From a virus: a stretch of 64,000 nucleotides of DNA. This document shows positions 1 to 64,000 of this stretch, in pieces. Below the pieces are notes generated by a model. It was not told where the DNA came from. It searched no databases and saw only the letters and a list, made by a program, of their open reading frames with translations. Both the position numbers and the translations under genes were made by a program. Numbering within the stretch: position 1 is the first letter of the stretch; each line of letters begins with the position of its first letter. Where the stretch lies: IMG/VR virus record IMGVR_UViG_3300028025_006304, positions 32,001 through 96,000 of that record, one strand, 5' to 3'.

Positions 1-91
1 TCTATTAAAAAACTCTGTTAAGGGTTTTTTTATATTACATTTTTTACATTGTTTCATAATCGCCCGGGGTATTCATGTCCGTTATACATAT

Positions 92-120
92 AAGAGAGAG
101 CCGCAAAACGCGGCTCTCAA
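92..120 (-). terminator. Intrinsic terminator after major capsid gene
   Basis: 9-bp GC-rich hairpin GAGAGCCGC/GCGGCTCTC about 25 nt downstream of the MCP stop; weak U-tract. Confidence 0.7.
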
Positions 121-142
121 TGATTATTTTATGAAAAATCTA

Positions 143-1903
143 TTACAAGCTGTTAAGACCCGAAACAAAAATTTTCGCATAAAATTCTGGACGTAACATC
201 TTCTTAGCGTAACGAGTCAAGAGACCTTTTCTTGGAGTGAAGGTTTCTGGATCGTAGATAAGAGGAGTCATGATCAACGGAATGTAAGGAGCAAACACAG
301 CACCGGCTTCCAAGAACTGAGTACCACGGAATCCCATAAGGATTGTGTTTTCAGTCATGTAAGGATTTTTGTAAACTGTGTAGCGGCTATTCAATTGACC
401 AGCTTTCTGTACACCAAACGCGTATTCCATTTTGTCTGCAGAGCCATCAGAGTTTGAAGCGAATCCTGGGATTGATTCAATTACTGTAGCTACAGTTGGA
501 GAACATACTAAGAAGTTTGCACCACCACGAAGGGTTAACTGGTGAATCTTGTTAGAAAGTTTCTGCATCTTAGTACCAAGGGTTTGGAACCACTGGCCTT
601 GAGTGTTGTAGAAACCTGTTTGGCTAGTAGAAGTTGGGAAAGCAAATCCGTCTGCACTACCGTTGTAAACACCGTTGTTCAATACAGTCCAGTACTCAGT
701 ACCAGCAGCTGCGTCTTCGATCAACATGTCAAGAATTTCGAGGTCGATTTCAAGAGAAATGTACTCGCTCATGATGTTTGTTACTTCAGCTTCTGCGTCA
801 AGTGCCTGATAGGCATTAAGATCTTGGGCGAATTCTGGAGTCCAAACAGCCTTTAACTTCTTGGTCTTGGCAACAATTGCTTGTGACTGAAGTTGGATGT
901 TGATTTCTGGGATTACAATTTCAGTAGCGCTTTCAGCGTTAGGAACAGCGAATGCGTTTCCAGCTTCGAAATCACCTACGTTGTAAGGAGACATTTGAGT
1001 AGCCTTGTTGTAGAATACAGTTAATGAACCAGACAAGTTAGCAGCAGATACAGTTTGAGAAGCTGTTACGTAGAAACTGATAGTACCATTTGTGTAGTTG
1101 TAGGTAGTAAAGTTAGGCAACAATGAAGCATCGGTAAGAGCAAATCCACCTACAGAGTAAGTAGGAACGAATCCTCTAACTGCGTCGGGGTCAAATGCTG
1201 TTAATGAAGCTGTAGGAACTACAATCTCGTATACTTGACCAGCAACAATAGAAGCTGATAGATCAGAGTCATAGTTTAAGTCTGCCCATGAAGCATCAGC
1301 GAATGAAGCAGTACCGGCACCAACAGTTGGTAGAGCACCACCATCGGCTGAACCTGTCAAGAATACAGAAGCTGAGAATTGGTTAGTTGAATAGGTAAAT
1401 CTTCCAGCACCGTAAAGACCACCGTTATTATTCTCACCTAAGTTATTAGTGTTTGTAGAGAATGGGTAGTTACCATTGGCTGAACCAGTGTTACCATAGA
1501 GTGATTTTCCAGCAGTGAATGGATTCTTAGTAGTTCCGTATTGGAAATCTAAGAAGAATACAAGACCGGAAGGTAGGTTCATAGGCTGTACAGAAACGAA
1601 TTCTTTAGCAGCGATTTGACCGAATACCTTACGTACTAATGGAAGAGCAATACCAGCCCATTCGGCACCTGTGCCGACTGAGAAGTTACCGAAACCAGTA
1701 CCACCACCTACAGAAGATTGCTCTACTACTAGTTGCTTGGCTTGGTTTTCTAGGATTAAAGACATGTTGTTCTTGTCGGTCTCCGAGCGAAGTCCTTCAA
1801 GTAAACCTGTTCTATCCCATTTTGAGGCTAATTTAGCCGCGTCAGACTGCATATTCTTCCAACCGGAAGCTGCAGACTCGAGTAATTGTTGTACTTGTGA
1901 CAT
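143..1903 (-). CDS. gp23: Major capsid protein, T4 gp23-like, with Ser/Thr-rich insertion
   Basis: gp23 motifs (VSVQPMNLPSGLVF, KLKAVWTPEFAQDL, EISLEID-like, YIPL...DPETFTPRKGLLTRY); lies downstream of scaffold and protease. Confidence 0.95.
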   Translation of the reverse strand: MSQVQQLLESAASGWKNMQSDAAKLASKWDRTGLLEGLRSETDKNNMSLILENQAKQLVVEQSSVGGGTGFGNFSVGTGAEWAGIALPLVRKVFGQIAAKEFVSVQPMNLPSGLVFFLDFQYGTTKNPFTAGKSLYGNTGSANGNYPFSTNTNNLGENNNGGLYGAGRFTYSTNQFSASVFLTGSADGGALPTVGAGTASFADASWADLNYDSDLSASIVAGQVYEIVVPTASLTAFDPDAVRGFVPTYSVGGFALTDASLLPNFTTYNYTNGTISFYVTASQTVSAANLSGSLTVFYNKATQMSPYNVGDFEAGNAFAVPNAESATEIVIPEINIQLQSQAIVAKTKKLKAVWTPEFAQDLNAYQALDAEAEVTNIMSEYISLEIDLEILDMLIEDAAAGTEYWTVLNNGVYNGSADGFAFPTSTSQTGFYNTQGQWFQTLGTKMQKLSNKIHQLTLRGGANFLVCSPTVATVIESIPGFASNSDGSADKMEYAFGVQKAGQLNSRYTVYKNPYMTENTILMGFRGTQFLEAGAVFAPYIPLIMTPLIYDPETFTPRKGLLTRYAKKMLRPEFYAKIFVSGLNSL

Positions 1904-1927
1904 TTTATTACAGGGGTTTTATGTTAA

Positions 1928-3142
1928 TTAATTTCTTTTAATACCCGCTAAGATTTGCCATCTAGCGAATTGATCGTTTACCTCAAGGATTGGTTTCTTT
2001 TCTGGAGCCATACCTGCCGCTTTTGAGGCCATACCTCTCATTGATTCAGTAACAGCAGTTTTAGTTTCCTTAACTGTGGTTAATGTCTCATAGATAAGTT
2101 TAGCATCTCTTACGGAAGCAGCTTTATCAAAAGCTTCCAATACCTTTACTTTTTGTGTTTCGTTTAAATTCTTAGCTCTGAAGATTTTGTTAGTGTAAAG
2201 AAGTTTAGCGTTTAGAAGTTTTACTTCTGAAAGTGTTGAAGCGAGTTCTTGGATTGTGTTGTTCATTTCTTCTACTTCAGCGGCTTCTTCCATCTTTTTA
2301 CCAGCACTGACAGCACCGCCCAAAGCTGCTAGAAGTTCACCTACAGTTTTAACACCGAATAATTTCATTAACATCTCTTCAGACATGCCTTTGATTTTAC
2401 TCATAATGTTTTCATCAATTACTCCTTCTTCCATCTTTTTCTTAGATCTTTCATAGTCAGCAATACCTTCTTCTTCAGCGGTGTCTTTTTTAATTTTACC
2501 ACGCTTAGCAGAAGGAATATTATCTTTATTTCCACCGTAGTGCTTTCTTTCGGATACTATTTCCTCTTCATCTTCCATATCGATATCGATATCTTCTTCT
2601 TCGTCGTCTTCGAATTTTTCTCCGGCTTCGAGCTCACCAGCTCTAACCATGTCTTCAATTACGTCTTCGATTAAGTCTTTGAGCTCGTCTTCAGTCATGT
2701 CTTCAAGGTCGATTTCATCGTCCTCTTCACCTTCTTCTTCAGAATCCATTTCCATGTCATCCATGTCCATATCTTCTTCTTGTTCGTTTAGGGTTTCTTC
2801 CATTTTTTCTTCGTCGCTCATTTCCTCATCGAGTTCAGCTAAAAGTTCATCAAGATTCATCTCATCTACTTCAGGTTTTTCACGCATCTTTCCAGTACGT
2901 TTTTCTTCGGTATAGTTTGACATTTCTTCTACTTCTCCTTCGCTGTAGTTTTCTTCCATCTCTTTGTTGTCTTCTTCGTACATACCTTCTTCAGTTTCCA
3001 TTTCTGCTAATTTGGCAGAAAATCTTTCCTTTAGATATGGTGTAAAAGCTTCCTCAAGAGCGGCTTTAGCGTTTGCGATTGCTGCTTCTTTGACAGATTT
3101 AGCATCAGCAATAGCCTCTTTTAATAGGTTTCTATTTGCCAT
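1928..3142 (-). CDS. Prohead core/scaffold protein (gp22-like)
   Basis: Very acidic, coiled-coil, located between protease and MCP; ATG at 3142 (MANRNLLKE) preferred over the track GTG at 3154. Confidence 0.8.
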   Translation of the reverse strand: MANRNLLKEAIADAKSVKEAAIANAKAALEEAFTPYLKERFSAKLAEMETEEGMYEEDNKEMEENYSEGEVEEMSNYTEEKRTGKMREKPEVDEMNLDELLAELDEEMSDEEKMEETLNEQEEDMDMDDMEMDSEEEGEEDDEIDLEDMTEDELKDLIEDVIEDMVRAGELEAGEKFEDDEEEDIDIDMEDEEEIVSERKHYGGNKDNIPSAKRGKIKKDTAEEEGIADYERSKKKMEEGVIDENIMSKIKGMSEEMLMKLFGVKTVGELLAALGGAVSAGKKMEEAAEVEEMNNTIQELASTLSEVKLLNAKLLYTNKIFRAKNLNETQKVKVLEAFDKAASVRDAKLIYETLTTVKETKTAVTESMRGMASKAAGMAPEKKPILEVNDQFARWQILAGIKRN

Positions 3143-3158
3143 TGTTTTGTCCACAAAA

Positions 3159-3236
3159 TTTGATTTGGGGGGTACGGTTATTTATTCAACCGTAATCAAA
3201 ATTATACATTTACAAATGCTATATAAGGGATAGCAT
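3159..3236 (-). promoter_or_regulatory. Structured 5' leader of scaffold-MCP transcript
   Basis: Hairpins ATGCTAT/ATAGCAT (3216-3236) and TACGGTT/AACCGTA (3173-3194) inside outer TTTGAT/ATCAAA; ATATGTATA late-type motif just upstream (3245-3253). Confidence 0.5.
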
Positions 3237-3272
3237 ATTACGTCTATACATATGTATGGATTGTTCAAAGAT

Positions 3273-3306
3273 AAAAAAAATAAACCCCCACATTTCTGTG
3301 GGGGTT
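3273..3306 (-). terminator. Intrinsic terminator after prohead protease
   Basis: AACCCCCAC/GTGGGGGTT hairpin followed by TATTTTTTTT on the minus strand. Confidence 0.85.
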
Positions 3307-3349
3307 GGGCCAACGATTCTATCCTTTGGCGGGTTTCTAAGGTAGCAAC

Positions 3350-3958
3350 TTAGATGATTGGGCAGGTACCTTTTGCACAGAGAATTTCTGTTAAAATTCC
3401 ACTTGCTTTACTGTAATGGTTAATTGTGTTGTATTCTTTTCCTTCTTTTACTAGATGCATAAATGAACCTGGGTTGGATGGGGTTGATACAAAATCCCAA
3501 CATAGTAGTTCAAAATCGTCTTGTACTTCCATCATGCCTTCTCCCATTGGTTTAAGTGAGCCCATACCACGGGAAGAAACACCTACCATTACTCCACTGT
3601 CGATAAGTGCTTTAAGGATATTCCCGGAGACAGTCGGTAAAATTTCGATTTTACCTACAACGTGATCACCATCCCACCATATGTCGCGGATGATGTGGCA
3701 AACGTTTTTTAAATTGATTATTGACGAATCTGGGTGGTCTAATTCACCTGTGGCTCTGCTTTGTTTAACCACATCCATGTATTTGTCTATTTCACGCTGC
3801 CAAAGGTCTTTAGCGTAATATCTACCGTTACCATTTTTAACTTGAGCAGTAGCTAAGATACCTTCAACAAGGGGATTACCAGCTGGAGATTTGGTACCTT
3901 CAGTTAATTGAACAGGGTTAACCTGAAACGCTTGGGTTTCAATTAATACTTGTTTCAT
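3350..3958 (-). CDS. gp21: Prohead maturation protease, T4 gp21-like
   Basis: NGNGRYY, GELDHP, GVSSRGMGSL, WDFVSTPS motifs. Confidence 0.93.
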   Translation of the reverse strand: MKQVLIETQAFQVNPVQLTEGTKSPAGNPLVEGILATAQVKNGNGRYYAKDLWQREIDKYMDVVKQSRATGELDHPDSSIINLKNVCHIIRDIWWDGDHVVGKIEILPTVSGNILKALIDSGVMVGVSSRGMGSLKPMGEGMMEVQDDFELLCWDFVSTPSNPGSFMHLVKEGKEYNTINHYSKASGILTEILCAKGTCPII

Positions 3959-4632
3959 TATTTTTTCTTAGGTAGGTCACCATATCCGCTTGCTTTGTGT
4001 TTGCCTTTAGCGGGTTCTCCTTCACCTAAACCAGGTGATGTTTTTGTATAGCCAATTCCTTTAATACCAAATGCAGCATTTTCTACATAGTATGAAGAGT
4101 TTTTAGCTAAATTTTTTCTAACAATTTCTTTTAATTCATCTATTGTTTTATCAACATTTTTAGGATCTTTCATCTCTGCGTAGTATCCCTCTAAAAATTC
4201 TTGACCATACAAATTGTCAATATTTTTATCATTAGAATATTCAAATCCAGTCATTTCTTGACTGTCTATAACTTCTTTAGATAAACTTTTTTCAACAGCT
4301 TTAGTACTTTGAATACCCATTGATTTAGGAGCAGAAATTGGATTTTCTTGTTGTGATGCGTATGTTTTACCAACGCCACCAGCTACTGTATATTCCTCGT
4401 TTACGTAGGAATCAAATGCTTTAAATGGATCAAAAGTACGTTGAGTAACAATACCACCACCTACTTTAATTTCGCTTAGAACACCTCTTTGTTTTAGAAT
4501 AGTAGTAACCTCATTATATGAGGCATAGTTTGTTACGTATTCTGGGAATAGTCTACGAGCAGATTTTAAGAACATATCTTTATGTCCTTTTCCTTCCTGG
4601 ATTAGATTAAATTGTTCTTGTAGGGTTTTCAT
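3958..4632 (-). CDS. Hypothetical head-associated protein with CTS-like N-terminus
   Basis: 224-aa ORF coupled to the protease; begins MKTLQEQFNLIQE. Confidence 0.6.
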   Translation of the reverse strand: MKTLQEQFNLIQEGKGHKDMFLKSARRLFPEYVTNYASYNEVTTILKQRGVLSEIKVGGGIVTQRTFDPFKAFDSYVNEEYTVAGGVGKTYASQQENPISAPKSMGIQSTKAVEKSLSKEVIDSQEMTGFEYSNDKNIDNLYGQEFLEGYYAEMKDPKNVDKTIDELKEIVRKNLAKNSSYYVENAAFGIKGIGYTKTSPGLGEGEPAKGKHKASGYGDLPKKK

Positions 4633-4633
4633 A

Positions 4634-4897
4634 TTATTTTTGTGGGATTACAGTTGAAACTGGGTAAAATACTACAGCTCCTGCTGATAAAGATGCACTT
4701 GTTATATATAAAGGAATTGTTGTGCCTACTGGGATGTTTGTCCATAAGGCTACACTAGAGGTAGATACATTATTACCTGCATAGTCTCTAAGACCTGCAA
4801 AAGTTGCTGAACCTGATACTACAGTAAAACCAGCAAATGAACCAGTAACACTAGTAGTAGAAATAGTTCCGTTTGTATTAAAAGCAGTATTTGCCAT
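4634..4897 (-). CDS. Small Ser/Thr-rich virion protein (decoration-like)
   Basis: 87 aa, TGS/SGS/SAS motifs like the tail proteins. Confidence 0.5.
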   Translation of the reverse strand: MANTAFNTNGTISTTSVTGSFAGFTVVSGSATFAGLRDYAGNNVSTSSVALWTNIPVGTTIPLYITSASLSAGAVVFYPVSTVIPQK

Positions 4898-4900
4898 TTT

Positions 4901-5149
4901 TTATTGATTTAATAATTTTTCAATATCGTTTAAATAATCCATAATTAGATCTGTGGGTTTTACCACGGCAAATGATTCTGGTTTTTCTTTATAGAATGCT
5001 ATTGTTTCGTCTTTTGCTCTATCAATTGCTGGGTATAAACTGTTTAATCTAGATTCAATGGCTTTGAATGCATCAATGCGTTGATTTTGGAACTCTATTC
5101 TTTTAGGATCAGCCTCGTTGATTCTAGTCTTTAGTTTATACTTATACAT
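4901..5149 (-). CDS. Hypothetical protein
   Basis: 82-aa ORF; late motif 3 nt upstream; leader ends RINE. Confidence 0.6.
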   Translation of the reverse strand: MYKYKLKTRINEADPKRIEFQNQRIDAFKAIESRLNSLYPAIDRAKDETIAFYKEKPESFAVVKPTDLIMDYLNDIEKLLNQ

Positions 5150-5160
5150 ACCTATAAATA

Positions 5161-5736
5161 TTAAGGTTTTCCCCAGAGGTATTTAGTGTCTATTGCCTTA
5201 GATTGGGCAGCTAATTTTACGGGATTAACTAGTTTATACTTAAAGTTTTTAGTATAGTAGTTATTCGTTACTCCTTTAGGACCTGCTTTGGGTCCCTTAC
5301 CTAATGATGCACCTGGAGATGCTTCGGGTAATTCTTGTTTTCCCATCTTTTTAAAGGCAAATGGAGTAGCATATTGACTACCTGCTCCAGGAGAGAATGA
5401 TCCGGCTCCAGAACCACCACCAGTACCAGTCATTTCAAACATACCTTTAATTTTTTGGTATTCTGAAGGGTATTTGGTACGCATGTGGGTTCTAAGATTA
5501 TTTCTTAAAACTCTAAATTGGTTATATATTTCTCCAAATTTAGGGTCGTTTATTACCTGGGGATCAGTAACGATTGTCCTAAGGGTTTCTAAAGCGCGGT
5601 TAATGTCTAATAAAAGGATTTCAAAATCAGGAACGTATGTTACGTCTGATTCATTTTCTTCGCCTCCGGGTGTGGGTACAAGGATAAACTTTTTACCTCT
5701 GGCTATTTCCTGAATTTTATTAGATAGAGAGTCCAT
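5161..5736 (-). CDS. Hypothetical head-region protein
   Basis: 191-aa ORF in the operon; Gly/Lys-rich C-terminal modules. Confidence 0.6.
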   Translation of the reverse strand: MDSLSNKIQEIARGKKFILVPTPGGEENESDVTYVPDFEILLLDINRALETLRTIVTDPQVINDPKFGEIYNQFRVLRNNLRTHMRTKYPSEYQKIKGMFEMTGTGGGSGAGSFSPGAGSQYATPFAFKKMGKQELPEASPGASLGKGPKAGPKGVTNNYYTKNFKYKLVNPVKLAAQSKAIDTKYLWGKP

Positions 5737-6589
5737 GGGCTGATTTAAGTTCTTCTACAAGTTCACAGTATTGGAGTAAATCAACTATATTTTCGTTTTT
5801 AATAGGTTGATTTTTTTCTATCTCAACTATAAGAGGTAACACTTCATTTAACTTAATTTGAACAGCTTTATCTAATATAGTATTGCTAATAATAGCTAAC
5901 TCTTCTTTAAGTTGTTGGATTCTATTATTATAGAATGTTCTTAATTTAGGGGTAGAATCAACTGATGTAATAAATTCTTTTAATATTTCTTTTTGTGAAG
6001 GATATAAATCAGAATATTTACCATTAAATTTCTCTAATAGAATTTTATAAGTTAACATTCTTACATCCTTATCGTATGTTTGAAATTCTTCTAAAACCTC
6101 GTCTTTTACTTTTTCTGGGTTAACTGGTCCAAGTGTAAGGTGTTCTAAAATGCTATACTTATTAGCTACAATTTGATCAGGGTTGATCATCTCTATTGAG
6201 CTTTGTGCCTCAATTAGTGTATAAAAAGCAGCTTGTGTTTTATAGTTAGGAAGTTTTGTTTTAAAAAACTCATCTAAATTATAGTGCTTTTTAATCTCAT
6301 TGATAAGATTATATTTTTCTCTTTTAAGAGTTTTTTTATTAAGCTTTTTAGATGACTCTAATAGAGTTTGGATAAGTAAATTAGAACGAGATTCGTTTAT
6401 TTTTTTACTCTTAGTTAAGGTCTCGTATAATTTAAGTTCTTTACCTAATTCGCTTTTAACAAAAAATTTCTTAATAATATTTAATGCGGGTGATTGATTA
6501 CCATTGAGGGTGTCAGCTGTTACTTGGCGTACCAGTAATTCAAATAGAATACCAGTATTTTTATACTTTGAATGTTTTATTAAAGACAT
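5720..6589 (-). CDS. Hypothetical helical protein of head module
   Basis: 289-aa ORF overlapping the next gene; no recognised family. Confidence 0.65.
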   Translation of the reverse strand: MSLIKHSKYKNTGILFELLVRQVTADTLNGNQSPALNIIKKFFVKSELGKELKLYETLTKSKKINESRSNLLIQTLLESSKKLNKKTLKREKYNLINEIKKHYNLDEFFKTKLPNYKTQAAFYTLIEAQSSIEMINPDQIVANKYSILEHLTLGPVNPEKVKDEVLEEFQTYDKDVRMLTYKILLEKFNGKYSDLYPSQKEILKEFITSVDSTPKLRTFYNNRIQQLKEELAIISNTILDKAVQIKLNEVLPLIVEIEKNQPIKNENIVDLLQYCELVEELKSAHGLSI

Positions 6590-6595
6590 ATTAAT

Positions 6596-7246
6596 TTATT
6601 TATATTGCCATTTATATCCGTATGCTGTTTTCCTTTTACCACTACAACACTCACATATAGCTCCACTATGTTTACTTAAAGATAAACTTGCTGAAAGCAT
6701 TGAATCAAATTCGGTTATAAAATTATTATTAAGGTCTAATTGAATTATTTTTTTTCTTTTAGGTGAGGGTTTACCAATTTTTGAAAGACGTATTTTTTCA
6801 TTTCTTTCTTTGTTATTAATTAACCAAGGTAAAGTTCCTCTTTTTTTTCCTTTTCTACTCAAAGATTGGGAAATTTTCCACTTTAAACTTTTGGGTTGTT
6901 TTGCGGATGCACTTTTTTTAGATTTTGTTTCTAATGTGTCTTTAACTCCTTTTTTCCCTTCACCTCCATTAGTTAAGTTAACTAAACTCCCTTCATGTAA
7001 ATCTTTTCTACCATAAAGTAATATAAATTCAATTTCTTTTTGACATGCTTCATTCCAAGAAAGATCATTTAAAATTATATCAACTTTATAAGAAGTTTTA
7101 TTAGTAACATTATACCAATATTGATTTCGATTAACCACTTCATTAGCTCTTTTATATAAACCTATTTTAGAGGGTAAATCTTCTCCTATCCCTACATAAA
7201 ATGGAGAGTTAGTATCTAATCTAATATGTCTGTAAATATAAGCCAT
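6596..7246 (-). CDS. Free-standing GIY-YIG-type homing endonuclease with NUMOD repeats
   Basis: N-terminal YIYRH...FYVGIG and NLTNGGEG; basic NUMOD3-like centre; C-terminal NUMOD1-like (IIQLDL...CCSGKRKTAYGYKWQY); more AT-rich than its flanks. Confidence 0.85.
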   Translation of the reverse strand: MAYIYRHIRLDTNSPFYVGIGEDLPSKIGLYKRANEVVNRNQYWYNVTNKTSYKVDIILNDLSWNEACQKEIEFILLYGRKDLHEGSLVNLTNGGEGKKGVKDTLETKSKKSASAKQPKSLKWKISQSLSRKGKKRGTLPWLINNKERNEKIRLSKIGKPSPKRKKIIQLDLNNNFITEFDSMLSASLSLSKHSGAICECCSGKRKTAYGYKWQYK

Positions 7247-7269
7247 TTATTATAAATATATTAAGATAT

Positions 7270-9159
7270 TTAATCAGTCAAATTAGACTCATCTAATAAC
7301 GATTCTTTAGCTTTATCGCTTTGAAATACTAGTTTCTTGTGAAGACCCTCTAATAATGTTCTATTTTTAGATAATTCGATTTTAGTAGTCTCTAATGCTA
7401 GAGGTGAACCACCTTTAAATTGAGTTCTACCTGTACTTTCTTGGTCGTCGTTTTTCATATCTTTTCTACCTAAACGATCTCTACCCAATGCGTTATCCTG
7501 AGTGTTTATGTTAGATGCTTTTTCTTTAGGGCGACCTAATTCAGCTTTTTCATCATATCCATCAGGTAATGAATTATCAGCATACCTTTCTCTTCCATAT
7601 AAGGAAGCTAGATCGTGTGGTGTTCCGTATGAACGTCCTGTCTCAAGGGGATCATTACCTTCTTCAGCTATTTGAGTATTACGGAATGCGCGTTTTTGGT
7701 CTTGGATGATCAAATCTCGATATTCATCGTATTGGTCCTGGCTGAATTGGAATACGTTATCATAAATCCAATCGGATGGGATGATTTTAGTATCCAACAT
7801 ATCTTTAGCTAGGGCTACTTTTTCTTTTAGTAGTGCAACTTTTTCTTGCTCTGCAATAATTGAAGGAGTAGTTAACTTAAGTTCAAAGTTTGTTAATTGC
7901 TCACCGTCATACCCCTGTGAGTATAGGTGTACTAAAGCAATCTTGTATAGCTCAGATAATAAGATTCGTTGAATACGATCAATAGTGCGAGCAAAACGAA
8001 TATCTTCAGCAGCTAACGTAGCTTTACCAGTTAAGTCTTTTTCATAGCCCATGAACGCTTTAGGTACTTTAAGGGCAGCAAATAGTTTATCTCTTAGGTA
8101 AGCTACGTCTTCGATACCATTGTATTCTAGACCTTTTGTAGTGTCGATTTTAGTTGCAGTATCATTACCTCTTACTGGGATGTAGAAATCCTCAAGTAGG
8201 TTCTGCATGTTGTATTTTAAGTTATATTCACCTGTTTTCTCATCCATCAATGGAGTTTTCTTCATTGTGTTGATAGTTTTCTGCATAAATGCATCAACCT
8301 CTTGTGGTGGGATATTACCTACGTTAATGTAGAAAATACGTTTTTCTGGAGCGCGAGCAATTCTGTGGATAAGCATCGCATCTTCCATTAACACGTATTG
8401 CTTAAATAAGCGACGTCCTGGCTCAAGATATGAACGACCATAAGGAAGATAGTTTACATCTGTTAATAAGCGGAAGTGAGCTACCTCGTAGTTATCAAAT
8501 ACAATCTGATTTTCGGATGGTTTGGTATTTGGAGTAGCATAGTAACCTGAACCACCTGTATAGTAACCATCGGGAGAATAAAGGAACTGAACCTTTGCTG
8601 GGTTTTCCATATCAAAGTTTTCGCGTCTTTGAATATGGTATGCTGTGTATGGGATTACGTTATATACACCAAACTTTTCTGCGATCTCTAGCTTTAAGAA
8701 GAAATCACCATATTTACACATTTGACGAACCCAAGACCAGAGGTTGAATTCAATGTTAAGTACATCGTAGAATAGATTGTAAAGGATTTTTTGAATATCA
8801 TCGTCGCTACTTCTAATTTGAAGTACCTCTCCCATATCGTTTTTTAATGTACATTCATCCGAGATAATATCAAGGGCAGAAGCTACAATAGCGTCTGTAT
8901 CCATCACATCATAATCACTATAAAGATAAGTTCTTAGATACTGGTATTGTATATTAAATTGTGAACCTAAAAGAGATGTAGAGGCTGGGTTAGTGTAGAT
9001 TTTTCCAAATCTGTCTACCAGAGAATTTGTTTGAAATTCACCACTGGTTTGAATATGATCAGTATCAACTACTTTTAGCTGATTGCCTCCTTCATTCCTG
9101 ATGACAACATCAGTTGAAAAGAGTCTTCTTAATCTTGAAAATAAACTAGTATCAGCCAT
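7270..9159 (-). CDS. gp20: Portal protein, T4 gp20-like
   Basis: PYGRSYLE, EDAMLIHRIARAPEKRIFY, EDFYIPVRG, LFAALKVPKAF motifs. Confidence 0.93.
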   Translation of the reverse strand: MADTSLFSRLRRLFSTDVVIRNEGGNQLKVVDTDHIQTSGEFQTNSLVDRFGKIYTNPASTSLLGSQFNIQYQYLRTYLYSDYDVMDTDAIVASALDIISDECTLKNDMGEVLQIRSSDDDIQKILYNLFYDVLNIEFNLWSWVRQMCKYGDFFLKLEIAEKFGVYNVIPYTAYHIQRRENFDMENPAKVQFLYSPDGYYTGGSGYYATPNTKPSENQIVFDNYEVAHFRLLTDVNYLPYGRSYLEPGRRLFKQYVLMEDAMLIHRIARAPEKRIFYINVGNIPPQEVDAFMQKTINTMKKTPLMDEKTGEYNLKYNMQNLLEDFYIPVRGNDTATKIDTTKGLEYNGIEDVAYLRDKLFAALKVPKAFMGYEKDLTGKATLAAEDIRFARTIDRIQRILLSELYKIALVHLYSQGYDGEQLTNFELKLTTPSIIAEQEKVALLKEKVALAKDMLDTKIIPSDWIYDNVFQFSQDQYDEYRDLIIQDQKRAFRNTQIAEEGNDPLETGRSYGTPHDLASLYGRERYADNSLPDGYDEKAELGRPKEKASNINTQDNALGRDRLGRKDMKNDDQESTGRTQFKGGSPLALETTKIELSKNRTLLEGLHKKLVFQSDKAKESLLDESNLTD

Positions 9160-9182
9160 TTTTTACTTTATTATTATAAATA

Positions 9183-10748
9183 TTAAAGGAGCCAACGGAG
9201 GTCTTCCTGTTGATTACCTATTTTTTGTGTATAGGGATTTTGGACAGCATTACCTGAATATGCCCCTCCGTGTGATTTTGTCATTCCGTTTAAAGCAGCT
9301 CTAGTCATATCAAGCCCTTGCTGTTGGAATTTAAGTGAGGTATCTCTTAAAAGCATTCCGATACCAAACGACATTACTAAATCATCGTTATATCCACTTT
9401 GTGCCTCTGGTCTACCATTTTTCCAAATGAATACTTTCATTTCCTCTAGTAAACGTTTTGAGTGAATCGTTACAGAACGATCACCAACATATTCTCTAAA
9501 CTTATTTACCACAAGTGGTCTGGTTTTTAGTGACATTGTAAAACCAGGAGTTAAATTGTTACCATTTTCATATCGGTTAAAATACGACTCGGCTGTCACT
9601 AAGTCACTCTTAGGTGACTGGTAGAAGTTCTGATAACCGCGTTCTATAACAGTCTCTATTGTTGCCCAACCTATTGAAGCATTTTCTATTACTAATAAAG
9701 CATTATTGTATTCGGAGGCTAACCCTACTAGAAAATGTCCAAATTCTTTTGGCGATAATTGCCCCTTATATTCTGCAACTTGAGTGTTTGTTTCGATATC
9801 GAGTATGTGGGCAGCAGAAAAGTCTCTACCATCACCTCGAGCCACGTCGGCTACAACCATGTAATCTCGCGAATAATCAGCGGGTTGCCAAACCCATAGG
9901 TTCTTATCTGCCCCGCGTCTTTCAACCGGTTCTTTAACGGTAGTTTGGGCTATAAATTCGATCCATTCGGAATAGAATACCGTTTCTCCTGAGGTACTAA
10001 AATCACAGTCACATTCCTGTGCTGCCATTCTAGGATCACCTAATAATTCATCTTGTTTCTTTCTCCAAGCTTCATCCCTCTCTGGGTGGACATACCATGG
10101 TAACTTGATAGGTAAAAAGTCGTTCTCTGCTGCTTCCGCTTTCACCCACGTCTGGTGAAACCAGTTTCCAGTTCCATAAGGTGTTGAAAGTACTATTGCT
10201 CCACCACCCGTGGCAAGTGTTTGTTGTGCTGATGCCCATGTTTCTGCTACGTTATCGATAAAAGCAGCCTCGTCAATTACTAGCAGAGATACTGCTTCTG
10301 AACGTGCTGCGTCGGTATTAGAGGATTTTGCTTTAACTTGTGATCCGTTTGCTAGTTTTAAACTCAAACGGTTGTTTTCTATTTCTTTTACTTTAAGCCA
10401 GGAAGGTAAGTTATCGTACATGAAACGAACCTTGGTAACCATGTTTTTAGCTGTCTCCTGAGTGGTTGCAAGACACAACACGTTTTTGTCTTTATGGAAG
10501 GTCATTAACCACAAAGAATAGCTAGCAGCTAGAGTTGATATACCTAGCTGCCTGGATTTTAAAACAATAGAGTATGGGTTATCTCTCCATAAATGGAGTA
10601 CCTTTTCCTGGAATGGGAATAGGTTAAAAGTGATCCTACCGCGTTGTGGGTGTTGGATATAACAGTATTTACGCATGAAGTGGCCCGGGTCTTGGGCGCA
10701 CTTAATGTATTCCTGTTGAATTATTTGTCTTAAATCTTGATCACTCAT
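9183..10748 (-). CDS. terL: Terminase large subunit, gp17-like
   Basis: KSRQLGIST Walker A, LLVIDEAAF Walker B, STPYG, nuclease VADVARG and DDLVMS. Confidence 0.95.
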   Translation of the reverse strand: MSDQDLRQIIQQEYIKCAQDPGHFMRKYCYIQHPQRGRITFNLFPFQEKVLHLWRDNPYSIVLKSRQLGISTLAASYSLWLMTFHKDKNVLCLATTQETAKNMVTKVRFMYDNLPSWLKVKEIENNRLSLKLANGSQVKAKSSNTDAARSEAVSLLVIDEAAFIDNVAETWASAQQTLATGGGAIVLSTPYGTGNWFHQTWVKAEAAENDFLPIKLPWYVHPERDEAWRKKQDELLGDPRMAAQECDCDFSTSGETVFYSEWIEFIAQTTVKEPVERRGADKNLWVWQPADYSRDYMVVADVARGDGRDFSAAHILDIETNTQVAEYKGQLSPKEFGHFLVGLASEYNNALLVIENASIGWATIETVIERGYQNFYQSPKSDLVTAESYFNRYENGNNLTPGFTMSLKTRPLVVNKFREYVGDRSVTIHSKRLLEEMKVFIWKNGRPEAQSGYNDDLVMSFGIGMLLRDTSLKFQQQGLDMTRAALNGMTKSHGGAYSGNAVQNPYTQKIGNQQEDLRWLL

Positions 10749-10752
10749 AACT

Positions 10753-11172
10753 TTATAGTAGGAATATTAGGGTTACCCCTACAATCCCGGTTCCTAAACC
10801 TAACGCTGCCCCTTTCCAGAAATTGGATCCTTTTTCTCGTTTAAGGGCTTGTATTTCATCGTTTTTTAATCGTATTTGTAAATCTTTTTCTTTAACAATT
10901 CCTTTGCAATCATTTAGACGACCAACATTATTTTCATACTCTTGCTCTCTAATGGCCATCAATTTACGAAGGTTTTCAATGTCACGCAAGTAACTTTGCT
11001 TTTCTTGTTGACAAAAATCACCTGTTTCTAGATCAACCATAATCTGGCGAACTATAGATTCAGGAAAGCATATTAACGTATCGCCATTAATGACTGTAAC
11101 GCTTTGAGAAATAGCCGGGAAGCTCATCAGTAGAAAGCTTGCCAAGCTCAGCCATTTTTTTATCGTATTCAT
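10753..11172 (-). CDS. Secreted coiled-coil protein with C-terminal membrane anchor (spanin-like partner)
   Basis: Signal peptide MNTIKKWLSLASFLLMSFPAIS-Q, coiled coil, C-terminal GAALGLGTGIVGVTLIFLL; overlaps the upstream gene by 86 nt. Confidence 0.5.
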   Translation of the reverse strand: MNTIKKWLSLASFLLMSFPAISQSVTVINGDTLICFPESIVRQIMVDLETGDFCQQEKQSYLRDIENLRKLMAIREQEYENNVGRLNDCKGIVKEKDLQIRLKNDEIQALKREKGSNFWKGAALGLGTGIVGVTLIFLL

Positions 11173-11443
11173 TTTTTGCTCTTTTACGTCGTTTTTCTTC
11201 TTTGTGAAGTTCTACTAAAACAGAATCTGCTTGTAAACGTAGTTTTACGTTTACTGTTTCTAGAGAGTCGGAATGGTCCTCTAGTTTTTTAATTCTAGTC
11301 TCGCTTTCGATTCGTTGCTGTTTCAATTGTTGTTGAAATGCCTTTTTATATGTGTTGGGCATCATGAACATTTGAAAAAGGATAACCCCCAGCAAAGTGA
11401 TTATCACCAATAGCTGGGGGTTCTTTTTAATTAAAGATAGCAT
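11087..11443 (-). CDS. i-spanin-like protein
   Basis: N-terminal TM helix (LLVIITLLGVILFQMF) followed by a long coiled coil. Confidence 0.5.
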   Translation of the reverse strand: MLSLIKKNPQLLVIITLLGVILFQMFMMPNTYKKAFQQQLKQQRIESETRIKKLEDHSDSLETVNVKLRLQADSVLVELHKEEKRRKRAKNEYDKKMAELGKLSTDELPGYFSKRYSH

Positions 11444-12243
11444 TATTTTAACTTAGCTATAGCTGCATCAATAGCAGGCTTAGCTTTTGCCCATTCAGCA
11501 GCGTATTGTTCTTGGTCTAATACACGGTTAGCAGCATCTACAATACCTTTGTCTCTTAAACCTTTTAAGAATGCTTTAACCATTTTGGTTTTTTCTTGTT
11601 GGCGTAGTTGAGAGATTTTGCTTTTCTCTACTTTACCACCTGAGCTAGCAAGTGATCTTAGTTCAGCATCAGATGGGCCTTCTTTATCGTCAGCGTAGTA
11701 TTTTCTCTCGTCACCCATTTTGAATGTCTTTTGTGATGCTTTTTTAGCAGCAGCAGACATTTTTGGAGTAGCTGATTTTGGACGACCACGCATTCCTGGT
11801 TCTTTTGGTTCTGCTGCTGGTTTATTTGGGTCTGCTTTTCTACCACGTTGCCCAACTTCTCTTTCGCCTTTTACTAGGTCGATAAATTTATTAAGTTGGT
11901 TATCGAATAGATCATCGTCTGGTCCTAAAGCAGCTTGAACGTCATCGTCGGCTTTAATAGCCTTACGAATATCTTTCTTTTCAGCTTCTTTGTTTTTTTC
12001 AATTACTTTTTCAATTGCGGCTTTTAATTCACCAGCAATTTTAGCCATCTCGTTAAGAGCTTCCTCTTCTTCTAAAGGTTGAATCTTAGCTCCTGCTTTT
12101 GTAAGATCAACTTTTTCTTGACGAGAAAGAGCTTGCACTGCTGTTCCGCCTTTGGGTCCAGTTATTGTGCTTACCTCTTCAGCCTCGTTAAGCTCACTTA
12201 CAATCATTTCACGAATAGCTCTTTTTAATTCAGATATTTTCAT
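11443..12243 (-). CDS. Lys/Ala-rich putative DNA-binding head protein
   Basis: ATG at 12243 (MKISELKRAIRE); AT-hook-like QRGRK and MRGRPK. Confidence 0.55.
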   Translation of the reverse strand: MKISELKRAIREMIVSELNEAEEVSTITGPKGGTAVQALSRQEKVDLTKAGAKIQPLEEEEALNEMAKIAGELKAAIEKVIEKNKEAEKKDIRKAIKADDDVQAALGPDDDLFDNQLNKFIDLVKGEREVGQRGRKADPNKPAAEPKEPGMRGRPKSATPKMSAAAKKASQKTFKMGDERKYYADDKEGPSDAELRSLASSGGKVEKSKISQLRQQEKTKMVKAFLKGLRDKGIVDAANRVLDQEQYAAEWAKAKPAIDAAIAKLK

Positions 12244-12273
12244 CTCTAACAAATTATGATTTTCTTATAAATA

Positions 12274-12807
12274 TCACAAAGAAAGTGCCTCTTTAACCTG
12301 TTTAATACGATTTTCAGTAGTTCCTGAGATGCTATGAAAATTTTGCATTCGATGTTTGTTTGACTTAATAAGGTTATTAATTGTAAAATCAATCAAGTTA
12401 CGATATTCAAGATCTGTCTCACGTACACCATTATTTTCCATCTCTACACCTTCAGGAGATACATAGAAAATATGATCATATTCTGAGATAAGATTGCGAG
12501 CAAAATCAGTAAATGCCTCTTTATCAATATAGTTCATTGTTTTAGATGCCATAGCAAACGCCATTACATCAATCACAGTGCGGTCTGTGATAATATTTTC
12601 TTGCATTAGCTCGCCAGAACGTTCAGCCAAAAACACAATTTGACCTTTTAATGTTGAATCAGTATTCAATGGAATACCTAACCCCATCAAATACTTTGAA
12701 CGTTCTGTTCTAAAAGTATAGTTTTTAAATTCAGGCAATTTTTTCAATGCATTTACAAGTGTAGTTTTGCCTACTGATTGGGTACCACAAAGTCCGATAC
12801 GGGCCAT
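12274..12807 (-). CDS. NadR-type/AAA_28 P-loop nucleotide kinase
   Basis: RIGLCGTQSVGKTT, ITDRTVIDVMAF, NGVRETD motifs. Confidence 0.75.
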   Translation of the reverse strand: MARIGLCGTQSVGKTTLVNALKKLPEFKNYTFRTERSKYLMGLGIPLNTDSTLKGQIVFLAERSGELMQENIITDRTVIDVMAFAMASKTMNYIDKEAFTDFARNLISEYDHIFYVSPEGVEMENNGVRETDLEYRNLIDFTINNLIKSNKHRMQNFHSISGTTENRIKQVKEALSL

Positions 12808-12813
12808 ATTTTT

Positions 12814-13488
12814 TTAGTTTTTATTTTTATTTCTATTTCCTATTTGATTATTATATCCAAAGGATTTTGCTATTTCTGAGGTTTTGAATAAGGGTTGGGT
12901 GTTGGTGTAATGGAAAGCTTTTTTTTGTTCTTTTTCTTGTGTCAAATCAAATTTAGTACATGCTATAATATGATCAATTTCCCATACTAATCCATAATTC
13001 TCCCAATTCATCTCAGGTAAAAAAAGTTGTTCAAGGTATTGTTTATAAAAATCTAATTCACAACCTAAATATTCTAAGGTTTTTTGGGATTTTTTTCCTT
13101 TTCCTTTTCGTAAAGCTTGATATATTCTATTTCTCATATTAGAGAAGGAAGCATAAAATATATCATTTTTCTTTTTATTGGATATCCAACGATTTATAGA
13201 TAATTGAATTTTTTCTTTATTATTTTTTCTATACTCTACATGATAGTTTGATACTTTATCTTTATTTTGGGTATACCATTGTTTTTGATATTCCAATACT
13301 TGGGTTTTATTTTTTTCTTGATATTGTTTAGTTTTATCTAACAAAATCTCTCTATTATTTTTATACCTTTCAGTATCATAGGATTTTTTACATTCTTTAC
13401 ATTCAAAAACAAAACCATCCTTAGAGTTTTTATTCTTAGAAAATTTAGATAATTCTTTTGTTTCTTTACATTTTTTACATAATTTCAT
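12814..13488 (-). CDS. HNH homing endonuclease
   Basis: N-terminal CKKC...CKEC zinc finger; WENYG..WEIDHII and HYTNTQPL; very AT-rich; own late motif at 13505-13512. Confidence 0.8.
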   Translation of the reverse strand: MKLCKKCKETKELSKFSKNKNSKDGFVFECKECKKSYDTERYKNNREILLDKTKQYQEKNKTQVLEYQKQWYTQNKDKVSNYHVEYRKNNKEKIQLSINRWISNKKKNDIFYASFSNMRNRIYQALRKGKGKKSQKTLEYLGCELDFYKQYLEQLFLPEMNWENYGLVWEIDHIIACTKFDLTQEKEQKKAFHYTNTQPLFKTSEIAKSFGYNNQIGNRNKNKN

Positions 13489-13530
13489 AATAATGTCTTT
13501 TTATTATAAATATTGTAAAAAAACCTATTT

Positions 13531-13875
13531 TCATACTCTTCCGTAATTATCTTCTAGTCTTACAATATCGTCCTCTCCAAAGTAAGTGCCGGTTTGGACC
13601 TCGATAAAGATACAATCTTCATCACCTGTGTTCCAAATTCGATGTTTAGCTCCTTTTGGAATATATATAGCCTCTCCAGCCTCTCTATTAAAATCATAGT
13701 CGTCAATAGTGATGGTTACTTCACCTTGAATGATTACCCAACGCTCAGAACGGTGGTAATGATATTGGTAAGATAATTTTTCTCCAGGTTTTACAACTAT
13801 CTCCTTGACTTTACATATAGGGGTCTCGTGTAGTACTGTAAATTGACCCCAAGGACGTTCTTCAGTATACTTCAT
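13531..13875 (-). CDS. Mannose-6-phosphate isomerase-like cupin (ManC C-terminal type)
   Basis: ERPWG, LSYQYHYHRSERW, EVQTGTYFGEDDIVRLEDNYGR; start moved to 13875. Confidence 0.88.
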   Translation of the reverse strand: MKYTEERPWGQFTVLHETPICKVKEIVVKPGEKLSYQYHYHRSERWVIIQGEVTITIDDYDFNREAGEAIYIPKGAKHRIWNTGDEDCIFIEVQTGTYFGEDDIVRLEDNYGRV

Positions 13876-13876
13876 A

Positions 13877-14149
13877 TTAGAAACGAGTTGTTCCACGCAT
13901 TGATGGGTTCTTGTACCATGGCAAACCTTCACGATCTTTCAATGTTTCTTTCCATTGATCTTTTGTCAGTTTATTACCATACAAGTAATATTCTTCTTTG
14001 TGTTCTGAATCTACCTCGAATGGTTGGATTGCTGGGCCATCCCAGTTATGGTATTTCCAAGCCTCACTACCATTTTCTTGAAACAAGTAGTGTTTAGCAC
14101 CTTTGTTGGTCATAACTCGTTCCTCGTAGATTCGTTGCTTTTTAGACAT
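13877..14149 (-). CDS. Hypothetical protein
   Basis: 90-aa ORF with HNWDGPAI motif; promoter-like TTTG-N17-TATTATATT upstream. Confidence 0.6.
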   Translation of the reverse strand: MSKKQRIYEERVMTNKGAKHYLFQENGSEAWKYHNWDGPAIQPFEVDSEHKEEYYLYGNKLTKDQWKETLKDREGLPWYKNPSMRGTTRF

Positions 14150-14199
14150 ATATTTTATTTTTCGTGTAATATAATAAAAAGAATTAGATAAGTCAAATT

Positions 14200-15564
14200 T
14201 TATTTAAAGTGAACATTCTCGTGGAAATCTGGGTAGAGATCTGGGTGGTGATAGTAGTTGAGCATATCCTCTGCTACATAAATTGCTTGGGCACCTGAAA
14301 CTGTTATACCACGAGCACTCAATGCATCACCTACAAAGTGTACATTTGGGAACTTGGTAAGAGACAAGTTGCGGTAGTTTACAAGTGGTTCGGGTGATAG
14401 ATATTTTACCTCGGGAACGTAAATACCCCAATCGTCTTTTAATGTTGGGAATATTTTTTTCATGTCCTGGATAAAATCATCGATGTATTCAAAGTAGCCG
14501 CCAAATGCTTGAACTACTTCTTGTAACCCCATCCAATCAATTTGATGAGCAGATACTTCATTACCTTCAGATGTAGTTGATGGTTTACGAGATGGACTGT
14601 AATACAAACCAGTACTGTTTGCTTGTACTTTAGAAACCAATTCGCGCGACCAAGCAAATGGATCTTCGATACCATTGATCTCCATCAAAATGCCAAAATT
14701 GGTCATATCGTTTCGGTAACGCATATCTTTTTTAGCGTGACCATTGTAACTGTGATCACCATATGTTTCTTCTACAGCAACATAAGCAGCATTGTTATTT
14801 GTACAAAATGAGCGAAGTGAAACACCTTTATCTTCAAATTTGCGATACAACTTAAAGTCGTATGAAACATCGATTAGTTTCTGGAAGTGTTTTTGTGGTG
14901 CTTCAAATCGAACTCCAATTTGTACTGATTTTGGTTCGTCTGGGAGTTCATATTGGTTGGCTAATTCTTGAGCGAAATCGATACCTGATTTACCTACTGC
15001 AAAAATGAGTTCATCATATTTGAAATATCCATCAGGTTGCCCTTCCATTTCTATAAAAACTTGTTGAGTATCAAAGTTAATATCCTCTACTTTAGTTTCC
15101 CACACAAATTTAACACCTTTAGATACTAGATAATTATACCAATTCTTTCCAATCTCAGATAGGTAATCTGTACCTACGTGCCATACAGGAAATAATCGTA
15201 AACCAAAGTATGGTTTAATAAATTCTGGTTCTGTATCTGGATTTGAACATTGTACTTCCTCTGGTTTAGGGTGGAAACGCTTGAAATTAGTGATGACTTG
15301 ATCCATTAATTGCATTGCTTTTTCCTCACCACAATACTTAGATAACTGACCACCAATGGCTGTGTGGTATGTTAATTTACCATCTGACCATCCTCCAGCA
15401 CCTAAAAAACCTGTCATTACCTCTTCAGGTAAGCGGTTATATGGGTCTTTACCCATATCAATGATTGTGATTAGTTCACCAGGATATCCGCTATCAACAA
15501 GTTTAGTTGCAGCGTTAACTCCTGCTACACCTGCACCTACAATTACGATTTTCTTTTCCTTCAT
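14200..15564 (-). CDS. FAD-dependent oxidoreductase
   Basis: Rossmann IVIVGAGVAG, GAGGWSDGKL, C-terminal FVGDALSARGI. Confidence 0.88.
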   Translation of the reverse strand: MKEKKIVIVGAGVAGVNAATKLVDSGYPGELITIIDMGKDPYNRLPEEVMTGFLGAGGWSDGKLTYHTAIGGQLSKYCGEEKAMQLMDQVITNFKRFHPKPEEVQCSNPDTEPEFIKPYFGLRLFPVWHVGTDYLSEIGKNWYNYLVSKGVKFVWETKVEDINFDTQQVFIEMEGQPDGYFKYDELIFAVGKSGIDFAQELANQYELPDEPKSVQIGVRFEAPQKHFQKLIDVSYDFKLYRKFEDKGVSLRSFCTNNNAAYVAVEETYGDHSYNGHAKKDMRYRNDMTNFGILMEINGIEDPFAWSRELVSKVQANSTGLYYSPSRKPSTTSEGNEVSAHQIDWMGLQEVVQAFGGYFEYIDDFIQDMKKIFPTLKDDWGIYVPEVKYLSPEPLVNYRNLSLTKFPNVHFVGDALSARGITVSGAQAIYVAEDMLNYYHHPDLYPDFHENVHFK

Positions 15565-15661
15565 ATTTTTATTTGTTACGCGTTAAGATAATTAAAGAGA
15601 GCCGGGACTCAAAATTGAGGCCACAGCTCTCTGTAAATTGTTCTAAGCGACTGGCTATGAA

Positions 15662-15934
15662 TCAGTCTAAATGTATTTTGACTTTTAAGGTGTCTTCACC
15701 TTTCCAAGCCCTGTGCCATTTGTGACGCATCATAAATATACGCATTTCGGGTTCAAGGTCAAAAGGTAACTGATCATCAAATTGCAGTTTCCAACCTTTT
15801 CCTACCTCTAGAATCTCTATTGTACGATTCTCATCATCGCGGTGCCAGAGTAGTTCAATCGGATCTATATTATCGTCGAACTCTCTAATAATGTATTGTT
15901 CTGTAACCTCTAAATCTTTATACGGTTTTGTCAT
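15662..15934 (-). CDS. Small cupin-like hypothetical protein
   Basis: MTKPY start; LLWHRD, WKLQFD, WHRAWKG motifs. Confidence 0.55.
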   Translation of the reverse strand: MTKPYKDLEVTEQYIIREFDDNIDPIELLWHRDDENRTIEILEVGKGWKLQFDDQLPFDLEPEMRIFMMRHKWHRAWKGEDTLKVKIHLD

Positions 15935-16343
15935 CTGTAAGGGGACCTCCAACAACCCAAGCATCACAAGTCCGAGCTGCTGCACATTTAAATTTTAAGA
16001 ATCTACAATATCCTAATTTACCGGCTTTAATTACATCAAATGGATCTTCGGTACCTTCATCATTACCTATTCCTTTAGCTATACAATCTAATGTTTTAGT
16101 TGTAATATCAAATGCAGCACAGTTACCACAGAGTGATGTTTTAGCTTCTTCTACAGAATCAAGCTTCCACATGTCTACTTTAGCTTGCCAGAATTTGTTA
16201 TTTGGTTCATTAGGATTTAATGGACCATAACCATATTCATTGATTGCCTTTTGTCTGTTTTGAAGGTTAAGTTCAATGTTTTGAGTTGGAGCTGGACATT
16301 TGTTTAGTTCAGCTTCACTTAGTATGTTGACTAGTTTTATCAT
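15918..16343 (-). CDS. Cys-rich hypothetical protein with leader MIKLVNILSE
   Basis: CGNCAAFD, GYC...FKCAAARTCDAW, suggesting metal binding. Confidence 0.65.
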   Translation of the reverse strand: MIKLVNILSEAELNKCPAPTQNIELNLQNRQKAINEYGYGPLNPNEPNNKFWQAKVDMWKLDSVEEAKTSLCGNCAAFDITTKTLDCIAKGIGNDEGTEDPFDVIKAGKLGYCRFLKFKCAAARTCDAWVVGGPLTDDKTV

Positions 16344-16657
16344 TTTTCTCTGATAAGTAATTCACCTAATACCTCTAAACGTCCAACTTCACGTTGAAAT
16401 TCGGTTTGAGTCATTCCTAGTGATATTTTCTTTAGGGTTTGATCAAATTCTTTTTTGGCTGCTTCTTTGTCAAATTTACCTTCAGCTGCTTTTTTATAAT
16501 ATGGGGCTTTTACTTTAAAGTGATGCCATGTTAATAGAGATAAACCGCCTTTTTCTTCAGCGTTTTCAGCAATTTTAGCTGCTCCTTTACCTCGTGTTAC
16601 AGCAAAATCCTCAAATGATTCTTTTGCTTCTTGTAGTATATCTAATAGATTAATCAT
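16340..16657 (-). CDS. Hypothetical protein with leader MINLLDILQE
   Basis: True start 16657, directly after the upstream stop. Confidence 0.65.
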   Translation of the reverse strand: MINLLDILQEAKESFEDFAVTRGKGAAKIAENAEEKGGLSLLTWHHFKVKAPYYKKAAEGKFDKEAAKKEFDQTLKKISLGMTQTEFQREVGRLEVLGELLIREK

Positions 16658-16658
16658 A

Positions 16659-17495
16659 TCACCAAAATCCTGTAAAATTTGATTTAAGACCCAATAACTT
16701 TGCGTATCTTGGGAGCCTACATGACCAGAATGATGCTTTTGTTTTGTCTTTTTTATTTTTACAATCGTGGCGGGCCGCAAATGCTCTACGTGCCTCTGGA
16801 TTGTTTATCTTAGCTGATAAACCTGAAGTATCACCAAATGATACTTTTTTAATCTTTTTAGTGCGTGGGTCGCGAACGTAAACATAGAATTTTTTAGAGC
16901 CACCGCGTTTTGGTTTGCCAATTGGGGGTGTTTTCTTTTTTTTATCTGCTTCTTCTAATTTTTTAGAGATTTTGTATAATCCCATTGACTCCATTCGCTC
17001 TAAACCATTTAAAGATACATTATTTACAGTTAAATTATTGTTTCCTACATTTAGACTTTTCATTTGATTAGGAGCTAACATTTTAGAAAAGGTTGGAATT
17101 GCTTTAAACCTATCTAAAAGTTTATTATTTTCAAAAGTAAGCGTAATTTCGTGGGTATTTTTTTTATCTGCTTCTTCTAATTCAATTTCTTCCATTATGA
17201 AATCTAATGGAACTTTTTTACCTTCGTATAAACCAAAATGACCTAAATCTGTTTCAGTTAGTATCTCTAAATCATCTCCTTGTACCTCAATGATGTTGCG
17301 GCTGTATAAAGCGCGTGCTTCTGCCCATAAATTGAAATAGCTTTCCGAGCCTGCACGATATACGTGCTCTGTAAGAGGTCGTGCGTTATCTAAGTGATAT
17401 TTCAACCCCTCGGAAAGGATTGCTTTTGGGGCTACACTTTCGTTTAGCACCACTGGTCTTTTTGAATCGCAAGTATTGCAGCCGCAGTCACACAT
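16659..17495 (-). CDS. Modular hypothetical protein with basic C-terminal domain and in-frame insert
   Basis: 278 aa; LEEADKK duplicated around a 74-codon insert; C-terminal KKFYVYVRDP...FAARHDC. Confidence 0.7.
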   Translation of the reverse strand: MCDCGCNTCDSKRPVVLNESVAPKAILSEGLKYHLDNARPLTEHVYRAGSESYFNLWAEARALYSRNIIEVQGDDLEILTETDLGHFGLYEGKKVPLDFIMEEIELEEADKKNTHEITLTFENNKLLDRFKAIPTFSKMLAPNQMKSLNVGNNNLTVNNVSLNGLERMESMGLYKISKKLEEADKKKKTPPIGKPKRGGSKKFYVYVRDPRTKKIKKVSFGDTSGLSAKINNPEARRAFAARHDCKNKKDKTKASFWSCRLPRYAKLLGLKSNFTGFW

Positions 17496-17496
17496 A

Positions 17497-18471
17497 TTAT
17501 TTAAATAATCTAGGGAAGTTCATACCTAATTCAGAAGAAGAAACATAAACACCGTTTAATATTCTTTCACTATCTATATTATCTACTACAGTATCATTCA
17601 TAACATAGAATTTACCTTGTCCGTTTTCGCTTACGTTAAGTACATATCCTACGTCTTTACCCATTCTAGGTTTTTTTAGCAATTTAGTTTTTAAAATTTG
17701 CTTAAGCAATTTACCTGCACCTTCTTGGGGGCTGGCAGTTGGTGCTAAATCTAATCTAGAATATAAAGAATCAATACGCTTGTATAAAGGTTCAAACGCA
17801 TCTATGTCTCTTAATTGTTTGTTTTTCTCAAACATAGACATAATTTCGAAAGCTGGAAGTATATCGTTTCCTTTAAAGTTACCTGCGTTGATTGTAACAT
17901 CAGATTCTTCATCGAATTTGCTAAATAAAGTTAAAATTGCTATTACACTATTTAGTAATGCTATATTTGCTTTATCGCCTGCAAATTTACCTAAGGTAAT
18001 ATTAGAGGTATCGTATGATTTAATTTCGCATCCAAAACCATCAATGGTTAAATCCGGATCTTCTCCTTTTCTAGAATCGGTAACGTTGTGTTTATTAACG
18101 TTAAATTCAAAAGCCCAGTAAGTAGCAATTTCTCCTTTACCAGCACCTGCTGTTGGGATATCGCTGTCTTTTTTAAGTGGGAGGATTGGATATAAAATTT
18201 TCCAAATTTCTTCGTCTTTACCACCTAAATTAAAATCTTCACCTAGTTCTAAAGGAGTATTACAATCCGGAATTTTTTCACCTTCTTTTAAACCTAAAGC
18301 TTTACGAATCCTAACATTATAGTCTACTTGTGCCTCGTTAATAATAATTTCACCCATAAAATCTTCGGCTAGTTCAAATAACATAGCTTTATCTTTTGGG
18401 TCATTAATATCAGGGTATCCTTTTGGGAACTTCCAAGCTACACTTTTGATGAATTTATCTAATTGATTCAT
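17497..18471 (-). CDS. Putative PD-(D/E)xK nuclease-like protein
   Basis: GKGE...PDLTIDGFGCEIKSY resembles a restriction-endonuclease-fold active site. Confidence 0.45.
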   Translation of the reverse strand: MNQLDKFIKSVAWKFPKGYPDINDPKDKAMLFELAEDFMGEIIINEAQVDYNVRIRKALGLKEGEKIPDCNTPLELGEDFNLGGKDEEIWKILYPILPLKKDSDIPTAGAGKGEIATYWAFEFNVNKHNVTDSRKGEDPDLTIDGFGCEIKSYDTSNITLGKFAGDKANIALLNSVIAILTLFSKFDEESDVTINAGNFKGNDILPAFEIMSMFEKNKQLRDIDAFEPLYKRIDSLYSRLDLAPTASPQEGAGKLLKQILKTKLLKKPRMGKDVGYVLNVSENGQGKFYVMNDTVVDNIDSERILNGVYVSSSELGMNFPRLFK

Positions 18472-18914
18472 TATACTTCGGGTTCTGCTGCTGGTTCTTC
18501 TACTGGTGTTTCTGGAGTTGCTGTTTCAGCTCCTTCCGCCGGTGCTTCTGCTTTGCTTCCGTAACGTAATATACGAGAGATAGATTCGCAAGCCGACTCT
18601 TCTTCGTTCAAATTAAGTAGATAGTATTTTTTACCTTCTACTTGAGCAATCCAGCTTTTGGGTGTGTAAATAAGATAAAAATCTTGTCCGTTTTTTAGAT
18701 TGATACGGAATGTTGTAGGACGAGGAGCAACCCAATCAATTGAGGCTAAAAAGTAGTCAAAATCTGGAGATAATAGATCTACTATAACCGCTTTAAGTTC
18801 TGGGAATTTTGTTAGCTCATCGTATTCGGCAGCAGCAACGTTAGCCTTGAGTCTGCCTCTATAGACATCCTTGGTTAACGTTCTGATTTTGGCTACGAGT
18901 TCTTCACGAGTCAT
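18471..18914 (-). CDS. Hypothetical protein
   Basis: 147-aa ORF, translationally coupled; acidic Pro/Ala tail. Confidence 0.65.
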   Translation of the reverse strand: MTREELVAKIRTLTKDVYRGRLKANVAAAEYDELTKFPELKAVIVDLLSPDFDYFLASIDWVAPRPTTFRINLKNGQDFYLIYTPKSWIAQVEGKKYYLLNLNEEESACESISRILRYGSKAEAPAEGAETATPETPVEEPAAEPEV

Positions 18915-20083
18915 TATCCTCTAGCTTTTTGTTTTGCGGTTGGACCTTTACCACCACCTTTTGCTTTATATGAAGCTACAGCGCCAGCAATTGCTTTAGC
19001 GGCTTTTTCTGATTTGCCTCCTTTTTTAAGTTTACCAACAAGTTTTTCGAATGATTCGTCTAATTCAGCTGTTGCTTTTTTAAAGTAGCCTTTTGGTAAA
19101 CCTTCTGATACAGTACCCATAAATGCTCTAGCTTCGTCTTCGTCTGTAAATATTTTTTCTTTTTTACCGTCCATAGTACGGTAAGTAACAATCCAAAAAC
19201 GACCTTCTGGTTCTAGACTAGCGAGTTCGTTATGTCCTAAGTTACCTTCTTCGATTTCGTCTTCTAGAGGTTCAGAAGGAATATTTGGGATAATATCTTC
19301 ACCCGTAGCAACACCTACCATTGCATCGATTTCTGGTTCTTTTAATTCGAACTCAAGATAATGCTTAGCGCTAGAAACCATATTTTTAGCTGTGGTAATT
19401 TTTGCTTGCCACCATGCTGGGAAATCTACTTCACCTTCACCTTCAAATTGATCTACCATCTGGTAAAGTTCCATAGCGTATTTTCCAATACGATATAGTT
19501 CGCTTTTGATCATGTGTGGTTCGTCGTCTTCGTGGCCTAAGTCTAAATCCTCACCCAAACCTAAAGGTTTTCCTTCGTCATCATATGACATAGGAATTTC
19601 ATCTTCATCATCTAATTGAGCTTGGTCTGGGTTATAATCTTCGCCTACCATTTTACCACCAATATACTCTTCGTAATCAACAATAAAATCATCTTCACTG
19701 TAATCAACATATCCTTCTACCCCATTGAGGCGAATATCGTTAACTAATGATTTAACATAAGTAGCCCAATCTCTATCTTCAGGACCCTCCTTTAATTCAA
19801 TGCCTCTACCCTTAAGGATATCTGCTTTGGTCACTTTGCCATCGCCAGTTAAATCAGGAAATGATTTTTTCTTTTCGTTCATTAAGGCTGCTCTAACTAG
19901 TTCTTTTAGATTTGATTTTTCCATTTCAGATTCTGCTACTTTTTTTGCTATGTTTGTGGCGCGACCATACATTACTTTCTCAGCGTCTGGACCATAACGC
20001 TTAACAAGACTATGCTTGTTTTTTTTCATCTTTTGGATGACGTCTTCGCGTTTGGCGAGTTCGGCTGAAGAAAGTTTTGCCAT
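18914..20083 (-). CDS. Mosaic multi-module head-cargo-like protein
   Basis: 389 aa of alternating basic and acidic modules separated by x-x-E; DLTGDGKVTKADIL EF-hand/dockerin-like motif. Confidence 0.65.
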   Translation of the reverse strand: MAKLSSAELAKREDVIQKMKKNKHSLVKRYGPDAEKVMYGRATNIAKKVAESEMEKSNLKELVRAALMNEKKKSFPDLTGDGKVTKADILKGRGIELKEGPEDRDWATYVKSLVNDIRLNGVEGYVDYSEDDFIVDYEEYIGGKMVGEDYNPDQAQLDDEDEIPMSYDDEGKPLGLGEDLDLGHEDDEPHMIKSELYRIGKYAMELYQMVDQFEGEGEVDFPAWWQAKITTAKNMVSSAKHYLEFELKEPEIDAMVGVATGEDIIPNIPSEPLEDEIEEGNLGHNELASLEPEGRFWIVTYRTMDGKKEKIFTDEDEARAFMGTVSEGLPKGYFKKATAELDESFEKLVGKLKKGGKSEKAAKAIAGAVASYKAKGGGKGPTAKQKARG

Positions 20084-20084
20084 T

Positions 20085-20258
20085 TTACTTTTGCTTGTCT
20101 TCTGCAGTAGATGCCTTGCGGTATTCTGTTGCTAGTTTTTTAAGCTCACCTGCTGCTTTACGAGCACGTCCGTGTGCTGCTTTAGCTGTTTTGTGGTGTT
20201 CGATAGTTAGGGTTTCTAAAACCGCTACCATTTTGTCGTGTAGTTCTTGTGATGTCAT
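20085..20258 (-). CDS. Histone H1-like protein, Hc1 family (missed by ORF track)
   Basis: 57 aa MTSQELHDKMVAVLETLTIEHHKTAKAAHGRARKAAGELKKLATEYRKASTAEDKQK; KAA..RARKA..EL.KL..EYRKAS is the Hc1 signature. Confidence 0.75.
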   Translation of the reverse strand: MTSQELHDKMVAVLETLTIEHHKTAKAAHGRARKAAGELKKLATEYRKASTAEDKQK

Positions 20259-20267
20259 ATCTTTTAT

Positions 20268-20906
20268 TTATTTAATTTTATTCCAAAGTGGGAAAGCTAA
20301 ACCTTCGTTTAATTTTTCTCCGGCTTTTTTTCCTTTTTCGTATTCGTATCTTTCGTCGTCGCCAACGTATTTTTCTTCTTGATCTTCAACCTCGTCTACT
20401 TTTGCTCTTGTTGGCTCGTCTCCTGCAACTACAAAGTCGCGAGTAAAGAATGTGATTGTATTACCAACCTGAGTGATAAATTTTTGATCACCAAATTCTT
20501 CTGCTTGTGCTCTTAGAGTTTCAAGTGTGTCAAGAATTTTTCTTGTTTCGTTTGGAAGTGAAGATAAAGAAACGATTTTCTTGTCTACTACGATCGAGTC
20601 ATTTTTTTCTTCTCCACCGTCTGTAGTTTCTGCTTCAGCGTCTACTTCAATATCTGTTTCTTCTTCGTCTCCTTTAGCTTCTGCTAGATAAGGATCAACT
20701 GCAGTTCCAGTGATACGAGCTAAGATTTCTTCAGCTGATTCTTCTTCGTCGGCTTCGTCTAGATTAGCGATCATTTCGTCTAGATCTTCTTCGTATAGAT
20801 CATCGTACATACCACCTAAAGCAGCATCGTCGTCTTGAGCATTAGTAAAGTCTGCTTCTGATAGGTAAGCAGCCTTGATCATTTCTTTTAAGTCGGATTT
20901 TTTCAT
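20268..20906 (-). CDS. Acidic hypothetical protein with leader MKKSDLKEMIKAAYLSE
   Basis: 212-aa ORF; late motif at 20929-20936. Confidence 0.7.
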   Translation of the reverse strand: MKKSDLKEMIKAAYLSEADFTNAQDDDAALGGMYDDLYEEDLDEMIANLDEADEEESAEEILARITGTAVDPYLAEAKGDEEETDIEVDAEAETTDGGEEKNDSIVVDKKIVSLSSLPNETRKILDTLETLRAQAEEFGDQKFITQVGNTITFFTRDFVVAGDEPTRAKVDEVEDQEEKYVGDDERYEYEKGKKAGEKLNEGLAFPLWNKIK

Positions 20907-20941
20907 TGCAATGAATTTGAGTATATGTTATAAATATGTGT

Positions 20942-21223
20942 TTATTTCCTAAAGCGTACTTTGGCCTTAGGTGTGTTCGATACAAACTGTTTACCTTTTT
21001 TACTACCAGCTACTTTTTTTCTTGCGGTAGCTGCTCTTTGTGCTTTAGTTAAGCGTTGTGCTTTTGCTTTTGGTAAGCAACGTGTTGTTGCTTGACCTTT
21101 TTTCATCGTACCACAAGGACCTGTTATATTACCTGCAGTATCAATACGCACCCAGTTCTCTTTTTTGAACCAATCGCGTAGCGATTCTGTGATTATCTCT
21201 TGTAGACGTTCTTGGGTTATCAT
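20942..21223 (-). CDS. Small basic protein
   Basis: Leader MITQERLQEIITE then SLRDWFKKENWV...CG...CLP, a motif of small T4-like phage proteins. Confidence 0.65.
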   Translation of the reverse strand: MITQERLQEIITESLRDWFKKENWVRIDTAGNITGPCGTMKKGQATTRCLPKAKAQRLTKAQRAATARKKVAGSKKGKQFVSNTPKAKVRFRK

Positions 21224-21906
21224 CCCTTCATTTGCCCTTTACATACTTTAACAGCACGGCCTGAAAGATAGGCGGATGATTTCTCACCAGCAGCCATTCT
21301 TTTCTTAATATATGCTTTACCTTTTGGGCAAAGTTCCTCGTAGATAACACTTTCACCTAAACGTGATGTTTTTGCTTCATCTAAATCCTGGATGATTTTA
21401 TTTAGGATTCTACTCATTGTATCCGGAGTAAGACCAGGTGTTTCACCTTTTGGATTTTCGGGTGATACTAGTTGTGGAGAGTAACCTACTTCTTCTTTAA
21501 TTTCGACGTTTGGGTCAAGAGCTCTATAGGCGTCTTCAAGGGCTTTTTTTAAGATATTAATAGCAGGTGTATTATCTCTATTTTTAGAAAAAATTTGAGC
21601 TGCTAATTTAGCCGCTAAAGTTTCAATTTGCTTTTTTGGAACTAGAAGAGTCTCATCTACTTGCTCACCTCCACCAACTAAATCGTTGTAATCTTCCATT
21701 GAAAGAAGACCTCTCAATTTAACTGCCTCAATAGCGCGTTCAGTTACATTGTGAAGGTCCATATCTGTTTTAGCATCTTCTCTAGCGTATTCTAACATAC
21801 GAATAAAGAGAGGAACATCCATAGCGATTATATCGGTTGGATCTTCTTGTTGAGCTTCTCCCATTGGTTTAGAGAAAAACTCTTGTACTCTTTTTAGGTC
21901 TTCCAT
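21220..21906 (-). CDS. Mosaic multi-module protein
   Basis: 228 aa; DVPLFIRMLEYAREDA module and C-terminal LCPKGKAY...SAY..GRAVKVCKG module. Confidence 0.65.
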   Translation of the reverse strand: MEDLKRVQEFFSKPMGEAQQEDPTDIIAMDVPLFIRMLEYAREDAKTDMDLHNVTERAIEAVKLRGLLSMEDYNDLVGGGEQVDETLLVPKKQIETLAAKLAAQIFSKNRDNTPAINILKKALEDAYRALDPNVEIKEEVGYSPQLVSPENPKGETPGLTPDTMSRILNKIIQDLDEAKTSRLGESVIYEELCPKGKAYIKKRMAAGEKSSAYLSGRAVKVCKGQMKG

Positions 21907-22352
21907 TATTTGGCAAATTTAATACGTGGGTAGTAATCTCTTTCTCCTGGATCGTAATCGTATCCAGAATCGGATTGATCTCGGTCTACTTTGTAACCTT
22001 TACTTTCAGCCCATTTGATCATTTCTTCAAATGTATCATCGCTAATATCATCTTTACGGTAGATGGTTATACCATACATGTTAATAGCTGCTCTGTCTCC
22101 AAATTTTTTTTTAAATTCTTTTTCAAGAGAACTATTATCTACAGATTCACCTAATGTTGAATCAACTTTACTCATGCTATTAGTGATGAAATTACGCATT
22201 TTATCGAGGTACGCGGCTGCATCAGCACCGTTGGCGTCTTTTAAATAACCAATGATTATATCCAAATATTCATCGTATTTAGATCTATTTTCTTCAATAC
22301 CGGCCTCGGCTAGATATCGTTTTTTGTTCCATTTGGCTACGTCAAAGCTCAT
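21906..22352 (-). CDS. Hypothetical protein
   Basis: Start MSFDVAKWNKKRYLAE. Confidence 0.6.
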   Translation of the reverse strand: MSFDVAKWNKKRYLAEAGIEENRSKYDEYLDIIIGYLKDANGADAAAYLDKMRNFITNSMSKVDSTLGESVDNSSLEKEFKKKFGDRAAINMYGITIYRKDDISDDTFEEMIKWAESKGYKVDRDQSDSGYDYDPGERDYYPRIKFAK

Positions 22353-22380
22353 AATATGCAAATTTATATGGTGATAAATA

Positions 22381-22962
22381 TTAGGTTTTCTTTAAACTTT
22401 GCAAATATTTAATAGTTTCCTCTTTTGACTCAAGGAGTTTATTTTTGACTGAACCTGTCCATTTTTCTACGTCACCTGCCTCCGTAATATACGACTGGAT
22501 AGCATTGTGTTTGATTTCCTCGTTCATCCATAGCTCAAACGTTTCTATAATACCTTCAATATCTGAATTGTAGATTGTTTTTTCATATTCTTCCCAAAGT
22601 CCTTCTCTACGGATAGCTGCTTCAAAATCTATTTGGCAGTTAAAACAGCGTTTATACATGCTAAACCACTTTTTATCCAAATGTGGTTTCATTGTTTTCT
22701 TACAGGAAGGACAAAAAATGGGGAAATTAACCGCTTCACGAGCTTTATCAAGTTTTGTAACATTTTGTTTAATGCCATCCTTAATAGTCCACGTCTTATC
22801 TTCTTGATCCCATATATCTCCTTCGATATGTGGACCTTCTTGTTCTTTTGTAAAACCGACTGAAGTTGAGGATTTATCTGCATATTTTCCTTTTACTAGG
22901 TTTCTTAGACGTTGTACATCTTTTTCCTGGAATTGTTTTTTTAGAACATTTTCTTTACTCAT
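22381..22962 (-). CDS. Zinc-finger hypothetical protein
   Basis: CPSC...CFNC. Confidence 0.6.
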   Translation of the reverse strand: MSKENVLKKQFQEKDVQRLRNLVKGKYADKSSTSVGFTKEQEGPHIEGDIWDQEDKTWTIKDGIKQNVTKLDKAREAVNFPIFCPSCKKTMKPHLDKKWFSMYKRCFNCQIDFEAAIRREGLWEEYEKTIYNSDIEGIIETFELWMNEEIKHNAIQSYITEAGDVEKWTGSVKNKLLESKEETIKYLQSLKKT

Positions 22963-25493
22963 AAACCTAAGTCTTGTAACTGTTTGATTGTGTTAGCTGC
23001 TGAAGTGTGTAATATACCAATTCCACCATTAGCATTCCATGAATCGATAGTATCTTTTCTATCGTCTATTAAAATTTTATTTTGCCCAGCAAAATCGGCT
23101 TTCCTTTTAGCGGAACGAAAATATAATTTACGCATGTTAGGTAAACGTTGAACCCACTCGGTTTTACCTTGCATTGATTCGTTATTGTCTAACTTATAGC
23201 GTTCCTCAAATGGGATATCGAAATTAACAGAGGGGGCAGTTAAAACGTATGGGTTATATTCTTTGATATAGTCCCAAAGTTGTTTTCCATCGGGCATCCA
23301 ATCTAGGTTAGCCCAATATGAACGTTCGGGGATGTCTTTTTCTTTTAGACTGTTTCTAAATAAACTCCAAAATTCGTTTTTACCTTGTGAATCGGCGTGT
23401 TGAGTACTTACACCTGTTAGTTCTTTATACCCCTCATCGAAGTCCACTAACACACCATCCATATCACAAAATATCACATATTTCTTCTCTCTCATTTCCC
23501 CATCATTTTCATTAACACCCGTATTATGAAGGTACGAGATCTCTTCTAGGGGGGCAAGTTTAGCTACGAGTGCTGAGCCTTCTTTTTCAAATTTTGCTTT
23601 AGGGTATACTTTTTTGATGAATGCTTGGTAGAGATTATCGCGTTGGTTTCCCAAAACATCTTCACCTTTTTTAGGTGCTGGGTTATAAATTAACGCGTTA
23701 GTGTTTTTAAAGTCGGGGATGAGTTTGATTCCGGTTTGGATTATGTCTACTATTGTAGCCATCACTCGGAATACCTCTCCTCTGTTTATTACAGCACTAT
23801 CTGATTTACTTACACCCTTCTCTCCAGCTCCAAATCCGACCTCCATTCCATTTATATCCTCTCCTGTCTCATCATCCTCGTAATTGAGGGTTGTCAATTC
23901 AACCTCATATTCGATTCCACTGTCTGTAGTAAAACCAAACTCATAATCGCCTGGGTTAGTATTGGTAATTTCCCATTCATAGGGTTTTGAGGTGGCTTCT
24001 CCAACCTCTTGTAAACCCATAGCCAATTCACGAGCGTATTGGTTTAAACCGAATGGGTCTTTTACAGTTTTAAGTTTAATATCTGAGTTTTGAAGAAATT
24101 GTCCTTTAGGTGCTTTTTTAGGTTCAGAAGAAACCAACGAACCCTCATTTTGTAAACTATCAGTCCAGTTACGGAATGTCATAGTACCCTTTAGGTTAGC
24201 TTCAGCTTCAATATCGTTTAGATGATCGTCCTCTTGAGTATTTGTAGTTGTAATATCTCCCAATCTACCCTCCAGATTTTGGATATGGTGAATCATCTCA
24301 TGCGCGTAAGAACGCACAATATCTTTGGGATGACGCCCGTAAGTGTATAGGGTGATAGACTTATTGATCGGATCATAGTACGCGGTTTTACCCAAGAATT
24401 CTTCGGCATTAACCATATCATCACCTACTAGCTCAATGCTGGGAACAGGATCAATATTATATCCTTTCCCACGCATGTAATTAGTTAACTCGGCTATTTT
24501 TTCGAGTATGTCAATAGATGGGATAGTGTTTTCTTTTAACGGTTTATACCCTGAACCAAATGGAGCTGATTTACCATCATGGTTAGGTGCTACGTTTTCT
24601 TTTTTTAGACGTTGGGTTTTTTCTTTAGATGCTTCTTTTCTTTGTTCAGCATAATCTAAAGCTGTTTTTAAACGTCTTTTAACCTCAGGATCTTTTGCTC
24701 TTTCGTAAGCTGCTCTAACACGCTGGTGAATTAAATTAATAATTTGAGATTGGCGAGCGTGTGATTTTGATTTAAAAGATTCTTTAGATAGTGTGTCTAT
24801 AATATCTTGTTTAGTAGAGAATTTAACACCTACAGTATCGCTTGGATCTTCGTCTGTGTATAATCTACGAGATGATCCTTTTGGTTTTTTACCTGTACCT
24901 GTTTTAGGATCTCCTTCTTTTAAAACGTTTGGTTCTAAAATATTGTAAATATCTTCCTTTTCGTTAGCTGGAATCTCAGTAGGGAGATAAGTAAAGAATT
25001 TTTCTTTATCCCCTTTTTGAAGTGCTTTACGAGCGTTTGTTCCACTCATATCACCAGCTGGGGTTTTAATTACTCGAACCTCTATGTTAGGGTATTTTTC
25101 TTCTACCCCCTTGGTGCGAGAGATAATATCTTGTAAATCATCTTCTCTACCTTCACGGTAACCCAAAACAAAATATACTTTCTCGTCTGGGTGGTTTTTA
25201 GCATAACGTAAGATATCTCCGATTGGGGAAGCTGATGGTTCTATTTGAACTTTAGATGGGAGCAATTCCTTGTAAATATCCCATATTTGCATAGATTGTT
25301 CTTGTTCGATTCCATCTCTAACACCCCCACCAACATAGATTAAAAATTTGTCTATGTCTTTAAAATCTTTTAAAGCTGTTTTAACTAAGTCAAAGTGACC
25401 TTTGGTGGGTGGTTTAAAACCACCCCCATAGATTGCTGTAACGGATTTTCCGTCTATTAGCTCGTTAACTAAAAACTTAGTTAATTCGTCCAT
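22959..25493 (-). CDS. Five-domain protein: HIGH-type nucleotidyltransferase, basic domain, HExxH metallopeptidase-like, unknown domain, HAD 5'-nucleotidase-like
   Basis: GGGFKPPTKGH and SGTNAR (res 23-33, 150-155); AHEMIHHIQ (397-405); IFCDMDGVLVDF and ILIDD...W..NGGIGILH (674 onward). Confidence 0.8.
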   Translation of the reverse strand: MDELTKFLVNELIDGKSVTAIYGGGFKPPTKGHFDLVKTALKDFKDIDKFLIYVGGGVRDGIEQEQSMQIWDIYKELLPSKVQIEPSASPIGDILRYAKNHPDEKVYFVLGYREGREDDLQDIISRTKGVEEKYPNIEVRVIKTPAGDMSGTNARKALQKGDKEKFFTYLPTEIPANEKEDIYNILEPNVLKEGDPKTGTGKKPKGSSRRLYTDEDPSDTVGVKFSTKQDIIDTLSKESFKSKSHARQSQIINLIHQRVRAAYERAKDPEVKRRLKTALDYAEQRKEASKEKTQRLKKENVAPNHDGKSAPFGSGYKPLKENTIPSIDILEKIAELTNYMRGKGYNIDPVPSIELVGDDMVNAEEFLGKTAYYDPINKSITLYTYGRHPKDIVRSYAHEMIHHIQNLEGRLGDITTTNTQEDDHLNDIEAEANLKGTMTFRNWTDSLQNEGSLVSSEPKKAPKGQFLQNSDIKLKTVKDPFGLNQYARELAMGLQEVGEATSKPYEWEITNTNPGDYEFGFTTDSGIEYEVELTTLNYEDDETGEDINGMEVGFGAGEKGVSKSDSAVINRGEVFRVMATIVDIIQTGIKLIPDFKNTNALIYNPAPKKGEDVLGNQRDNLYQAFIKKVYPKAKFEKEGSALVAKLAPLEEISYLHNTGVNENDGEMREKKYVIFCDMDGVLVDFDEGYKELTGVSTQHADSQGKNEFWSLFRNSLKEKDIPERSYWANLDWMPDGKQLWDYIKEYNPYVLTAPSVNFDIPFEERYKLDNNESMQGKTEWVQRLPNMRKLYFRSAKRKADFAGQNKILIDDRKDTIDSWNANGGIGILHTSAANTIKQLQDLGL

Positions 25494-25856
25494 TTACTGA
25501 AGCTTCATGATAAGCTCTTTTGCCTTAGCTTTCTTATCAGCGATTGCTGTTTTAGCTGCTCTATACTCTTCCATTTCGCGCTTAAGAGCTTCTTTCTGCA
25601 TTTCGTACTCTTTCATAGCTGTTTTAGCATGTTTGCGAGCCGCTGATTTATTAGTACCTGCATAAGCAGCTGCAATCTCGTTCATGTCAATAGTATCGTA
25701 GATTGAAGCAGGACGGATCATATCATCCATAGACATACCTCTCATTGGTTTCATTACAAGAATGATTTCGCCAATCTCGTTATATGGCTCTTTCATTTCC
25801 ATTGTTTCTGCTTCAAGGGCTTCCTTAATAAGGGATTTTAATACTGATTTTTTCAT
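25494..25856 (-). CDS. Hypothetical protein with leader MKKSVLKSLIKEALE
   Basis: 120-aa ORF, coiled C-terminus. Confidence 0.65.
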   Translation of the reverse strand: MKKSVLKSLIKEALEAETMEMKEPYNEIGEIILVMKPMRGMSMDDMIRPASIYDTIDMNEIAAAYAGTNKSAARKHAKTAMKEYEMQKEALKREMEEYRAAKTAIADKKAKAKELIMKLQ

Positions 25857-26656
25857 GAGTTAAGGAATTGTTTTATTTTAGACTGAGCCTCTGGGATAGA
25901 GACTGTTTGTTGAATAATATTTTGTACGTTTTCTTTGTTGCGTAATGATAGAATTTCCTGTTCTAGTTTTTCTTTATCAGCTCTGGATTTAGCTGCTTCT
26001 TTTTCTGTTTTTGGTTTGGTATCTTGTGGTTTGAAAGGATCAATATAACGTTTAATTATATCTTCTAAACTTCTTTTACCAAACGGATCCTTGTCTTTTG
26101 TAGTAGCTACAAAGTTTTGACCAAATAAGTTAAGGTACGGGATAAAGTTTTTTGTTACGTTTGCCCATGTTTGCATTACAATACCTGGCATCAAACTTCT
26201 ATCCTCACCAGCTGAACGCTCGAATCTATCTTCGTTTTTCTTAAGTGATTTTTCAAGTGAAGAGTATACAAATACCATCATTACATCATATCCAGCTTCC
26301 TCTAATGTTTCCTTTAATTTAACGGTTTCATTATATGATGCTGCTGTACCGTCAATGACAATATTCCCACGCTTTTCAATTTCTTGTTTTAACTCAGCCT
26401 TATAAGGTTCTTTAGCTGATGCCATTGCTATAGCTGCTCCACTTCTACCAGCAGCATCTGCTCTTTTTAGATCAAGTGAGATGCCAGCGTTGCGGAGATT
26501 TTTAATAAAATAATCATCAATATTTAGTACCGTTAAACCAAGATCACGGATTATCTCATCTGTAACAGATGATTTTCCAGCACCGGGAGCCCCAGCAAGT
26601 ATAATAGCTTTAGGAGAACCTTGTACCTCCTTTAGTAATCTTATCAGTGAAATCAT
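25853..26656 (-). CDS. P-loop kinase (zeta-toxin/AAA_33-like)
   Basis: ILAGAPGAGKSS, IVIDGT, MVFVYSSLEKSLKKNEDR; leader MISLIRLLKE. Confidence 0.75.
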   Translation of the reverse strand: MISLIRLLKEVQGSPKAIILAGAPGAGKSSVTDEIIRDLGLTVLNIDDYFIKNLRNAGISLDLKRADAAGRSGAAIAMASAKEPYKAELKQEIEKRGNIVIDGTAASYNETVKLKETLEEAGYDVMMVFVYSSLEKSLKKNEDRFERSAGEDRSLMPGIVMQTWANVTKNFIPYLNLFGQNFVATTKDKDPFGKRSLEDIIKRYIDPFKPQDTKPKTEKEAAKSRADKEKLEQEILSLRNKENVQNIIQQTVSIPEAQSKIKQFLNS

Positions 26657-26679
26657 ATACGCGCGTTTACGTATAAATA

Positions 26680-27453
26680 TCAGAGTTCTCTCTTAACTAC
26701 AGTCTTGAACTCAGTAAAGATAGGTGAGTGATTTGGATTTTCTAGATCAAACAATTTCTTAACTGTTTTGAATATATCCATGTTTTCCTCTGTAGTGCGT
26801 TTAGATTCATATATTTCCCATCCCTTACCTTGCATAAATCCAGTTTTTGACCCACGCTTAGATGATTTGAGCCACAAAATAGCTGTGCGGTTAACTTGCT
26901 TACCGTAGCATTCCTCGTAACACGTAGCGTAGGCGGCTGTTTGTAGATCGTATGTAGTTTGTAGATGGTTGGATGTTTTGAAGTCTATAATCCATAACTC
27001 GTCCTCGATTTCGCAAACCAAGTCACAGGTGCCCGCAATCTCATATACATCGGAGAACAAATGAACTTCGGTCTCAATCAATTTAGGTTTGTATGTCTCC
27101 CAAAAATCTACAAAACGAAGAAACATCTGCCACACATCTGGATTGTGTTGTGGGTTGCCCCCCTCGTTTAGAAAATGGAGCTCTTTACCGTTTAGATATT
27201 CCTCGATTAGCTCGTGAGTGGCTGTACCTTCTTCACCTGCTTTTTTAACAATATATTCTGATGAATAGCCTACTTTTTTTAACCAATCCTCGAAGAATTT
27301 TCCTTTTGGATAAGCTGACAACACGTAAGTGATTGATGGGTAATATTTTCCGTTACGTCTATAGTAACGAGAGTCTGGCATAGTAATCTGTTTAGCATCT
27401 TCTGAAACCTCTAAAATGCGATTGTAAGATTGCTTGATGTTTCTTTTACTCAT
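26680..27453 (-). CDS. PD-(D/E)xK exonuclease (Cas4/lambda-exo-like)
   Basis: YPSITYVL, GT..H..IE, AGTCDL, IIDFKTS, QTAAY. Confidence 0.85.
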   Translation of the reverse strand: MSKRNIKQSYNRILEVSEDAKQITMPDSRYYRRNGKYYPSITYVLSAYPKGKFFEDWLKKVGYSSEYIVKKAGEEGTATHELIEEYLNGKELHFLNEGGNPQHNPDVWQMFLRFVDFWETYKPKLIETEVHLFSDVYEIAGTCDLVCEIEDELWIIDFKTSNHLQTTYDLQTAAYATCYEECYGKQVNRTAILWLKSSKRGSKTGFMQGKGWEIYESKRTTEENMDIFKTVKKLFDLENPNHSPIFTEFKTVVKREL

Positions 27454-28382
27454 ATTAATTCGAGTTTTTTAGCCATTAAATCGTATTGAGTTAACGGGTA
27501 AGTATTTTGAATGAGGGATGTGAACTTTTCAAATCCCATTTCACCTGGATCCTTATCCTCCAGGTTTACTAAATAAACTTCCTTTCCTTCCCCTAGTAAC
27601 ATCTCGGCGTGTTTTAAAGCATCTTTCATCGCATCCTTATCCAGGGCAATATAGATTTGCTTTACAGTTGATGTTACGATCTGCTTCATTAAGTTATCTT
27701 GAATGTGTTTTCCCAAAAGTGGGATAGCGTTGCGTTTGATAGCCAAAGCATCAAATGGCCCCTCACACAATACGAGTGGAGAGGACCAGTTTACGAATAG
27801 CTCAAACGGTACTATATTTTTACTGAGTGGTGGGTTCTTGTATTTGACTGGAGAGTTCGAGTCAAAGTTGCGAGCTACAAAGTAGTTTAGTTTACCCTCG
27901 GTAGAATACGATGGTATAATGATCATCTTGTTATAGACACCACCCTCGCAATATCCTATATTGTATTTGAGTATATCGTGTTTTGAAATGCCTCGTTTTT
28001 TAAGGTAGATTAAAGCATGTCTCCCTACAATATCGTTTTCTGTTATCTCGGATAGTGGTTTAAACTCATCTGGGAGTTTGATATCGAAATGGGCTTGGTT
28101 AGTGGTAATGTGGTGTCCCGATCCTACAAGTGAGCGGAGCTCTGTTATCTTATCTTGTGGGGCATCTATAGCTTTGAATAGGCTAAGTAGTTTGGATCCT
28201 TTTTTACCACACACCCAACAATGCCATTTTTGATAAAAAGTAGCATTCTCATCGTAATTGATCTCGAGTTTGGGTTTGTGGTGATTGCAGAACGGGCACG
28301 TGTGGGCTTGATTGCCGCGTGCTGTTTGTTTGCCGGCTCCTATAACAGAGTTAACTAAGTTGACTACTAGTTGATTTACCAT
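27450..28382 (-). CDS. DNA primase (Zn finger + TOPRIM)
   Basis: CPFC...HCWVC zinc finger; LCEGPFDA, IALDKDA, DKDPGE. Confidence 0.9.
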   Translation of the reverse strand: MVNQLVVNLVNSVIGAGKQTARGNQAHTCPFCNHHKPKLEINYDENATFYQKWHCWVCGKKGSKLLSLFKAIDAPQDKITELRSLVGSGHHITTNQAHFDIKLPDEFKPLSEITENDIVGRHALIYLKKRGISKHDILKYNIGYCEGGVYNKMIIIPSYSTEGKLNYFVARNFDSNSPVKYKNPPLSKNIVPFELFVNWSSPLVLCEGPFDALAIKRNAIPLLGKHIQDNLMKQIVTSTVKQIYIALDKDAMKDALKHAEMLLGEGKEVYLVNLEDKDPGEMGFEKFTSLIQNTYPLTQYDLMAKKLELI

Positions 28383-28389
28383 GTAGACA

Positions 28390-28421
28390 AGATAATAAAG
28401 AAAGCTTGGATAACCAAGCTT
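28390..28421 (-). promoter_or_regulatory. Overlapping terminator hairpin and host-type promoter for primase
   Basis: Sense AAGCTTGGTTATCCAAGCTT-TCTT-TATTATCTTG; TTG-N17-TAT-TATCTTG, 5 nt before the ATG. Confidence 0.55.
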
Positions 28422-28863
28422 ACTCTATAAAGTCTTTTCTGAAGAATTTCCCGAGCACATTATCGTTGTACCATTTTTCCGGTTCCTCCAATACCCCCAT
28501 TGTAAATAAATATTTGCACTCGTAATAGGTAAGTAGCTTTTTACTGGGAACCAACTTTAAGATGACTCTCTCGAACTCGTCTTGTCTACCTTGCTTGAGT
28601 AACTCTAAGATTGGTTTAGCTGAACCATAGTATGTTTTCCAATCGCTTTCCTTTTGGATTACCTCGGTGGTTGATTTTCTACCCCTACCAGATTGCTCAG
28701 CGAGTTGTTTTTTGGTGAGTTTTTTCTTCACGTTGTGGTATAGTACTTTCTTACCAATGTAAGAAAATCCACTTGGAACGTGAGTAACCTGATAAATAAA
28801 ACCATAGGTATCTGCTGGGAAATCTTCTAAGCTAGATACCTCTTTATTATTATATAACCACAT
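28420..28863 (-). CDS. GIY-YIG family nuclease (Seg-like)
   Basis: YGFIYQVT...YIGKK, WKTYYGS, YNDNVLGKF. Confidence 0.7.
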   Translation of the reverse strand: MWLYNNKEVSSLEDFPADTYGFIYQVTHVPSGFSYIGKKVLYHNVKKKLTKKQLAEQSGRGRKSTTEVIQKESDWKTYYGSAKPILELLKQGRQDEFERVILKLVPSKKLLTYYECKYLFTMGVLEEPEKWYNDNVLGKFFRKDFIE

Positions 28864-28873
28864 AAATTATTAT

Positions 28874-29884
28874 TTATAATGCATACCAAGATGATCCATC
28901 CCACATATATGGTCTAGGAGGGGTACTTGCGGATACAGCAAATGACCCAGTAGCTACACCTGAAGGTAGTGGGTGGATTGGTTGCAATGTTAGAACTTGT
29001 GAGGCAGAAACTATTAAGTCCCCATTTATAGTTAAATCTCTAGTTGAAAAATCACCTAAGATAAGAGGACTAGTAGTATTAGATACTGAGCTATGTATTT
29101 TAAGTTTATTAGACTCCCCGGCTACTCCTAAAACTTCATTACCTATGTAAACATTATAATTACCTGTATTATTATTATATCCACTATTTGTGCCTACTGC
29201 AGTATTACCTGCACCTGTAGTTATATTATATAATGAATAAAATCCTAAAGCAGTATTATTATCAGCTGATGTTGCTTGTAACAAAGCTGAATCTCCAACT
29301 ATAGTATTAACTCCTCCACCTTGAAGATTAAATCCAGCTTGGTACCCTACAGCAGTATTACCATCACCTGAGGTTAAAGATAATAAAGCAGCGCTACCTA
29401 CTTGAGTGCTTGAGACATTTTTAAGTCCTACATTTACTCCATTTATCCGAGATGATCCATAAGTTTCAAATGAACCTGATATTATAGCTGATCCGGTGTA
29501 AGGGAATACTCTAACAAAAGAAGCAGTTGTAGCGAAAGATGAACTAGTACTAAAAGAAGCAGTTGTAGCAAATGATGAACTAGCAATACTACTAATGTAG
29601 GAAGCTGTTAAGGCAAATGAAGCACTTGTAGCATTAGCTGCTGTTGAAGCAAATGAAGCTGATGTGGCTAATAAAGCAGTACCATTCAAATTACCCCCAA
29701 ATGAACCAGTAAATGAACCTGACATTCCTTGAGTAGAAACTACAGAGCCTGTAATCCTAAGACTACCACTTATAGAAATATTATAAGCTGCGGTCCCTGT
29801 TAAAGCATCTACAGATTGAGTAACATGCCATGCTTCAACAGTGTTTGAAGTTGTTATCCCGGTTTTTGATAGTACTAGAGCCAT
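28874..29884 (-). CDS. Tail fibre/spike-like protein with beta-helix repeats
   Basis: xSASF repeats and NTAVG/NTALG Gly-Asn repeats. Confidence 0.65.
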   Translation of the reverse strand: MALVLSKTGITTSNTVEAWHVTQSVDALTGTAAYNISISGSLRITGSVVSTQGMSGSFTGSFGGNLNGTALLATSASFASTAANATSASFALTASYISSIASSSFATTASFSTSSSFATTASFVRVFPYTGSAIISGSFETYGSSRINGVNVGLKNVSSTQVGSAALLSLTSGDGNTAVGYQAGFNLQGGGVNTIVGDSALLQATSADNNTALGFYSLYNITTGAGNTAVGTNSGYNNNTGNYNVYIGNEVLGVAGESNKLKIHSSVSNTTSPLILGDFSTRDLTINGDLIVSASQVLTLQPIHPLPSGVATGSFAVSASTPPRPYMWDGSSWYAL

Positions 29885-29885
29885 T

Positions 29886-30881
29886 TTATTTATCTATATT
29901 TACTAAAATTGTTAAATCAGTGGTGTTAGATGTAGGTAAAGGTTGAGCTAATTTCCCCACGGCTAATAAGTTTTGTGCATTATCATATAACCCTACTGTT
30001 GTAACATATGGTGAGAAAAATGAACCAGTAACATTACTACTTAAATTCCCATCACTATCTCTAGCTGATGTATTTAAAGTAAAATTAAATTCATTTTCTC
30101 TAATAGTACATTTGTACTGTGTTTCATAAATAATAATTGAGCTGGAGAAAGAACATGTCACATTAGTGGATGTCATAAAACTATTAATAGAAGGAACAGC
30201 ATCTCCAGCCCCATAAACACCTACACCATAATCATCATATCCATATCCTTCAAAAGTAGCACCACCACCCCCTCCATCTGAGTATGATGATGAGTTTGTT
30301 AATATAATTAGACCTTGGGTGTATATAATATTTCCAAAATTAGCACCATTTGATTCAACTATAATATTACCCTCACCATCATCTACTAATGATACACTAG
30401 CTGAGGTAAATCTAAAAGAATTAGGTACTATATAATCACCATAAATTTTAGATGGGATAGAGATAACTCCTATAGTATTTCCTGATCCTGTAGGAATAAA
30501 TCTAGTAGGAACTAGTGTACTCTGTAAAAAATTATCATATAATGGACTTTGAATAGCCCCTATTAAAACATCTCCACTCGTATTAGAACCAGGGAATAGT
30601 ACAGGCTGAGATACATTATCTCCAGCACTAGAAGATAAATAATTGCTGTAATAAAGTTGTTTAATTGATTGGTAAATTAAAGCTTGGTATTGGGTAGACA
30701 ATGTACCTGTAGTTGATTGATCATCAAACCAATCAACATTTGTACCTAAAAACCTATCAATACCAACTAATTGACCGTCAGATCCAGTTGCCCATTGTGA
30801 ATAAGGAAAATCAAAATTTTTGTTAACCGTAAACGGTGTAACAATTATATCAGAGGCTAAAAATTGTTTCCAAGCACTCAT
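29886..30881 (-). CDS. Virion baseplate/tail protein
   Basis: C-terminal PYVTTVGLYD..NLLAVGKLAQPL (tail-collar-like). Confidence 0.6.
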   Translation of the reverse strand: MSAWKQFLASDIIVTPFTVNKNFDFPYSQWATGSDGQLVGIDRFLGTNVDWFDDQSTTGTLSTQYQALIYQSIKQLYYSNYLSSSAGDNVSQPVLFPGSNTSGDVLIGAIQSPLYDNFLQSTLVPTRFIPTGSGNTIGVISIPSKIYGDYIVPNSFRFTSASVSLVDDGEGNIIVESNGANFGNIIYTQGLIILTNSSSYSDGGGGGATFEGYGYDDYGVGVYGAGDAVPSINSFMTSTNVTCSFSSSIIIYETQYKCTIRENEFNFTLNTSARDSDGNLSSNVTGSFFSPYVTTVGLYDNAQNLLAVGKLAQPLPTSNTTDLTILVNIDK

Positions 30882-30885
30882 TCAT

Positions 30886-31899
30886 TTAAAAATCTAACTT
30901 TATTCTAATAAGGGCTTCCTTAGTGAAATCCTTAACCAATGGTCTAGACAATTTAGCTACGGCTAATAACTCATTAGCATCGTTGTATAAACCAACTGTT
31001 GTAATATATGTTTGTGGGTTATTAATAAAGCTTGAATAAAGTACCTCACCAGTTGAACCTGAGATAAATGATGGGTTAGTTGTATAGTTAAACTCAGCGT
31101 TCTGTGGTCTTACATAAACATAATCTGAGGTAATATTTTCTTGAGAGTTTAGAGTAAATGAAGCACCAGTTTTAATAGCATCAAATAAAGCTGTATAGTT
31201 GACTGTATTGCTTGTGTTAGTAGAGGTAATTGTTAAACCTATACCACCCCCAGCTCCTCCGGCTACAGCTAAAGCTGCAGAGTTCAATAAAATAGTTCCC
31301 ATATCCGGAATAAACCAACCATATGAACCTGAGTTGGTAGAATATCCTGTTCCTGAATAAGCTGATCCATTAGATCCAGATACAATTTGGTATACTCTAG
31401 TTCCATTAATATAAGGTACTACAGAAATATCATTACTGTTATCTGTTAATTTAAGAGTAGCTCCACTCTTAGTTAATGTAAGATTTAAAGAACCTGGGAA
31501 AAGAGATTGTTTATAATTTGATCTCTCAACTGAGATAATATGGAATTGAGATTGAGTTACATTACCAAATATAAAAGCTGAGTTCTCATCCTCTAGGATA
31601 AGATTTCTATACTGACCATATAAGGTTTTGGATGGAGAATATCCTACGACATTTGTGTCATATGGTACTGAACCTGAACCTACAGCATTAGCATACCCAA
31701 CATAGAATTGGATAGCGGCTGTATCTAAAGTAGAGGCAGTTTGGTAAGTAGCTAATACATATGAACCTTGTGAGCTATTTACTTGGGTTGAGGAAGTAAA
31801 AAATGTAGTTAAGTTATATACATTATTAGTCCAACAAGGTGCTGTAACCGAATCAGCTGAGACTAAGAAATCGGATGGGGTTAATCTTTTAAATGACAT
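30886..31899 (-). CDS. Virion baseplate/tail protein, paralog of 29886-30881
   Basis: C-terminal TYITTVGLYND..ELLAVAKLSRPL. Confidence 0.6.
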   Translation of the reverse strand: MSFKRLTPSDFLVSADSVTAPCWTNNVYNLTTFFTSSTQVNSSQGSYVLATYQTASTLDTAAIQFYVGYANAVGSGSVPYDTNVVGYSPSKTLYGQYRNLILEDENSAFIFGNVTQSQFHIISVERSNYKQSLFPGSLNLTLTKSGATLKLTDNSNDISVVPYINGTRVYQIVSGSNGSAYSGTGYSTNSGSYGWFIPDMGTILLNSAALAVAGGAGGGIGLTITSTNTSNTVNYTALFDAIKTGASFTLNSQENITSDYVYVRPQNAEFNYTTNPSFISGSTGEVLYSSFINNPQTYITTVGLYNDANELLAVAKLSRPLVKDFTKEALIRIKLDF

Positions 31900-31908
31900 A
31901 TCTTAATC

Positions 31909-32562
31909 TTATTGTTTTGTAATAGTTACTGGGATTGTAATACGAGCACCTGAATCTCTACCTACTACTGTTAAAGTGGCTTGTAAGATTGAATTTGAAC
32001 CAAATAATGTATTTACAGTAGTTGCGGTTAAGTTAATTGTGGTACCAATTACTGTTTTAGATACGTTAGTACCAACTGTTGTAGTTGAATTAAGAGCTAT
32101 TGCATCTGGGGTGTTGATACCTACACCATTGAATTGGCTAAGTGTTCTAACATCTGAGATAGTGGCTGTGTAGCCTGAGGTCTCATAAGTTGAATTACCA
32201 CCTAGGTAATTTAGGGTTTGAGGAGTGATTGCTAATGAAGCCCCTTGTTTAAGAGTGATTGCAGCATATCCTAGATCAAGTACTGGCATTTTAGAGGTTC
32301 CACGAGGTAGTGTAGTTAACACATACTTCATTTCTTGAGTTACAAGAGGGAATGCTTCTAGAAGAGGCATGTTTTCAATTGCTTGACCATAATAAGCTGA
32401 ACCTGAAGGGTTAGTTGGATTATAAAGTGTATAATCGATTTCATCATCAGATAAAGCAAATTGAGTAATACGGAATGAACCGTCGTTTTTAGCAAGTAAC
32501 TCTCTACCTACATCTGTTAAGATAGCATCTACTGTTACTACTGCGTTATTTAAATATCCCAT
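31909..32562 (-). CDS. Virion structural protein
   Basis: VDAILTDVGRELLA...FALSDDEIDY; Thr-rich; late motif at 32587-32594. Confidence 0.6.
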   Translation of the reverse strand: MGYLNNAVVTVDAILTDVGRELLAKNDGSFRITQFALSDDEIDYTLYNPTNPSGSAYYGQAIENMPLLEAFPLVTQEMKYVLTTLPRGTSKMPVLDLGYAAITLKQGASLAITPQTLNYLGGNSTYETSGYTATISDVRTLSQFNGVGINTPDAIALNSTTTVGTNVSKTVIGTTINLTATTVNTLFGSNSILQATLTVVGRDSGARITIPVTITKQ

Positions 32563-32626
32563 TGTTGTTTAAAGTCTAGGTTTTGTTATAAATATACAAA
32601 AAGAAAAAATTAGTGGCACGTTTAAA

Positions 32627-35600
32627 TTAGAAAGAACCATTTAATAAAACTCGTTTCCAACCCCCAGAAGCGGTTTTAACATATAAATAATCTTCATCCC
32701 AAGTTATCTGTCCTTGGTAACCACTACTATCACCATTACCTGTAGGAGTGTAAGGCTCTCTAATTCTTAAACCTTCTACGGGTGCTGCTCCATTTTCAAT
32801 ATCTACAACTGATCTGGGGGTATTTCCATTAAATACTGTATAACCATTAAAAGGTTCAAAATAGTTTGTTGTATCTCCAAGTACTGTAGATGAGCTAAAG
32901 TATGGAATAGCATATTGTGAACCTGATACACTACCTCCACCTCCAGTAGCCCAAGCTATACCATTAGATGTTGATGTAAGTACTTGATTAGCACTACCTG
33001 AGCTGTTGTTTACGTCAAAAAGAGATCCACTGATTCTAGCACTTTTGATAAGATCTACACCTGTATAACTTGTGTTTCCTACTGTTAACCAGTTAGAGGA
33101 ACTTACAAACATAGCATTTCTAGAGGTTCCGGTTGTGTCTTGGAATCTTAAAGATGTACTATTTAGATTAGATCCTGTAATAGAGATAGCTCCTACTACT
33201 GTTAATGTGTGACCCGGGGTAGAGGTTCCTATACCTACTCTATTATTAACATCATCATAGGACATTGATATTGCTCCACCAAATGATCCACCATTATTAT
33301 ATTGTACTTGACCGTCTGAACCACCAGGTGTTCCACCTCCTCCACTACCAGAGGCTGCTACAAAAATATCAACTATTCCTCCACCAGCATTACTAGCTAT
33401 AACTCCTGATCCTGTAAAATTAAGAGTAGTAAATGGACCTCCTATATCTGTTCCTTCATCTGTTACCTCAATAAAATATTGAGATACAGATGCAGCTAAA
33501 TTAGCGAATGATGCTGTAGTTGCAAATGAGGCACTAGTTGCAAATGAAGCAGATACTGCTCTAGAAGCTGAAGTAGCAAATGAAGCGCTTATAGCTTGAG
33601 AGGCACTTGTAGCAAATGAGGCACTTATAGCATTATTAACATTATTTACAGTTAGAGGGAATGTACTTCCATCACCTTTAGTAAATGTTAAAGTAGCATT
33701 AGATACAGAGCCGGTTACTAATAAAGAACCAGTATTAACAGATCCACCAAATGAACTAGTACTATAATATGTTAATCGTCCTGTACTTGGGTTAAAACCT
33801 ACAACATTAGGAGTAGTTATATTAGGTAATAGATTTTGAGCAAATAACCCACTACCTGATATAAAGAAATCATAAGTATTTAACCCAGCTATAGCTCCAT
33901 CTGAGATATGAAATTCACTACTCCCAGATAAACGAAACATTAAAGTATCATCTATAGCTAAAACAGTTCTGTTTCCTGTTAAAGTGCCATCACTATTATA
34001 GATGTTAAGAGCATTTGCTATTATAGATCCTGTATTAAAATAGGAAAATAACCCTGTAGTTGTATTATAACCTAATATATTAGATTGTGATGATGAAGGT
34101 ATTAAAGCATGGATATTACCTGAAACAAATAATAAAGCACTTGGTGGGGTTCCATTAAAATAAGCTGTATCATATTTCAATCCAACTTTTCCATCTCTAC
34201 GGAAAGTAACCAATTGAGTACCACTTCCAAAATTACCAGACTGGAATTCAAATGCATTACCATTCCCACCAACAGTTCTTATATTATTAAAATATGTAGC
34301 TGCTATATTAGAATCAGAATCATATGTTATTCTTGTACCTTGAGTAGTTGTAGCTCCTTCTTCGGATAGTAAAAGGAATACTTCATTTTCTTGTGCTTGA
34401 GAAGTAACAGTAATACCTACATTAGAATTACCAATTCCCGTTCCTAAAACATGGAGATTACTAGCAGGAGTATTAGTCCCCATACCAATTATTCCTGATG
34501 AACTTAAGAACAAGACAGGTTGGTTAGATGGAGAAATTGTAGCTATACTTGAGGTAAAGGATAGATTATAGCTGTTTAAATCAGCAGTTCTATTTCCTGT
34601 TAAAGAACCATCTGAGTTATAGATGTTAACATTAGAGAAAGGTAAAAGGGAAGAAGAAAAATATGTCCACTCTCCAGAGGCTGTATTGAGCCCAATTAAA
34701 TGAGATTGAGCAATATTAGATATATGAGGCCCATAAATTTGCCCTGAGCTAGATATAGCTAAAGAAGCTGATGTAGTTAACCTAGGTTTAGTAAATTGAG
34801 AATCAGCTACAAATGACCATTTATCATTTAAACTAGCTAGTCCAGCAGAAGCAGAAATTGCTAAACTTATAAATCTAGATCTAGCATAGTCACTACCTGC
34901 TAATACATAAGAACTTATAGAAGTAGGAATAGTTATTCTTTCATCATTATTTAGGTTTACCCAAATCCCCGATGCGCTATTAGGGGTTCTACCTCCAATA
35001 AACCCACCACCGTTAATCTCAAGTCCTCCTATTTGAGCATATGAATTATTTCTACCATTTCCTATAGGAGGTCCAACTTTTACAAATTGATTATCCCCTA
35101 TTTCAGAGCTAGTTACAATTAATCCTAATACCCCGGGATTTCTTGAGTCATAACTTTGAGAGATATATAAAGTAGTATTATCATAATCATAGAATAAACT
35201 AGCAGTAGCATGCCATTCACTACCTGATTTAAAATATACTTCTTTATCTAGTCCTGGAGGATTAATCCCTACTTCAACACCAGTTGACCCAGATGTAATA
35301 GCATAAAGTTGATCTACAAAATTTATAGCATCAACATCAGCTCTAGTAAGAGATCCAGTATAGTAAATATCAAGTTGATTACCAGTAGCACCTTGGGCTC
35401 CTGTAGGTCCAGTAGTGCCTTGAGCACCTTGAGCTCCCTGCACACCTTGAGCACCTTGAGCTCCCTGTGCACCCTGTGCTCCTTGTAAACCTTGGGCACC
35501 CTGTGCACCTGTTCCTCCTTGAGCACCTTGAGCTCCCTGTGCGCCTTGGGCTCCTGTAGCACCCTGTGCACCCTGTGCACCCTGTGCTCCTTGTAAACCT

Positions 35601-36520
35601 TGTGCACCTTGGGCTCCCTGGGCACCTGTTCCTCCTTGTGCTCCTTGTGCACCTTGAGATCCTTGAGCACCTTGTAAACCTTGTGCTCCTTGAGCACCTT
35701 GCAGACCTTGGGCACCTTGGGCTCCTTGAGCTCCTACTGCACCTTGAGCACCAGTAGCTCCTTGGGCACCCTGTGCACCTTGTAGACCTTGAGCACCTTG
35801 TGCACCTTGTAGACCTTGAGCGCCTTGAGCGCCTTGGGCACCTTGGGAACCTGTTGCACCTTGTGCTCCTGTATTACCTTGTAATCCTTGTGCTCCTTGG
35901 GCACCTTGTGCACCTTGTGCACCCTGAGCTCCTTGTGGACCTACACTACCTCCTCCACCTGATCCAGCTCCAAAAAAATCAAAACTTATACAAACAGGAA
36001 CATCTTCTGTAAATATATCAGTTATAAAAGCTGAAGAGGAGAGTCTAGCATTATTTGAAGATGAAACAAAGTGAAATTCTCCAAATGATGTTTTATTAAC
36101 AAAACCATCAAATTCAAAAATTACAAATTTACTTGCGTCAGTTTTATTAACAATAGTTAAAGATCCACTATAAACTGGGTCTGTCATTTGAAAATATGAC
36201 AGCATAGGCAATCCTGCAGAACTAGTATAGTTAAAGGAAGCTGTGGTTACTAATGATGAAGTTAAACTATTTAAAGAAAAGTGGCTACTTGATGGGTTAA
36301 GTAAAGTATCAGTACTAGAAGTATACTCATATTGAATACAAAAAAACTGATTGCTTAAGGGAGTTAAAGAAGTAACCCCAAACTCATCAATAGTTAAAGC
36401 ATAATCATTCCAACCTTGATCTAAGACTGGAAGATTTTCTTTATTGAAAGCTAAACGTCTATCAATCCAAGCACCTCCATCAGTGTCAAGACGTTTATTT
36501 GCTATTCTTTGTTCAGCCAT
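32627..36520 (-). CDS. Collagen-like tail fibre protein
   Basis: About 62 Gly-X-Y triplets, repeated NIYNSDG.LTGNRT modules, xSASF repeats, C-terminal [20 protein letters not shown]. Confidence 0.8.
35375..35941 (-). repeat. 9-bp degenerate tandem repeat encoding (Gly-Ala-Gln)n
   Basis: Plus strand gcaccttga/gcaccttgt/gctccttgg repeats, in frame within the fibre gene. Confidence 0.95.
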
Positions 36521-36523
36521 ATA

Positions 36524-39500
36524 TTATTGAGGAGATATTAATCCTCTTTCTTGTAAATTTTCTAATATTTGATCTATCTTACCTTCGATACGGCCTGTTA
36601 AATATTCTGGTTTTAAAAGTCCTTCACCAGAATCTCCTGCAGGTTTATCTACATCTAGGACGATAAAAGCTGGATCATCTACATATCTTCTGATTAGGAA
36701 GAAATCGGCATTACTACCTGTTGGTGATATAACCTTATCGAGGTATAAATATAATCTGTCATCAAGGGATGCTGAAACTATAGTATAAGCGTTTGGTTCA
36801 ATTGCCTCAAATCTTATCTCATCATAAGATTGAACTGTAAACGGATAACTAATAGCATTGAAACCACTATTTTCTATACCAGAGGCGTAGTAACCATATA
36901 AGTTAGTTAACTCAAGGGATGCTGTTAGTACTGTACTAGTAACTGATCCTGTTGTCCAATAAGCAGCTGAGGCTGTTGGTACAGAAAATCCACCTTGAAG
37001 TTGTTTATTAGTAAAATAAGTATTTGTAGCTAAAATGTTTATTGTAGCTGTATCAGGATTAGGATTAATGTTATATCCGGTTGATATTACTCTAACCTGA
37101 TCATTTAAATTAAAGTTTTGAAATGAAGTAGTTAAAGTTACAGTTTTGGTACCTCCTGAGGTAAATATAGCCCCACCTGTAGTTAGGTTGGTCCAAGTAG
37201 ATCCTCCATCTGTTGATTTTTGGATCGCAAAAGTTGTTTGGAGTCTTTGAGGAGACGATACATCAGGGTCAGGAACCCATGAAGGATTTACTCTTAAATT
37301 AGCTATAAATGAAACCTCAACATCTGTATTTTGTGTAAATGTATAAATAGATGTTCCGGTATTGTATGCATTTCGATAATCGAATGATTCAGTGGGGAAT
37401 GTTATTAAGGTATCAGATATAGAGGTATAAGTTTGAGTACTTGTTTTATAAGCATTAAATGCAAAATTTGTAACTCCTGTAGTACCTAACTGGATATTAA
37501 AGTTTAAAGAACTTGTATAACCATACCCGGTTACATTTCCATTCCCATCATAACTTTGGGTTTGACTGTAAAGAATAGGTTGAATGGTTTTTCCACTCTT
37601 AAATACATTATAAGTACCATTTAATATTGAAAGTTCAGTTCCAAATATATTAGTATTAGTTAAGGCTGATACTACGTCTGTTCCTTCAGTAAAGTTTTGG
37701 TTCATAATACCTAAATTAATTCCGGATGAATCATTTATAGGTCTTATAACATTTCCATTTTCATCTATTATATAACGTAGGTTATATGTTGTTTTATCCT
37801 CATAAATGTTACCCCATTCTGGTGCTGTTCCACCTGCCCAGTTAAAGTAAGCAAAGTATGTTCTGTTTAGATCCACAGATGGTAAACCAAGTTGTGTATT
37901 CCCTAAATCAACATTTTGGCTAATTTCTATACTATTGGCATTGCTTACAGATGCTATGTTAAAGTTATCTGTTGTGTTTTTACTACCTACATATCTTGGG
38001 TAGATATGTTTTCTCATAGTATAATTTGAATCTGGGATAGAGGCAGGAAAAGCTGTGTTAGTTATAATTTGGTTAAAATTAACAGGTACTAATTGGTTAG
38101 TAGTATAATCAACTTGTTGGATAAACTGACTTTGTCGATTTAATTCACTGTTATTAATTAAAGCATTATAATCTGAATTAGCAAATACTCTTGGTAAATA
38201 AGGCTCAACTGAGACCAGAACATCAGTAGATGAGGCCCCATTTGTAACTGTTCCTCCATCAGGAAGTAAAGTTAAAACAGCCACTTGCCCTTGATCTGCA
38301 ACATTAACCACTTTAAACGTTCTAGGACTTGTGGTGCCCGGAACTATTAAAGTAAATTCTGACATATTAATTATTTCAACTTTGGAATATACCGCATTTT
38401 GATCTGTATAATTAATTAAAGCATAAGTTGGACCAAATTGAGTACCTGCTGGTGTATCCAAAGGAGGTGGTGATCCTTCTTCATACCAAATATACATTTG
38501 ACCTGCAGGAGTAACATATAAAGTTAAGAAATCCCCAGATGAAACATTTCTTGAATCATATACTGTTATATCATAAAATAATGGTGTAATAGATGGATTT
38601 TTGTAAGGGTTAGCCTCGTTTAACTCACCATTTTCTACTGTTAGAGTAGAGCCTTTATACTCACCATTATAAAATTCTTCCTGAGATGAACGAGTAATAT
38701 AAGCTAAACCATATGGGTTAATTACTTCTTCAATCCAACTCTGGGTTAGGAAGAAATTATTAGATGAACCACTAGCTAAATAGTATGGGTTTGTATCTAA
38801 ACTATTTAATTTATTTACTGAACCCCCAGCTCCACCCTCTATAAAACCAGTATCAATTGAACCAGAATAATCATATCTAGCCCATTCTACCTCAGGTTGT
38901 GGGTATTTGTTTCTTTCAAGCAAGTGTTGTTTTACAACTACTCCTGAAGCTAAAGATGATCTAGCAGGGGTAAAGTCCTTAACCATTTTAAACAACGAAT
39001 TATCAAAAAACTTGATAAGACGAACATAATCGTTTAGATCATAGTTGTTAATATACTTTTGAAAATAAGCATTTCTTAAAGCATCCAAATCAGGATACGA
39101 TTCAGCCTCAGTAAAACGTTGTCTTGGATCACCAATATAGTCTCCCATGTTAAAGAAACCTAACTGAGCCATGATATCATCATTGATCTCGTTTTGAGGG
39201 GAGAATGCTACCTCAGTATATGCTAAGTTTTCTGTGTAAGTGCTACCACCTGGGGGTTGTTGTTGAATTGAGCGGTATTGAGATAAGGTACTACCTGAAG
39301 GTAGGTTCATATCTACAACTTGTATTTTATTTGATACAATATTTTTAATACCAGCTGCTGGTTGATCTAGGTAAACTGTTTCAGTGTTTGAAGTATAATC
39401 ACCCCCTGTAACTGTAAAATTGCTATTAGAAGCAAATGATGCAGTAGCAACCCAAGAGCCTGTTACTTTAGGATGAATTGAAATAGAACCTGTATATAGC

Positions 39501-41965
39501 TCACCTCCTAAAGATCCTCTAAATGCTAAAGCAGTTAAATTAGGATCCAATAAATCACTCTCGATTGAGTCAGGATTCATTGTATAGTCTCTAAATACTA
39601 AGTCAGTTATAACCTCAGTATAATATCTTATCTCTTGGTATAATCCTATAAATGGGCTATAAGTACCTATAGTATTTCTTGAGTCAGAGGGGAAGTATGA
39701 AGTAGTCCCACCTGTCCAGTTACTAACACTAGTATTTACAGAAGCTGAAGCTATAAATCCTATAGTAGAACCATCATCTCCATTATAAATGTTATTAGCA
39801 GCATATAAAGTAAAATTAGCAGGATCATCATCATGATTCACTGTTACTGCTACTGACCACCAATCCTCATTAAGGAATGGTAAATAAACACTTGCTGAAT
39901 CTGAACCTATTATAAGTTTTAAATTAGCATATTCGTTATAAGGATTAGCTATAGAACCACTATATGAACCTGAAGTATATCCTGAGCCTGTATATTCTAA
40001 AACAATTTTAGCAGGGGTACCATTATCTAAACTCCAAAGAGATTGACTAAGAGCATAGTTTAGGGTTGAAGTTAAACCTGGGCTCTTGAATCTGAATTCT
40101 AGAGATTTAGCAGGTGTTACTCCCCATTTACTGTTTAAAGCCCAATCTGTTTGAATCCAACCATTAGTTTTTGTATCAAACTTATAGTTGTATCTCTGCT
40201 TGTAATAATCCCAATCGTTTGACTCATCTTTATCTTTACCACCAAATTCTGCTACTCTTAAGATAGTAGAAGGAATACCATAGGTAGTGATAAGATCTTG
40301 TAAACCAACTGTTGTACCTTTTTTCTTTAAAAGAAGTGGTAAGTTGTGGTATAATCTTTTATATGTTCCTTTTTCAATGTCCTCTAAAGGAACTGCTTGG
40401 TTAGAAGCTGAGATTGAAGTATTAACATATTCATACCCACTAGGAGTAGGTAATGAATCTGTCATATAAGGGAACGGGAATAAATCACCTGAAGGGGTAA
40501 CACCTAGTAAAGCAGTATATAGATCAGCTGAGCCAAAACTACTCTCATATATTTTTAAACCTAAATCTCTTAAAACATCAGCTACAAGATCTTTAGAAAC
40601 ACCATATTGTAGACGATTATCAGCATTCCATTTTTCAGTTACATCTTGATAATAGATCCAAATGTTATCAAACATTTCACCTAACATCTCAATGAATAAT
40701 TCGTATTGGGCATTAGCTGAATCTTCTCTTAAGTAAGAAGGAATAGCATTGATTAAAGCGTTGTTATTATTTTCATCATACTCACCTGCTACAACTGATT
40801 GAATTTGAATAAAGGATATACCTGCTGCTGAGGTAGTAGTAGCATTATTATAGGGGTAAATTGAGTTAGTTTTAGGCCAAGCACCAGACCCTGAGTCATA
40901 GTATAAGAAATAATCATAACCATCAAATGTAGTAATGATTTCATCTATTTTACTTTGCCAAATATTTTTACTATTAACTGTATAAGACCCACCAGCATTA
41001 TTTGATAAACTAGCACTGTAAGTATATTCTTCAATAAGTTGAAGTTTATAATAAAAGTTCTCTAAGCGAGTTAATGCTGAAGAAAAATATATAAAATTAT
41101 TGTAATCAGAATAATTTACATTTATTTCAATACCACGTTCAGCTAAAATACTATTAATTTGGTATTGTAGATTGGTTGGACCTGTAGCGTAAGTGGTTGT
41201 AGTTAAATTAGTATAATTAGCATATTCTGTTGAATTATTTATTTGGTCTTTAACATTAAGGTTTAAGTTAGGACCTTTTAAATAAGTAAAATCACTTACA
41301 GGTTGAAATAGCTCAACAATATTGATGTTATAAGCAATAGGTTCTGCTACTTGGGTAACAATCCAACACTCATCCTTTAAAATAAAATTAATAGGAAGAG
41401 GTTCATAAAGCTTAATTAAAACAGTTGGGTCACTAGGGTTAGTATTATCTAGTAAAATATTATTAGCTATTACTAACTGATTTCCTCCAAAATTAAGATA
41501 AAAGTCAAAATAAGTAAGAGTACTAGTTTGTATTTTATTAATTAAAGAACTAACTCCATTTACTACATTACTATTAATAATCTGTGTAGTATTAAGTCTC
41601 AACTCAGTTCTATCTGAAGATATATCTTCAATATAGAATTGATTAAATATAGAGCTAGAAGCTTCATTATTTAGGAAAAGATATAAAGTATTATAGTTAC
41701 CTATATCATATCCTACTTTCTCTAAATCAGCTTGAGGATCAAGATAAACTTGTTGGTCAATAAAACTCCAACCACTAAATCCAGCTTCATTAGAATAAAT
41801 TATTTCATTATTTAAATTATAAATAAAATATGAAACATAATTTTGTAAGGGATCAAAAGTAGACTGTACTGTACTATTAGTTATAAGATTATCATCTTGA
41901 ATTGAGTAGTCCTGCAATTCAAAAAAGTTACTAGGGATATTATTTATAGTTACTGTATTAGCCAT
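36524..41965 (-). CDS. Large baseplate/tail structural protein (1813 aa)
   Basis: Long S/T/N-rich ORF between fibre and baseplate wedge genes; NLPLLLKKKGT..GL motif typical of wedge proteins. Confidence 0.65.
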   Translation of the reverse strand: MANTVTINNIPSNFFELQDYSIQDDNLITNSTVQSTFDPLQNYVSYFIYNLNNEIIYSNEAGFSGWSFIDQQVYLDPQADLEKVGYDIGNYNTLYLFLNNEASSSIFNQFYIEDISSDRTELRLNTTQIINSNVVNGVSSLINKIQTSTLTYFDFYLNFGGNQLVIANNILLDNTNPSDPTVLIKLYEPLPINFILKDECWIVTQVAEPIAYNINIVELFQPVSDFTYLKGPNLNLNVKDQINNSTEYANYTNLTTTTYATGPTNLQYQINSILAERGIEINVNYSDYNNFIYFSSALTRLENFYYKLQLIEEYTYSASLSNNAGGSYTVNSKNIWQSKIDEIITTFDGYDYFLYYDSGSGAWPKTNSIYPYNNATTTSAAGISFIQIQSVVAGEYDENNNNALINAIPSYLREDSANAQYELFIEMLGEMFDNIWIYYQDVTEKWNADNRLQYGVSKDLVADVLRDLGLKIYESSFGSADLYTALLGVTPSGDLFPFPYMTDSLPTPSGYEYVNTSISASNQAVPLEDIEKGTYKRLYHNLPLLLKKKGTTVGLQDLITTYGIPSTILRVAEFGGKDKDESNDWDYYKQRYNYKFDTKTNGWIQTDWALNSKWGVTPAKSLEFRFKSPGLTSTLNYALSQSLWSLDNGTPAKIVLEYTGSGYTSGSYSGSIANPYNEYANLKLIIGSDSASVYLPFLNEDWWSVAVTVNHDDDPANFTLYAANNIYNGDDGSTIGFIASASVNTSVSNWTGGTTSYFPSDSRNTIGTYSPFIGLYQEIRYYTEVITDLVFRDYTMNPDSIESDLLDPNLTALAFRGSLGGELYTGSISIHPKVTGSWVATASFASNSNFTVTGGDYTSNTETVYLDQPAAGIKNIVSNKIQVVDMNLPSGSTLSQYRSIQQQPPGGSTYTENLAYTEVAFSPQNEINDDIMAQLGFFNMGDYIGDPRQRFTEAESYPDLDALRNAYFQKYINNYDLNDYVRLIKFFDNSLFKMVKDFTPARSSLASGVVVKQHLLERNKYPQPEVEWARYDYSGSIDTGFIEGGAGGSVNKLNSLDTNPYYLASGSSNNFFLTQSWIEEVINPYGLAYITRSSQEEFYNGEYKGSTLTVENGELNEANPYKNPSITPLFYDITVYDSRNVSSGDFLTLYVTPAGQMYIWYEEGSPPPLDTPAGTQFGPTYALINYTDQNAVYSKVEIINMSEFTLIVPGTTSPRTFKVVNVADQGQVAVLTLLPDGGTVTNGASSTDVLVSVEPYLPRVFANSDYNALINNSELNRQSQFIQQVDYTTNQLVPVNFNQIITNTAFPASIPDSNYTMRKHIYPRYVGSKNTTDNFNIASVSNANSIEISQNVDLGNTQLGLPSVDLNRTYFAYFNWAGGTAPEWGNIYEDKTTYNLRYIIDENGNVIRPINDSSGINLGIMNQNFTEGTDVVSALTNTNIFGTELSILNGTYNVFKSGKTIQPILYSQTQSYDGNGNVTGYGYTSSLNFNIQLGTTGVTNFAFNAYKTSTQTYTSISDTLITFPTESFDYRNAYNTGTSIYTFTQNTDVEVSFIANLRVNPSWVPDPDVSSPQRLQTTFAIQKSTDGGSTWTNLTTGGAIFTSGGTKTVTLTTSFQNFNLNDQVRVISTGYNINPNPDTATINILATNTYFTNKQLQGGFSVPTASAAYWTTGSVTSTVLTASLELTNLYGYYASGIENSGFNAISYPFTVQSYDEIRFEAIEPNAYTIVSASLDDRLYLYLDKVISPTGSNADFFLIRRYVDDPAFIVLDVDKPAGDSGEGLLKPEYLTGRIEGKIDQILENLQERGLISPQ

Positions 41966-42314
41966 TAGTTGTAGTTTGAACTATAGTAAGCAATTGTTGT
42001 TGAAGTTCTAAATTTTCTTGTCTTAATTCTGTTACTTCATTAATTAAAGCCTGTATTTCATCATTTATAATATTTGAAGCGCCAATATATTCTTGACTAG
42101 TCTTAATAAGATACTCATGGGAATTTGTTTCTCCAAATTTAGGTATATCAAAAAATAACTGATTATAATAAGTAAAAAACTCATCTATTGAGGGGAGAAC
42201 TGAACCTGTATTAATTGAGGTAGGTTGGACAAGTTGGTTAAATGAAGTATCAATTACCTTTTGGTATTGATTTTTATCATAAACTTGTTTTTGTAAAGTT
42301 ACCTGTTGAGCCAT
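41958..42314 (-). CDS. Hypothetical virion protein
   Basis: 118 aa, C-terminal coiled coil, coupled to neighbours. Confidence 0.6.
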   Translation of the reverse strand: MAQQVTLQKQVYDKNQYQKVIDTSFNQLVQPTSINTGSVLPSIDEFFTYYNQLFFDIPKFGETNSHEYLIKTSQEYIGASNIINDEIQALINEVTELRQENLELQQQLLTIVQTTTNG

Positions 42315-43498
42315 TATCCATTAATAACTTTAAAGTTAAAATTACTGTCTATTACTTGAGTTGTTGCTCCAATAGTAGTTTGAATTAAAATTGTATAATA
42401 TCTCTCAGGTTGTAAACCATTCATATAAACTGTAAAGAAACTAGAGGTAGTATCAGCACTCAACTTAGTATAAGTTGAATCAAAATCTATAACATATTCG
42501 TTTGTATCTAAATCTTTAATAGCCCAAAAAGAAGCTGTAGGTAAGTAATAATTTTCGGTATAAATTGAAGCAGTTTGAAATATAATGGGTGGATATTGAG
42601 GACGACAATCTACTCTAAATTGTTGAACACTTGAAGAATAAAAGAATCCATTATTATTAGCTATAGAAAGATAAGCTTGTGATGTATTCAGCAATGGTAC
42701 AGCTGAGGAAGTGTTATAAGTAAAGTCATTCCACTTAAAATCTATACATGGGGGATAGATTGTATGAGTGTCCATTGAGTAATATTGTAGGACAGGTTGA
42801 ATGTTTAAATTCTGGTTAAACTCTACATAATAGTTACCTGTAACATCTTCATAAGATTGTGAACCTTCCCATTTAACTAAGAAACCTTGGTTCTCTATTT
42901 TAGTATAAGGACTAAATATATTTTTTGAAGATGAATACCATGCTTTAAGGGTGCCTGATACTTCTACCTTTAAATCTTTATCAGAATGGTAAGTAAAGGT
43001 TTGTGTTTGAGATATATCTAATCCGGGTAGACTTGAGCCTGTATACCAAGTACCCCCACCTGGGGTACTACCTGAGTATGAGGCTGTAACATATGGGTTA
43101 AAGTTACTTGTATCCCAAGCTTTTCCACCATCTACTGTTTGATAAACCCAACTTGCTCCATTGGTTACTACAGGTTGGTCTAGGTATTTTCCAGTACCCA
43201 TCCCCCAAGCTCCAGAGATTGGATAAACATATAAACGAGAGTCTAAGTTAATACCCTGGGCAGTAGCTATAAAACATCTTAAATCAGCACCCCATTGAGC
43301 CCCTCTTGCTAAATTATCAATAGCACCATTTAGTTGATCTTGACTAAACTTAATTAAATATCTAGCTACTTGGGCATTACTACTAATTGCAAAATTCAAA
43401 TTAGAAATATCTAATATCTCATCAATACCAGTATTCATCGTTGGAAACAACGAATATATAGTAGTGTCTTTTTCTGGGAAAATTTTATATACTGCCAT
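42314..43498 (-). CDS. Virion structural protein
   Basis: 394 aa, beta-rich, KIFPEKDTTIYS start, in baseplate operon. Confidence 0.6.
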   Translation of the reverse strand: MAVYKIFPEKDTTIYSLFPTMNTGIDEILDISNLNFAISSNAQVARYLIKFSQDQLNGAIDNLARGAQWGADLRCFIATAQGINLDSRLYVYPISGAWGMGTGKYLDQPVVTNGASWVYQTVDGGKAWDTSNFNPYVTASYSGSTPGGGTWYTGSSLPGLDISQTQTFTYHSDKDLKVEVSGTLKAWYSSSKNIFSPYTKIENQGFLVKWEGSQSYEDVTGNYYVEFNQNLNIQPVLQYYSMDTHTIYPPCIDFKWNDFTYNTSSAVPLLNTSQAYLSIANNNGFFYSSSVQQFRVDCRPQYPPIIFQTASIYTENYYLPTASFWAIKDLDTNEYVIDFDSTYTKLSADTTSSFFTVYMNGLQPERYYTILIQTTIGATTQVIDSNFNFKVING

Positions 43499-43502
43499 TG
43501 TC

Positions 43503-45368
43503 TTATAATGTTACTACTCTACCTTGAATGTCTGTGTTAGGATATTTTACTTCAAAAATCATAGGATCAATTGAAGGATAAACCACATTATTAATAGTTG
43601 CACCTGGAATATCATATGCAAATTCAGAATAACCTAAATCTATTCCTGCTTTATTTGATATAGTTATATTTTTAACAGTTTGAACACCCTCAATCTCATC
43701 TAAAATAACATATAAATCTCTTAAGATAATAGGCTCATTAATCTGCCAATTTTTAATAGCAAAAAAATCTTGCATTGCTAATATACACCTTGTAAGTACT
43801 TCATTTGAATTATAATTAGGAAGTACTATAATATCAAAATTAATTCCAATATTAATAATAAAGGCGTCTTTAATGCTAATTGAATCGTTTACCATTCTAT
43901 ATTGAGAAAGATAAGTAGATAAATTTTGCTTAAGAGCAAGAGAAGCAGTTCTTAATTTACTATTAATATCAAATGATAAAACATATAAATCAAGCACCGA
44001 AGCAGCCGCCCCTGAAGCTACTGATTGGGCTTTAGTAGGTTCAATGTAAGCTTTAGCTATAACACCAAATTTAGCTGTCATCGATAATGCTCTTACTAAA
44101 TAATCATCTTGGGTTACGTTACGTAATTGAGTTGCAAAATTAGCTGAAGCATTCTGTCTAATCTCCTCAGTTGTGTCTCCATCTCCACCCCCATCAGCAG
44201 CTGTTAAATTGTTAACAGCTAAGGTTCCAAATATATAATTAGCGGTATTAGCCGTTAAATTATTGTTTAAGAATTGGGGAGTACCGCTTGTAATTGACGT
44301 AATTGTATTAGCTGGTACATTGGCTGAAACTCCTCCTCCCGTTAAGTATCTAACGGTTAAAGTAGTATTTGAAGGAGCAATACCATAATTCCGGGTAAAA
44401 GTAAAATTAGAGGGAGAAAAAGCAGTTGTAAGCTTATCTATTTCAAAAGGTAAACCTAAACCAACGTTATCCGAGTTAGGTAAAATTTCCTCATCAGTAT
44501 CTGTATAAGTACCAGCACCAAATTGTAATTGAAGGAGGGTATTATTTAAGAAACGAGATGTAAATCTTCTTTGTACTGCTCTAAGTTGTAAAAGATATGG
44601 TGTATCACCTTGATATTGTGATAGATTAGGATCGTTTACATTAGTATTTTTAATAGAGTCAAATACTGTATCTTGAGCTAAATAATCTACCTCATACCAA
44701 GTATTACCATTAGAATCTACTATATCTAAAATACCTACAATATTTGGAGAAGATATTTCTACAGTTGAAAACTGTTGAGGAGTTCCAAATGAGAATGATG
44801 TAGTGTTAATAGTTGAAGAAATTGCCTTGCGAGTTTTCTTTATTAAATAATAATCTACTACAGCACCCCCACTTGAAACTTGATATACAGTTACTTCTGT
44901 AGGATCACCTGAAGATGAAACACTAAAATCAACTGGATCTTCTATAATGAAAGAAACATTATCAGGAGATGTAGAAGATACTACAGTGTTAGCTGGGATA
45001 AATAAAGCATATGAAAAATCAGGCTCATAACTTCCACCAGTAAATATAGCTGGGACTTGTTGATAAAAATCTACATCAACTGTAGCAACCTGCGTTACAT
45101 TTGGTTTGTAACCAAACATATAAGCTAGCTCATACAAATTATTAGTTTGACGGGCATATTGCAAGTATGTTTCTTGAATTTGATTGTCTAAATAGAAAGA
45201 CATAACATCACCTACATAAGATGCCATCTCCATAAACATCATACCGGGTGATGATGGAGAGAAGTCATTATAGGTTGTAGGAAAATAAGTACGAGCATAG
45301 TTAATTAAACTTGCTCTTAACTCGGTAAAATCCTTGTTTATATATTGTATGTTACGTCTTATGGCCAT
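43503..45368 (-). CDS. Baseplate wedge protein (T4 gp6/baseplate J-like)
   Basis: YINKDFTELRASLINYA, VMSFYLD, GGGDGDTTEEIRQNA...RNVTQDDY. Confidence 0.85.
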   Translation of the reverse strand: MAIRRNIQYINKDFTELRASLINYARTYFPTTYNDFSPSSPGMMFMEMASYVGDVMSFYLDNQIQETYLQYARQTNNLYELAYMFGYKPNVTQVATVDVDFYQQVPAIFTGGSYEPDFSYALFIPANTVVSSTSPDNVSFIIEDPVDFSVSSSGDPTEVTVYQVSSGGAVVDYYLIKKTRKAISSTINTTSFSFGTPQQFSTVEISSPNIVGILDIVDSNGNTWYEVDYLAQDTVFDSIKNTNVNDPNLSQYQGDTPYLLQLRAVQRRFTSRFLNNTLLQLQFGAGTYTDTDEEILPNSDNVGLGLPFEIDKLTTAFSPSNFTFTRNYGIAPSNTTLTVRYLTGGGVSANVPANTITSITSGTPQFLNNNLTANTANYIFGTLAVNNLTAADGGGDGDTTEEIRQNASANFATQLRNVTQDDYLVRALSMTAKFGVIAKAYIEPTKAQSVASGAAASVLDLYVLSFDINSKLRTASLALKQNLSTYLSQYRMVNDSISIKDAFIINIGINFDIIVLPNYNSNEVLTRCILAMQDFFAIKNWQINEPIILRDLYVILDEIEGVQTVKNITISNKAGIDLGYSEFAYDIPGATINNVVYPSIDPMIFEVKYPNTDIQGRVVTL

Positions 45369-45775
45369 TAGTTAAATGCTATTTGAATTTCATCTGATAT
45401 AGCGGTATCTATAACATTGTAAGTTAAGGATACTGTTATAGTGTTAGTATCTGGGTCTTGGAATATATCTAAACTAGCTACTATCACATTAGGGAAGAAA
45501 CGAGATAGTTGTGATTGAATATTTTCTTTAAGACCGTCTAAATTACCAGTAGTAATTTGTTCAAAAATAAAAGCTCTTAAACCTGAACCAAATGTAGGAT
45601 TAAGATATCTTTCGGGTGGGTTGGTTAAGAAAAAATTTATAAGATTATTTCTTATAGCATCTTTTGTAGTATATGTAGAATAAAAAACACCTGGAGCATT
45701 AAAAGGGATAGCGACACCAACAGCCGTTCCTGGCTTAGTATCGATTGGGAATATTTTTTGTGCTCCGAATGCCAT
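45368..45775 (-). CDS. gp25: Baseplate wedge subunit gp25-like
   Basis: AIRNNLINFFLTNPPERYLNPTFGSGL..IFE. Confidence 0.85.
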   Translation of the reverse strand: MAFGAQKIFPIDTKPGTAVGVAIPFNAPGVFYSTYTTKDAIRNNLINFFLTNPPERYLNPTFGSGLRAFIFEQITTGNLDGLKENIQSQLSRFFPNVIVASLDIFQDPDTNTITVSLTYNVIDTAISDEIQIAFN

Positions 45776-45776
45776 T

Positions 45777-46184
45777 TTATTTCTTGCCCATTAAGCCCAT
45801 AATCATATCTAAACCAACATTACCTGAAGGTAAAGCGGATCCTTCACCTGATGTGTTCATCCCAGGAGCTACTTGTAGAGTTGTTTGGTTTATACCTGCT
45901 CCTCTAGCATCGGATGAATTAAATGAGAGAGTATCTTGCCCTCTTCGCATATCTCCCATAATACTTTCCATCATAGCTCTTTTTTCAGTTGCTGATGTAG
46001 TACTTGGTTGAGCTGCTATTGGAGTGCTCGTAGTAGCTATCCCATATCCAATTCCTCCTACAGGAGCTTCCATTATTGGAGTCTTAGGAGCACGAACTGC
46101 TTCCAAAAGGATATCTTTTAATTCCTCTTGGATAGCTTCTCTAACTGCTTCTTTAATAAATGATTTTAATTCGCTCGGTTTCAT
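45777..46184 (-). CDS. Hypothetical protein with leader MKPSELKSFIKEAVREAIQEELKDILLE
   Basis: 135 aa; late motif 4 nt upstream. Confidence 0.65.
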   Translation of the reverse strand: MKPSELKSFIKEAVREAIQEELKDILLEAVRAPKTPIMEAPVGGIGYGIATTSTPIAAQPSTTSATEKRAMMESIMGDMRRGQDTLSFNSSDARGAGINQTTLQVAPGMNTSGEGSALPSGNVGLDMIMGLMGKK

Positions 46185-46202
46185 CTGTTATAAATATTGA
46201 AT

Positions 46203-47048
46203 TTAATAAGCTTTTAAATTGTCTCTGCTAATAATTAATTTAAGTTCATCAATTAATGTTTGATCGTTAGTTGTAAACGATAGGGGTGTCTCTATTAAAG
46301 GTATACCTGATTGGTTAAATGCAACTGCTTTTCTACGAGTAACAGTAGAGCTGAAAGGTACTTCCTCTATTTTGAATATAAAACCTTGATAAGTTGAATC
46401 ATTTACAGATTGTTGATTATCTGTTATTATCTTTTGAAGATTATCACTTACAGGGTTTAGGGTTTGGTTGGGTTGCAAACACAGTGAAAGTGCCGCGTCT
46501 AAAGAATTTAAAATAGTTACTACATTTTTTACAAAAGATGATACTATATTTAAAGCGATTGCTAAAGTATCTAGATCTTGTTTTCTTTTAACTAATTTAG
46601 ATTCACCTAAAGAATTAAAAGTTAACTTATCTGATAAATCTCCTAAATCACTTAACAAAGCAGGAATTGCTCCTGGAAGACCAAAAGGTATTGCTTTGGC
46701 GGCAGTTGAGGTTGCTATTCGGCTTAAATTAATCCCTCTAATAGTAGCTAAAAGAGTATTAAAGGTTACATTAACTCCAGCATATGTTTTAGTAGTAGTA
46801 TCTAAAAATAATCCAAACTTGTTTAAAAATCCTACTATATTATTTCGTTTATCTAAAATACTTTGTAGTAAAACAGGATCGGGGCAAGTACCGTCTGTAG
46901 GGATTTGTTTTAGTAAATTTTCTAAGGGTACTTTAATTAAATTCTCGTTATCTGATGTTTTTTTAATCAGAAGTAAAGACAATTTTACTAACGCTGATTT
47001 GGGATCAAAGATACCATTTTGTATAGAAGTTATATCAATCCCAGCCAT
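46203..47048 (-). CDS. Hypothetical baseplate-region protein
   Basis: 281-aa helical ORF coupled to the gp5-like gene. Confidence 0.6.
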   Translation of the reverse strand: MAGIDITSIQNGIFDPKSALVKLSLLLIKKTSDNENLIKVPLENLLKQIPTDGTCPDPVLLQSILDKRNNIVGFLNKFGLFLDTTTKTYAGVNVTFNTLLATIRGINLSRIATSTAAKAIPFGLPGAIPALLSDLGDLSDKLTFNSLGESKLVKRKQDLDTLAIALNIVSSFVKNVVTILNSLDAALSLCLQPNQTLNPVSDNLQKIITDNQQSVNDSTYQGFIFKIEEVPFSSTVTRRKAVAFNQSGIPLIETPLSFTTNDQTLIDELKLIISRDNLKAY

Positions 47049-48247
47049 TACAGAGTTTTGCTTATATTTGATTTAGTTGTAGTCTCTAATTGAACCTTTA
47101 AGGTTGTTAGATAAGTTATAAACTGAGCAGCTGCTGCTGTAACTGAAGGAAGTGGGGTATTTACCAAAGCGGAGCTTAAAAGAGATAATTGGTCTACTAA
47201 TTGAGTTAAAAGAGTTATAGTAGTATCACCGTAAAGTAGTGGTTGTACCGCATTAACCCCACCTAATAACACACTATTAGATTGAATCACCGACTGTGGT
47301 GAATCAACATTAAAGCCGTTTAAAGCATTGATATTTACAGTTTTAGTTGATGATAAAAGTAAATGATCTTCGGTAGTATTAAATACTAAACGACCTGAGT
47401 TTAGAATAAGCTGTTTACCAGAGTACTCATTAGGTTGAATTGGTGGATTAGAAGTATAACTAGAATAAGAGATACTAGCTGCTTCTAAAGGTATTTTTTG
47501 GGTACTAGTAAAATAAACAGAAGTATCATCATTATTAATATCTTCTACAGTAGGTATCCATCCTTCCTCTGTTTGGTTACCTTGCCCATTACGAATAATA
47601 GTAATAGGGTCACCGTTTGTACCTGTTGAAGACCATGTATTAGGAGTGTTTTTAACAGTAGATCCTAAACGGATTGAATTACCCCACCTACCCTCAAAAA
47701 TTCTATCTCCCTCAAATGGTAAGAGTGGATGTATATTTCCTCTTTCAACAAATGTTCTCCCTAAAAATACTTCAGTAGATTGATCGGTTACTCTTCTTAC
47801 ACTACCTAATTCTGTCTCAACATAATCTTTTTGTTGTGATGGAGGTAATATATTAGAGTTTTGAGGAAAAGCATTATGGTGGGGATGATTCCAAATACCC
47901 ACAACACTCATATAATAAGCTGTCTTAGATGAAGTAAATTCTCCTATATCAGTATTTGGGTAAGAAGAGATAAGAACTATCTCATTTATTAAAGGTAAAC
48001 TTCTAGTAGAAGGATCATAGGGTTTAGCTGTAGGGTAAGATTGGTTTATAGATACGGGTTGGTCAACTAAAGTATATTCTATTGTACCTAAACCATTCCA
48101 TTCACCAAGTTCTTTCCAACGTGGGTGGGTTTCATCTAGTACTATACTAACTACTCTACCAACATTTTGGACTGGGAAAGCTATAGAAAATCTTGATTTA
48201 TCAAATAAAGCCCCTAAAACTCCACCTGATCTACTTGTTTTAGCCAT
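47048..48247 (-). CDS. Baseplate hub/spike protein (gp5/VgrG OB-fold-like)
   Basis: PLINEIVLI...YY..VGIWNHPHHNA, GDRIFEGRWGNSIRLGS, C-terminal beta-repeat region. Confidence 0.6.
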   Translation of the reverse strand: MAKTSRSGGVLGALFDKSRFSIAFPVQNVGRVVSIVLDETHPRWKELGEWNGLGTIEYTLVDQPVSINQSYPTAKPYDPSTRSLPLINEIVLISSYPNTDIGEFTSSKTAYYMSVVGIWNHPHHNAFPQNSNILPPSQQKDYVETELGSVRRVTDQSTEVFLGRTFVERGNIHPLLPFEGDRIFEGRWGNSIRLGSTVKNTPNTWSSTGTNGDPITIIRNGQGNQTEEGWIPTVEDINNDDTSVYFTSTQKIPLEAASISYSSYTSNPPIQPNEYSGKQLILNSGRLVFNTTEDHLLLSSTKTVNINALNGFNVDSPQSVIQSNSVLLGGVNAVQPLLYGDTTITLLTQLVDQLSLLSSALVNTPLPSVTAAAAQFITYLTTLKVQLETTTKSNISKTL

Positions 48248-48582
48248 TACTCCTCAGTTTTAAACTTGCTTATCTCATCAAGTAGTTGTTGTTTTTCTTC
48301 ATCAGAGATACCTAACGCACTTTCTCCACCTTCACTATTCATAGCACGTTGAGCTAGGGCAGCCATTTTAATTAAGAGATCATCGTTTTTAACTCCTATT
48401 TCCATATATTCTTTAATTAATGGAACTAAAAGAGTAGCATCACCTATTTCTTCAATCATAGGTTTTAGCTCATTGATGAGGGCAGTTACCTGCTTATCTT
48501 TTTTCTGTTGGTTATTGTAAATCTCCTCTAGGACATTTCCAAAAGTTTTATTTTTGAATATTACTTTATCAAACTGGCTCAT
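48247..48582 (-). CDS. Hypothetical protein
   Basis: 111 aa; late motif 3 nt upstream. Confidence 0.65.
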   Translation of the reverse strand: MSQFDKVIFKNKTFGNVLEEIYNNQQKKDKQVTALINELKPMIEEIGDATLLVPLIKEYMEIGVKNDDLLIKMAALAQRAMNSEGGESALGISDEEKQQLLDEISKFKTEE

Positions 48583-48596
48583 GGTTATAAATATAT

Positions 48597-49316
48597 TTAT
48601 TTAAACTCTACATAACCGTGTTCTAGATAATATATATAGTTAGATCTGAATATATTGTATAATTGGTTTGCTATCTTAGTTATTTTTGGTGTTTTAGCGT
48701 CTACCTGTTCACGAATATAAATGTATAGTGCTTTTTTATTAAAGACGTCTATACTGTCGCGCTTACGGAATAGTTCTAGGATAGCATCTGCAATTTGAGC
48801 ATCCTCATCTTTGGGAAATAACTCAAAAATATTATCAGTACAGTAAGTTGTAAACTCATCTATATAATATGAGAGTTTATCATCATGAGCATTACTTAAT
48901 GTTTCTTCAATTTGATAAGAATATTTTTCATTCTCATCTAATCCTTCAACTGGTACCTTATCAATTCTTCGTTTATAGTTTCGCGTGTTTGATATAATTA
49001 AATATCTTTTAGCAATTGTACCAAAATAAGAGTATGCTTTAGATCCTCTACTTTGATCATATAAGTGTATTTTAGAAAGAAGGAAAGTAATTACCTCGTG
49101 TTGAAGATCTTCAATGTTTTCTACCTCAGTATAGTAGAATTTAAAGGTATGGATAATATTTTCAGTAAGTTTAAAAAAAGCATAGTGAATATATCTGTGA
49201 TATATTTTTTCTTTTTCTAAAGGATTTGTTGATTTATTATACCTTACAATCGAATCTTCTGTTTCTTGAGTAAAGTATTGTATGCCTTTTTTCCTTTTTG
49301 GAGCTATTTCACTCAT
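48597..49316 (-). CDS. gp55: Phage sigma factor, T4 gp55-like
   Basis: YFTQETE...EDLQHEVITFLLSKIHLYDQSRGSKAYSYFGTIAKRYLI resembles gp55/sigma region 2. Confidence 0.7.
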   Translation of the reverse strand: MSEIAPKRKKGIQYFTQETEDSIVRYNKSTNPLEKEKIYHRYIHYAFFKLTENIIHTFKFYYTEVENIEDLQHEVITFLLSKIHLYDQSRGSKAYSYFGTIAKRYLIISNTRNYKRRIDKVPVEGLDENEKYSYQIEETLSNAHDDKLSYYIDEFTTYCTDNIFELFPKDEDAQIADAILELFRKRDSIDVFNKKALYIYIREQVDAKTPKITKIANQLYNIFRSNYIYYLEHGYVEFK

Positions 49317-49606
49317 AGTTTAATATTGTATGGTCTTATCATTTCGTTTAACATTTTAAGCCTTTCAAAGAAAAAACCTACTTCATCATCGCTTTTAAAG
49401 GTGCCTTTAGCATCTACTTCATCAATTCTTTTAGTCATAAATTCTACTGTACTACCTAAACCATTAATGTAGTCTTGGTAGGATATAATAGCGTCTTGCC
49501 TCCGTTTTAGTTCATCCTCACTTTGTTCAACCTTACGTAAAAGGTTAAAGGTCGTGAATCCTAGGACCACGACCACAACCAAAAGTATAATAATTAAAAT
49601 TATCAT
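49313..49606 (-). CDS. Single-pass membrane protein
   Basis: Hydrophobic N-terminus then coiled coil. Confidence 0.65.
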   Translation of the reverse strand: MIILIIILLVVVVVLGFTTFNLLRKVEQSEDELKRRQDAIISYQDYINGLGSTVEFMTKRIDEVDAKGTFKSDDEVGFFFERLKMLNEMIRPYNIKL

Positions 49607-50379
49607 ATACTGTCTAATAAATTTTTTAGTCCTTCACTTTTAACACCACTAAGTGCTTTTTGTTTAGCTGCGGCCGGAACAAACCTTCGGGTTTCTTTAT
49701 TAGAGGTATCCTTAACAGATTTATTACCTTGTAGTTTAGGTAACCATTCACGCTCAAACTCAATACGAGCAGCCATCATATCAGCAAAGTGAAGTACAAA
49801 TGGGAGACAAGTACGTGGTTTTTGCTCGGGCATATAAGTCATAAGATATTTTTTGTTTGCCTCATCATACAAACCATCGTGTGTTTGAATAGCTAACATC
49901 TCATTGAACGTATACTGGATACCATGTGATTGGAGCATGAACAAACCACGGTCTGGAACTGAAGCAAATGCGAGTTTAGTGTTGAACATATAGTCTTCAC
50001 CTAGCTTATCTTTACGCCATTGATCAGTTTGTGGAATGTAGGATTCGTGTTGATCGTCTCCCATCTTACCTAAATCGTGATTGATAGCAGCAAATACTAG
50101 TTCTTCAACAGTATATCCTGACACATCAGCATCTTCATCTGCCCATAGTTGGTGTTGTTTTAGAGAACAACGTACAACACGAATTACGTGTTCCACATAA
50201 CCCCCAGGAAAAGCATTATGGTATTCTTTTTTATGAGCAGCAGGCATGAGCATAACGCGCTCAGCATACTGATCATAGAATTCAAGTAGTTTTTCTTTAC
50301 GGGGTGAGGAAATATGTTCCTCAATAATACCCAAAAATACGTTCCAATTGTTTTGGATTTGTTCAGCAGTAAGATTCAT
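49603..50379 (-). CDS. HD-domain phosphohydrolase
   Basis: YHNAFPGGYVEH, AAINHDLGKMG, THDG, LHFADMMA. Confidence 0.85.
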   Translation of the reverse strand: MNLTAEQIQNNWNVFLGIIEEHISSPRKEKLLEFYDQYAERVMLMPAAHKKEYHNAFPGGYVEHVIRVVRCSLKQHQLWADEDADVSGYTVEELVFAAINHDLGKMGDDQHESYIPQTDQWRKDKLGEDYMFNTKLAFASVPDRGLFMLQSHGIQYTFNEMLAIQTHDGLYDEANKKYLMTYMPEQKPRTCLPFVLHFADMMAARIEFEREWLPKLQGNKSVKDTSNKETRRFVPAAAKQKALSGVKSEGLKNLLDSI

Positions 50380-50393
50380 AACTTTAATTTAAA

Positions 50394-50567
50394 TTAGTTT
50401 TGACGTTGAACCATCATCTTAAGATCTTCAACTACTTCTTCTGCGCTAGCAATAAGTTGATGATATTGTTCTGTGGTTGTTGTGGGGCGTGTAATCATAA
50501 CTTTCATGGTTGTTAATTTACCATTAAGTTTTTCTAATTTTTGCATCGCTAAGTCTGGATTTCTCAT
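50394..50567 (-). CDS. Small hypothetical protein
   Basis: Start MRNPDLAM at 50567. Confidence 0.5.
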   Translation of the reverse strand: MRNPDLAMQKLEKLNGKLTTMKVMITRPTTTTEQYHQLIASAEEVVEDLKMMVQRQN

Positions 50568-50622
50568 AATAGAATATTTTTGTTGGGTTATAAGGTAATA
50601 TAGATGTATGTGGGAATCAAGT

Positions 50623-51060
50623 TTACTTGATAAATTTCTCAACTATATCTTGGATTTGTTTTAAATGAGCACATTTCTCGTACTCTTCTTTTTGTTCAAA
50701 GAATTTAATAGCTATAACTAAGGCAAATACTAAATCATCATCAGCAAAAGTTTTTATAGCATCTACATCTACTTTACACTTTAAGTTTAATTTAGAGGCG
50801 TAAAACCACACTCTTGAATAAGTAACTAAATCAGCTATATCATCTAAACCAGCTATCTCTTTAACTAACTGTTCAGGGAGATGGTGTTTAAGTTGGTGGT
50901 AGAAAGTCTTATTATTTAAGACAATTTTTTTAAGCATTCCTATCCAAAATATGGGAGTCTCTTGAATTAAAATCAGTTCATTAGCTGCCTTAGCTTTTTG
51001 TTCTAAGGGAGTATCAAATTCTGTTGAATTGAATAGATTAAATATTTTATTTATATCCAT
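50623..51060 (-). CDS. Hypothetical protein with UVR-like C-terminal motif
   Basis: FFEQKEEYEKCAHL; ATATGTATA motif at 51066-51074 argues for a start at 51060 or 51066. Confidence 0.55.
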   Translation of the reverse strand: MDINKIFNLFNSTEFDTPLEQKAKAANELILIQETPIFWIGMLKKIVLNNKTFYHQLKHHLPEQLVKEIAGLDDIADLVTYSRVWFYASKLNLKCKVDVDAIKTFADDDLVFALVIAIKFFEQKEEYEKCAHLKQIQDIVEKFIK

Positions 51061-51096
51061 TTGCATATACATATATGCGTAGATCAAAAATTATTT

Positions 51097-51169
51097 GAGC
51101 CTTCTATAGGACTCGAACCTACAACCTGCTGATTACAAATCAGCTGCACTACCATTGTGCTAAGAAGGC
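51097..51169 (-). tRNA. trnT: tRNA-Thr(UGU)
   Basis: Full cloverleaf; GCTGA-TTTGTAA-TCAGC. Confidence 0.93.
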
Positions 51170-51226
51170 AATTAGTTGTTTTTCGAGTGGAAGGTACAAC
51201 TTTAAACCTTTCGGCTAGACTCAGTA

Positions 51227-51376
51227 TTACTCGGCTACTACTGTAGTGTCGGTTACCACTGTAGTGTCAGTAGCTACTACGCTAGTATCAACGGCAGTAC
51301 CTTCAACGGTAGATGCCTCGTTAGAACAAGCGACAGCGGCTGCAGCCAATGCGATCACGAAAAATGCATTTTTCAT
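51227..51376 (-). CDS. Small lipoprotein (49 aa, missed by track)
   Basis: MKNAFFVIALAAAAVA-C lipobox, tail with DTS/DTT repeats, own early promoter at 51408-51438. Confidence 0.75.
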   Translation of the reverse strand: MKNAFFVIALAAAAVACSNEASTVEGTAVDTSVVATDTTVVTDTTVVAE

Positions 51377-51447
51377 TTGTTTGTTGTTTTATTTATTATT
51401 GTTAATTAAATATACGAATAAAATCTGACATAGCCAAATTTTATTTG

Positions 51448-51521
51448 TGGACCTTGAGGGGCTCGAACCCACGACCAATTGATTATGAGTCAACTGCTCT
51501 AACCGACTGAGCTAAAGGTCC
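51448..51521 (-). tRNA. tRNA with CAU anticodon, probably Ile2 (alternatively Met)
   Basis: Cloverleaf; GTTGA-CTCATAA-TCAAT; overall Ile2-like context. Confidence 0.88.
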
Positions 51522-51527
51522 GATTAG

Positions 51528-51614
51528 CGGAGGCTCAGGGATTCGAACCCCGGTTACGCTCTCACGTAAGCCTGTTTTCAAGACAGGTGCATTCAACCGC
51601 TCTGCCAAACCTCC
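51528..51614 (-). tRNA. trnS: tRNA-Ser(UGA)
   Basis: CCTGT-CTTGAAA-ACAGG, long variable arm, G73. Confidence 0.93.
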
Positions 51615-51618
51615 ATTG

Positions 51619-51740
51619 TAGCCAGGGCTGGATTTGAACCAGCAATACTCAGTATTTAAACTGCTGCACTGTATAATCAAATTAGAAAGTATTTCACGCA
51701 GTAACCTAATTTGATGCGTCTACCATTCCGCCACCTGACT
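51619..51740 (-). ncRNA. tRNA-like RNA with enlarged anticodon and variable arms
   Basis: Acceptor AGTCAGG/CCTGGCT, Leu-type D arm, T arm GCTGG-TTCAAAT-CCAGC; 10-bp stem plus 20-nt loop in place of the anticodon arm. Confidence 0.7.
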
Positions 51741-51744
51741 ATAT

Positions 51745-51845
51745 AAAAGAACAGTTTGTAATGTCAGGGTAGAGCTTACCTACCCTCACCGGGACTCGAA
51801 CCCGTTAATACAAACGTACCCCTCATTAGCTACATGTGTTCCTTT
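51745..51845 (-). ncRNA. Structured RNA with T-loop hairpin (permuted tRNA/Y-RNA-like)
   Basis: GAACA/TGTTC, GTTTGTA/TACAAAC, CGGG-TTCGAGT-CCCG, AGGGTAG/CTACCCT. Confidence 0.55.
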
Positions 51846-51846
51846 G

Positions 51847-51926
51847 TACCGAAGGCGGGACTCGAACCCGCACGCTTAAAGCACTGGTTCCTAAGACCAG
51901 CATGTCTACCATTCCACCACTTCGGC
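51847..51926 (-). tRNA. trnL: tRNA-Leu(UAG)
   Basis: CTGGT-CTTAGGA-ACCAG, type II. Confidence 0.93.
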
Positions 51927-52010
51927 ATTTTCACCAACATATCAAATAACTCATTACTTATCTAATACTATAAATATACGAACCACATCTCGGGTAACCA
52001 AATTTTACCA

Positions 52011-52472
52011 TTAAACTCTTATAGCATGGTCTGCTGCTCTTGTAGCGATTTGAAGTGCAGGTTTTGTTGTGCTTTTAAAACCCGCTGCTTGTACCCACCC
52101 TTTTGATGCCGCCACTAGTTTATTAGATGCTTTAAACTCATCATCGTTAAAGTCCAAATCGATTGATTCGATTTTAAGTGGACTATTTTCAACTATGAAC
52201 AATGCTGTCTCAATTGACATTTCTGTTTCTCGCCACAAACGCGACCAAAAATCACGAACGATTGGTACTTTGATCTTGTGGTATAAAACGTGACATCCTC
52301 TACTACGGTACCTTAATACTATAGCTGTACAGTAAACTGTTTCGGGACCCCTGTTTTGTGAGTCGCTACCAACATATATCTTTGTCTCTGGATTAGCTTG
52401 CACATAATCAAGTAAGTAAGGGATTAGTTGAATTGGTTTATGTGTAGTGCCACTTTTAAAGATTCTGTTCAT
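52011..52472 (-). CDS. RNase H-like YkuK family protein
   Basis: IYVGSDSQ, YCTAIV, RLWRETEMS, IDLDFN, KP....ATRAADH; start moved to 52472 because the track extension runs through tRNA-Tyr. Confidence 0.8.
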   Translation of the reverse strand: MNRIFKSGTTHKPIQLIPYLLDYVQANPETKIYVGSDSQNRGPETVYCTAIVLRYRSRGCHVLYHKIKVPIVRDFWSRLWRETEMSIETALFIVENSPLKIESIDLDFNDDEFKASNKLVAASKGWVQAAGFKSTTKPALQIATRAADHAIRV

Positions 52473-52485
52473 GACCTTATTTTTG

Positions 52486-52567
52486 TGCCTGCAGAAGGAC
52501 TCGAACCTCCGAACCCGAATGGGAGCTGATTTACAGTCAGCTGCAATTGCCGCTATGCTATACAGGC
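52486..52567 (-). tRNA. trnY: tRNA-Tyr(GUA)
   Basis: GCTGA-CTGTAAA-TCAGC, long variable arm. Confidence 0.92.
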
Positions 52568-52579
52568 TAATAATGTTAG

Positions 52580-52655
52580 TTGGCAAGACGAGACTCGAAC
52601 TCGCATGTGACCGTTACACTTTCTACAAGGTATAAGCTTGAGGTGATACTTGCCA
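52580..52655 (-). ncRNA. D-armless tRNA-like RNA with UAU loop
   Basis: Acceptor TGGCAAG/CTTGCCA, T arm GCGAG-TTCGAGT-CTCGT, CAAG-CTTATAC-CTTG; no D arm. Confidence 0.65.
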
Positions 52656-52664
52656 GTATTTTAG

Positions 52665-52737
52665 TGATCCGGGATGGATTCGAACCATCGACCGACAGCT
52701 TAGAAGGCTGTTGCTCTATCCACTGAGCTACCGGACC
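52665..52737 (-). tRNA. trnR: tRNA-Arg(UCU)
   Basis: ACAGC-CTTCTAA-GCTGT. Confidence 0.93.
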
Positions 52738-52744
52738 ATATTTT

Positions 52745-52804
52745 AAGGGGCTACCTATCTTGCTGTCGCGAGCAGCTCATAGCCGGAAACCTTAGTCTCC
52801 CCTT
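52745..52804 (-). ncRNA. Compact three-way-junction RNA candidate
   Basis: AAGG/CCTT, GGAGAC-TAAG-GTTTCC, GGCTA/TAGCC enclosing GCTG-CTCGCGA-CAGC. Confidence 0.4.
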
Positions 52805-52809
52805 TTTTG

Positions 52810-52895
52810 TAGCTGAGGCGGGAATCGAACCCGCACGACCGTTGCTGGTCAACAGATTTTAAGTCTGTCATGTCTACCTATTTCATCACTCAGCC
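52810..52895 (-). tRNA. trnL: tRNA-Leu(UAA)
   Basis: ACAGA-CTTAAAA-TCTGT, type II. Confidence 0.93.
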
Positions 52896-52939
52896 CTCTT
52901 GTACTATAAATATACTACACAAATTTTGCATCTCCAAAT

Positions 52940-53443
52940 TTATAGATAGTTCTGTCCAAATTTAGTTACAATTTCCTTTGCCTCATCGATTGACAGATCA
53001 AAAAACTCTCGGTTACCAGCAATTCGTTGCCCATCCAGATGACGGTGAACCTCTTTCTCCAACTGCTCGGCATTATAGCAATGGAAGGCCCACTCAACTT
53101 TAAACGGAAGAGGAATACCTGTTGATCGTGAGAGTTGCTCTGCTCGAATCTCGGGGGTTAGATCGGTAAATCCAATTTTTACATAACCCGGCATGGTAGG
53201 ATTTGACAAAACATACACCCACGAATCAAGATCAGAGGTACGATTAGCATATTTATTACGCTTTCTTCCGGTAAAATACGTAACTATATCCCACCCATCT
53301 TCACCTTCAGTGAGTGTATAATAGGGGCAACGGTTAACCGAAATTCCCGTGTAATCTTCCACTAGAGGAATGTATTGCTTTGCTTCCTCGGGTGTAATCC
53401 GTTTAATAGGATCACGATTTGGTCGAATATTATAGTAAGGCAT
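52940..53443 (-). CDS. T5orf172-type GIY-YIG domain protein
   Basis: WVYVLSNPTMPGYVKIGFT...STGIPLPF...LEKEVH...NREFF. Confidence 0.85.
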   Translation of the reverse strand: MPYYNIRPNRDPIKRITPEEAKQYIPLVEDYTGISVNRCPYYTLTEGEDGWDIVTYFTGRKRNKYANRTSDLDSWVYVLSNPTMPGYVKIGFTDLTPEIRAEQLSRSTGIPLPFKVEWAFHCYNAEQLEKEVHRHLDGQRIAGNREFFDLSIDEAKEIVTKFGQNYL

Positions 53444-53591
53444 TCCACAAAAGTTTAAAAATCACATACAAAGTCATCGAGGCATACAAATTAAACCCAA
53501 AAGTAAGCAACTCATCTCTCCAATCAATTTTTCCCACATTGCGATTTGCCCAGATTCGAGACAAAACGTTTACCATCAATACAGTCAGCAT
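53430..53591 (-). CDS. Small membrane protein (53 aa, missed by track)
   Basis: GGTTATG start with own promoter; hydrophobic C-terminus. Confidence 0.55.
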   Translation of the reverse strand: MLTVLMVNVLSRIWANRNVGKIDWRDELLTFGFNLYASMTLYVIFKLLWNALL

Positions 53592-53699
53592 AACCCTTTA
53601 TTTTCAATTATGGGTAAATATACAAAGAAAAGGTTGGGAAGGCAAGCCTCAACTCGAAAGTTTCCTTGCTATTACTTAATATCACAATATCCGTATATA

Positions 53700-53918
53700 C
53701 TACCCTATCCATTCCCACATCCCAATTACAGTAAGAGAAACGCCTAAAAACACCTCAATATGTTGAACATCCCAACTAAAAATAATATTGGATAAAAACA
53801 AACTTAATGTAATGGTAGCACATCTAATGATTGCTACCTTATCCGGTTTAAATACGGTAATTAAACCCTTAATAAACGCGAATAACAATAAAGCTACTAC
53901 AACAGCAATTGCCCACAT
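53700..53918 (-). CDS. Small multi-TM membrane protein
   Basis: 72 aa, mostly hydrophobic. Confidence 0.55.
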   Translation of the reverse strand: MWAIAVVVALLLFAFIKGLITVFKPDKVAIIRCATITLSLFLSNIIFSWDVQHIEVFLGVSLTVIGMWEWIG

Positions 53919-53968
53919 AACATTGTTTTTATAAATAAATTACAAGTAAAAACCCCAATAGGGTTTTT

Positions 53969-54760
53969 TCACGCGTATTGAAGCGCTAGTTTATACAAGT
54001 CGCTATTCAGGGCGATGTCCTGTTGGAAGTTTTTAATACGCCGTGCTTTACGCGTTTTTGAGGCGCTACGGTAATCGAACATACCGTTAACAAGCTTTTC
54101 TTGCACTAAATTAAACACGCTCCACAAATCATTCCCACTGTCTTGTTTGCGGGTTGGGGTAAGGAAATCTTGTACGTTAAAAGTTTTGTTTTCGGTATCG
54201 AAACGTAATCCTAGTGCCTCCAGTGCGAACTGTTGTTTTTGATCCTCGGATAATTGCTTAGATTTAAATTGATTCATAGACTCAACCGTTAATGGGAGTT
54301 TTTCTACCATCTCGGTAATGAGGTGCTGAAGCGCCTCAAAATCGTATCCCATATGTCGGATCTTCATTTTGCCGAATTGCTCATCTGCTATTACTAATCC
54401 GTTTGAACAGACGAGACGGAAAAGACCGGCCTGGAAAGTGAATGCATTTTTACCATCGTGGCTGTTAGTTAAGAGAATTCTGGGAAAAACAGTATCTCCA
54501 TCCGCTCCTTCAATCACGATCTCGGGGTTAGCGAACACAAGCATGTGTTTTTGGAAACCTTGGTTTTTACGTGATTTGATCTCTTTTGCATCTACTACGT
54601 TCCAACCCAACGCGGACATATCATCCAAAACTCGTTCGGTTGGGATATGTGAGTACTTCTCGGATACCGTACTTGATCCGTGTTTTGTGAATACGCTGGG
54701 GGCTACTTGTTTAACTTGCTCCTTGCTGATTGTCTCGATGGTGCTCAAATTTGCTAGCAT
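53969..54760 (-). CDS. DUF932-family phage/plasmid protein
   Basis: APSVF...SEKYSHIPT..VLD.M...GW, LLTNSHDG..AF.FQAGLFRLVCSNGL, DLWSVFNLVQE. Confidence 0.85.
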   Translation of the reverse strand: MLANLSTIETISKEQVKQVAPSVFTKHGSSTVSEKYSHIPTERVLDDMSALGWNVVDAKEIKSRKNQGFQKHMLVFANPEIVIEGADGDTVFPRILLTNSHDGKNAFTFQAGLFRLVCSNGLVIADEQFGKMKIRHMGYDFEALQHLITEMVEKLPLTVESMNQFKSKQLSEDQKQQFALEALGLRFDTENKTFNVQDFLTPTRKQDSGNDLWSVFNLVQEKLVNGMFDYRSASKTRKARRIKNFQQDIALNSDLYKLALQYA

Positions 54761-54829
54761 AACTGTTTTTCCTTTGTTGTTATTATTTTATTAACACCTA
54801 AATATACGTATATACCTTCGGGTAGCCAA

Positions 54830-55079
54830 ATCTTTTTGTGATCTTCTTTTTGTGGATCGCGAATTTTTTGTCGGAAGGGGTTATTTGGAAGCACTAATCC
54901 CATTAGGGATTATTTGGAAAATGTGGGATATAAGTATATACTAGTCGGGGGGTAAAGGTTTTAGAGGTTTCAATCATTCACCTAAATGCGCACCCATACC
55001 CCGCCGCCGTCGATGGACGGTAACGCGCGTGGGACCATCGATATACATGAGGTACCGCGGACGGTACGGCGAGAATCCC
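54830..55079. other. GC-richer non-coding island A
   Basis: No credible ORF; hairpins and CG palindromes; shares short motifs with island B. Confidence 0.55.
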
Positions 55080-55349
55080 TTAGGATTCCCACACCATCAT
55101 TGTTCCTGGATCCTGCCATTCGAAATACCAGCCGCTGTCTTCCACCATAGTGTTTAGTTTTGGGTTTACACCGAATGTATCACCCCATTCTTCACTCCAG
55201 TAATCAAATAGGGATGGAGTTGATTCAGCCGAGATCCAGATACCATTGTTTTCGTTTTTGGTACTGTAGAACTCGTCTGTGGTTCCACACACATGAACAC
55301 CCTTTGCTTTAAGGGCCGTCATCATTGCTTTAATTCCTTTTGTTTTCAT
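55080..55349 (-). CDS. Early cassette hypothetical protein
   Basis: GGTTATG start, own promoter; Trp-rich C-terminus (GWYFEWQDPGT). Confidence 0.7.
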   Translation of the reverse strand: MKTKGIKAMMTALKAKGVHVCGTTDEFYSTKNENNGIWISAESTPSLFDYWSEEWGDTFGVNPKLNTMVEDSGWYFEWQDPGTMMVWES

Positions 55350-55383
55350 AACCATTTATTTGATTGAATATATGAACAAAATC

Positions 55384-55557
55384 TCAAAGAGCAAAATATT
55401 CTTCCAAAAAGTTTTGTGCAACTTTAAATTTGATACTGAGATATTTTTTAATCTCAACCTCTGAGTATCCCTCTTCTACCAATTCAATGATAGCCCCCTG
55501 TAAGTTGATGTGAAGTTTAGAAACATCATCCATCTGCTTAATTTTCAAATCTGTCAT
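55384..55557 (-). CDS. 57-aa early protein, family A (missed by track)
   Basis: MTDLKIKQMDDVSKLHINLQGAIIELVEEGYSEVEIKKYL...EEYFAL. Confidence 0.7.
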   Translation of the reverse strand: MTDLKIKQMDDVSKLHINLQGAIIELVEEGYSEVEIKKYLSIKFKVAQNFLEEYFAL

Positions 55558-55615
55558 AACCGTTGTTTGTTTTTAATTATACCTAAATATACGAACTATA
55601 TTTTGGGTAACCGAA

Positions 55616-55840
55616 TCAATCGGTTATGAACTCAACATTAATCAACTCATCAATACCAAACTCAATTCCAAATTCACGCAATTGAAGCGATGTCCAGTTC
55701 GGGTGGAACATACTACGCTTACCATCATCTTGTGTTTTAATGACTTTAATGAACTCTTGCTGCCACAATTTAAGAGCATCAACTAAAATATGCTCAGTCA
55801 TAGGTGTGAGCTTACCTGATTTATATTTCTTCTTTGTCAT
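55616..55840 (-). CDS. Early cassette hypothetical protein
   Basis: GGTTATG start, own promoter. Confidence 0.65.
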   Translation of the reverse strand: MTKKKYKSGKLTPMTEHILVDALKLWQQEFIKVIKTQDDGKRSMFHPNWTSLQLREFGIEFGIDELINVEFITD

Positions 55841-55887
55841 AACCGTTTTTATTTTTTATTATACCTAAATATACGAACTGGATTTAA

Positions 55888-56130
55888 TTAAACCAATTCC
55901 ATTACTTCTGTTAATCCCATCTCCTCCAATTCGTCCTTAGTTTCGATATCTTCACCAAACACCAATTCGATATCAGCATCTTCTAGTATCAAACAGATAT
56001 CTTTTCCCATAACACGGCCCATCAATTGGATTTCATTTGCATTAAGCTGCTCAGTAAATACTTCTTCTACTTCACCTGTTTCATAATTCCAAGTGAATCC
56101 AAATACATTATCTTTTAACTTTACATTCAT
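55888..56130 (-). CDS. Early acidic protein, family B
   Basis: MNVKLKDNVFGF..GEV..VFT..LN.NEI, paralog of 56451-56723. Confidence 0.7.
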   Translation of the reverse strand: MNVKLKDNVFGFTWNYETGEVEEVFTEQLNANEIQLMGRVMGKDICLILEDADIELVFGEDIETKDELEEMGLTEVMELV

Positions 56131-56188
56131 AACCTTTATTTTTTATTATACCTAAATATACGAACAGATATTTGATAAATCTATTCCT

Positions 56189-56407
56189 TTATTGAGCTTT
56201 ATTAATTAATTTAATCAAAGTTTCAGGAGTTTCAACTATTGAAAATCCTCCATTATTATGAGTTGTAACTCCTACTCTAGTATGTTCTACTTCATCAACA
56301 CTACCATAACTCATTTTTTCAGGGACTCTAAAAAAATGCCCTATTTGTTCAGCATTTAAATATACAGGTTTTTTATCTTTAAGACTTGTAACTTTAATAA
56401 TTTTCAT
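56189..56407 (-). CDS. FlbD-like small protein
   Basis: IKVT...VYLNAEQI...T.V...VETPE.LIKLI pattern. Confidence 0.5.
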   Translation of the reverse strand: MKIIKVTSLKDKKPVYLNAEQIGHFFRVPEKMSYGSVDEVEHTRVGVTTHNNGGFSIVETPETLIKLINKAQ

Positions 56408-56450
56408 AACCTTTGTTTTTTTATTTTTTATTATACGTGAATATACGAAC

Positions 56451-56723
56451 TTATTTTACGTACTCTACTACCTTATTCAAACCTTCAACATCACACTCTA
56501 AACTATTCTCATCAAACTCAAACACTTCATTCACTGAGTTAATATCAGTAAACAAACAATCATATTCATTGTCCATACCTAAAGCTTCACACAACACACC
56601 TTTTCGACTTTCCAATGCCTTGATTTCATTTTCATTCAATTTCCATGTAAATACATTCTTCACTTCACCAAATTGTGAATCGTAAATAAAACCGTAAACG
56701 TTGTCTTTGAATTTTACTTTCAT
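56451..56723 (-). CDS. Early acidic protein, family B
   Basis: MKVKFKDNVYGF..GEV..VFT..LN.NEI. Confidence 0.7.
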   Translation of the reverse strand: MKVKFKDNVYGFIYDSQFGEVKNVFTWKLNENEIKALESRKGVLCEALGMDNEYDCLFTDINSVNEVFEFDENSLECDVEGLNKVVEYVK

Positions 56724-56824
56724 AACCTTTGTTTTTATTATTTCTTATTATACGTGAATATACGAACAGGAAAGGCGAGAGCAAATGCCCTCGCCAATCC
56801 CCAACGGTTATGAAGCGTTATATT

Positions 56825-57028
56825 TTAAAACTGGGTACTCACTTCGCTGTAAGCATCCCAAAACTCATCCATAAACTCATCTACAAATTCGCTGCTCATA
56901 ACTGTACCTTCGCTATCGGTTACTTGGTACTCACAGTACGAATTAGATTCTGTAACATGTAATGTATATTCTTTTTCGTTGTGGGTAACATTGTAAGTGT
57001 CTGTACGTTCAATTAGTTCTGCTTTCAT
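56825..57028 (-). CDS. Early acidic hypothetical protein
   Basis: 67 aa, coupled to the upstream gene. Confidence 0.6.
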   Translation of the reverse strand: MKAELIERTDTYNVTHNEKEYTLHVTESNSYCEYQVTDSEGTVMSSEFVDEFMDEFWDAYSEVSTQF

Positions 57029-57786
57029 TATCCAACTCGTTTTACCAATCGTTCTACTTTCTGTTCGTTTGTCATTTTTGCTTCTTCAACATCATATACT
57101 TTGAAGATACGTTTTTCTCCTTTGTAATCCACTTCAAACATGATAGATGAGTCATTTGCAAACTTGACTACGATTACTTCTTTACTGTAGCTGTTTCTAT
57201 AGTTACCATTACTAATCCATTCATCTCTTTTTTCAACACTTGTTGCTGTAGGGAACTCGTGATTGAGTTGAGAAATTGCTACATTGAAGTTTAGATCTTT
57301 TACAATGAGAGAACTCAGTTTCTCTTTTGCTGCTACATTTTTATTATCAATCTTATCTAAAATCGTTCGAGGTTTTACTGCACGAGAACTACCTACAATT
57401 TGGTAACTCTCAATTTTTTTATCTGAGGTAATACCGAATGATACACTGTGTTTTTTAATAACTAGCTCACCATTTTCTTGTGTTACAATATCGTACAACA
57501 AGTACACACCACCAGACCAAGTATTTACTGTAATCTCAGTTTCGAATCGTTCGTCACCGTAACCTAGTCTAACATCTCTTGTTACAGTTTCTGTTTTAAG
57601 TGTGTTTTCGAAATGGTAACCCAAATGAAATCCATTCTCTAGTAAGAATTTTACATCACGTTCTGCACGGATTATTTGGAGTTGAGTATCTCGCTCGCTT
57701 CGTTCAATGTATTCTTGAACCATTTTTTCTTGTTCGACTGTAAACATTTCAAGTTCCAGTTCTAATTGTTGTCCTTCTGTCTTCAT
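57028..57786 (-). CDS. Early hypothetical protein (252 aa)
   Basis: GGTTATG start, own promoter. Confidence 0.7.
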   Translation of the reverse strand: MKTEGQQLELELEMFTVEQEKMVQEYIERSERDTQLQIIRAERDVKFLLENGFHLGYHFENTLKTETVTRDVRLGYGDERFETEITVNTWSGGVYLLYDIVTQENGELVIKKHSVSFGITSDKKIESYQIVGSSRAVKPRTILDKIDNKNVAAKEKLSSLIVKDLNFNVAISQLNHEFPTATSVEKRDEWISNGNYRNSYSKEVIVVKFANDSSIMFEVDYKGEKRIFKVYDVEEAKMTNEQKVERLVKRVG

Positions 57787-57832
57787 AACCTTTTATTTGC
57801 TGGAATATACGAACTAAATTTTAATTAGCCAA

Positions 57833-58174
57833 CTATCGACCCATTTCTTTTTCCCATTCTTCATCGTCGATAAACATTCCGGGATTGTCCAACTCCTTCA
57901 AATGCTCCATTGCTTCCTTTTCTGTATCGAAAAATTCCTCGTTACCCGTTTCAAAGTCAATAGTTGCAAATTGTACATCATTTTGAGGAGTCAATACAAT
58001 ACCCAAACCAATGTTTTCAAATGCAATGTAGTAGTAACCTGTAAATGTATTGTAACCAAAATGTAGTGGCTCATCTGAACACAAACTGCTCTCAGAGTAA
58101 GCATTCATCAAAGTAGCTAATGCTCGCGCATCATAAAAACTTACTGTCTCGTAACCTGTAAAAATGTCCTTCAT
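57833..58174 (-). CDS. Early acidic hypothetical protein
   Basis: GGTTATG start, own promoter. Confidence 0.7.
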   Translation of the reverse strand: MKDIFTGYETVSFYDARALATLMNAYSESSLCSDEPLHFGYNTFTGYYYIAFENIGLGIVLTPQNDVQFATIDFETGNEEFFDTEKEAMEHLKELDNPGMFIDDEEWEKEMGR

Positions 58175-58214
58175 AACCTTAATTTCTTATTTGATTAAAT
58201 ATACGAACAATCTT

Positions 58215-58409
58215 TTAAACAACCAAACGGTACCCGTTAATCGCCAACAGGGCTCCGTTCGTAGCGATCGTAGCTGGATCCTGGATTAGCAACCCATGGG
58301 CGAGAAACGCTACGCATCCCAGCGCGTTTATAATTCGAAGCGTCTTAATTTTTTTAGTGAGAAAGGACCCGATTACGAGTCCCATCCCTACAAATCCTAG
58401 TATACCCAT
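58215..58409 (-). CDS. YgjV-like small inner-membrane protein
   Basis: GF.G..LV..SF..K.IK.LR.IN..GC..F..HG pattern; higher GC than neighbours. Confidence 0.6.
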   Translation of the reverse strand: MGILGFVGMGLVIGSFLTKKIKTLRIINALGCVAFLAHGLLIQDPATIATNGALLAINGYRLVV

Positions 58410-58412
58410 TTC

Positions 58413-58910
58413 TTACTTAGTCTTTTGGATAGCTTTAACCAACAAAACTTGTAAAAAGTTCTCAATATCTTCTTGATCAAAATTCTCTTCACGTAAATCG
58501 TACGTAAGATTCTTTACAACAGAATTAAAAATATTCTCATCAGCAATTCTGATCAATCCGTCCATTCTTTCAAACGGATCTTCTTCAATTTCATCTTCAA
58601 TTTCAAATTCAAGATTTTTTAACTCAATAATGTAACGAGGGTACTCATAACCTTGTGTATCAACTAAGTAATTTTTACCTCCAATAAATAGAATATGGAA
58701 TTGTTGTTCACCATCTAATTCAACTCCCATCAAATCAATTCCTGAACCAAAAACCTGAATAGGAAAAGTATTAATTACTTGTCGAGTTTCTTTATCTAAA
58801 CTTTTAAAATCTACTGATTCGTAAATCTCATATACAAAATTTACCTTACGATGGTAATCAAAACGAATCAACTGATCGTAAATGTCTTCTTTAATTTCCT
58901 TTGCTTTCAT
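58413..58910 (-). CDS. Early protein with family-A-like C-terminal domain
   Basis: YLVDTQGYEYPRYI; C-terminal DLREENFDQEDIENFLQVLL. Confidence 0.7.
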   Translation of the reverse strand: MKAKEIKEDIYDQLIRFDYHRKVNFVYEIYESVDFKSLDKETRQVINTFPIQVFGSGIDLMGVELDGEQQFHILFIGGKNYLVDTQGYEYPRYIIELKNLEFEIEDEIEEDPFERMDGLIRIADENIFNSVVKNLTYDLREENFDQEDIENFLQVLLVKAIQKTK

Positions 58911-58959
58911 AACCTTTTATTTTTTAATTATACCTGAATATACGAACAATTTTTTGTAT

Positions 58960-59133
58960 TTACTGGTCCCCCAATATCTCGTTCAATAGAACTTGAATAT
59001 AGTCCTTTGCATCTTGTAGTTCAAAACCATCTTCTTCCATATCACCTACAATGTTTTCAATTGCTTCTTGCAACTCAAATATGCTTTGCTTTTTAACAAT
59101 CGATTCTGCTCTTATTAACTTATCGTATTCCAT
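58960..59133 (-). CDS. 57-aa acidic early protein, family A-like (missed by track)
   Basis: LQEAIENIVGDMEEDGFELQDAKDYIQVLL. Confidence 0.7.
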   Translation of the reverse strand: MEYDKLIRAESIVKKQSIFELQEAIENIVGDMEEDGFELQDAKDYIQVLLNEILGDQ

Positions 59134-59176
59134 AACCATTTTTTTATTTATTATACCTAAATATACGACCTATCCT

Positions 59177-59452
59177 TTATTCAACCACTACCTTTTCTAA
59201 TACTTCACCATAAAACTCAATACCTTGATATTTTTCGTATCCGTTTTCCTTAAACGTATCAATACAAAGCTCTCGTAATTCTTTCATTGACTGAGCGTTG
59301 TTGATTTTTTCAATTGTTCCAGCTCGACCGAAATCACTACCTTCTGAAATTTCGAGCAATTCTTCATCGTCCTCATACATTTCAGCTAACACGTCAAATA
59401 CTTCTTCATTAAACGATTCAATCAACACTTTTTTTACTTCTTCAATTTTCAT
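59177..59452 (-). CDS. Acidic early protein, family C
   Basis: L.EMYED motif shared with 59509-59751. Confidence 0.65.
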   Translation of the reverse strand: MKIEEVKKVLIESFNEEVFDVLAEMYEDDEELLEISEGSDFGRAGTIEKINNAQSMKELRELCIDTFKENGYEKYQGIEFYGEVLEKVVVE

Positions 59453-59508
59453 AACCTTTGTTTTATTATACCTAAATATACGACCTATTTTTTATTAAAC
59501 CTATTCCT

Positions 59509-59751
59509 TTAATTCAAACCAGCTACTTCTTTAAAAATATACTTCCAAAAGTCAGCTACTTCATACTCTTTTTCTAAAATCTCTTCACTATACAAGTAAT
59601 CAGTAACATAGTCATCTAATTTATCTAAATCATCTATTTTGTTAACAGTTTCATTAAATTCAGTCAAATCAAAAACACTATCTTCATACATTTCACTTAA
59701 GCTTTTTACTTCTTTAATAATCAATTCTTTTACTCTATCCAACTTTTCCAT
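59509..59751 (-). CDS. Acidic early protein, family C
   Basis: GGTTATG start at 59751. Confidence 0.65.
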   Translation of the reverse strand: MEKLDRVKELIIKEVKSLSEMYEDSVFDLTEFNETVNKIDDLDKLDDYVTDYLYSEEILEKEYEVADFWKYIFKEVAGLN

Positions 59752-59814
59752 AACCATTTTTTTATTTATTATACGTGAATATACGAAAGAAAGTCTAATT
59801 AAAGACTTCCTTCA

Positions 59815-60204
59815 TTATTCTTCATCCATTCCATAATATTCATTAAACAACTTGACAACCTTTGATTTTACTTCATCTTCAAGTTCATTTTTATCTAACA
59901 ATTCCTCTAATGCTTCTAAATTTTCATATCTAAAATCACCTCTATACTGTCCAGCACCATCATCCATTAAATCATTAAATAAAGTAATTTCATTAACAAA
60001 ACCTTCTACAGTTCCACATCCAACACTACCCATACTACTTTCACTTCCTCCACTAACACTTAATCTAAACTTTACAAAGCTTTTAAACATTTCATTATCT
60101 TCCCTTTCCTGATCTGAAAGATTACTTTCTGAAATAGCTTCCAAGTCACTTAAACAATACTCTTTATAAACTTTTTCTAATTTCAATTTCAACTCTACAT
60201 TCAT
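59815..60204 (-). CDS. Acidic early hypothetical protein
   Basis: GGTTATG start, own promoter. Confidence 0.65.
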   Translation of the reverse strand: MNVELKLKLEKVYKEYCLSDLEAISESNLSDQEREDNEMFKSFVKFRLSVSGGSESSMGSVGCGTVEGFVNEITLFNDLMDDGAGQYRGDFRYENLEALEELLDKNELEDEVKSKVVKLFNEYYGMDEE

Positions 60205-60257
60205 AACCTTTGTTGTTTTTATTTCTTATTATACTTGAATATACAAAAAGAAGTTAA

Positions 60258-60374
60258 CTATTCATCTTCCTTCTTTAGACGTTCAATCAACTTTTCTCCT
60301 TCAATAACCAATTCCTCTGCTTGTTCTAATACATTTCCGAACAAACCATCTAAAAACGTTTCCTTCACTTTCAT
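60258..60374 (-). CDS. 38-aa early peptide (missed by track)
   Basis: MKVKETFLDGLFGNVLEQAEELVIEGEKLIERLKKEDE; GGTTATG start and promoter. Confidence 0.6.
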   Translation of the reverse strand: MKVKETFLDGLFGNVLEQAEELVIEGEKLIERLKKEDE

Positions 60375-60405
60375 AACCTTTTATTTGATTGAATATACGA
60401 ATAAT

Positions 60406-60576
60406 TTATTGATTATCCAATTCCTCAATTAAATCAATATTCTCCTTAAGTAACTGGATCATTCGAATCCTATACCGTTCATCTCTTTCATTTGAAGCTT
60501 CAGATTCAATGTTCTCTAGACAGTCTAGAAGATCGTTGTAAGTGTTTTCAAATCGACAGTAACTCATGTTTGCCAT
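60406..60576 (-). CDS. 56-aa early protein with MANMSYCRFENT N-terminus (missed by track)
   Basis: The MxNMSYCRFENT..DL.DC start recurs in small phage proteins; GGTTATG start and promoter. Confidence 0.7.
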   Translation of the reverse strand: MANMSYCRFENTYNDLLDCLENIESEASNERDERYRIRMIQLLKENIDLIEELDNQ

Positions 60577-60648
60577 AACCTTTGTTTTAATTATTTATTT
60601 ATTATACTTGAATATACGAACAGATATTTGATAAATCTATTCCTTTAT

Positions 60649-60822
60649 TTACAAAGCCCAATATTCTTCTACAAATTCAGTTGTCTCAGAAACCAATTCC
60701 TTAAAATATAATTTGATTTCAGTATCAGAATATCCTGCTTCTACTAATTTGACCGTTGATGCTTGTAGGTGTTTTCTTAAATCATACACCCGAGACATTT
60801 GATCAATTTTCCTTTCTGTCAT
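60649..60822 (-). CDS. 57-aa early protein, family A (missed by track)
   Basis: MTERKIDQMSRVYDLRKHLQASTVKLVEAGYSDTEIKLYF...EEYWAL, gap-free match to 55384-55557. Confidence 0.72.
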   Translation of the reverse strand: MTERKIDQMSRVYDLRKHLQASTVKLVEAGYSDTEIKLYFKELVSETTEFVEEYWAL

Positions 60823-60863
60823 AACCGTTTCTTATTTACTGGAATATACATTAAAGCCTTGAT

Positions 60864-60944
60864 TTAACCTATTCCCTCGTTCTCCAGTTCATCGTAATAA
60901 TCCATTTCCATGTTGTAAAGACTCTCGTAAAACCCATCTTCCAT
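60864..60944 (-). CDS. 26-aa hyperacidic peptide (missed by track)
   Basis: MEDGFYESLYNMEMDYYDELENEGIG, directly after three tandem promoters. Confidence 0.45.
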   Translation of the reverse strand: MEDGFYESLYNMEMDYYDELENEGIG

Positions 60945-61163
60945 CGTTTCTGTTGCTTTTAATTATACCTGAATATACGATAGAGATTTTGGATAGACAA
61001 ATTCTTTAGATAGATAAGATTGTCCTTCTCCAAGTTAAGTAGGATATAAATGTACGAAAGATCTTTTGGGTAACCAAGTCTTTTTTAATAGATGTTTTCT
61101 ATACTTGCCCCCCCCACAGTCCTTCCCAAGGTCAAGATACGAAAGTTTTTTGGGGGTGCCAAG

Positions 61164-61657
61164 TTTCCCCCGTTTCCCCTCATTTTTCCATTATTTTCCA
61201 TTATTTTCCAGTGCGATCACCTCTCTCTATCGATAGATCTTGTTTATCCCGCACGGATGATAGAGATTCTCTATCAAAGTCAATTCCCCCACGGGGGATC
61301 CCCCCGTAACCCCCCTCCCTCGATCGATTTTCTCTATCGGCTTGTATATATTTTGTCGACAAGTAAAGGTAGGATTTGGTGGGGGAAGGGGTTATATAGA
61401 TGTGCTCTCTCGACCTCATTCACACTCACCCGTTTTTCACATACTATTATCGACCCTAGCTATCACCCACCATAACTTAGTTGGGGTTTGTCACACTAGT
61501 GATAGAGAACACCGATCAAACACAACAAGCACACAATTCCGCGCAGATACATAACGCATATACGCGTACGTACCGCGTACGCCGGTATATATATACCGTA
61601 TATATGCGCGCTTTTGCGCGTATTACGCGCTAGTATGTGTTAGTGCGCGTGGTTCCG
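61164..61657. other. Palindrome-rich non-coding island B
   Basis: 10-bp tandem repeat, five GATAGAG/CTCTATC sites, nested palindromes, alternating purine-pyrimidine tract. Confidence 0.65.
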
Positions 61658-61798
61658 TTAAATGTCCTCGATATACGTTAAAAACGTAGACATCACGCGT
61701 TTGATCTCGTTATATTCTTTCGTATCGGCATAATCGTGAGCGTCATTGAGGAATTTTCTCACCGCCCACACGATATCTCCCTTGTTGAGTTCTTCCAT
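61658..61798 (-). CDS. 46-aa hypothetical protein (missed by track)
   Basis: MEELNKGDIVWAVRKFLNDAHDYADTKEYNEIKRVMSTFLTYIEDI. Confidence 0.45.
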   Translation of the reverse strand: MEELNKGDIVWAVRKFLNDAHDYADTKEYNEIKRVMSTFLTYIEDI

Positions 61799-61887
61799 CG
61801 CGTATTATTCGTACCTGGATTATTATTCGTATTATTTCTCCCCCACCACATTATTACCTCCAGCCGAAGATTAGGAACAGGATTTTT

Positions 61888-62115
61888 TTATAGATTAGGT
61901 AGTGCAGGGGTACGTTGTTTTGGCTCATGTTTTATAAGTGTTCCGTTAATGAAGCGTTCTACCATGCCAGCGCAAATTCCGGGTTTGATTTCTTGTACGG
62001 CGAATGTGATGTCTCCGTCTTTATGAACTACGCGGTAGGTGAGTTTATCGATACGTATTGTTTCACTATACGATTTTTGTGGTATTTGGGTGAGTTTAGG
62101 ACCGCGTCGTTTCAT
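61888..62115 (-). CDS. Hypothetical protein
   Basis: 75 aa; ATGA-coupled to the upstream ORF. Confidence 0.55.
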   Translation of the reverse strand: MKRRGPKLTQIPQKSYSETIRIDKLTYRVVHKDGDITFAVQEIKPGICAGMVERFINGTLIKHEPKQRTPALPNL

Positions 62116-62282
62116 TGTTTAGTAACTTTACTTCGGTATTCATCTGAGATGTTAATTAGTCCAGCAACGATGTCTTCCTTGGTCATTGTGTTGTTGCCTT
62201 CTTTGAGGAAATTAGTGAGTCCCTCATACCGACCTAATGACTTTGCCATTTGTAAAGTGATACCTGAGAAATTGTTTTCCAT
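62112..62282 (-). CDS. 56-aa hypothetical protein (missed by track)
   Basis: GGTTATG start and promoter at 62307-62337. Confidence 0.6.
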   Translation of the reverse strand: MENNFSGITLQMAKSLGRYEGLTNFLKEGNNTMTKEDIVAGLINISDEYRSKVTKQ

Positions 62283-62381
62283 AACCGTTTATTTTTTATT
62301 ACACCTAAATATACGAAAAAAGGCTTGGAAAACCAAGCCTAATTTAAAAATATTTTAAGAAATTTTCATTTCTCGTTGATG

Positions 62382-62609
62382 TTAAAGGTTCTCGTTATTG
62401 TATTCGTTGTCAAAAGCATCAGAAATCTGTTGAAGTGTCAGGTTTCCATACTTGTAGGCGAAGTCAACCATTCGATCTTTTTCCTCTTGTTCAAATGTCG
62501 CAACCTCTTTGGCTGCCATCATTAAGGCCTCGCACTGTGCTGTGTGTCGTGACCACTCACCAGCCAATTCGTCTAGCCGGTCTGCAATTTTAAATGTTAG
62601 TGTTTTCAT
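62382..62609 (-). CDS. Hypothetical protein
   Basis: 75 aa; promoter at 62632-62662. Confidence 0.6.
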   Translation of the reverse strand: MKTLTFKIADRLDELAGEWSRHTAQCEALMMAAKEVATFEQEEKDRMVDFAYKYGNLTLQQISDAFDNEYNNENL

Positions 62610-62669
62610 TTCTGTTTTTATTTATTTGATTAAATATACGAACTATATTTCAGATATCCAAACCTATAG

Positions 62670-63368
62670 TTAGCTAGTTGTAATGGTTGAGTTTAATTTA
62701 AACTTACCTTTATTATACACTATATATGAGTTATTCTCTATCCAATCACCACAGTTAATATAATGGATTTCTCTATCTAATCCGAGTACAGGTGTGTGAA
62801 TGTGTCCACAAATCACCCCTTTACATTTACGTTTTTCGGCTTGGTATTCTAATTGTTTCTCAAACGATGTAATAAATTTAACTGCGCTCTTTACCTTGTC
62901 TTTAAGGTATTTACTTAGTGAGCGTTTATATCCTAATCGTTTTAGGGTTCTGTCAATTATTATTGCTAATTCATACCCCACTGAACCTAATATCCCCAAC
63001 CATTTTAATTGGACTACTCCATCGTATTTGTCTCCGTGTGTGATGTAATAACCATTCCAAATTGTTTCATCAAGGATTTGGATGTTGCCAAAATCAAATG
63101 GAGTATAATTTCTTAGATATTCATCGTGATTTCCGGTTATGTAAAATACTTCTGTTCCGTTTTTGGAATATGATAGTATTTTACGAATCACATTAGTGTG
63201 TGATTGAGGCCAATAGTGACGTTTTTTTAGAAGCCACCCATCAATAAAATCTCCTACAATAAATAATTTTTGAGGTTCATATTTTTTTAAGACTTCAAGT
63301 AGTTCTTGGGCATTGCTCCCTTTACTACCTAAATGAACATCTGATATGAATAAGGCTTCAATCTTCAT
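62670..63368 (-). CDS. UDP-2,3-diacylglucosamine hydrolase-like metallophosphoesterase (LpxH family)
   Basis: LFISDVHLG, GDFIDGW, GNHDE, THGD, CGHIHTP, NCGDWIEN. Confidence 0.85.
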   Translation of the reverse strand: MKIEALFISDVHLGSKGSNAQELLEVLKKYEPQKLFIVGDFIDGWLLKKRHYWPQSHTNVIRKILSYSKNGTEVFYITGNHDEYLRNYTPFDFGNIQILDETIWNGYYITHGDKYDGVVQLKWLGILGSVGYELAIIIDRTLKRLGYKRSLSKYLKDKVKSAVKFITSFEKQLEYQAEKRKCKGVICGHIHTPVLGLDREIHYINCGDWIENNSYIVYNKGKFKLNSTITTS

Positions 63369-63371
63369 AAA

Positions 63372-64000
63372 TCAATTAGATAATGGTGCTTTAATTGCTG
63401 GGTGTGATTGATAGTTCTCCAAAATAACATCTACAGGTGAACTACAGAAGATTCCATCCCTAACATGTACCGTAGGTAGCTTCATCGGCTCTCTAGTAAT
63501 TTGTTCTTTGGCTTGTTCAATATGATTTTTATACAGGTGAACATCTCCTAGATTGCCAATCAATTCATCAGGAACCATATTAACCTCATCTGCAATCATT
63601 TCAAGTAGTAAACCGTATGAAGCAATATTGAAGGGTAAGCCGAGGAATGTATCTACTGAACGTTGATTCCACATTAATGAGATTGCTCTGTATTTTCCAG
63701 GATTAACAATCTTTTCTTCACGTGTAGTTAGTCTTGTATAAACTTGAAATCCATAATGGCAAGGAGGTAGAGCCATCTGTTCTAGATCATCAACATTCCA
63801 AGCTGAAACCATTAATCGTCTTGAGTCTGGGTTTGTTTTGAGTTGATAAATTAAATTTTTAATTTGATCAATATGATCACTTGTTAAATCAGATGAGGGC
63901 CATTTTCTCCATTGTGCTCCATAAATTGGACCTAATTCACCCCAAACATGTGCAAATTCTTCATCAGTTTTGATCCGTTCAATAAACTCATCTATAGTAT
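63372..64000 (-). CDS. thyA: Thymidylate synthase (5' end outside window)
   Basis: LGPIYGAQWR, NPDSRRLMVSAWN, LPPCH, WNQRSVDTFLGLPFNIASY, GDVHLYKNH. Confidence 0.97.
   Translation of the reverse strand, partial: TIDEFIERIKTDEEFAHVWGELGPIYGAQWRKWPSSDLTSDHIDQIKNLIYQLKTNPDSRRLMVSAWNVDDLEQMALPPCHYGFQVYTRLTTREEKIVNPGKYRAISLMWNQRSVDTFLGLPFNIASYGLLLEMIADEVNMVPDELIGNLGDVHLYKNHIEQAKEQITREPMKLPTVHVRDGIFCSSPVDVILENYQSHPAIKAPLSN

Follow-up and report, generated by a model that had tools for sequence, protein, structure and literature searches.

Several families of N-terminal leaders ending in (L/I)-x-E on unrelated late proteins of an uncultured T4-like phage: candidate prohead-targeting propeptides

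Why do so many unrelated proteins of a single phage start alike? The window, the whole stretch of 64,000 nucleotides analysed (positions 32,001 to 96,000 of IMG/VR virus record IMGVR_UViG_3300028025_006304), is from an uncultured T4-like phage of the 'Far-T4' branch with Bacteroidota-type hosts. A first-pass annotation proposed that more than a dozen of its proteins share one leader ending in (L/I)-x-E and that this leader targets them to the capsid. The 14 N-termini quoted in its support (those of every gene in Table 1 other than the 191-aa protein) are all present at the starts given, all on the minus strand, and the bearers are indeed unrelated, with no BLASTP similarity among them past the leader at E < 0.01. 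The start at 12243 is an ATG, and an upstream TTG at 12252 would lengthen the protein by 3 residues; the start at 16657 is an ATG inside a TTG-initiated ORF, and orthologs begin at the same Met. The shared N-termini are real, but instead of the single leader claimed they form at least four or five distinct families of one common architecture. At least eight unrelated late proteins begin with short tags that end in the predicted cutting motif of the head protease. No paper describing such leader families was found in the literature.

Table 1. Head-module and leader-bearing genes of the window. A slash marks the candidate cleavage site; the last column gives the late-promoter-like motif.
Feature	Positions	Strand	N-terminus (positions)	Motif
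Major capsid protein (MCP), Gp23 family (Pfam Gp23, 245.6 bits)	143..1903	-	predicted propeptide, residues 1-61, ending QLVVE/Q (1721-1903)	
Scaffold-like protein, gp22 position (synteny: between protease and MCP)	1928..3142	-	MANRNLLKE/A	
Prohead protease, T4 gp21 family, Peptidase_S77 (Pfam, PHROG, PDB, alignment)	3350..3958	-	MKQVLIE/T	
Conserved head-module protein, 224 aa, just upstream of protease	3958..4632	-	MKTLQEQFNLIQE/GKG	
Small head-module protein, 82 aa	4901..5149	-	KYKLKE type, MYKYKLKTRINE/A	5153-5161
Head-module protein, 191 aa	5161..5736	-	MDSLSNKIQE/I	
Family A, 266 aa, Lys-rich	11443..12243	-	MKISELKRAIRE...ELNE/A, residues 1-20 (12184-12243)	12266-12274
Family B, 141 aa, Cys-rich	15918..16343	-	MIKLVNILSE/A (16314-16343)	
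Family B, 105 aa	16340..16657	-	MINLLDILQE/A (16628-16657)	
Family A, 212 aa, very acidic	20268..20906	-	MKKSDLKEMIKAAYLSE/A (20856-20906)	20929-20937
93-aa protein	20942..21223	-	MITQERLQEIITE/S	
Fused multi-enzyme, 844 aa	22959..25493	-	MDELTKFLVNE, weak C-like leader	
Family A, 120 aa	25494..25856	-	MKKSVLKSLIKE/A (25821-25856)	
Family B, zeta/PezT-like P-loop kinase, 267 aa	25853..26656	-	MISLIRLLKE/V (26627-26656)	26672-26680
Family A, 135 aa	45777..46184	-	MKPSELKSFIKE...ILLE/A, extended to ~28 residues (46101-46184)	46189-46197

The leaders include: (i) family A, with the consensus MKKSxLKxxIKE and often a second [LI]xE near residue 20, on four genes; (ii) family B, a 10-mer MIxLxxILxE, on three genes of the window and one just outside it (genome position 29444); and (iii) a KYKLKE type on head-module proteins. 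Leaders designated C and D occur among relatives. The general pattern across the leaders is hydrophobic-x-x-hydrophobic-[LI]-x-E, which the N-terminus of the 93-aa protein also fits. When the first 14 residues are compared (BLOSUM62), all six family A pairs score at least 20 and five of six family B pairs are listed at 20-23; the unsupervised comparison of N-termini also picks up T4 IPII and IPIII, which serve as a control. Strict leaders are borne by eight proteins in this phage and by 12-14 in Flavobacterium phage immuto. The bare L/I-x-E criterion is barely above chance and nearly uninformative: 46 of 153 proteins (30%) have an [LI]xE whose Glu lies at residues 6-25, compared to 19.5% of interior windows, and many early or small-ORF proteins are among them. 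Thus, the bare motif is also carried by early proteins, an outcome that the first-pass annotation had itself listed as speaking against its proposal, whereas the family-specific leaders occur only in the late region.

The leaders encode Ser, Ile, Leu, Lys and Glu by differing synonymous codons; thus, selection acts on the peptide. This bears on the possibility that the shared starts are a DNA-level feature, for instance a region for translation initiation or a cassette by which recombination reshuffles gene 5' ends, and that the peptide has no function. MKK starts (AAA AAA) are common in AT-rich genomes, and the leader swaps described below demonstrate that recombination at leader-cargo junctions occurs. 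The codon differences speak against such a feature, as do a constrained hydrophobic face and Glu with drift at the positions between, and upstream DNA that is not conserved except for a late-promoter-like 9-mer; we regard it as highly improbable. Constraint of this kind is exemplified by the kinase leader, in which M1, I2, L4 and E10 are invariant among 111 homologs, S3, L7 and L8 are nearly so, and positions 5, 6, 9 and 11-14 vary.

Both strict families extend to relatives in other genera. Position-specific scoring matrices (PSSMs) trained on the A and B leaders of this phage alone and tested against immuto (53% capsid identity) recover N-termini whose scores few or none of ~47,000 interior positions reach (E 0 to 0.005). 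In IMG/VR, a degenerate DNA pattern for leader A matches at least 120 contigs. Among the matches listed, 119 of 138 start an ORF of at least 50 aa, and at least 118 of the ORFs are complete and 112 unique. In the 112 listed ORFs, I14, L18 and E20 are conserved though left free by the pattern, 90 have an [LI]xE whose Glu falls at 16-24 (background 9%), conservation collapses past E20, and the cargo falls into at least 52 BLAST clusters, with 48 singletons. Two widespread leader-A families have no homolog among 50,697 cultured-phage records.

The cargo behind the leaders is variable, and the leaders are exchanged. Most bearers of the window are without an immuto ortholog, whereas flanking core genes are 30-76% identical; the 135-aa family A protein and its syntenic counterpart (immuto gene 81525) have the leader alone in common, with homologs of the former in L118 and L096. 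The 141-aa protein has B-leader homologs of 87-92% identity, the 105-aa protein has an immuto ortholog (76% identical) that begins MRLLELLRE and carries a B leader in six of six IMG/VR homologs, and the 120-aa protein has an L122 homolog (91% identical) that begins MKKSELKNLIKE. Swaps on homologous cargo include A for C (70% identity), B for C (the 141-aa protein and L052:943-1386; 42% identity, E = 7e-34), A for B and C for D, and homologs of the 212-aa cargo bear A, C-like or D-like leaders. In each swapped pair, cargo similarity begins directly after [LI]xE. In locus L009, a leader-A gene and TerL are preceded by four consecutive C-leader genes (399-2225).

A protease of the gp21 family is encoded in the genome. 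It matches PF03420 at 99.6 bits (cut-off 27), PHROG 207 and PDB 5JBL (E = 1e-16), and retains the catalytic residues His75 (GELDH75P) and Ser128 (GVS128SRG), which align with T4 H85 and S140. Its N-terminus parallels that of T4 gp21 (MNEPQLLIE/T), and [LV]xE sites are present near its C-terminus. The scaffold-like protein has no Pfam or PHROG match; its first 45 residues are 64% identical to the immuto ortholog, and its N-terminus is set against T4 gp22 MLKEQLIAE/A. The MCP N-terminus MSQVQQLLE, listed earlier as a leader, is probably not the maturation site: a MAFFT alignment places T4 LTE65/A opposite VVE61 of the window, VSE of immuto, ISE of Mel-JY01 and LME of RM378, so that the counterpart of T4 gp23 E65 is QLVVE61. 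The maturation Glu of the MCP and the N-terminal sites of protease and scaffold are, in this sense, conserved with T4. Among the neighboring genes, orthologs of the 224-aa protein in immuto, L115, L067 and L014 retain TLQExYNLIxE-GKG, homologs of the 82-aa protein start MYKYKLKE or MYKRNIKE, and those of the 191-aa protein elsewhere start M..KYK[IL]KE. A point against a head-targeting role is that Mel-JY01 and RM378 share these head genes (with an annotated prohead protease in Mel-JY01), yet inspection of parts of their genomes revealed no obvious families of leaders.

Leader genes are linked to this head machinery. Homologs of TerL, portal, protease, scaffold or MCP are present at 79 of 120 listed leader-A loci (each at most 15 kb), and many leader genes are located between portal and scaffold. 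PF03420 is detected in 32 of 57 listed records, including four of four that are at least 90% complete, and in 24 of 47 listed fragments compared to ~9 expected from completeness. All 23 copies of the late-promoter-like motif ATATTTATA are on the sense strand, with none on the antisense strand. Copies precede the genes for sheath, tube and portal as well as a late gene of the tail block (780 aa) located where immuto has its annotated tape measure, and five of eight A/B genes have a copy directly upstream (Fisher p = 0.002). In immuto, the promoter association is not significant (2/14 vs 15/206).

Two locations count against loading into the capsid. The 135-aa family A gene lies within the baseplate gene block, and the commonest A-leader family, represented here by the 266-aa protein (homolog L067:9332-9934), adjoins TerL on its upstream side, as it does in many IMG/VR contigs. 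The T4 small terminase (TerS) gene is directly upstream of TerL. Were this family TerS, there would be no sense in a fate inside the capsid; it has no family match and its model is predicted mostly disordered, which is weak evidence against that identity. The same two locations suit a rather unlikely alternative in which the leader is a conserved N-terminal interaction helix with another job (e.g., in oligomerisation, in membrane association, or in contact with a shared chaperone or a regulatory partner) and the terminal Glu belongs to a binding motif, not a cleavage site. The leader pattern is that of a generic amphipathic helix, and immuto encodes its own GroEL/GroES. Such a helix leaves unexplained why the leaders of all families end precisely in the gp21 motif, why conservation halts at that Glu and cargo homology of swapped pairs starts straight after it, why linkage to S77-type head modules is tight, and why scaffold, protease and MCP have matching sites at T4-homologous positions.

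The cargo was described earlier as enzymatically diverse, which is partly supported and thin for this window, where a zeta/PezT-like kinase carries a strict leader and most other bearers are small and of no recognised family. The kinase matches Pfam Zeta_toxin (58 bits) and, by Foldseek, PezT, zeta and AvrRxo1, and has 2405 homologs. Its AF2 model has a mean pLDDT of 91 overall and ~50 at residues 1-10, where the leader is a detached low-confidence helix (residues 4-10) followed by a 5-residue coil. It is the sole clear enzyme with a strict leader in the window. The 844-aa protein, with domains from a HIGH nucleotidyltransferase to a HAD 5'-nucleotidase (PHROG 2643, 3041), has single-domain free-standing homologs with leaders of their own; L106:9662-10105, MIKLIDILLE/RDPKTGTG, aligns to its internal NVLKE193/GDPKTGTG. 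The mature part of the 93-aa protein is very basic (pI 11.6; PHROG 23735, function unknown) and resembles an internal DNA-binding protein; its homolog L055:4166-4597 starts MEDKLKKLIKEIITE.

Several of the other bearers are highly charged, of low complexity or predicted disordered, and the small ones may belong to the prohead core or scaffold and be degraded, not ejected. Extended to most bearers, this would make them core or scaffold accessories (analogues of gp67, gp68 and gp22) that are targeted to the prohead, then chopped and expelled at maturation. The 212-aa protein (mature pI 4.1; weakly similar to scaffold, BLASTP E = 2e-4), the 266-aa protein (Atlas model pLDDT 0.55) and the placement between portal and scaffold, as for T4 core genes, agree with this, and T4 core proteins are cut into fragments (PMC9026906). 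The extension is nonetheless quite improbable, given the confidently folded kinase, a leader-bearing family with sub-threshold similarity to ART-HYD1, the nucleotidase and nucleotidyltransferase homologs, and cargo that is hypervariable between relatives, like T-even internal-protein loci and unlike essential core parts (PMC3012670).

The leaders are probably prohead-targeting propeptides of the T4 capsid-targeting sequence (CTS) kind, removed by the gp21-type protease. The S77 protease, N-terminal [LI]xE leaders, variable cargo, swaps, co-occurrence with head modules and CTS-like positions support the capsid-targeting proposal, though not in its one-leader form. Each leader would form a short amphipathic helix in which P7, P4 and P3 are hydrophobic and P1 is Glu. 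Made late in infection, it would bind the scaffold or core of the assembling prohead and bring the downstream protein along, and the S77 protease would cut after Glu (at ~E12 and ~E20 in family A; at E10 in family B) to free the cargo within the head. Some cargo would probably be ejected with the DNA, while other proteins would probably be core components that are degraded. We infer core binding, encapsidation, cleavage, ejection and later cargo fate.

The closest named system is that of T4, where gp21 removes both the CTS of IPI, IPII and IPIII and the short propeptides of gp24 and Alt. Like these, the leaders are strictly N-terminal tags of 10-20 residues that end in L/I-x-E on unrelated proteins, with a protease of the same family and the same catalytic His and Ser. 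Experiments on the 10-residue CTS of IPIII assign targeting to residues 4 and 7 and processing to residues 8 and 10 (PMC9026906); family B leaders are equally long and are constrained at these four positions. Unlike the T4 CTS, at least four or five leader families are found in one lineage and replace one another on homologous cargos, family A spans ~20 residues with two tandem sites, and the cargo set is far larger (8 strict here, 12-14 in immuto, at least 52 clusters). The T4 CTS and these leaders do not recognize one another significantly (best, gp24, ranked second, E = 0.28); thus, homology to the T4 CTS is unproven. The ip loci of T-even phages, with diverse anti-restriction proteins that share just the CTS (PMC3012670), are similar in their conserved leader, hypervariable cargo between close relatives and occasional tandem arrays. 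They differ from the present genes, which belong to an uncultivated 'Far-T4' branch with Bacteroidota-type hosts and extend over ~45 kb of the late region, not one locus. In the giant phages phiKZ, 201phi2-1 and SPN3US, a diverged gp21 homolog likewise cleaves many head proteins after Glu, and the propeptides of these proteins are proposed as targeting signals (PMC9026906, PMC5694885). By contrast, those propeptides are mostly >100 residues with an S/A-x-E or A-x-E motif, while the leaders here are 10-28 residues with Leu, Ile or Val at P3, as in T4. The leader system here is most probably an expanded counterpart, in several flavours, of the T4 signal that loads proteins into the head and is then clipped.

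Two families stand out among the N-terminal leaders in the window: (i) family A, MK(K)SxLKxxIKE, which begins the genes starting at 12243, 20906, 25856 and 46184, and (ii) family B, a 10-mer of the form MIxLxxILxE, which begins the genes starting at 16343, 16657 and 26656 as well as one gene just outside the window. All 14 N-termini quoted in the first-pass annotation are found at the starts it assigned; the single shared leader it proposed instead separates into these two cliques when N-terminal 14-mers are compared all against all. The annotation defined its set by an [LI]xE near the N-terminus. A motif with its Glu at residues 6-25 is present in 46 of 153 proteins (30%) versus 19.5% of interior windows, and many small early ORFs have it too; thus, [LI]xE is too common to define the set. 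The extended form, hydrophobic-xx-hydrophobic-[LI]xE, is enriched about 3-fold in the window phage, in Flavobacterium phage vB_FspM_immuto (immuto) and in T4. It was rejected as a stand-alone marker, as the T4 DNA polymerase and ligase also match and the pattern is not specific alone.

Leader-bearing proteins have no similarity to one another by BLASTP outside the leader. Synonymous codons differ between the leaders, and thus the conserved element is the peptide. The leaders sit at the extreme N-terminus, with PSSM matches at residue 1 that are rarely or never equalled at interior positions. On these grounds chance, paralogy and a nucleotide-level element were rejected as explanations. Leader lengths are 10 residues for family B, 12-20 for family A and 12 for a family C of relatives (overall range 10-28), and the families have in common that P7, P4 and P3 are hydrophobic and that P1, the residue before the predicted cut, is Glu. 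A Sec/Tat or lipoprotein signal peptide, with its unbroken hydrophobic core behind a basic N-region, is discounted from the sequences, in which charged and hydrophobic residues alternate and a hydrophobic run is missing. Judged by sequence, the leaders are probably prohead-targeting propeptides similar to the capsid targeting sequence (CTS) of T4 and removed by the S77 protease of the phage.

The window comprises bases 32001-96000 of a single-contig virus record of 118.6 kb, and almost all of its genes are on the minus strand. The phage is a T4-superfamily myophage of the 'Far-T4' branch. Its closest annotated relative is immuto (capsid identity of 53%), followed by Microcystis phage Mel-JY01, a metagenomic megaphage and Rhodothermus phage RM378. 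The protease retains the catalytic His and Ser, with GELDH75P and GVS128SRG aligned to H85 and S140 of T4. T4-like positions are also kept for the N-terminal sites (slash, known or predicted cut) of the protease (MKQVLIE/T versus MNEPQLLIE/T of T4) and scaffold (MANRNLLKE/A versus MLKEQLIAE/A of T4), and the gp23 maturation site of T4, LTE65/A, aligns with VVE61 of the window, VSE of immuto, ISE of Mel-JY01 and LME of RM378. The C-terminus of the protease has LVKE and ILTE. C-terminal cleavage is reported for gp21-type proteases, and by analogy these are possible autoprocessing sites.

Head genes, promoter-like motif and ADP-ribosyltransferase-like cargo (window positions unless a locus fetched by the leader-A pattern is named)
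Feature	Position	Strand	Remark
Gp23-family capsid protein	143-1903		
Scaffold-like gene	1928-3142		
Peptidase_S77 protease, T4 gp21 family	3350-3958		PF03420, 99.6 bits
Portal	7270-9159		
Large terminase (TerL)	9183-10748		
ATATTTATA copies	5153-5161, 12266-12274, 20929-20937, 26672-26680, 46189-46197	coding strand	18 more in genome
Cargo family with sub-threshold Tox-ART-HYD1 match (ADP-ribosyltransferase-like)	L067:12872-13501, L119:8171-8839, L052:4391-4846		leader A or B

The leaders extend to relatives. With PSSMs trained on window leaders only, N-termini of immuto, a phage of Flavobacterium sp. LMO8, score at levels that about 47,000 interior positions rarely or never attain, and immuto has two more families, C (MENFDLKKFLVENKL) and D (MKKQILSEQFRRMQKLAGIITE). 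Its leader-bearing proteins include those at record positions 24569, 25061, 81525, 102294, 102880, 103366, 103806, 113188, 117631, 118632 and 123355. An immuto ortholog is lacking for most leader-bearing window genes; identity in the core genes around them is 30-76%. A scan of IMG/VR with a degenerate DNA pattern for leader A retrieved at least 120 contigs, with internal controls, namely the position of matches at ORF starts and the conservation of positions left free by the pattern. Among the matches listed, 119 of 138 start an ORF of at least 50 aa (118 complete, 112 unique). The E12 site of family A is imposed by the search pattern. At pattern-free positions of the 112 unique ORFs listed, 102 have Glu or Asp as residue 5, and 90 have a second [LI]xE with Glu at 16-24 (versus 9% background). 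Conservation at such positions covers I14, L18 and E20 and collapses beyond E20. Past residue 25, the same ORFs form 52 BLAST clusters with 48 singletons. In loci fetched by leader A alone, family B begins 29 ORFs, where 0.4 would be expected, and at least 12 ORFs begin with family C. A further leader type, M..KYK[IL]KE, is found on head-module proteins and includes MYKYKLKTRINE, which the first-pass annotation had listed. In L009, one of the loci fetched by leader A, four consecutive leader-C genes (399-2225), each beginning MDNFDLRKYLAE[GS][KR]L, precede a leader-A gene and TerL. The genes are unrelated apart from the tag, and their tandem arrangement resembles the ip loci of T-even phages. 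A tblastn search of two widespread leader-A families and 45777-46184 against 50,697 cultured-phage records gave no match. The head region of Mel-JY01 has A/B-like N-termini that are faint only, and none are present in the parts of RM378 that were inspected.

Homologous cargos exchange leaders. Families A and C alternate on an immuto protein (position 102294 of its record, leader A) and L009:1091-1678 (leader C), which are 70% identical from residue 18 on, and families B and C alternate on window 15918-16343 (leader B) and L052:943-1386 (leader C), which are 42% identical (E=7e-34). On the ART-HYD1-like cargo, leader B (L052) alternates with leader A (L067 and L119), and in both forms GKQVGTLYHFT directly follows the last [LI]xE. 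Another cargo family alternates between leaders C and D, and relatives of window 20268-20906 have A, C-like or D-like leaders.

Leader genes keep company with head genes. Homologs of the window TerL, portal, protease, scaffold or major capsid protein are held by 79 of the 120 listed leader-A loci (each at most 15 kb). Of the 57 leader-bearing records listed, 32 encode PF03420, including all four with a completeness of at least 90%. Among the listed records, 24 of 47 fragments encode the protease versus a summed completeness of 9.3 genome equivalents; thus, leader genes cluster near the protease. The commonest A-leader family (among the matches listed) occupies exactly the place expected for the small terminase, and one A-leader gene is located in the baseplate block.

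The motif ATATTTATA occurs in 23 sense-strand copies and no antisense copy, and directly precedes five of the eight A/B genes (Fisher p=0.002). Most copies are followed after 11-46 nt by the start of a late gene; among these genes are those for sheath, tube and portal and a 780-aa late tail-block gene in the position annotated as tape measure in the immuto record. The late promoter of T4 is TATAAATA, and by analogy ATATTTATA is a candidate late promoter of comparable role. In immuto, a relaxed motif, ATATTTAT, lies just upstream of leader genes 24569 and 25061, both among metabolic genes, and leader gene 1803 adjoins a DNA polymerase fragment; overall, the association of this relaxed motif with immuto leader genes is not significant.

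Between TerL and the first leader-A gene is a 139-aa protein (10753-11172) that has no immuto ortholog. Its classical signal-like N-terminus, coiled-coil middle and C-terminal hydrophobic segment suggest a spanin- or membrane-protein-like product. A GIY-YIG-like ORF (6596-7246) is found between the portal gene and a conserved 289-aa head-module gene (5720-6589), and an MKxCKKC zinc-finger ORF (12814-13488) has a paralog at genome 31470-32057 (39% identical). None of these three ORFs has an immuto ortholog, two are directly preceded by the late-promoter-like motif (7246 and 13488), and they are probably homing-endonuclease-type insertions.

The cargos have almost no matches in Pfam and PHROGs. 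The ART-HYD1 match of one family scores 20.8 bits, below the Pfam cut-off of 25; the packaged Alt protein of T4 is an ADP-ribosyltransferase. The basic 93-aa protein (mature pI of 11.6), the kinase (25853-26656, leader B) and the enzyme domains resemble internal or ejected proteins. Two other cargos could be core components destined for degradation: 20268-20906, which is very acidic, and 11443-12243, which is disordered and Lys-rich and for which the ESM Atlas provided no usable lead. An 844-aa protein (22959-25493) is a fusion of domains that relatives encode as individual genes, each headed by a leader of its own. In the free-standing homolog L106:9662-10105, MIKLIDILLE/RDPKTGTG aligns with NVLKE193/GDPKTGTG of the window protein. 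Based on these leader-bearing homologs, the internal [LIV]xE junctions of the fusion may be protease sites of a polyprotein.

A wider reading is offered tentatively and, taken whole, is rather doubtful: a branch of uncultivated T4-like aquatic phages might as a whole use plug-and-play capsid delivery, in which several interchangeable tags would be moved by recombination onto a fast-turning-over repertoire of dozens of proteins (e.g., zeta/PezT-like kinase, ADP-ribosyltransferase-like family, 5'-nucleotidase and NMN-adenylyltransferase-like domains). The enzymes would be injected with the DNA and act before phage gene expression, for example to pre-empt host defences targeting nucleotides or NAD, and the head would be where polyproteins, for instance the 844-aa fusion, are cut into their enzymes.

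If the tags function like those of T4, the proteins that are injected or packaged by a large group of marine and freshwater phages, most of them uncultured, would be predictable from their first 10-20 residues, and this would point to candidate host-takeover and anti-defence proteins that are otherwise unrecognisable. The tags could also serve for loading foreign proteins into phages of Bacteroidota. As immuto is cultured and has at least 12 leader genes, the idea is directly testable.

The anatomy of family B is clearest in 111 kinase homologs, in which M1, I2, L4 and E10 are invariant, S3, L7 and L8 are nearly so, and positions 5, 6 and 9 and the linker 11-14 vary. An AlphaFold2 model of the kinase (mean pLDDT of 91; about 50 for residues 1-10) has a detached helix 4-10, then coil, then strand 16-21, and a zeta/PezT/AvrRxo1-like fold. 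The CTS of T4 IPIII is formed by residues 1-10, with targeting assigned by mutagenesis to 4 and 7 and processing to 8 and 10 (PMC9026906), a set of positions that the constraint on the family-B sequences matches. As a control on the T4 genome, the unsupervised comparison of N-termini recovers IPII, IPIII and two related MKTFKEF starts. A family-B PSSM run on 282 N-termini ranks T4 gp24 second, short of significance (E=0.28), and a T4-derived PSSM (CTS/gp24) has no significant match in the window.

Literature searches on the leader sequence, on the CTS in cyanophages and on the proteomics of immuto, Mel-JY01 and RM378 yielded no description of the leader system and no virion proteomics of the window phage, immuto or the IMG/VR relatives. 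The head propeptides of the giant phages phiKZ and SPN3US are mostly more than 100 residues and cut at S/A-x-E (PMC9026906, PMC5694885); this type is rejected for the window leaders, which have only 10-28 residues and L, I or V at P3. T4 gp21 cleaves after L/I-x-E (PMC9026906), and the internal proteins of T-even phages are diverse, with the CTS as their sole common part (PMC3012670). The T4-type CTS is likewise N-terminal, about 10-20 residues long, ends in L/I-x-E and is borne by unrelated proteins in a genome with an S77 protease. If the leaders are of this type, the CTS principle of T4 is old and widespread and has several interchangeable flavours on a scale far beyond T4. The propeptide principle itself is already known from T4 and the giant phages; new are the coexistence of several leader families that can replace one another, a family A that is bipartite and 20 residues long, the scale of dozens of cargo families and the occurrence in the uncultivated Far-T4 branch.

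Follow-up and report, generated by a model that had tools for sequence, protein, structure and literature searches.

Polyvalent proteins of phages and conjugative elements, as described by Iyer, Burroughs, Anand, de Souza and Aravind in 2017 (PMC5512222), place many unrelated catalytic domains on a single phage polypeptide, are organised around a zincin metallopeptidase hub and show extreme mosaicism, and their predicted role is that of early effectors delivered with the DNA. The same work proposed that the MPTase domains of polyvalent proteins carry out the processing. A second system of interest is the head cargo of phage T4, in which the internal proteins IPI-III and Alt bear a capsid targeting sequence and are processed by gp21, a protease with the cleavage motif L/I-X-E; the propeptide of such cargo is N-terminal, about 10-19 residues long, and ends in L/I-X-E (PMC9026906). 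In the T4 targeting sequence, replacing this Glu by Asp blocks cleavage. In phages phiKZ, 201phi2-1 and SPN3US, prohead proteases cleave many of the ejection and inner-body proteins behind the Glu of a three-residue motif, some of them at multiple sites, and P4 and P1' preferences are given for the SPN3US prohead protease (PMC10052503).

Here we describe an 844 aa protein (95.6 kDa) encoded on the minus strand at positions 22959..25493 of the window, i.e., the whole 64,000-nucleotide stretch of viral DNA analysed. As originally predicted, the ORF is real and runs from an ATG start through 844 codons to a stop codon, although the strand had not been given. The window also encodes capsid, portal, terminase and protease genes. 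Our best reading of the sequence is that the product belongs to the polyvalent proteins as Iyer et al. (2017) define them, with joints that would be prohead-protease sites. The protein combines disparate domains in a zincin-hub topology, and its relatives form mosaic architectures with conflict-system domains, sharing ART-PolyVal, Zeta-toxin kinase and GNAT domains with the described polyvalent proteins. In contrast, the HIGH nucleotidyltransferase, NT5C and DUF6934 modules that are constant here are absent from the text of PMC5512222, and neither a prohead-protease-type motif at each joint nor leaders on split modules are described there. The protein also has no MuF, portal or ArdC-N fusion, and no MuF or portal fusion was found among the family members examined.

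The resemblance to T4 head cargo lies in a gp21-family protease encoded in the genome and in a short amphipathic leader that ends in aliphatic-x-Glu and is portable between unrelated proteins. A further likeness is Alt, a large enzyme that is processed at both of its termini and is ejected (PMC9026906). T4 cargo differs in consisting of single-domain units with one propeptide (two in Alt), whereas the polyprotein would be a concatenation of up to five or more cargo units freed by internal cuts. In phiKZ, 201phi2-1 and SPN3US, the cuts mostly remove long N-terminal propeptides, and the proteins are not known to form enzyme chains built from shuffled cassettes.

Five independent modules

The polyprotein is composed of five modules, A to E, all encoded on the minus strand: a nucleotidyltransferase, a basic helical domain, a zincin, a DUF6934/GNAT-like domain and an NT5C nucleotidase. 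Module A (residues 12-193, 24915..25460, ending in VLKE193) shows the (T/H)xGH plus ISxTxxR signature of the PF01467 superfamily through TKGH 30-33 and SGTNAR 150-155. Its profile matches comprise phrog_3041 (cytidyltransferase), PPAT/NMNAT profiles at E 0.002-0.01 and a weak match to Pfam CTP_transf_like, where the score of 0.03 is below the cut-off and three relatives reach 1.1e-6; a single-sequence search of the PDB returned only weak matches, to PPAT, at E 0.06 and above. On these motifs and profiles, module A can be assigned to the HIGH-signature nucleotidyltransferases. Module B (residues 194-299, 24597..24914), which begins with GDPKTGTGKKPKGSSRRLYTDEDP, has a pI of 10.0 and is optional among relatives.

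Module C (residues 322-450, 24144..24530) contains GRHP 386-389, HEMIH 398-402 and IEAEA 428-432 and is the most constant module, being found in 265 of 270 relatives, in which the HExxH motif and the distal Glu (in IEAEA) are nearly invariant. Although a sequence search of the PDB with this module found nothing, its MSA-based AlphaFold model has a pLDDT above 90 and a predicted secondary structure of H-E-E-E-H-H, and structural matches were obtained to Wss1 (Z 8.1), SPRTN (Z 7.1) and ArdC (Z 6.4). With these zincins the module appears to share its fold over about 100 residues as well as HExxH and the distal Glu; identity to them is only 10-15%, and Z scores in this range establish no more than a shared minimal zincin core. 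No DNA-binding partner domain was identified. Pfam MPTase-PolyVal was matched neither by the polyprotein at E up to 1 nor by 48 relatives at E up to 0.001, and the sole related match among those relatives was one weak DUF6782 (8.6e-4).

Module D (residues 500-651, 23541..23996), originally described as an unknown alpha/beta domain, is a real module and can now be called DUF6934-like with a GNAT-like fold; its conserved motif is NRGEVFRV 570-577. Module E (residues 670-844, 22962..23486) carries the motifs of a 5'(3')-deoxyribonucleotidase, namely DMDG 677-680 (nucleophile), LTAPS 751-755 (motif II) and IDDR 809-812 (distal DD). It matches phrog_2643 (6.7e-27) and the mitochondrial deoxyribonucleotidase PDB profile 4mum (E 1.5e-4), with a Pfam NT5C value of 0.035 that is below the cut-off and only spurious matches in a single-sequence PDB search; motifs and profiles together place it in the NT5C family of the HAD superfamily. 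The four domains that had been named from the sequence (HIGH nucleotidyltransferase, basic helical domain, HExxH metallopeptidase and HAD nucleotidase) are borne out. So is the remark that the activities are disparate: a protease, a GNAT-like domain and a basic protein, joined in relatives by ART, Zeta kinase and SOD, suggest no obvious single pathway.

The MSA-based AlphaFold model covers residues 180-690 only, and single-sequence AlphaFold of the whole protein gave a pLDDT of 38 and was unusable. In the MSA-based model, pLDDT falls below 50 at residues 190-200, 301-322, 454-477, 492-500 and 648-671. The predicted structure is therefore one of independent domains and disordered linkers, with confidence lost at the proposed joints, as had been anticipated.

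Linkers, joints and the shuffling of modules

Three linkers separate modules B to E. L1 (residues 300-321, 24531..24596, minus strand; NVAPNHDGKSAPFGSGYKPLKE) is a recurrent linker peptide with pLDDT below 50 that ends in LKE321 and has the conserved pattern GK[AS]AP[FY]GSGY..L.E. L2 (residues 451-499, 23997..24143, minus strand) contains the recurrent peptide KDPFGLNQYARELAMGLQE followed by VGE, and L3 (residues 652-669, 23487..23540, minus strand) reads ISYLHNTGVNENDGEMRE. The two recurrent linker peptides are found at many positions. All of the protease-type strings quoted in the original prediction are present, i.e., LVNE 8-11, VLKE 190-193, LKKE 296-299, PLKE 318-321 and LQNE 447-450, and, in the C-terminal half, LQE 494-496, VGE 497-499, LEE 649-651, VNE 660-662 and MRE 667-669; as sites, however, LKKE(299) and LQNE(450) miss strict L/I-x-E because their Leu is at P4 rather than P3. 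The domain boundaries proposed with these strings coincide with homology breakpoints at 193/204/210, 298/319, 449/497 and 647/666.

It had been cautioned that x-x-E carries little information. In this protein, 9 of 16 [LIVM]xE motifs fall within the leader and linkers, which make up 14% of residues (binomial P about 1e-4), while Glu overall is not enriched there (13/72). Across family representatives at 50% identity or less, an [LIVM]xE motif ends no more than two residues from 72% of 551 boundaries, compared with 9% of random positions, an enrichment that is not to be read as a probability and that overstates independence because the instances are related by descent. The motif thus exceeds chance at boundaries both here and family-wide. 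It borders five unrelated folds, brackets the foreign SOD cassettes of relatives, and flanks module C on both sides in most family members.

The family comprises 6129 clusters at 50% identity and has a fixed place in genomes. Among 270 proteins, more than 60 architectures were found: module order and content differ, and relatives shuffle, drop, swap or split modules exactly at the proposed joints. Effector-type cassettes in relatives include ART-PolyVal, Zeta toxin, GNAT, NTP_transf_2 and SOD, with only a weak match to REGB_T4 (E 7e-4), and in some relatives a Zeta-type kinase is fused into the polyprotein. In a tblastn search against cultured phages, the sole cultured lineage matched was Flavobacterium phage immuto, the literature on which concerns 7-deazaguanine DNA modification and holds nothing on the polyprotein. 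A megablast search of 10 kb against cultured phages gave no match.

Cassette exchange exactly at the joints and the recurrence of two linker peptides at many positions would be expected if the joint peptides were mainly recombination linkers, i.e., short conserved DNA that serves cassette swaps and does nothing for the protein itself. Such linkers would resemble the His-box motifs of T-even tail fibre genes. At the joint where module C starts, P1 is Glu in 50 of 50 cases, P2 is free, and P3 is L, I or V encoded by eight different codons, so that the class of residue persists under changing codons. Relatives keep the linker Glu, as predicted, and conservation of the joints reflects selection on the protein, not on the DNA. 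In addition, the motif is only three codons long and thus too short for homologous recombination. A role in recombination and one in cleavage are compatible and not mutually exclusive; as the main explanation, recombination was rejected on the codon variation at the joints, and we consider it most improbable.

The same joints could be cut by the polyprotein itself, with the module C zincin acting in cis or in trans, be it in the cytoplasm, inside the head or once injected, and the prohead protease uninvolved. The near-constancy of module C and its intact motif residues would fit this, as would the L-x-E on both of its flanks and the retention of joints in family members that have no leader; the fold of module C, moreover, resembles Wss1, SPRTN and ArdC, which are self-cleaving or polyvalent-protein proteases (PMC5512222). 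Against it, the joint motif, with an aliphatic P3, a free P2 and Glu at P1, fits the documented specificity of gp21. We know of no such aliphatic-x-Glu specificity for Wss1/SprT-type zincins. By way of contrast within the prohead proteases, that of phiKZ prefers S/A/G at P3, unlike the joints of the polyprotein. Self-processing also has no need of the T4-like targeting leaders that stand-alone modules gain, and we judge it improbable.

Leaders, protease gene and operon

The polyprotein begins with an 11-residue leader (25461..25493, minus strand), MDELTKFLVNE, an amphipathic helix that precedes the first nucleotidyltransferase beta-strand, has Val at P3 and is hydrophobic at positions 4, 7 and 8, as is T4 IPIII. 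The leader with its LVNE had been predicted and is present in this protein, but it is not universal: among family representatives, a leader of 16-25 aa occurs in 77% and is absent in 21%, and these leaderless members still keep the joints.

Relatives also provide the modules as separate genes with leaders, a check that had been suggested for the nucleotidase and module D among others. In 13 related loci NT5C has a gene of its own downstream, and 12 of 12 distinct stand-alone nucleotidase genes have a 13-20 aa extension with the motif at its end (e.g., MRLIEMLNE, MKLIQLLRE, MIKLVDLLKE and MPNLLDLYE); where the nucleotidase has split off, the upstream gene stops at ...LNLPKF, and the fused forms have ...LSLP[VIL]FE at that place. 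For module D, the stand-alone protein P0276 starts with MKLFEILNE|IGDGTAKPY, and the leaderless P0277 begins directly with TAKSY. Stand-alone modules thus gain an amphipathic leader of 9-20 residues that ends in the same motif. Most short matches to the zincin are internal-Met or frameshift fragments, the only whole-looking stand-alone zincins being P0395 (MKPLTE|NSTYS) and P0375 (leaderless). Near-identical leaders are carried by stand-alone NT5C, stand-alone D, a Zeta kinase and other ORFs of the window, in line with the claim of leader evidence elsewhere in the window, where unrelated proteins including the neighbouring Zeta kinase have similar leaders. A regular-expression count found leaders on 10 of 71 window ORFs against 2.7 expected, a rough indication only because the pattern misses the polyprotein's own leader.

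The candidate processing enzyme is a prohead protease of the T4 gp21 family encoded at 3350..3958 on the minus strand (Pfam Peptidase_S77 2.1e-28, above the cut-off; phrog_207 1.7e-56), where a gp21-like protease had been proposed. Each of the five large related genomes tested also encodes a Peptidase_S77. NT5C homologues have leaders only in phages with S77 (the polyprotein lineage, HTVC008M and Melnitz); NT5C is leaderless in five S77-bearing jumbo phages, so the leader is lineage-specific, and also in phiCbK, the single case without S77. As a test of whether S77 predicts a leader on NT5C, this comparison is weak, though its outcome is compatible with the packaging and cleavage model.

The polyprotein gene is the third of an operon on the minus strand that starts with a Zeta-toxin-like kinase (25853..26656; leader MISLIRLLKE) and continues with a 120 aa ORF (25494..25856; leader MKKSVLKSLIKEALEAE). 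A promoter-like motif, TATTTATA on the coding strand (26672..26679, minus strand), lies 16 nt ahead of the start of the kinase gene. The motif at the operon start, TATTTAT(A), is shared by 40 of 74 related loci and also precedes the portal and baseplate-wedge operons; it was not found ahead of primase or exonuclease, the nearest genes upstream of the operon. TATTTATA is a putative late motif.

The position of the gene next to primase and exonuclease would also suit a cytoplasmic enzyme of several domains that stays uncleaved and may act on pools of nucleotides or NAD. Its linkers would be plain tethers, L-x-E would mark a helix end or a linker and pass down with each module, and the N-terminal helix would form part of the nucleotidyltransferase fold. 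Among the auxiliary enzymes that phages use in the cytoplasm, NT5C and NMNAT/PPAT-like ones are common, and the leaderless NT5C of the S77-bearing jumbo phages is in keeping with this. The leader helix, moreover, is retained where module A is internal, and so may belong to A and not be a removable signal. N4 vRNAP and ArdC are examples of polyvalent proteins without cleavage (PMC5512222). Nevertheless, such an enzyme would leave unexplained why Glu is invariant and P2 free in stretches for which disorder is predicted, why one motif surrounds five unrelated folds as well as SOD cassettes, and why gene fission brings a leader with the motif at its end. Its module set, too, would serve no obvious single pathway. 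We regard an uncleaved enzyme as rather unlikely.

A polyprotein proposed to be packaged, and its meaning for the lineage

Since the linkers bear the motif at which the phage's head protease would cut, the polyprotein may well be packed in the capsid, cut by the S77 protease and injected as a set of effectors by a T4-like aquatic phage, a reading that we place just short of probable and in which every step from targeting and cleavage to head retention and ejection, and the targets as well, is inferred. The gene would be co-transcribed with that of the Zeta-type kinase from a promoter-like motif common to virion operons, and the N-terminal amphipathic leader would bring the precursor into the prohead core in the manner of a T4 capsid targeting sequence. 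There the gp21-type Peptidase_S77 protease would cut after the Glu of aliphatic-x-Glu motifs exposed in linkers, at E11, E193, E321, about E450, E496/E499, E651 and E662/E669, which would yield five products of 12-21 kDa along with short peptides from the linkers. These products could then exit the head together with the DNA and take effect ahead of phage gene expression. What had originally been predicted of domains, joints, leader and protease stands, and the idea of a packaged concatemer is supported in part; what the prediction overlooked is that proteins of this kind had already been described as polyvalent proteins, and that the zincin could be the processing enzyme.

Should the joints prove to be prohead-protease sites, injected effectors could be recognised in thousands of metagenomic phages from nothing but sequence, the rule being either a leader or a disordered joint with L-x-E, together with an S77 protease; hardly any such effectors are known so far. 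The T4 capsid-targeting principle would then extend from single small proteins to polyproteins built from cassettes, and the polyvalent-protein idea, which is computational, would be tied to a concrete and testable processing enzyme. New early-acting activities (nucleotidyltransferase, nucleotidase, GNAT-like and zincin) would be added, possibly directed against host defence or nucleotide signals. More tentatively, in a very large lineage of T4-like aquatic phages with hardly any cultured members, the prohead protease may double as a polyprotein processor, with each capsid loading and injecting a strain-specific cocktail of small enzymes derived from one precursor. Such a system would be a DNA-phage counterpart of the polyproteins of RNA viruses and would provide a general sequence rule for head-packaged cargo; effector cassettes bracketed by L-x-E would then be exchanged, fused and split at those very sites.

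Modules of the polyprotein and their genomic setting

The reading frame predicted at 22959-25493 was borne out as 844 codons on the minus strand, and the five domain calls made for its product stand, given the motif, profile and structural matches of modules A-E. Module A (residues 12-193) carries the HIGH-type motifs TKGH (30-33) and SGTNAR (150-155), weakly matches Pfam CTP_transf_like and a PHROG cytidyltransferase, and, when its family profile was compared with the PDB, retrieved phosphopantetheine and NMN adenylyltransferases (E 0.002-0.01). Module E (670-844), with intact DMDG and IDDR motifs, is an NT5C-type HAD deoxyribonucleotidase; it matches phrog_2643 (6.7e-27) and, by profile, mitochondrial deoxyribonucleotidase 4mum (E 1.5e-4). 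An alignment-based AlphaFold model of residues 180-690 (mean pLDDT 73, pTM 0.37) contains three folded units, namely B, a basic helical domain (pI 10.0), C, which is very confident (pLDDT > 90), and D, an alpha/beta domain whose matches are to viral DUF6934 clusters and, at a weaker level, to GNAT acetyltransferases. Module C contains HEMIH (398-402) and a distal Glu within IEAEA (428-432). Its top structural matches, each spanning ~100 residues, were Wss1 (Z 8.1), SPRTN (Z 7.1), S. pombe Wss1 (Z 6.9), and the ArdC metalloprotease domain (Z 6.4), and Foldseek also returned IrrE and minigluzincins. The modelled fold establishes a minimal zincin core, at Z values without the power to name a specific family, and neither this zincin nor those of the relatives scanned scored as Pfam MPTase-PolyVal.

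The window's genes are co-oriented, and the phage is T4-like (virus record G000, 118,602 bases). They include a major capsid protein (143-1903, minus), a Peptidase_S77 (gp21-family) prohead protease (3350-3958, minus), portal (7270-9159), large terminase (9183-10748), and baseplate wedge and tail fibre genes (32-45 kb). Gene order is constant in ~80 loci: segE-type homing endonuclease, primase, and exonuclease (together 26.7-28.9 kb here), a Zeta-toxin-like P-loop kinase (25853-26656, minus; Pfam 1e-15; leader MISLIRLLKE), at some loci a leader-bearing 120-aa ORF (25494-25856), the polyprotein, and a homologue of 22381-22962. An S77 protease is encoded in all five large related genomes tested. 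A virion-protein-like gene and primase flank the SegE-type GIY-YIG endonuclease itself (28420-28863, minus; Pfam 5e-26), whose PHROGs family label, "NAD synthetase", looks like a misnomer.

Ahead of the kinase gene lies TATTTATA. In relatives, TATTTAT(A/T) is kept upstream of this gene (exact octamer at 40 of 74 loci) and is absent ahead of primase and exonuclease; within the window, portal and the operon that includes the baseplate wedge gene have it upstream as well. Because the kinase, portal, and baseplate-wedge operons share the motif, co-expression of the kinase-polyprotein operon with virion genes is suggested. The octamer lies on the minus strand at 26672-26679, 9175-9182, 7251-7258, 5153-5160, 12266-12273, 13505-13512, 20929-20936, 32587-32594, 46189-46196, and 48586-48593, at 3-25 nt from downstream start codons, and it is also found ahead of two homing-endonuclease-like genes and several leader-bearing ORFs. 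It likely represents a class of phage promoter other than that of the early cassettes at 53-62 kb.

A mosaic family

The family is very large: one search gave > 4609 matches and a second gave 6129 clusters at 50% identity. Two independent lines place the module boundaries where the original prediction had set them: local alignments of relatives break at query residues 193/204/210, 298/319/325, 449/497, and 647/666, and pLDDT in the 180-690 model falls below 50 at the proposed joints (190-200, 301-322, 454-477, 492-500, and 648-671). Module order varies, with > 60 architectures counted among 270 retrieved proteins; C is found in 265 of these, A is mostly first and E mostly last, B and D may be missing or change place (A-D-B-C-E, A-C-x-B-x-E), and unrelated cassettes sit between modules. 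Pfam recognises Fe/Mn superoxide dismutase (SOD), DUF6934, DUF5661, ART-PolyVal, Zeta toxin, GNAT, and Pol-beta-type nucleotidyltransferase cassettes, together with a weakly matching RegB-like RNase (E 7e-4), and the Zeta kinase module is fused into the polyprotein in the relatives P0225 (1131-1281) and P0258 (N-terminus). The polyprotein fits the working definition of polyvalent proteins, with domains of unlike biochemistry, a zincin as hub, and a family that is mosaic in architecture and carries conflict-type cassettes, and we consider it highly probable that it is a polyvalent-type multi-effector protein. The text describing polyvalent proteins (PMC5512222) makes no mention of the HIGH nucleotidyltransferase, NT5C, SOD cassette, or joint motif.

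Separately, a 191-aa ORF of the head module (5161-5736, minus), with portal on one side and protease on the other, matches a cassette of P0225 (1547 aa; residues 316-382) over 67 residues (36% identity, E 6e-10). The homologue in Flavobacterium phage immuto (NC_055915.1, 5173-7896), annotated as NMN adenylyltransferase/NadR, has an additional N-terminal domain of ~288 residues (MSGVAGGNRILRG...) that P0251 and P0264 share; in this phage all G is replaced by a 7-deazaguanine derivative (PMC10516641). Many short zincin-matching database "proteins" (P0289, P0291, P0295, P0349, and P0288), with internal-Met starts and odd tails, were rejected as real split genes; their appearance is that of genes called on metagenome assemblies with frameshifts.

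An aliphatic-x-Glu motif at the joints

All motif strings originally quoted are found at their residues, with Leu at P4, not P3, in LKKE299 and LQNE450 (Glu being P1, with cleavage proposed after it). The motif is above chance in the polyprotein, since nine of 16 [LIVM]xE fall in leader or linker (14% of residues; P about 1e-4), where Glu by itself shows no excess. In representatives sharing <= 50% identity, whose common ancestry means that instances are not independent trials, [LIVM]xE ends <= 2 residues from 72% of 551 module boundaries versus 9% of random positions. Joint wording is alike regardless of the flanking modules (slash, boundary): A ends in ..[LIV]xKE, B comes after ..LNE/ADPKKGTGKKPKGS, C is preceded by L[NKT]E/N and ends WTDSLNE/, D starts [LIV]xE-VGE-[AG], and SOD cassettes lie between NLNE/ and /LKEELITE/. 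At the C-start joint, the linker Glu is conserved as P1 in 50 of 50 distinct sequences, P3 is Leu/Ile/Val through eight codons, and P2 is free (N/K/T/R/S/E/P); this combination therefore puts selection on the protein, with the pattern aliphatic-any-Glu, which is also the documented T4 gp21 cleavage motif, L/I-X-E (PMC9026906).

Two linker peptides, GK[AS]AP[FY]GSGY..L.E and KDPFGLNxYAxELAxGLEE (24531-24596 and 23997-24143, minus), recur at many family joints. Their conservation is far above the needs of a plain tether; possible roles are docking, targeting by an internal helix, or release as a peptide.

Leaders, split genes and possible processing

Separate leader-bearing genes, looked for in relatives, exist for two modules. 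The nucleotidase is separate and directly downstream in immuto and 12 distinct metagenomic loci, and 12 of 12 distinct products bear a 13-20-residue N-terminal extension ending in aliphatic-x-Glu (MRLIEMLNE, MKLIQLLRE, MIKLVDLLKE, MSNLFELYKLIKE, MPNLLDLYE). Fused forms have ...LSLP[VIL]FE ahead of E; at split loci the upstream gene ends ...LNLPKF and the new nucleotidase gene has its own leader. Stand-alone D occurs as P0276, which begins MKLFEILNE/IGDGTAKPYKY; its leaderless homologue P0277 starts at TAKSYSY, which places the LNE-VGE prefix outside the D fold. The NT5C leader is a trait of the polyprotein lineage plus HTVC008M and Melnitz, since the NT5C proteins of five jumbo phages encoding S77 proteases are leaderless. 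As for the polyprotein's own leader, 21% of representatives begin at the first beta-strand (MSK/IVAIYGGGF), the joints nonetheless being kept; in proteins with A at an inner position, the leader helix is still present after an LNE, so the helix may belong to A itself.

Closely similar leaders occur on unrelated window proteins (the Zeta-toxin-like kinase; ORF 15918-16343, MIKLVNILSE; the 120-aa ORF). The polyprotein leader, MDELTKFLVNE, has hydrophobic residues at 4, 7, and 8, a placement similar to that in the T4 IPIII N-terminus, MKTYQEFIAE. The window's capsid protein contains LVVE61/QSS ~45 residues ahead of VSVQPMN, which we take to be the T4 gp23 maturation-site position, and the S77 protease begins MKQVLIE, resembling the N-terminal LIE site of T4 gp21. 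T4 internal proteins bear 10-19-residue capsid targeting sequences that gp21 cuts off, and a T4 review suggests that leaders of this kind enable T4-like phages to package a variety of proteins (PMC9026906).

We consider it somewhat more likely than not that the polyprotein is cut at its joints. Several observations weigh against processing in the capsid: the representatives that lack a leader, the helix kept by internal A, the leaderless NT5C proteins of the jumbo phages, and module C, a conserved zincin that is apparently active and is thus an alternative candidate for the processing enzyme. For the MPTase domains of polyvalent proteins, such a role was predicted by Iyer et al. (PMC5512222). 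That the cuts are made within the capsid, by the prohead protease, is put forward tentatively, at somewhat short of even chances. On that mechanism the polyprotein would resemble Alt and the internal proteins of T4, with the difference that its cargo units are concatenated.

What the first reader, a model, noticed from the sequence alone, without database searches (positions are those of the whole stretch)
51619..51740. 122-nt tRNA mimic: intact elbow and acceptor, anticodon arm replaced by a long hairpin
Acceptor (with U3:G70), Leu-type D arm and T arm are intact. The anticodon arm is a perfect 10-bp stem ATCAAATTAG/CTAATTTGAT with a 20-nt loop, and the variable arm is a structured 30-mer (ATAC..CAGT-TTAAAT-ACTG..GTAT). 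Preserved pairing argues against a decaying pseudogene. It cannot decode as is; possible roles are a decoy for tRNA-sensing or tRNA-cleaving defences, an aminoacyl donor, or a precursor with a short intron.
Basis: partly seen in the sequence, partly recalled or inferred. Interest (0 to 1): 0.7.

Follow-up and report, generated by a model that had tools for sequence, protein, structure and literature searches.

The report
Anticodon-less tRNA-Leu shell RNA of phages
This 122-base phage gene keeps the upper body of a leucine tRNA but has unrelated folded RNA where the codon-reading arm should be. It belongs to a large phage-only family of such RNAs, resembling the long-known but unexplained stable RNAs of phages T5 and T4, and its function is still unknown.

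Summary
On the minus strand (51740 to 51619), inside a phage tRNA array, lies a 122-nt tRNA-shaped gene with these parts:
- a 7-bp acceptor stem with A73;
- a Leu-type D arm and a T arm;
- a 10-bp stem with a 20-nt loop in place of the anticodon arm;
- a 30-nt variable hairpin.

ARAGORN and Rfam do not call it a tRNA.

It is not a decaying pseudogene. Relatives keep every helix through compensatory changes: 7 pairs changed on both sides, and 99% of cells paired.

Members share a near-constant shell that keeps the tRNA core nucleotides. Their centres are unrelated, 21-119 nt long, and some carry extra hairpins in the D loop.

The same element (121/122 nt) sits in an unrelated phage context, and homology stops at the element's edges. 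The unit or its centre is therefore exchanged between phages.

Best reading: a non-decoding, tRNA-processed scaffold RNA carrying a lineage-specific structured cargo. The cargo's function is unknown. The closest known RNAs are T5 RNA1/RNA2 and T4 rnaC.

The short-intron idea fits this subfamily in silico (it gives a Leu-UAG loop) but has no other support.

Earlier notes of this scan describe the same family on other DNA.

The parts
51619..51740 (-). Whole 122-nt tRNA-shaped RNA gene (position 1 = 51740, discriminator A73 equivalent = 51619)
   Evidence: Sequence; MFE cloverleaf; family membership
51734..51740 (-). Acceptor stem, 5' strand AGTCAGG
   Evidence: Pairs with 51620-51626. All 7 pairs are standard in 6 relatives; U3:G70 occurs only here. 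In the wider family the acceptor covaries, e.g. AGTCTTG/CAAGACT, TCTCCCG/CGGGAGA, GGAGAGA/TCTCTCC.
51716..51731 (-). D arm GCGG-AATGGTA-GACGC, Leu type (3-bp stem, A14 A15, G18 G19)
   Evidence: Same D-loop motif as the window's own tRNA-Leu(tag) and T5 tRNA-Leu/RNA1. Across 91 members not selected on these positions: U8 90, A14 87, A15 85, GG in the D loop 83.
51676..51715 (-). 10-bp stem ATCAAATTAG/CTAATTTGAT with a 20-nt loop, in place of the anticodon arm. The 5' strand holds TTAGG, a likely relic of a Leu(UAG) anticodon loop.
   Evidence: Three pairs changed on both sides in L208 while the loop stays the same. TTAGG is about 20-fold enriched at the start of family centres.
51645..51674 (-). 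Enlarged variable arm: outer ATAC/GTAT, 7-nt bulge AGTGCAG, inner hairpin CAGT-TTAAAT-ACTG
   Evidence: The inner stem is kept with a different loop in L161. It is replaced by another perfect hairpin (GGAT-AGT-ATCC) in a metatranscriptome contig (tables 3, 4). The bulge is complementary to CUGCGU of the 20-nt loop (sequence; not testable, as all copies are invariant).
51627..51643 (-). T arm GCTGG-TTCAAAT-CCAGC
   Evidence: Three of 5 pairs changed on both sides among 6 relatives. Across the family 90 of 91 T stems are fully paired.
51619..51626 (-). Acceptor 3' strand CCTGGCT plus discriminator A; followed by CA, with no encoded CCA
   Evidence: Sequence. A73 is present in most members found without forcing it. 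The trailer C-A-A-A is A-rich in 66-73% of 91 contexts, and U at -1 in 88%.

Best explanation
The element is a gene for a non-decoding, tRNA-Leu-derived scaffold RNA. It belongs to a large phage-specific family.

Proposed role of the constant shell. The shell comprises the acceptor stem with A73, the Leu-type D arm, the T arm and the core nucleotides U8, A14, A15, G18G19 and U48. It folds into the tRNA elbow and acceptor. As a result the RNA would be cut out of the tRNA-array (or operon) transcript by RNase P and the 3' tRNA-processing enzymes. It would then be stable, receive CCA, and possibly be leucylated, because bacterial LeuRS reads A73 and the D/T core and not the anticodon.

Proposed role of the centre. 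The decoding arm and variable arm are replaced by a lineage-specific, structured cargo: here a 10-bp stem with a conserved 20-nt loop plus a bulged hairpin. This cargo is the working part and most likely binds a protein or RNA partner.

Exchange between phages. The two 26-27-nt shell halves also serve as homology arms, so that centres, or the whole unit, are exchanged between co-infecting phages.

Shown versus inferred.
- Shown: the structure, the covariation, the family, its restriction to phages, and the discrete-unit sharing.
- Inferred: processing, stability, charging, and that the centre is an effector.
- Unknown: what the centre binds.
For: 1. Structure and covariation in this subfamily. 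99% of cells are paired; 7 pairs are changed on both sides, including 3 in the 10-bp stem; 0 of 500 shuffles reach this. In other subfamilies 14 changed pairs all stay paired, against 36 substitutions at unpaired positions.

2. Family size and host range.

3. Diversity of centres. There are 91 distinct members of 67-169 nt, whose centres fall into 67 unrelated groups out of 73 and share no motif.

4. No decoding arm.
- A canonical 5-bp/7-nt anticodon arm at the proper place is absent in nearly all members.
- ARAGORN of 118, with many different 'anticodons' on the same shell.

5. tRNA core kept at positions the search did not force: U8 90/91, A14 87/91, A15 85/91, GG 83/91, U48 85/91. These, with A73, are the published leucine identity set, for which the anticodon arm is dispensable (PMC2377443).

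6. [quoted passage not shown]

7. Discrete unit.
- The element is 121/122 identical in the L008-type phages, where it lies between ORFs with no tRNAs nearby, and homology ends within 3 nt of its edges.
- It is 96% identical in the L067-type arrays, where the canonical tRNAs are only 80-88% identical.
- Centres are modular: L124 and L040 share one half only, and L134 and L066 share the centre but differ by a D-loop insert.

8. Flanks fit tRNA processing: U at -1 in 88% of contexts.

9. Family members occur in contigs of metatranscriptome libraries from three studies. This is weak, because contigs cannot exclude DNA.

10. Precedent. T5 RNA1 and RNA2 are annotated 'tRNA-like stable RNA with unknown functions'. 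They have the same architecture, and RNA1 has the same Leu-type D arm. T4 rnaC is a stable late RNA of unknown role.
Against: - No direct evidence that this RNA is made, processed, CCA-tailed or charged. The RNA-library contigs have depth 2-5 and may be DNA carry-over.
- The elbow is not strictly kept in close relatives. The L067-type copies have AG instead of G18G19, and L161 adds a T-loop U-to-G change. The window copy has a U3:G70 wobble, and a comparable G4:U69 pair cut leucylation in Aquifex about 40-fold. Leucylation is therefore doubtful as the conserved constraint.
- No partner was found: no conserved neighbouring protein and no antisense target in the phage's own genome.
- Centres fold only modestly better than shuffles (mean z = -0.94).
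- I found no clean case of one orthologous locus carrying two different centres. Exchange by shell recombination is therefore inferred from shared centres in unrelated flanks, not seen directly.
Confidence: 0.55

Rival explanations
1. Decoy or inhibitor for a host anti-phage system that recognises tRNAs. Examples are nucleases that cut the anticodon or variable arm of class-II tRNAs, and toxins that modify the acceptor end. The shell gives recognition. The altered body makes the RNA a non-productive, competing ligand, and the variety of centres reflects an arms race.
For: The family is restricted to phages, and its centres show extreme, exchangeable diversity. That pattern is typical of counter-defence genes. 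Recent work shows defences that cut tRNA-Tyr variable loops (Septu) or amputate anticodon arms (OLD), and phage tRNAs acting as supplement or decoy (PMC13096335). A GIY-YIG-like T5orf172 gene sits beside the array, as segB does in T4.
Against: A decoy for an anticodon or variable-loop nuclease should mimic the target arm, yet the centres share no motif with each other or with tRNA arms. Within a lineage the centre is conserved rather than fast-evolving. No defence system or host is known for this phage.
Confidence: 0.2
2. A leucine-accepting, non-decoding RNA whose purpose is the charged state itself. It could act as a leucyl donor for a transferase, or as a sponge for LeuRS or EF-Tu that alters host translation or starvation signalling.
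For: The shell keeps exactly what bacterial LeuRS reads: A73, U8-A14, A15-U48, G18G19 and the T loop. The parts LeuRS ignores are free to vary. The D arm is of the tRNA-Leu type.
Against: Close relatives lose G18 or change U55. Some members carry D-loop hairpin insertions that move G18G19. The window copy has a wobble in the acceptor helix. No L/F-transferase or CCA-adding enzyme is found in the held 69% of the genome. This reading does not explain why centres are structured, conserved within lineages and so diverse between them.
Confidence: 0.12
3. A tRNA-Leu(UAG) gene interrupted by a 23-nt intron after position 37 and carrying an oversized variable arm. After removal of the intron it would decode CUA/CUG.
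For: Removing 23 nt gives a perfect 5-bp stem and the loop A-U-U-A-G-G-U (U33, anticodon UAG, G37). This holds in the window copy and, despite three compensated stem changes, in L208 as G-U-U-A-G-A-U. TTAGG is enriched about 20-fold at the start of family centres (7 of 70). Pairing of the anticodon with the insert recalls the anticodon-intron helix of spliced pre-tRNAs.
Against: There is no bulge-helix-bulge motif, and the 3' cut would lie inside a perfect helix. No short tRNA intron or splicing endonuclease is known in bacteria or their phages. None of EndA, RtcB, Rnl1 or Rnl2 is found in the held genome. ARAGORN with introns allowed makes no call. Across the family, spliceable arms are at shuffle level. 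RNA-library contigs from two studies cross the site unspliced. No position-26 nucleotide would be left. A canonical tRNA-Leu(tag) lies 105 nt upstream.
Confidence: 0.06
4. A cis-acting processing signal ('tRNA punctuation'). The shell only recruits RNase P and the 3' processing enzymes, to cut polycistronic transcripts and set the stability of neighbouring mRNAs. The centre would be a passenger.
For: Most members stand between protein genes, on the same strand as them, and not next to tRNAs. One is followed directly by a terminator (L208). U at -1 is conserved.
Against: RNase P needs only the acceptor and T arm, yet the D arm and the core tertiary nucleotides are conserved. The centres show compensatory change and lineage-level conservation higher than that of neighbouring tRNAs. 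In the window the element sits inside a tRNA array, where processing sites already abound.
Confidence: 0.07
5. A decaying tRNA-Leu pseudogene hit by insertions.
For: It has the TTAGG relic of an anticodon loop and is not called by tRNA finders.
Against: All helices are intact and kept by compensatory changes. The shell core is conserved in about 90 distinct members. The element is 96-99% conserved between phages whose real tRNAs are 80-88% identical.
Confidence: 0.02

Closest known systems
Phage T5 RNA1 (NC_005859 30501-30644) and RNA2 (32959-33083), annotated 'tRNA-like stable RNA with unknown functions'
   Same: Both are encoded in a phage tRNA cluster. They have the same layout: acceptor stem, UG or CG at 8-9, D arm, a long arm in place of the anticodon arm, an extra hairpin, and a T arm. 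RNA1 has the same Leu-type D arm (GGAAUUGGUAGAC). RNA2 ends in A-C-A like this family. Their function is unknown.
   Different: There is no detectable sequence homology: blastn of the window element against 50,697 GenBank phages finds nothing. T5 RNA1 is one orthologous RNA that aligns full-length down to 75% identity in 487 T5-like phages, not a constant shell with unrelated centres. RNA1's annotated 3' end runs 12 nt past the acceptor.
Phage T4 species 1 RNA (rnaC, 139 nt) of the T4 tRNA cluster
   Same: It is a stable RNA in a tRNA cluster with an acceptor-like stem, a canonical T arm and two long hairpins between them. It is a late RNA seen on Northern blots, with its role unknown after 50 years (PMC3014915, PMC9697503).
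   Different: It has no D arm and hence no elbow, and two U:U mismatches in the acceptor. It is conserved as a whole (95-100%) within Tequatrovirus. It shows no sequence similarity to the window element.
Canonical class-II tRNA-Leu (Rfam RF00005)
   Same: It shares the acceptor with A73, the D arm, the T arm and the core tertiary nucleotides. A TTAGG relic suggests descent from tRNA-Leu(UAG). Several family members exceed the Rfam tRNA cut-off when filters are lax: 33-45 bits against a cut-off of 29.
   Different: There is no 5-bp/7-nt anticodon arm. The variable arm is 30 nt. The window copy is not reported by the Rfam tRNA model even at E <= 10 nor by ARAGORN.
tmRNA tRNA-like domain
   Same: It is a tRNA acceptor and T arm carrying a large non-tRNA insert in place of the anticodon arm, and it is charged by a synthetase that ignores the anticodon.
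   Different: tmRNA has alanine identity (G3:U70), a reduced D loop, pseudoknots and a tag reading frame. Rfam tmRNA matches only the 17-nt T arm here, at 6.6 bits.
Bacterial Y-RNA-like YrlA and engineered 'tRNA scaffold' RNAs
   Same: In both, a tRNA-like module gives processing and stability to an attached functional RNA. In the engineered scaffold the cargo replaces the anticodon arm, exactly as here (own knowledge: Ponchon and Dardel 2007).
   Different: YrlA is circularly permuted, with its ends at the Ro-binding stem. Rfam YrlA does not match the element. The scaffold is man-made.

Membership tests
Canonical tRNA (RF00005 / ARAGORN) | 7-bp acceptor, D arm, T arm with a TTCRANT loop | tested here: met
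   Sequence and MFE fold; covariation
Canonical tRNA (RF00005 / ARAGORN) | 5-bp anticodon stem with a 7-nt loop (U33, purine 37) at positions 27-43 | tested here: not met
   10-bp stem with a 20-nt loop. The best register gives 2 of 5 pairs.
Canonical tRNA (RF00005 / ARAGORN) | Called by a tRNA finder or scores at or above the Rfam gathering score (29 bits) | tested here: not met
   No call. Some other family members do score 33-45 bits.
Phage tRNA-Leu shell family with unrelated centres (uncatalogued; defined here) | Shell AGTCAGG-UG-GCGGAAU(U)GGUAGACGC ... U-ACAGG/GCUGG-UUCAAAU-...-CCUGACU-A | tested here: met
   The window copy matches both search patterns and differs from the consensus shell by one base (A70 to G).
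Phage tRNA-Leu shell family with unrelated centres (uncatalogued; defined here) | Centre unrelated between lineages but conserved and structured within a lineage | tested here: met
   67 unrelated groups among 73 centres. The window-type centre is 96-100% conserved, with compensatory changes.
Phage tRNA-Leu shell family with unrelated centres (uncatalogued; defined here) | Found in phages, not in cellular genomes | tested here: met
   More than 120 viral loci against 6 MAG contigs in 185,579 genomes
T5 RNA1/RNA2-type tRNA-like stable RNAs | tRNA-cluster gene with acceptor, D and T arms and long arms replacing the anticodon and variable arms | tested here: met
   Folds and sequence comparison
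T5 RNA1/RNA2-type tRNA-like stable RNAs | Sequence homology to T5 RNA1 or RNA2 | tested here: not met
   blastn against GenBank phages finds no match. Only the D-loop motif is shared.
T5 RNA1/RNA2-type tRNA-like stable RNAs | Accumulates as a discrete stable RNA in infected cells | not testable with these tools
   Only low-depth contigs in RNA libraries are available
Intron-containing tRNA | Removal of one segment restores a canonical anticodon arm | tested here: met
   ATCAA-AUUAGGU-UUGAT after removing 23 nt; the same holds in L208. At family level the rate equals that of shuffles.
Intron-containing tRNA | Recognisable splicing motif (bulge-helix-bulge or group I core) or a spliced product | tested here: not met
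   Perfect helix without bulges. A 23-nt insert is far too short for a group I intron. RNA contigs are unspliced. ARAGORN -i makes no call.
tmRNA | G3:U70 alanine identity, pseudoknots, tag reading frame, Rfam RF00023 match | tested here: not met
   U3:G70 is the reverse orientation and unique to this copy. The tmRNA model matches the T arm only, at 6.6 bits.
Leucine-accepting RNA (substrate of bacterial LeuRS) | A73, U8-A14, A15-U48, G18-U55, G19-C56, regular acceptor helix | tested here: inconclusive
   All the nucleotides are present in the window copy and in 83-90 of 91 members. However, the copy has a U3:G70 wobble, and close relatives lack G18 or U55. Charging itself is not testable here.

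The most novel reading that the evidence does not exclude
The family is a pan-phage RNA cargo system. A universal tRNA-Leu chassis secures processing, stability and perhaps charging in any bacterial host. Between its two constant halves, phages trade a large pool of small structured RNAs by recombination. Those RNAs would be counter-defence effectors, for example mimics or sponges of RNA components or RNA-binding proteins of host immune systems. If so, T5 RNA1/RNA2 and T4 rnaC would be the first laboratory examples of the same principle.
Probability: 0.15. Interest if true: 0.85.

Novelty: new variant of a known kind. Interest (0 to 1): 0.6.

Why it matters
Phage tRNA clusters have been known since the 1970s to encode tRNA-like stable RNAs, namely T4 species 1 and T5 RNA1/RNA2. 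Their function has never been found.

This element shows that such RNAs are not oddities of two laboratory phages. It belongs to a family of at least 120 loci in uncultured phages. Its design is clear:
- The tRNA core that cellular enzymes recognise is kept.
- Insertions sit only where a tRNA tolerates them.
- The centres differ between lineages, are conserved within them, and are shared between unrelated phages.

This gives concrete handles for experiment: shell against cargo, T5 as a model phage, and leucylation and RNase P assays.

It also matters for annotation. These genes are either missed or called as tRNAs with arbitrary anticodons (22 of 118 here), which distorts the tRNA repertoires and codon-usage inferences drawn for phages.

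Tried and rejected
- **Rfam.** Gathering and E-value modes find no family on the element except a 17-nt tmRNA T-arm match.
- **GenBank phages.** blastn of the element against 50,697 phage records finds no match.
- **Antisense target.** A search of the phage's own 118.6-kb record finds nothing better than 12-mers at E = 0.35.
- **Shared motifs among centres.** The top 7- and 8-mers are at shuffle level.
- **Conserved neighbouring protein.**
  - The largest cluster, PF04308 RNase H-like, lies within 4 kb in 12 of 114 loci. It is found in 11 of 42 whole records and 2 of 9 near-complete ones, so it is not an obligate partner.
- **Enzyme families in the phage's own record.**
  - CCA-adding enzyme, L/F-transferase, Rnl2, RtcB, Rnl1 and tRNA-splicing endonuclease: none found in a record that is only 69% complete. 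The Rnl1 search rang in no control genome.
- **Orthologous loci with different centres.** The 10 candidate pairs were tandem copies, near-identical elements or offset alignments, so there is no clean case.
- **Metagenome scan with the 16-nt loop core.** It returned 120 loci. A context filter for nearby shell motifs kept 9, of which 5 proved to be the element (L161, L201, L208, L263 and one more). The other 4 were unrelated.
- **Read laying.**
  - Parts of the stretch without cover, and the depth figures, say nothing.
  - One joint (51515 to 51904, with 156 other letters between) comes from another organism's tRNA array.
- **Promoter-like site.** The site at 51767-51738 overlaps the element's first bases and is at chance frequency.
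- **ARAGORN at an 80% threshold.** It gives a shifted, spurious 'tRNA-Ser(tga)' of 94 nt.
Full report
**1. Where it is.** The window is part of an IMG/VR virus record of 118.6 kb, estimated 69% complete. The record encodes a major head protein, portal, large terminase and baseplate wedge proteins, so it is a large tailed phage.

On the minus strand between 52895 and 51097 lies an array of seven canonical tRNAs: Leu-taa, Arg-tct, Tyr-gta, Leu-tag, Ser-tga, Met-cat and Thr-tgt. The finding lies on that same strand, 51740 to 51619. It is 105 nt downstream of tRNA-Leu(tag) and 4 nt upstream of tRNA-Ser(tga).

Read on the minus strand the 122 nt are:
- AGTCAGG (acceptor, 5' strand);
- UG;
- GCGG-AAUGGUA-GACGC (D arm);
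- AUCAAAUUAG, a 20-nt loop, CUAAUUUGAU;
- a 30-nt bulged hairpin;
- GCUGG-UUCAAAU-CCAGC (T arm);
- CCUGGCU (acceptor, 3' strand);
- A (discriminator).

The unconstrained minimum-energy fold is this same five-helix cloverleaf. ARAGORN does not call it, with or without introns allowed. The Rfam tRNA model does not report it even at E <= 10.

**3. It is one member of a large phage family.**
- A pattern made of the D arm, a 60-90-nt gap and the T loop found 22 viral loci.
The same pattern found 6 loci, all on metagenome-assembled contigs, in one genome each of 185,579 prokaryote species.
- From these loci I extracted 91 distinct elements of 67 to 169 nt.
- Their shell is nearly constant.
- The 21-119 nt between the D arm and the T arm cannot be aligned: 73 centres fall into 67 groups that share not even a 12-mer, and no 7- or 8-mer is shared beyond shuffle level.
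- A canonical anticodon arm at the proper place is essentially absent.
- ARAGORN of 118 copies and gives the same shell Val, Leu, Ser, Pro, Glu, Ile, Asn and Tyr 'anticodons'. These assignments are not credible, since identical shells would not serve so many amino acids.

**4. The shell is under RNA-level selection.**
- At positions the search did not force, the tRNA core nucleotides are kept: U8 in 90 of 91, A14 in 87, A15 in 85, GG in the D loop in 83, and U48 in 85.
- D stems covary (GCG/CGC, GUG/CAC, GCA/UGC). T stems covary, and 90 of 91 are fully paired.
- Where the acceptor was left free it covaries too: AGUCUUG/CAAGACU, UCUCCCG/CGGGAGA, GGAGAGA/UCUCUCC.
- The flanks carry U at -1 in 88% of 91 contexts and an A-rich trailer. 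U at -1 fits bacterial RNase P preference (own knowledge).
[quoted passage not shown] These are the places where a tRNA can be enlarged without disturbing the elbow and acceptor (established tRNA structure).

**5. The centre of the window type is also under selection.**
- I found six distinct sequences of this type and aligned them.
No shuffle out of 500 reaches these values, and the slid controls drop to 23-39% paired.
- In L208 the stem reads AUAGAGUUAG/CUAACUCUAU, which is three compensated pairs. The 32-nt variable arm, which the search did not force, is nearly unchanged.
- A wastewater metatranscriptome contig carries a further variant. Its inner hairpin CAGU-UUAAAU-ACUG is replaced by another perfect hairpin, GGAU-AGU-AUCC (tables 3 and 4).
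- In five other subfamilies, 14 changed pairs all remain paired against 36 substitutions at unpaired positions. The caveat is that these structures were predicted from the same pairs of sequences.
- Centres as a whole fold only modestly better than shuffles: mean z = -0.94, n = 66.

**6. The element behaves as a discrete, transferable unit.**
- The same element (121 of 122 nt) occurs in the L008, L013, L017, L019 and L263 contigs. There it lies between protein genes with no tRNA within 1.5 kb.
- The flanks there show no similarity to the window's flanks, and homology ends within 3 nt of the element.
- The only other segment these contigs share with the window's genome is 225 nt at 86% identity, and it lies 10.6 kb away in the window's genome.
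- In the L067-type arrays the element is 96% identical, while the canonical tRNAs beside it are 80-88% identical and arranged in a different order.
- Centres are modular. L124 and L040 share only the 3' hairpins. L134 and L066 share the centre and differ by a 40-nt D-loop insert.
- The simplest account is exchange of the unit, or of its centre, between co-infecting phages, with the 26-27-nt shell halves serving as homology arms. This is an inference: I found no clean orthologous locus with two different centres.
- Most genomes carry one copy. One complete 167-kb genome carries three copies with different centres.

**7. Ancestry.** The shell's D arm is of the tRNA-Leu type, like those of the window's and T5's own tRNA-Leu. 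TTAGG, the core of a Leu(UAG) anticodon loop, is about 20-fold enriched in the first 16 nt of the centres, occurring in 7 of 70 including this one. The family therefore most likely descends from a phage tRNA-Leu(UAG).

**8. The intron idea.**
- For: deleting 23 nt (window 51703-51681) in silico yields ATCAA-AUUAGGU-UUGAU, a canonical Leu(UAG) arm. The same operation works in L208.
- Against:
  - Across the family such arms are as frequent as in shuffled centres.
  - There is no bulge-helix-bulge motif.
  - The 3' cut would lie inside a perfect helix that is itself kept by covariation.
  - ARAGORN with introns allowed is silent.
  - No RNA ligase or splicing endonuclease family was found in the held part of the genome.
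  - Contigs from two RNA libraries cross the site unspliced.
- I keep this reading as a rival at about 6%.

**9. Expression.** Contigs in metatranscriptome libraries from three studies carry family members:
- one carries the L008-type element joined to the end of its upstream ORF;
- one carries a window-like variant joined to tRNA-Ser;
- two carry the 5' shells of other members.

The depths are low and contigs cannot exclude DNA. This is a weak hint of co-transcription with neighbours and no more.

**10. How it most likely works.**
- The shell retains what RNase P, the 3' processing and CCA-adding enzymes, and tRNA-modifying enzymes recognise.
- It also retains the published identity set of bacterial LeuRS: A73 and the U8-A14, A15-U48, G18-U55 and G19-C56 core, with the anticodon arm dispensable (PMC2377443).
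- I therefore read the element as a non-decoding scaffold RNA that is excised and stabilised like a tRNA and presents a lineage-specific structured module.
- Leucylation is possible but doubtful as the conserved constraint. Close relatives lack G18 or U55, some members carry D-loop inserts, and the window copy has a wobble in the acceptor helix.
- What the module binds is unknown. I found no antisense target, no conserved partner gene and no shared motif.
- The pattern of conservation within a lineage, unrelated centres between lineages, and exchange between phages is what one expects of a specificity-determining effector, for instance in counter-defence. Nothing here tests that.

**11. Comparison with what is known.**
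- The closest described objects are the tRNA-like stable RNAs of phage tRNA clusters.
- T5 RNA1 and RNA2 are annotated 'tRNA-like stable RNA with unknown functions'. They have the same layout, RNA1 has the same Leu-type D arm, and RNA2 ends in A-C-A. RNA1 is conserved as one orthologous RNA in 487 T5-like phages.
- T4 rnaC has an acceptor and a T arm but no D arm. Its role is stated to be unknown in 2010 and 2022 papers.
- I found no sequence homology to either and no paper describing this family.
- Phages carrying family members also carry other large or tRNA-like non-coding RNAs: a GOLLD 5' part, freshwater-1, and a YrlA-like element.
- Earlier notes of this scan, on other genomes, describe the same family and reach the same 'shell with swappable cargo' reading. 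They gave me the T5 lead, which I checked.

**12. Verdict.**
- It is a new variant of a known but unexplained kind.

Noticed in passing
window 51745-51845 (minus strand): This is the 101-nt spacer just upstream of the element. It folds very strongly (-34.5 kcal/mol, z = -3.8). Its ends pair, and it contains a T-loop hairpin (CGGG-UUCGAGU-CCCG) and a 7-bp hairpin (AGGGUAG/CUACCCU). A similar GGGUAG..CUACCC hairpin precedes the element in the L067-type and L161 arrays.
   Followed up: partly
window 52577-52655 (minus strand): A tRNA-sized element lies between tRNA-Arg and tRNA-Tyr. It has a perfect 7-bp acceptor (UGGCAAG/CUUGCCA) and a T arm (GCGAG-UUCGAGU-CUCGU) but no recognisable D or anticodon arm. 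ARAGORN and Rfam do not call it. Its fold is no better than shuffles (z = -1.0).
   Followed up: partly
window 52011-52472 (minus strand): An ORF inside the tRNA array belongs to PF04308 (RNase H-like, DUF458), E = 8e-18. The same family lies within 4 kb of a family member in 12 of 114 loci. It occurs in 11 of 42 whole phage records but in only 2 of 9 near-complete ones.
   Followed up: partly
window 52940-53443 (minus strand): A T5orf172 / MUG113 (GIY-YIG-like nuclease) ORF lies directly upstream of the tRNA array. This recalls the homing endonuclease segB in the T4 tRNA cluster.
   Followed up: no
window 62389-62613: A 225-nt segment is 86% identical to the small ORF that lies 18 nt from the same element in the otherwise unrelated L017 and L013 contigs. 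It is a sign of mosaic exchange between these phages.
   Followed up: partly
L051:1787-1867, L010:4148-4215, L051:665-764: Phage loci that carry family members also hold the 5' part of a GOLLD RNA (55 bits, cut by the locus end). They also hold a freshwater-1 RNA (66 bits, just under its cut-off of 72) and a YrlA-like match (39 bits, below its cut-off).
   Followed up: no
L069:3264-3371 (member m55): One member has a Leu(CAG)-like arm, UUUAU-AUCAGGUGU-AUAAA, that is a 5-bp stem with a 9-nt loop. This is nearly a canonical tRNA-Leu and is possibly an intermediate form.
   Followed up: no
L208:513-674 (minus strand) and downstream: This diverged copy of the window-type element carries a 38-nt hairpin inserted in its D loop. 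About 10 nt downstream comes a strong intrinsic-terminator-like hairpin with a U run. The element therefore ends a transcription unit there.
   Followed up: partly
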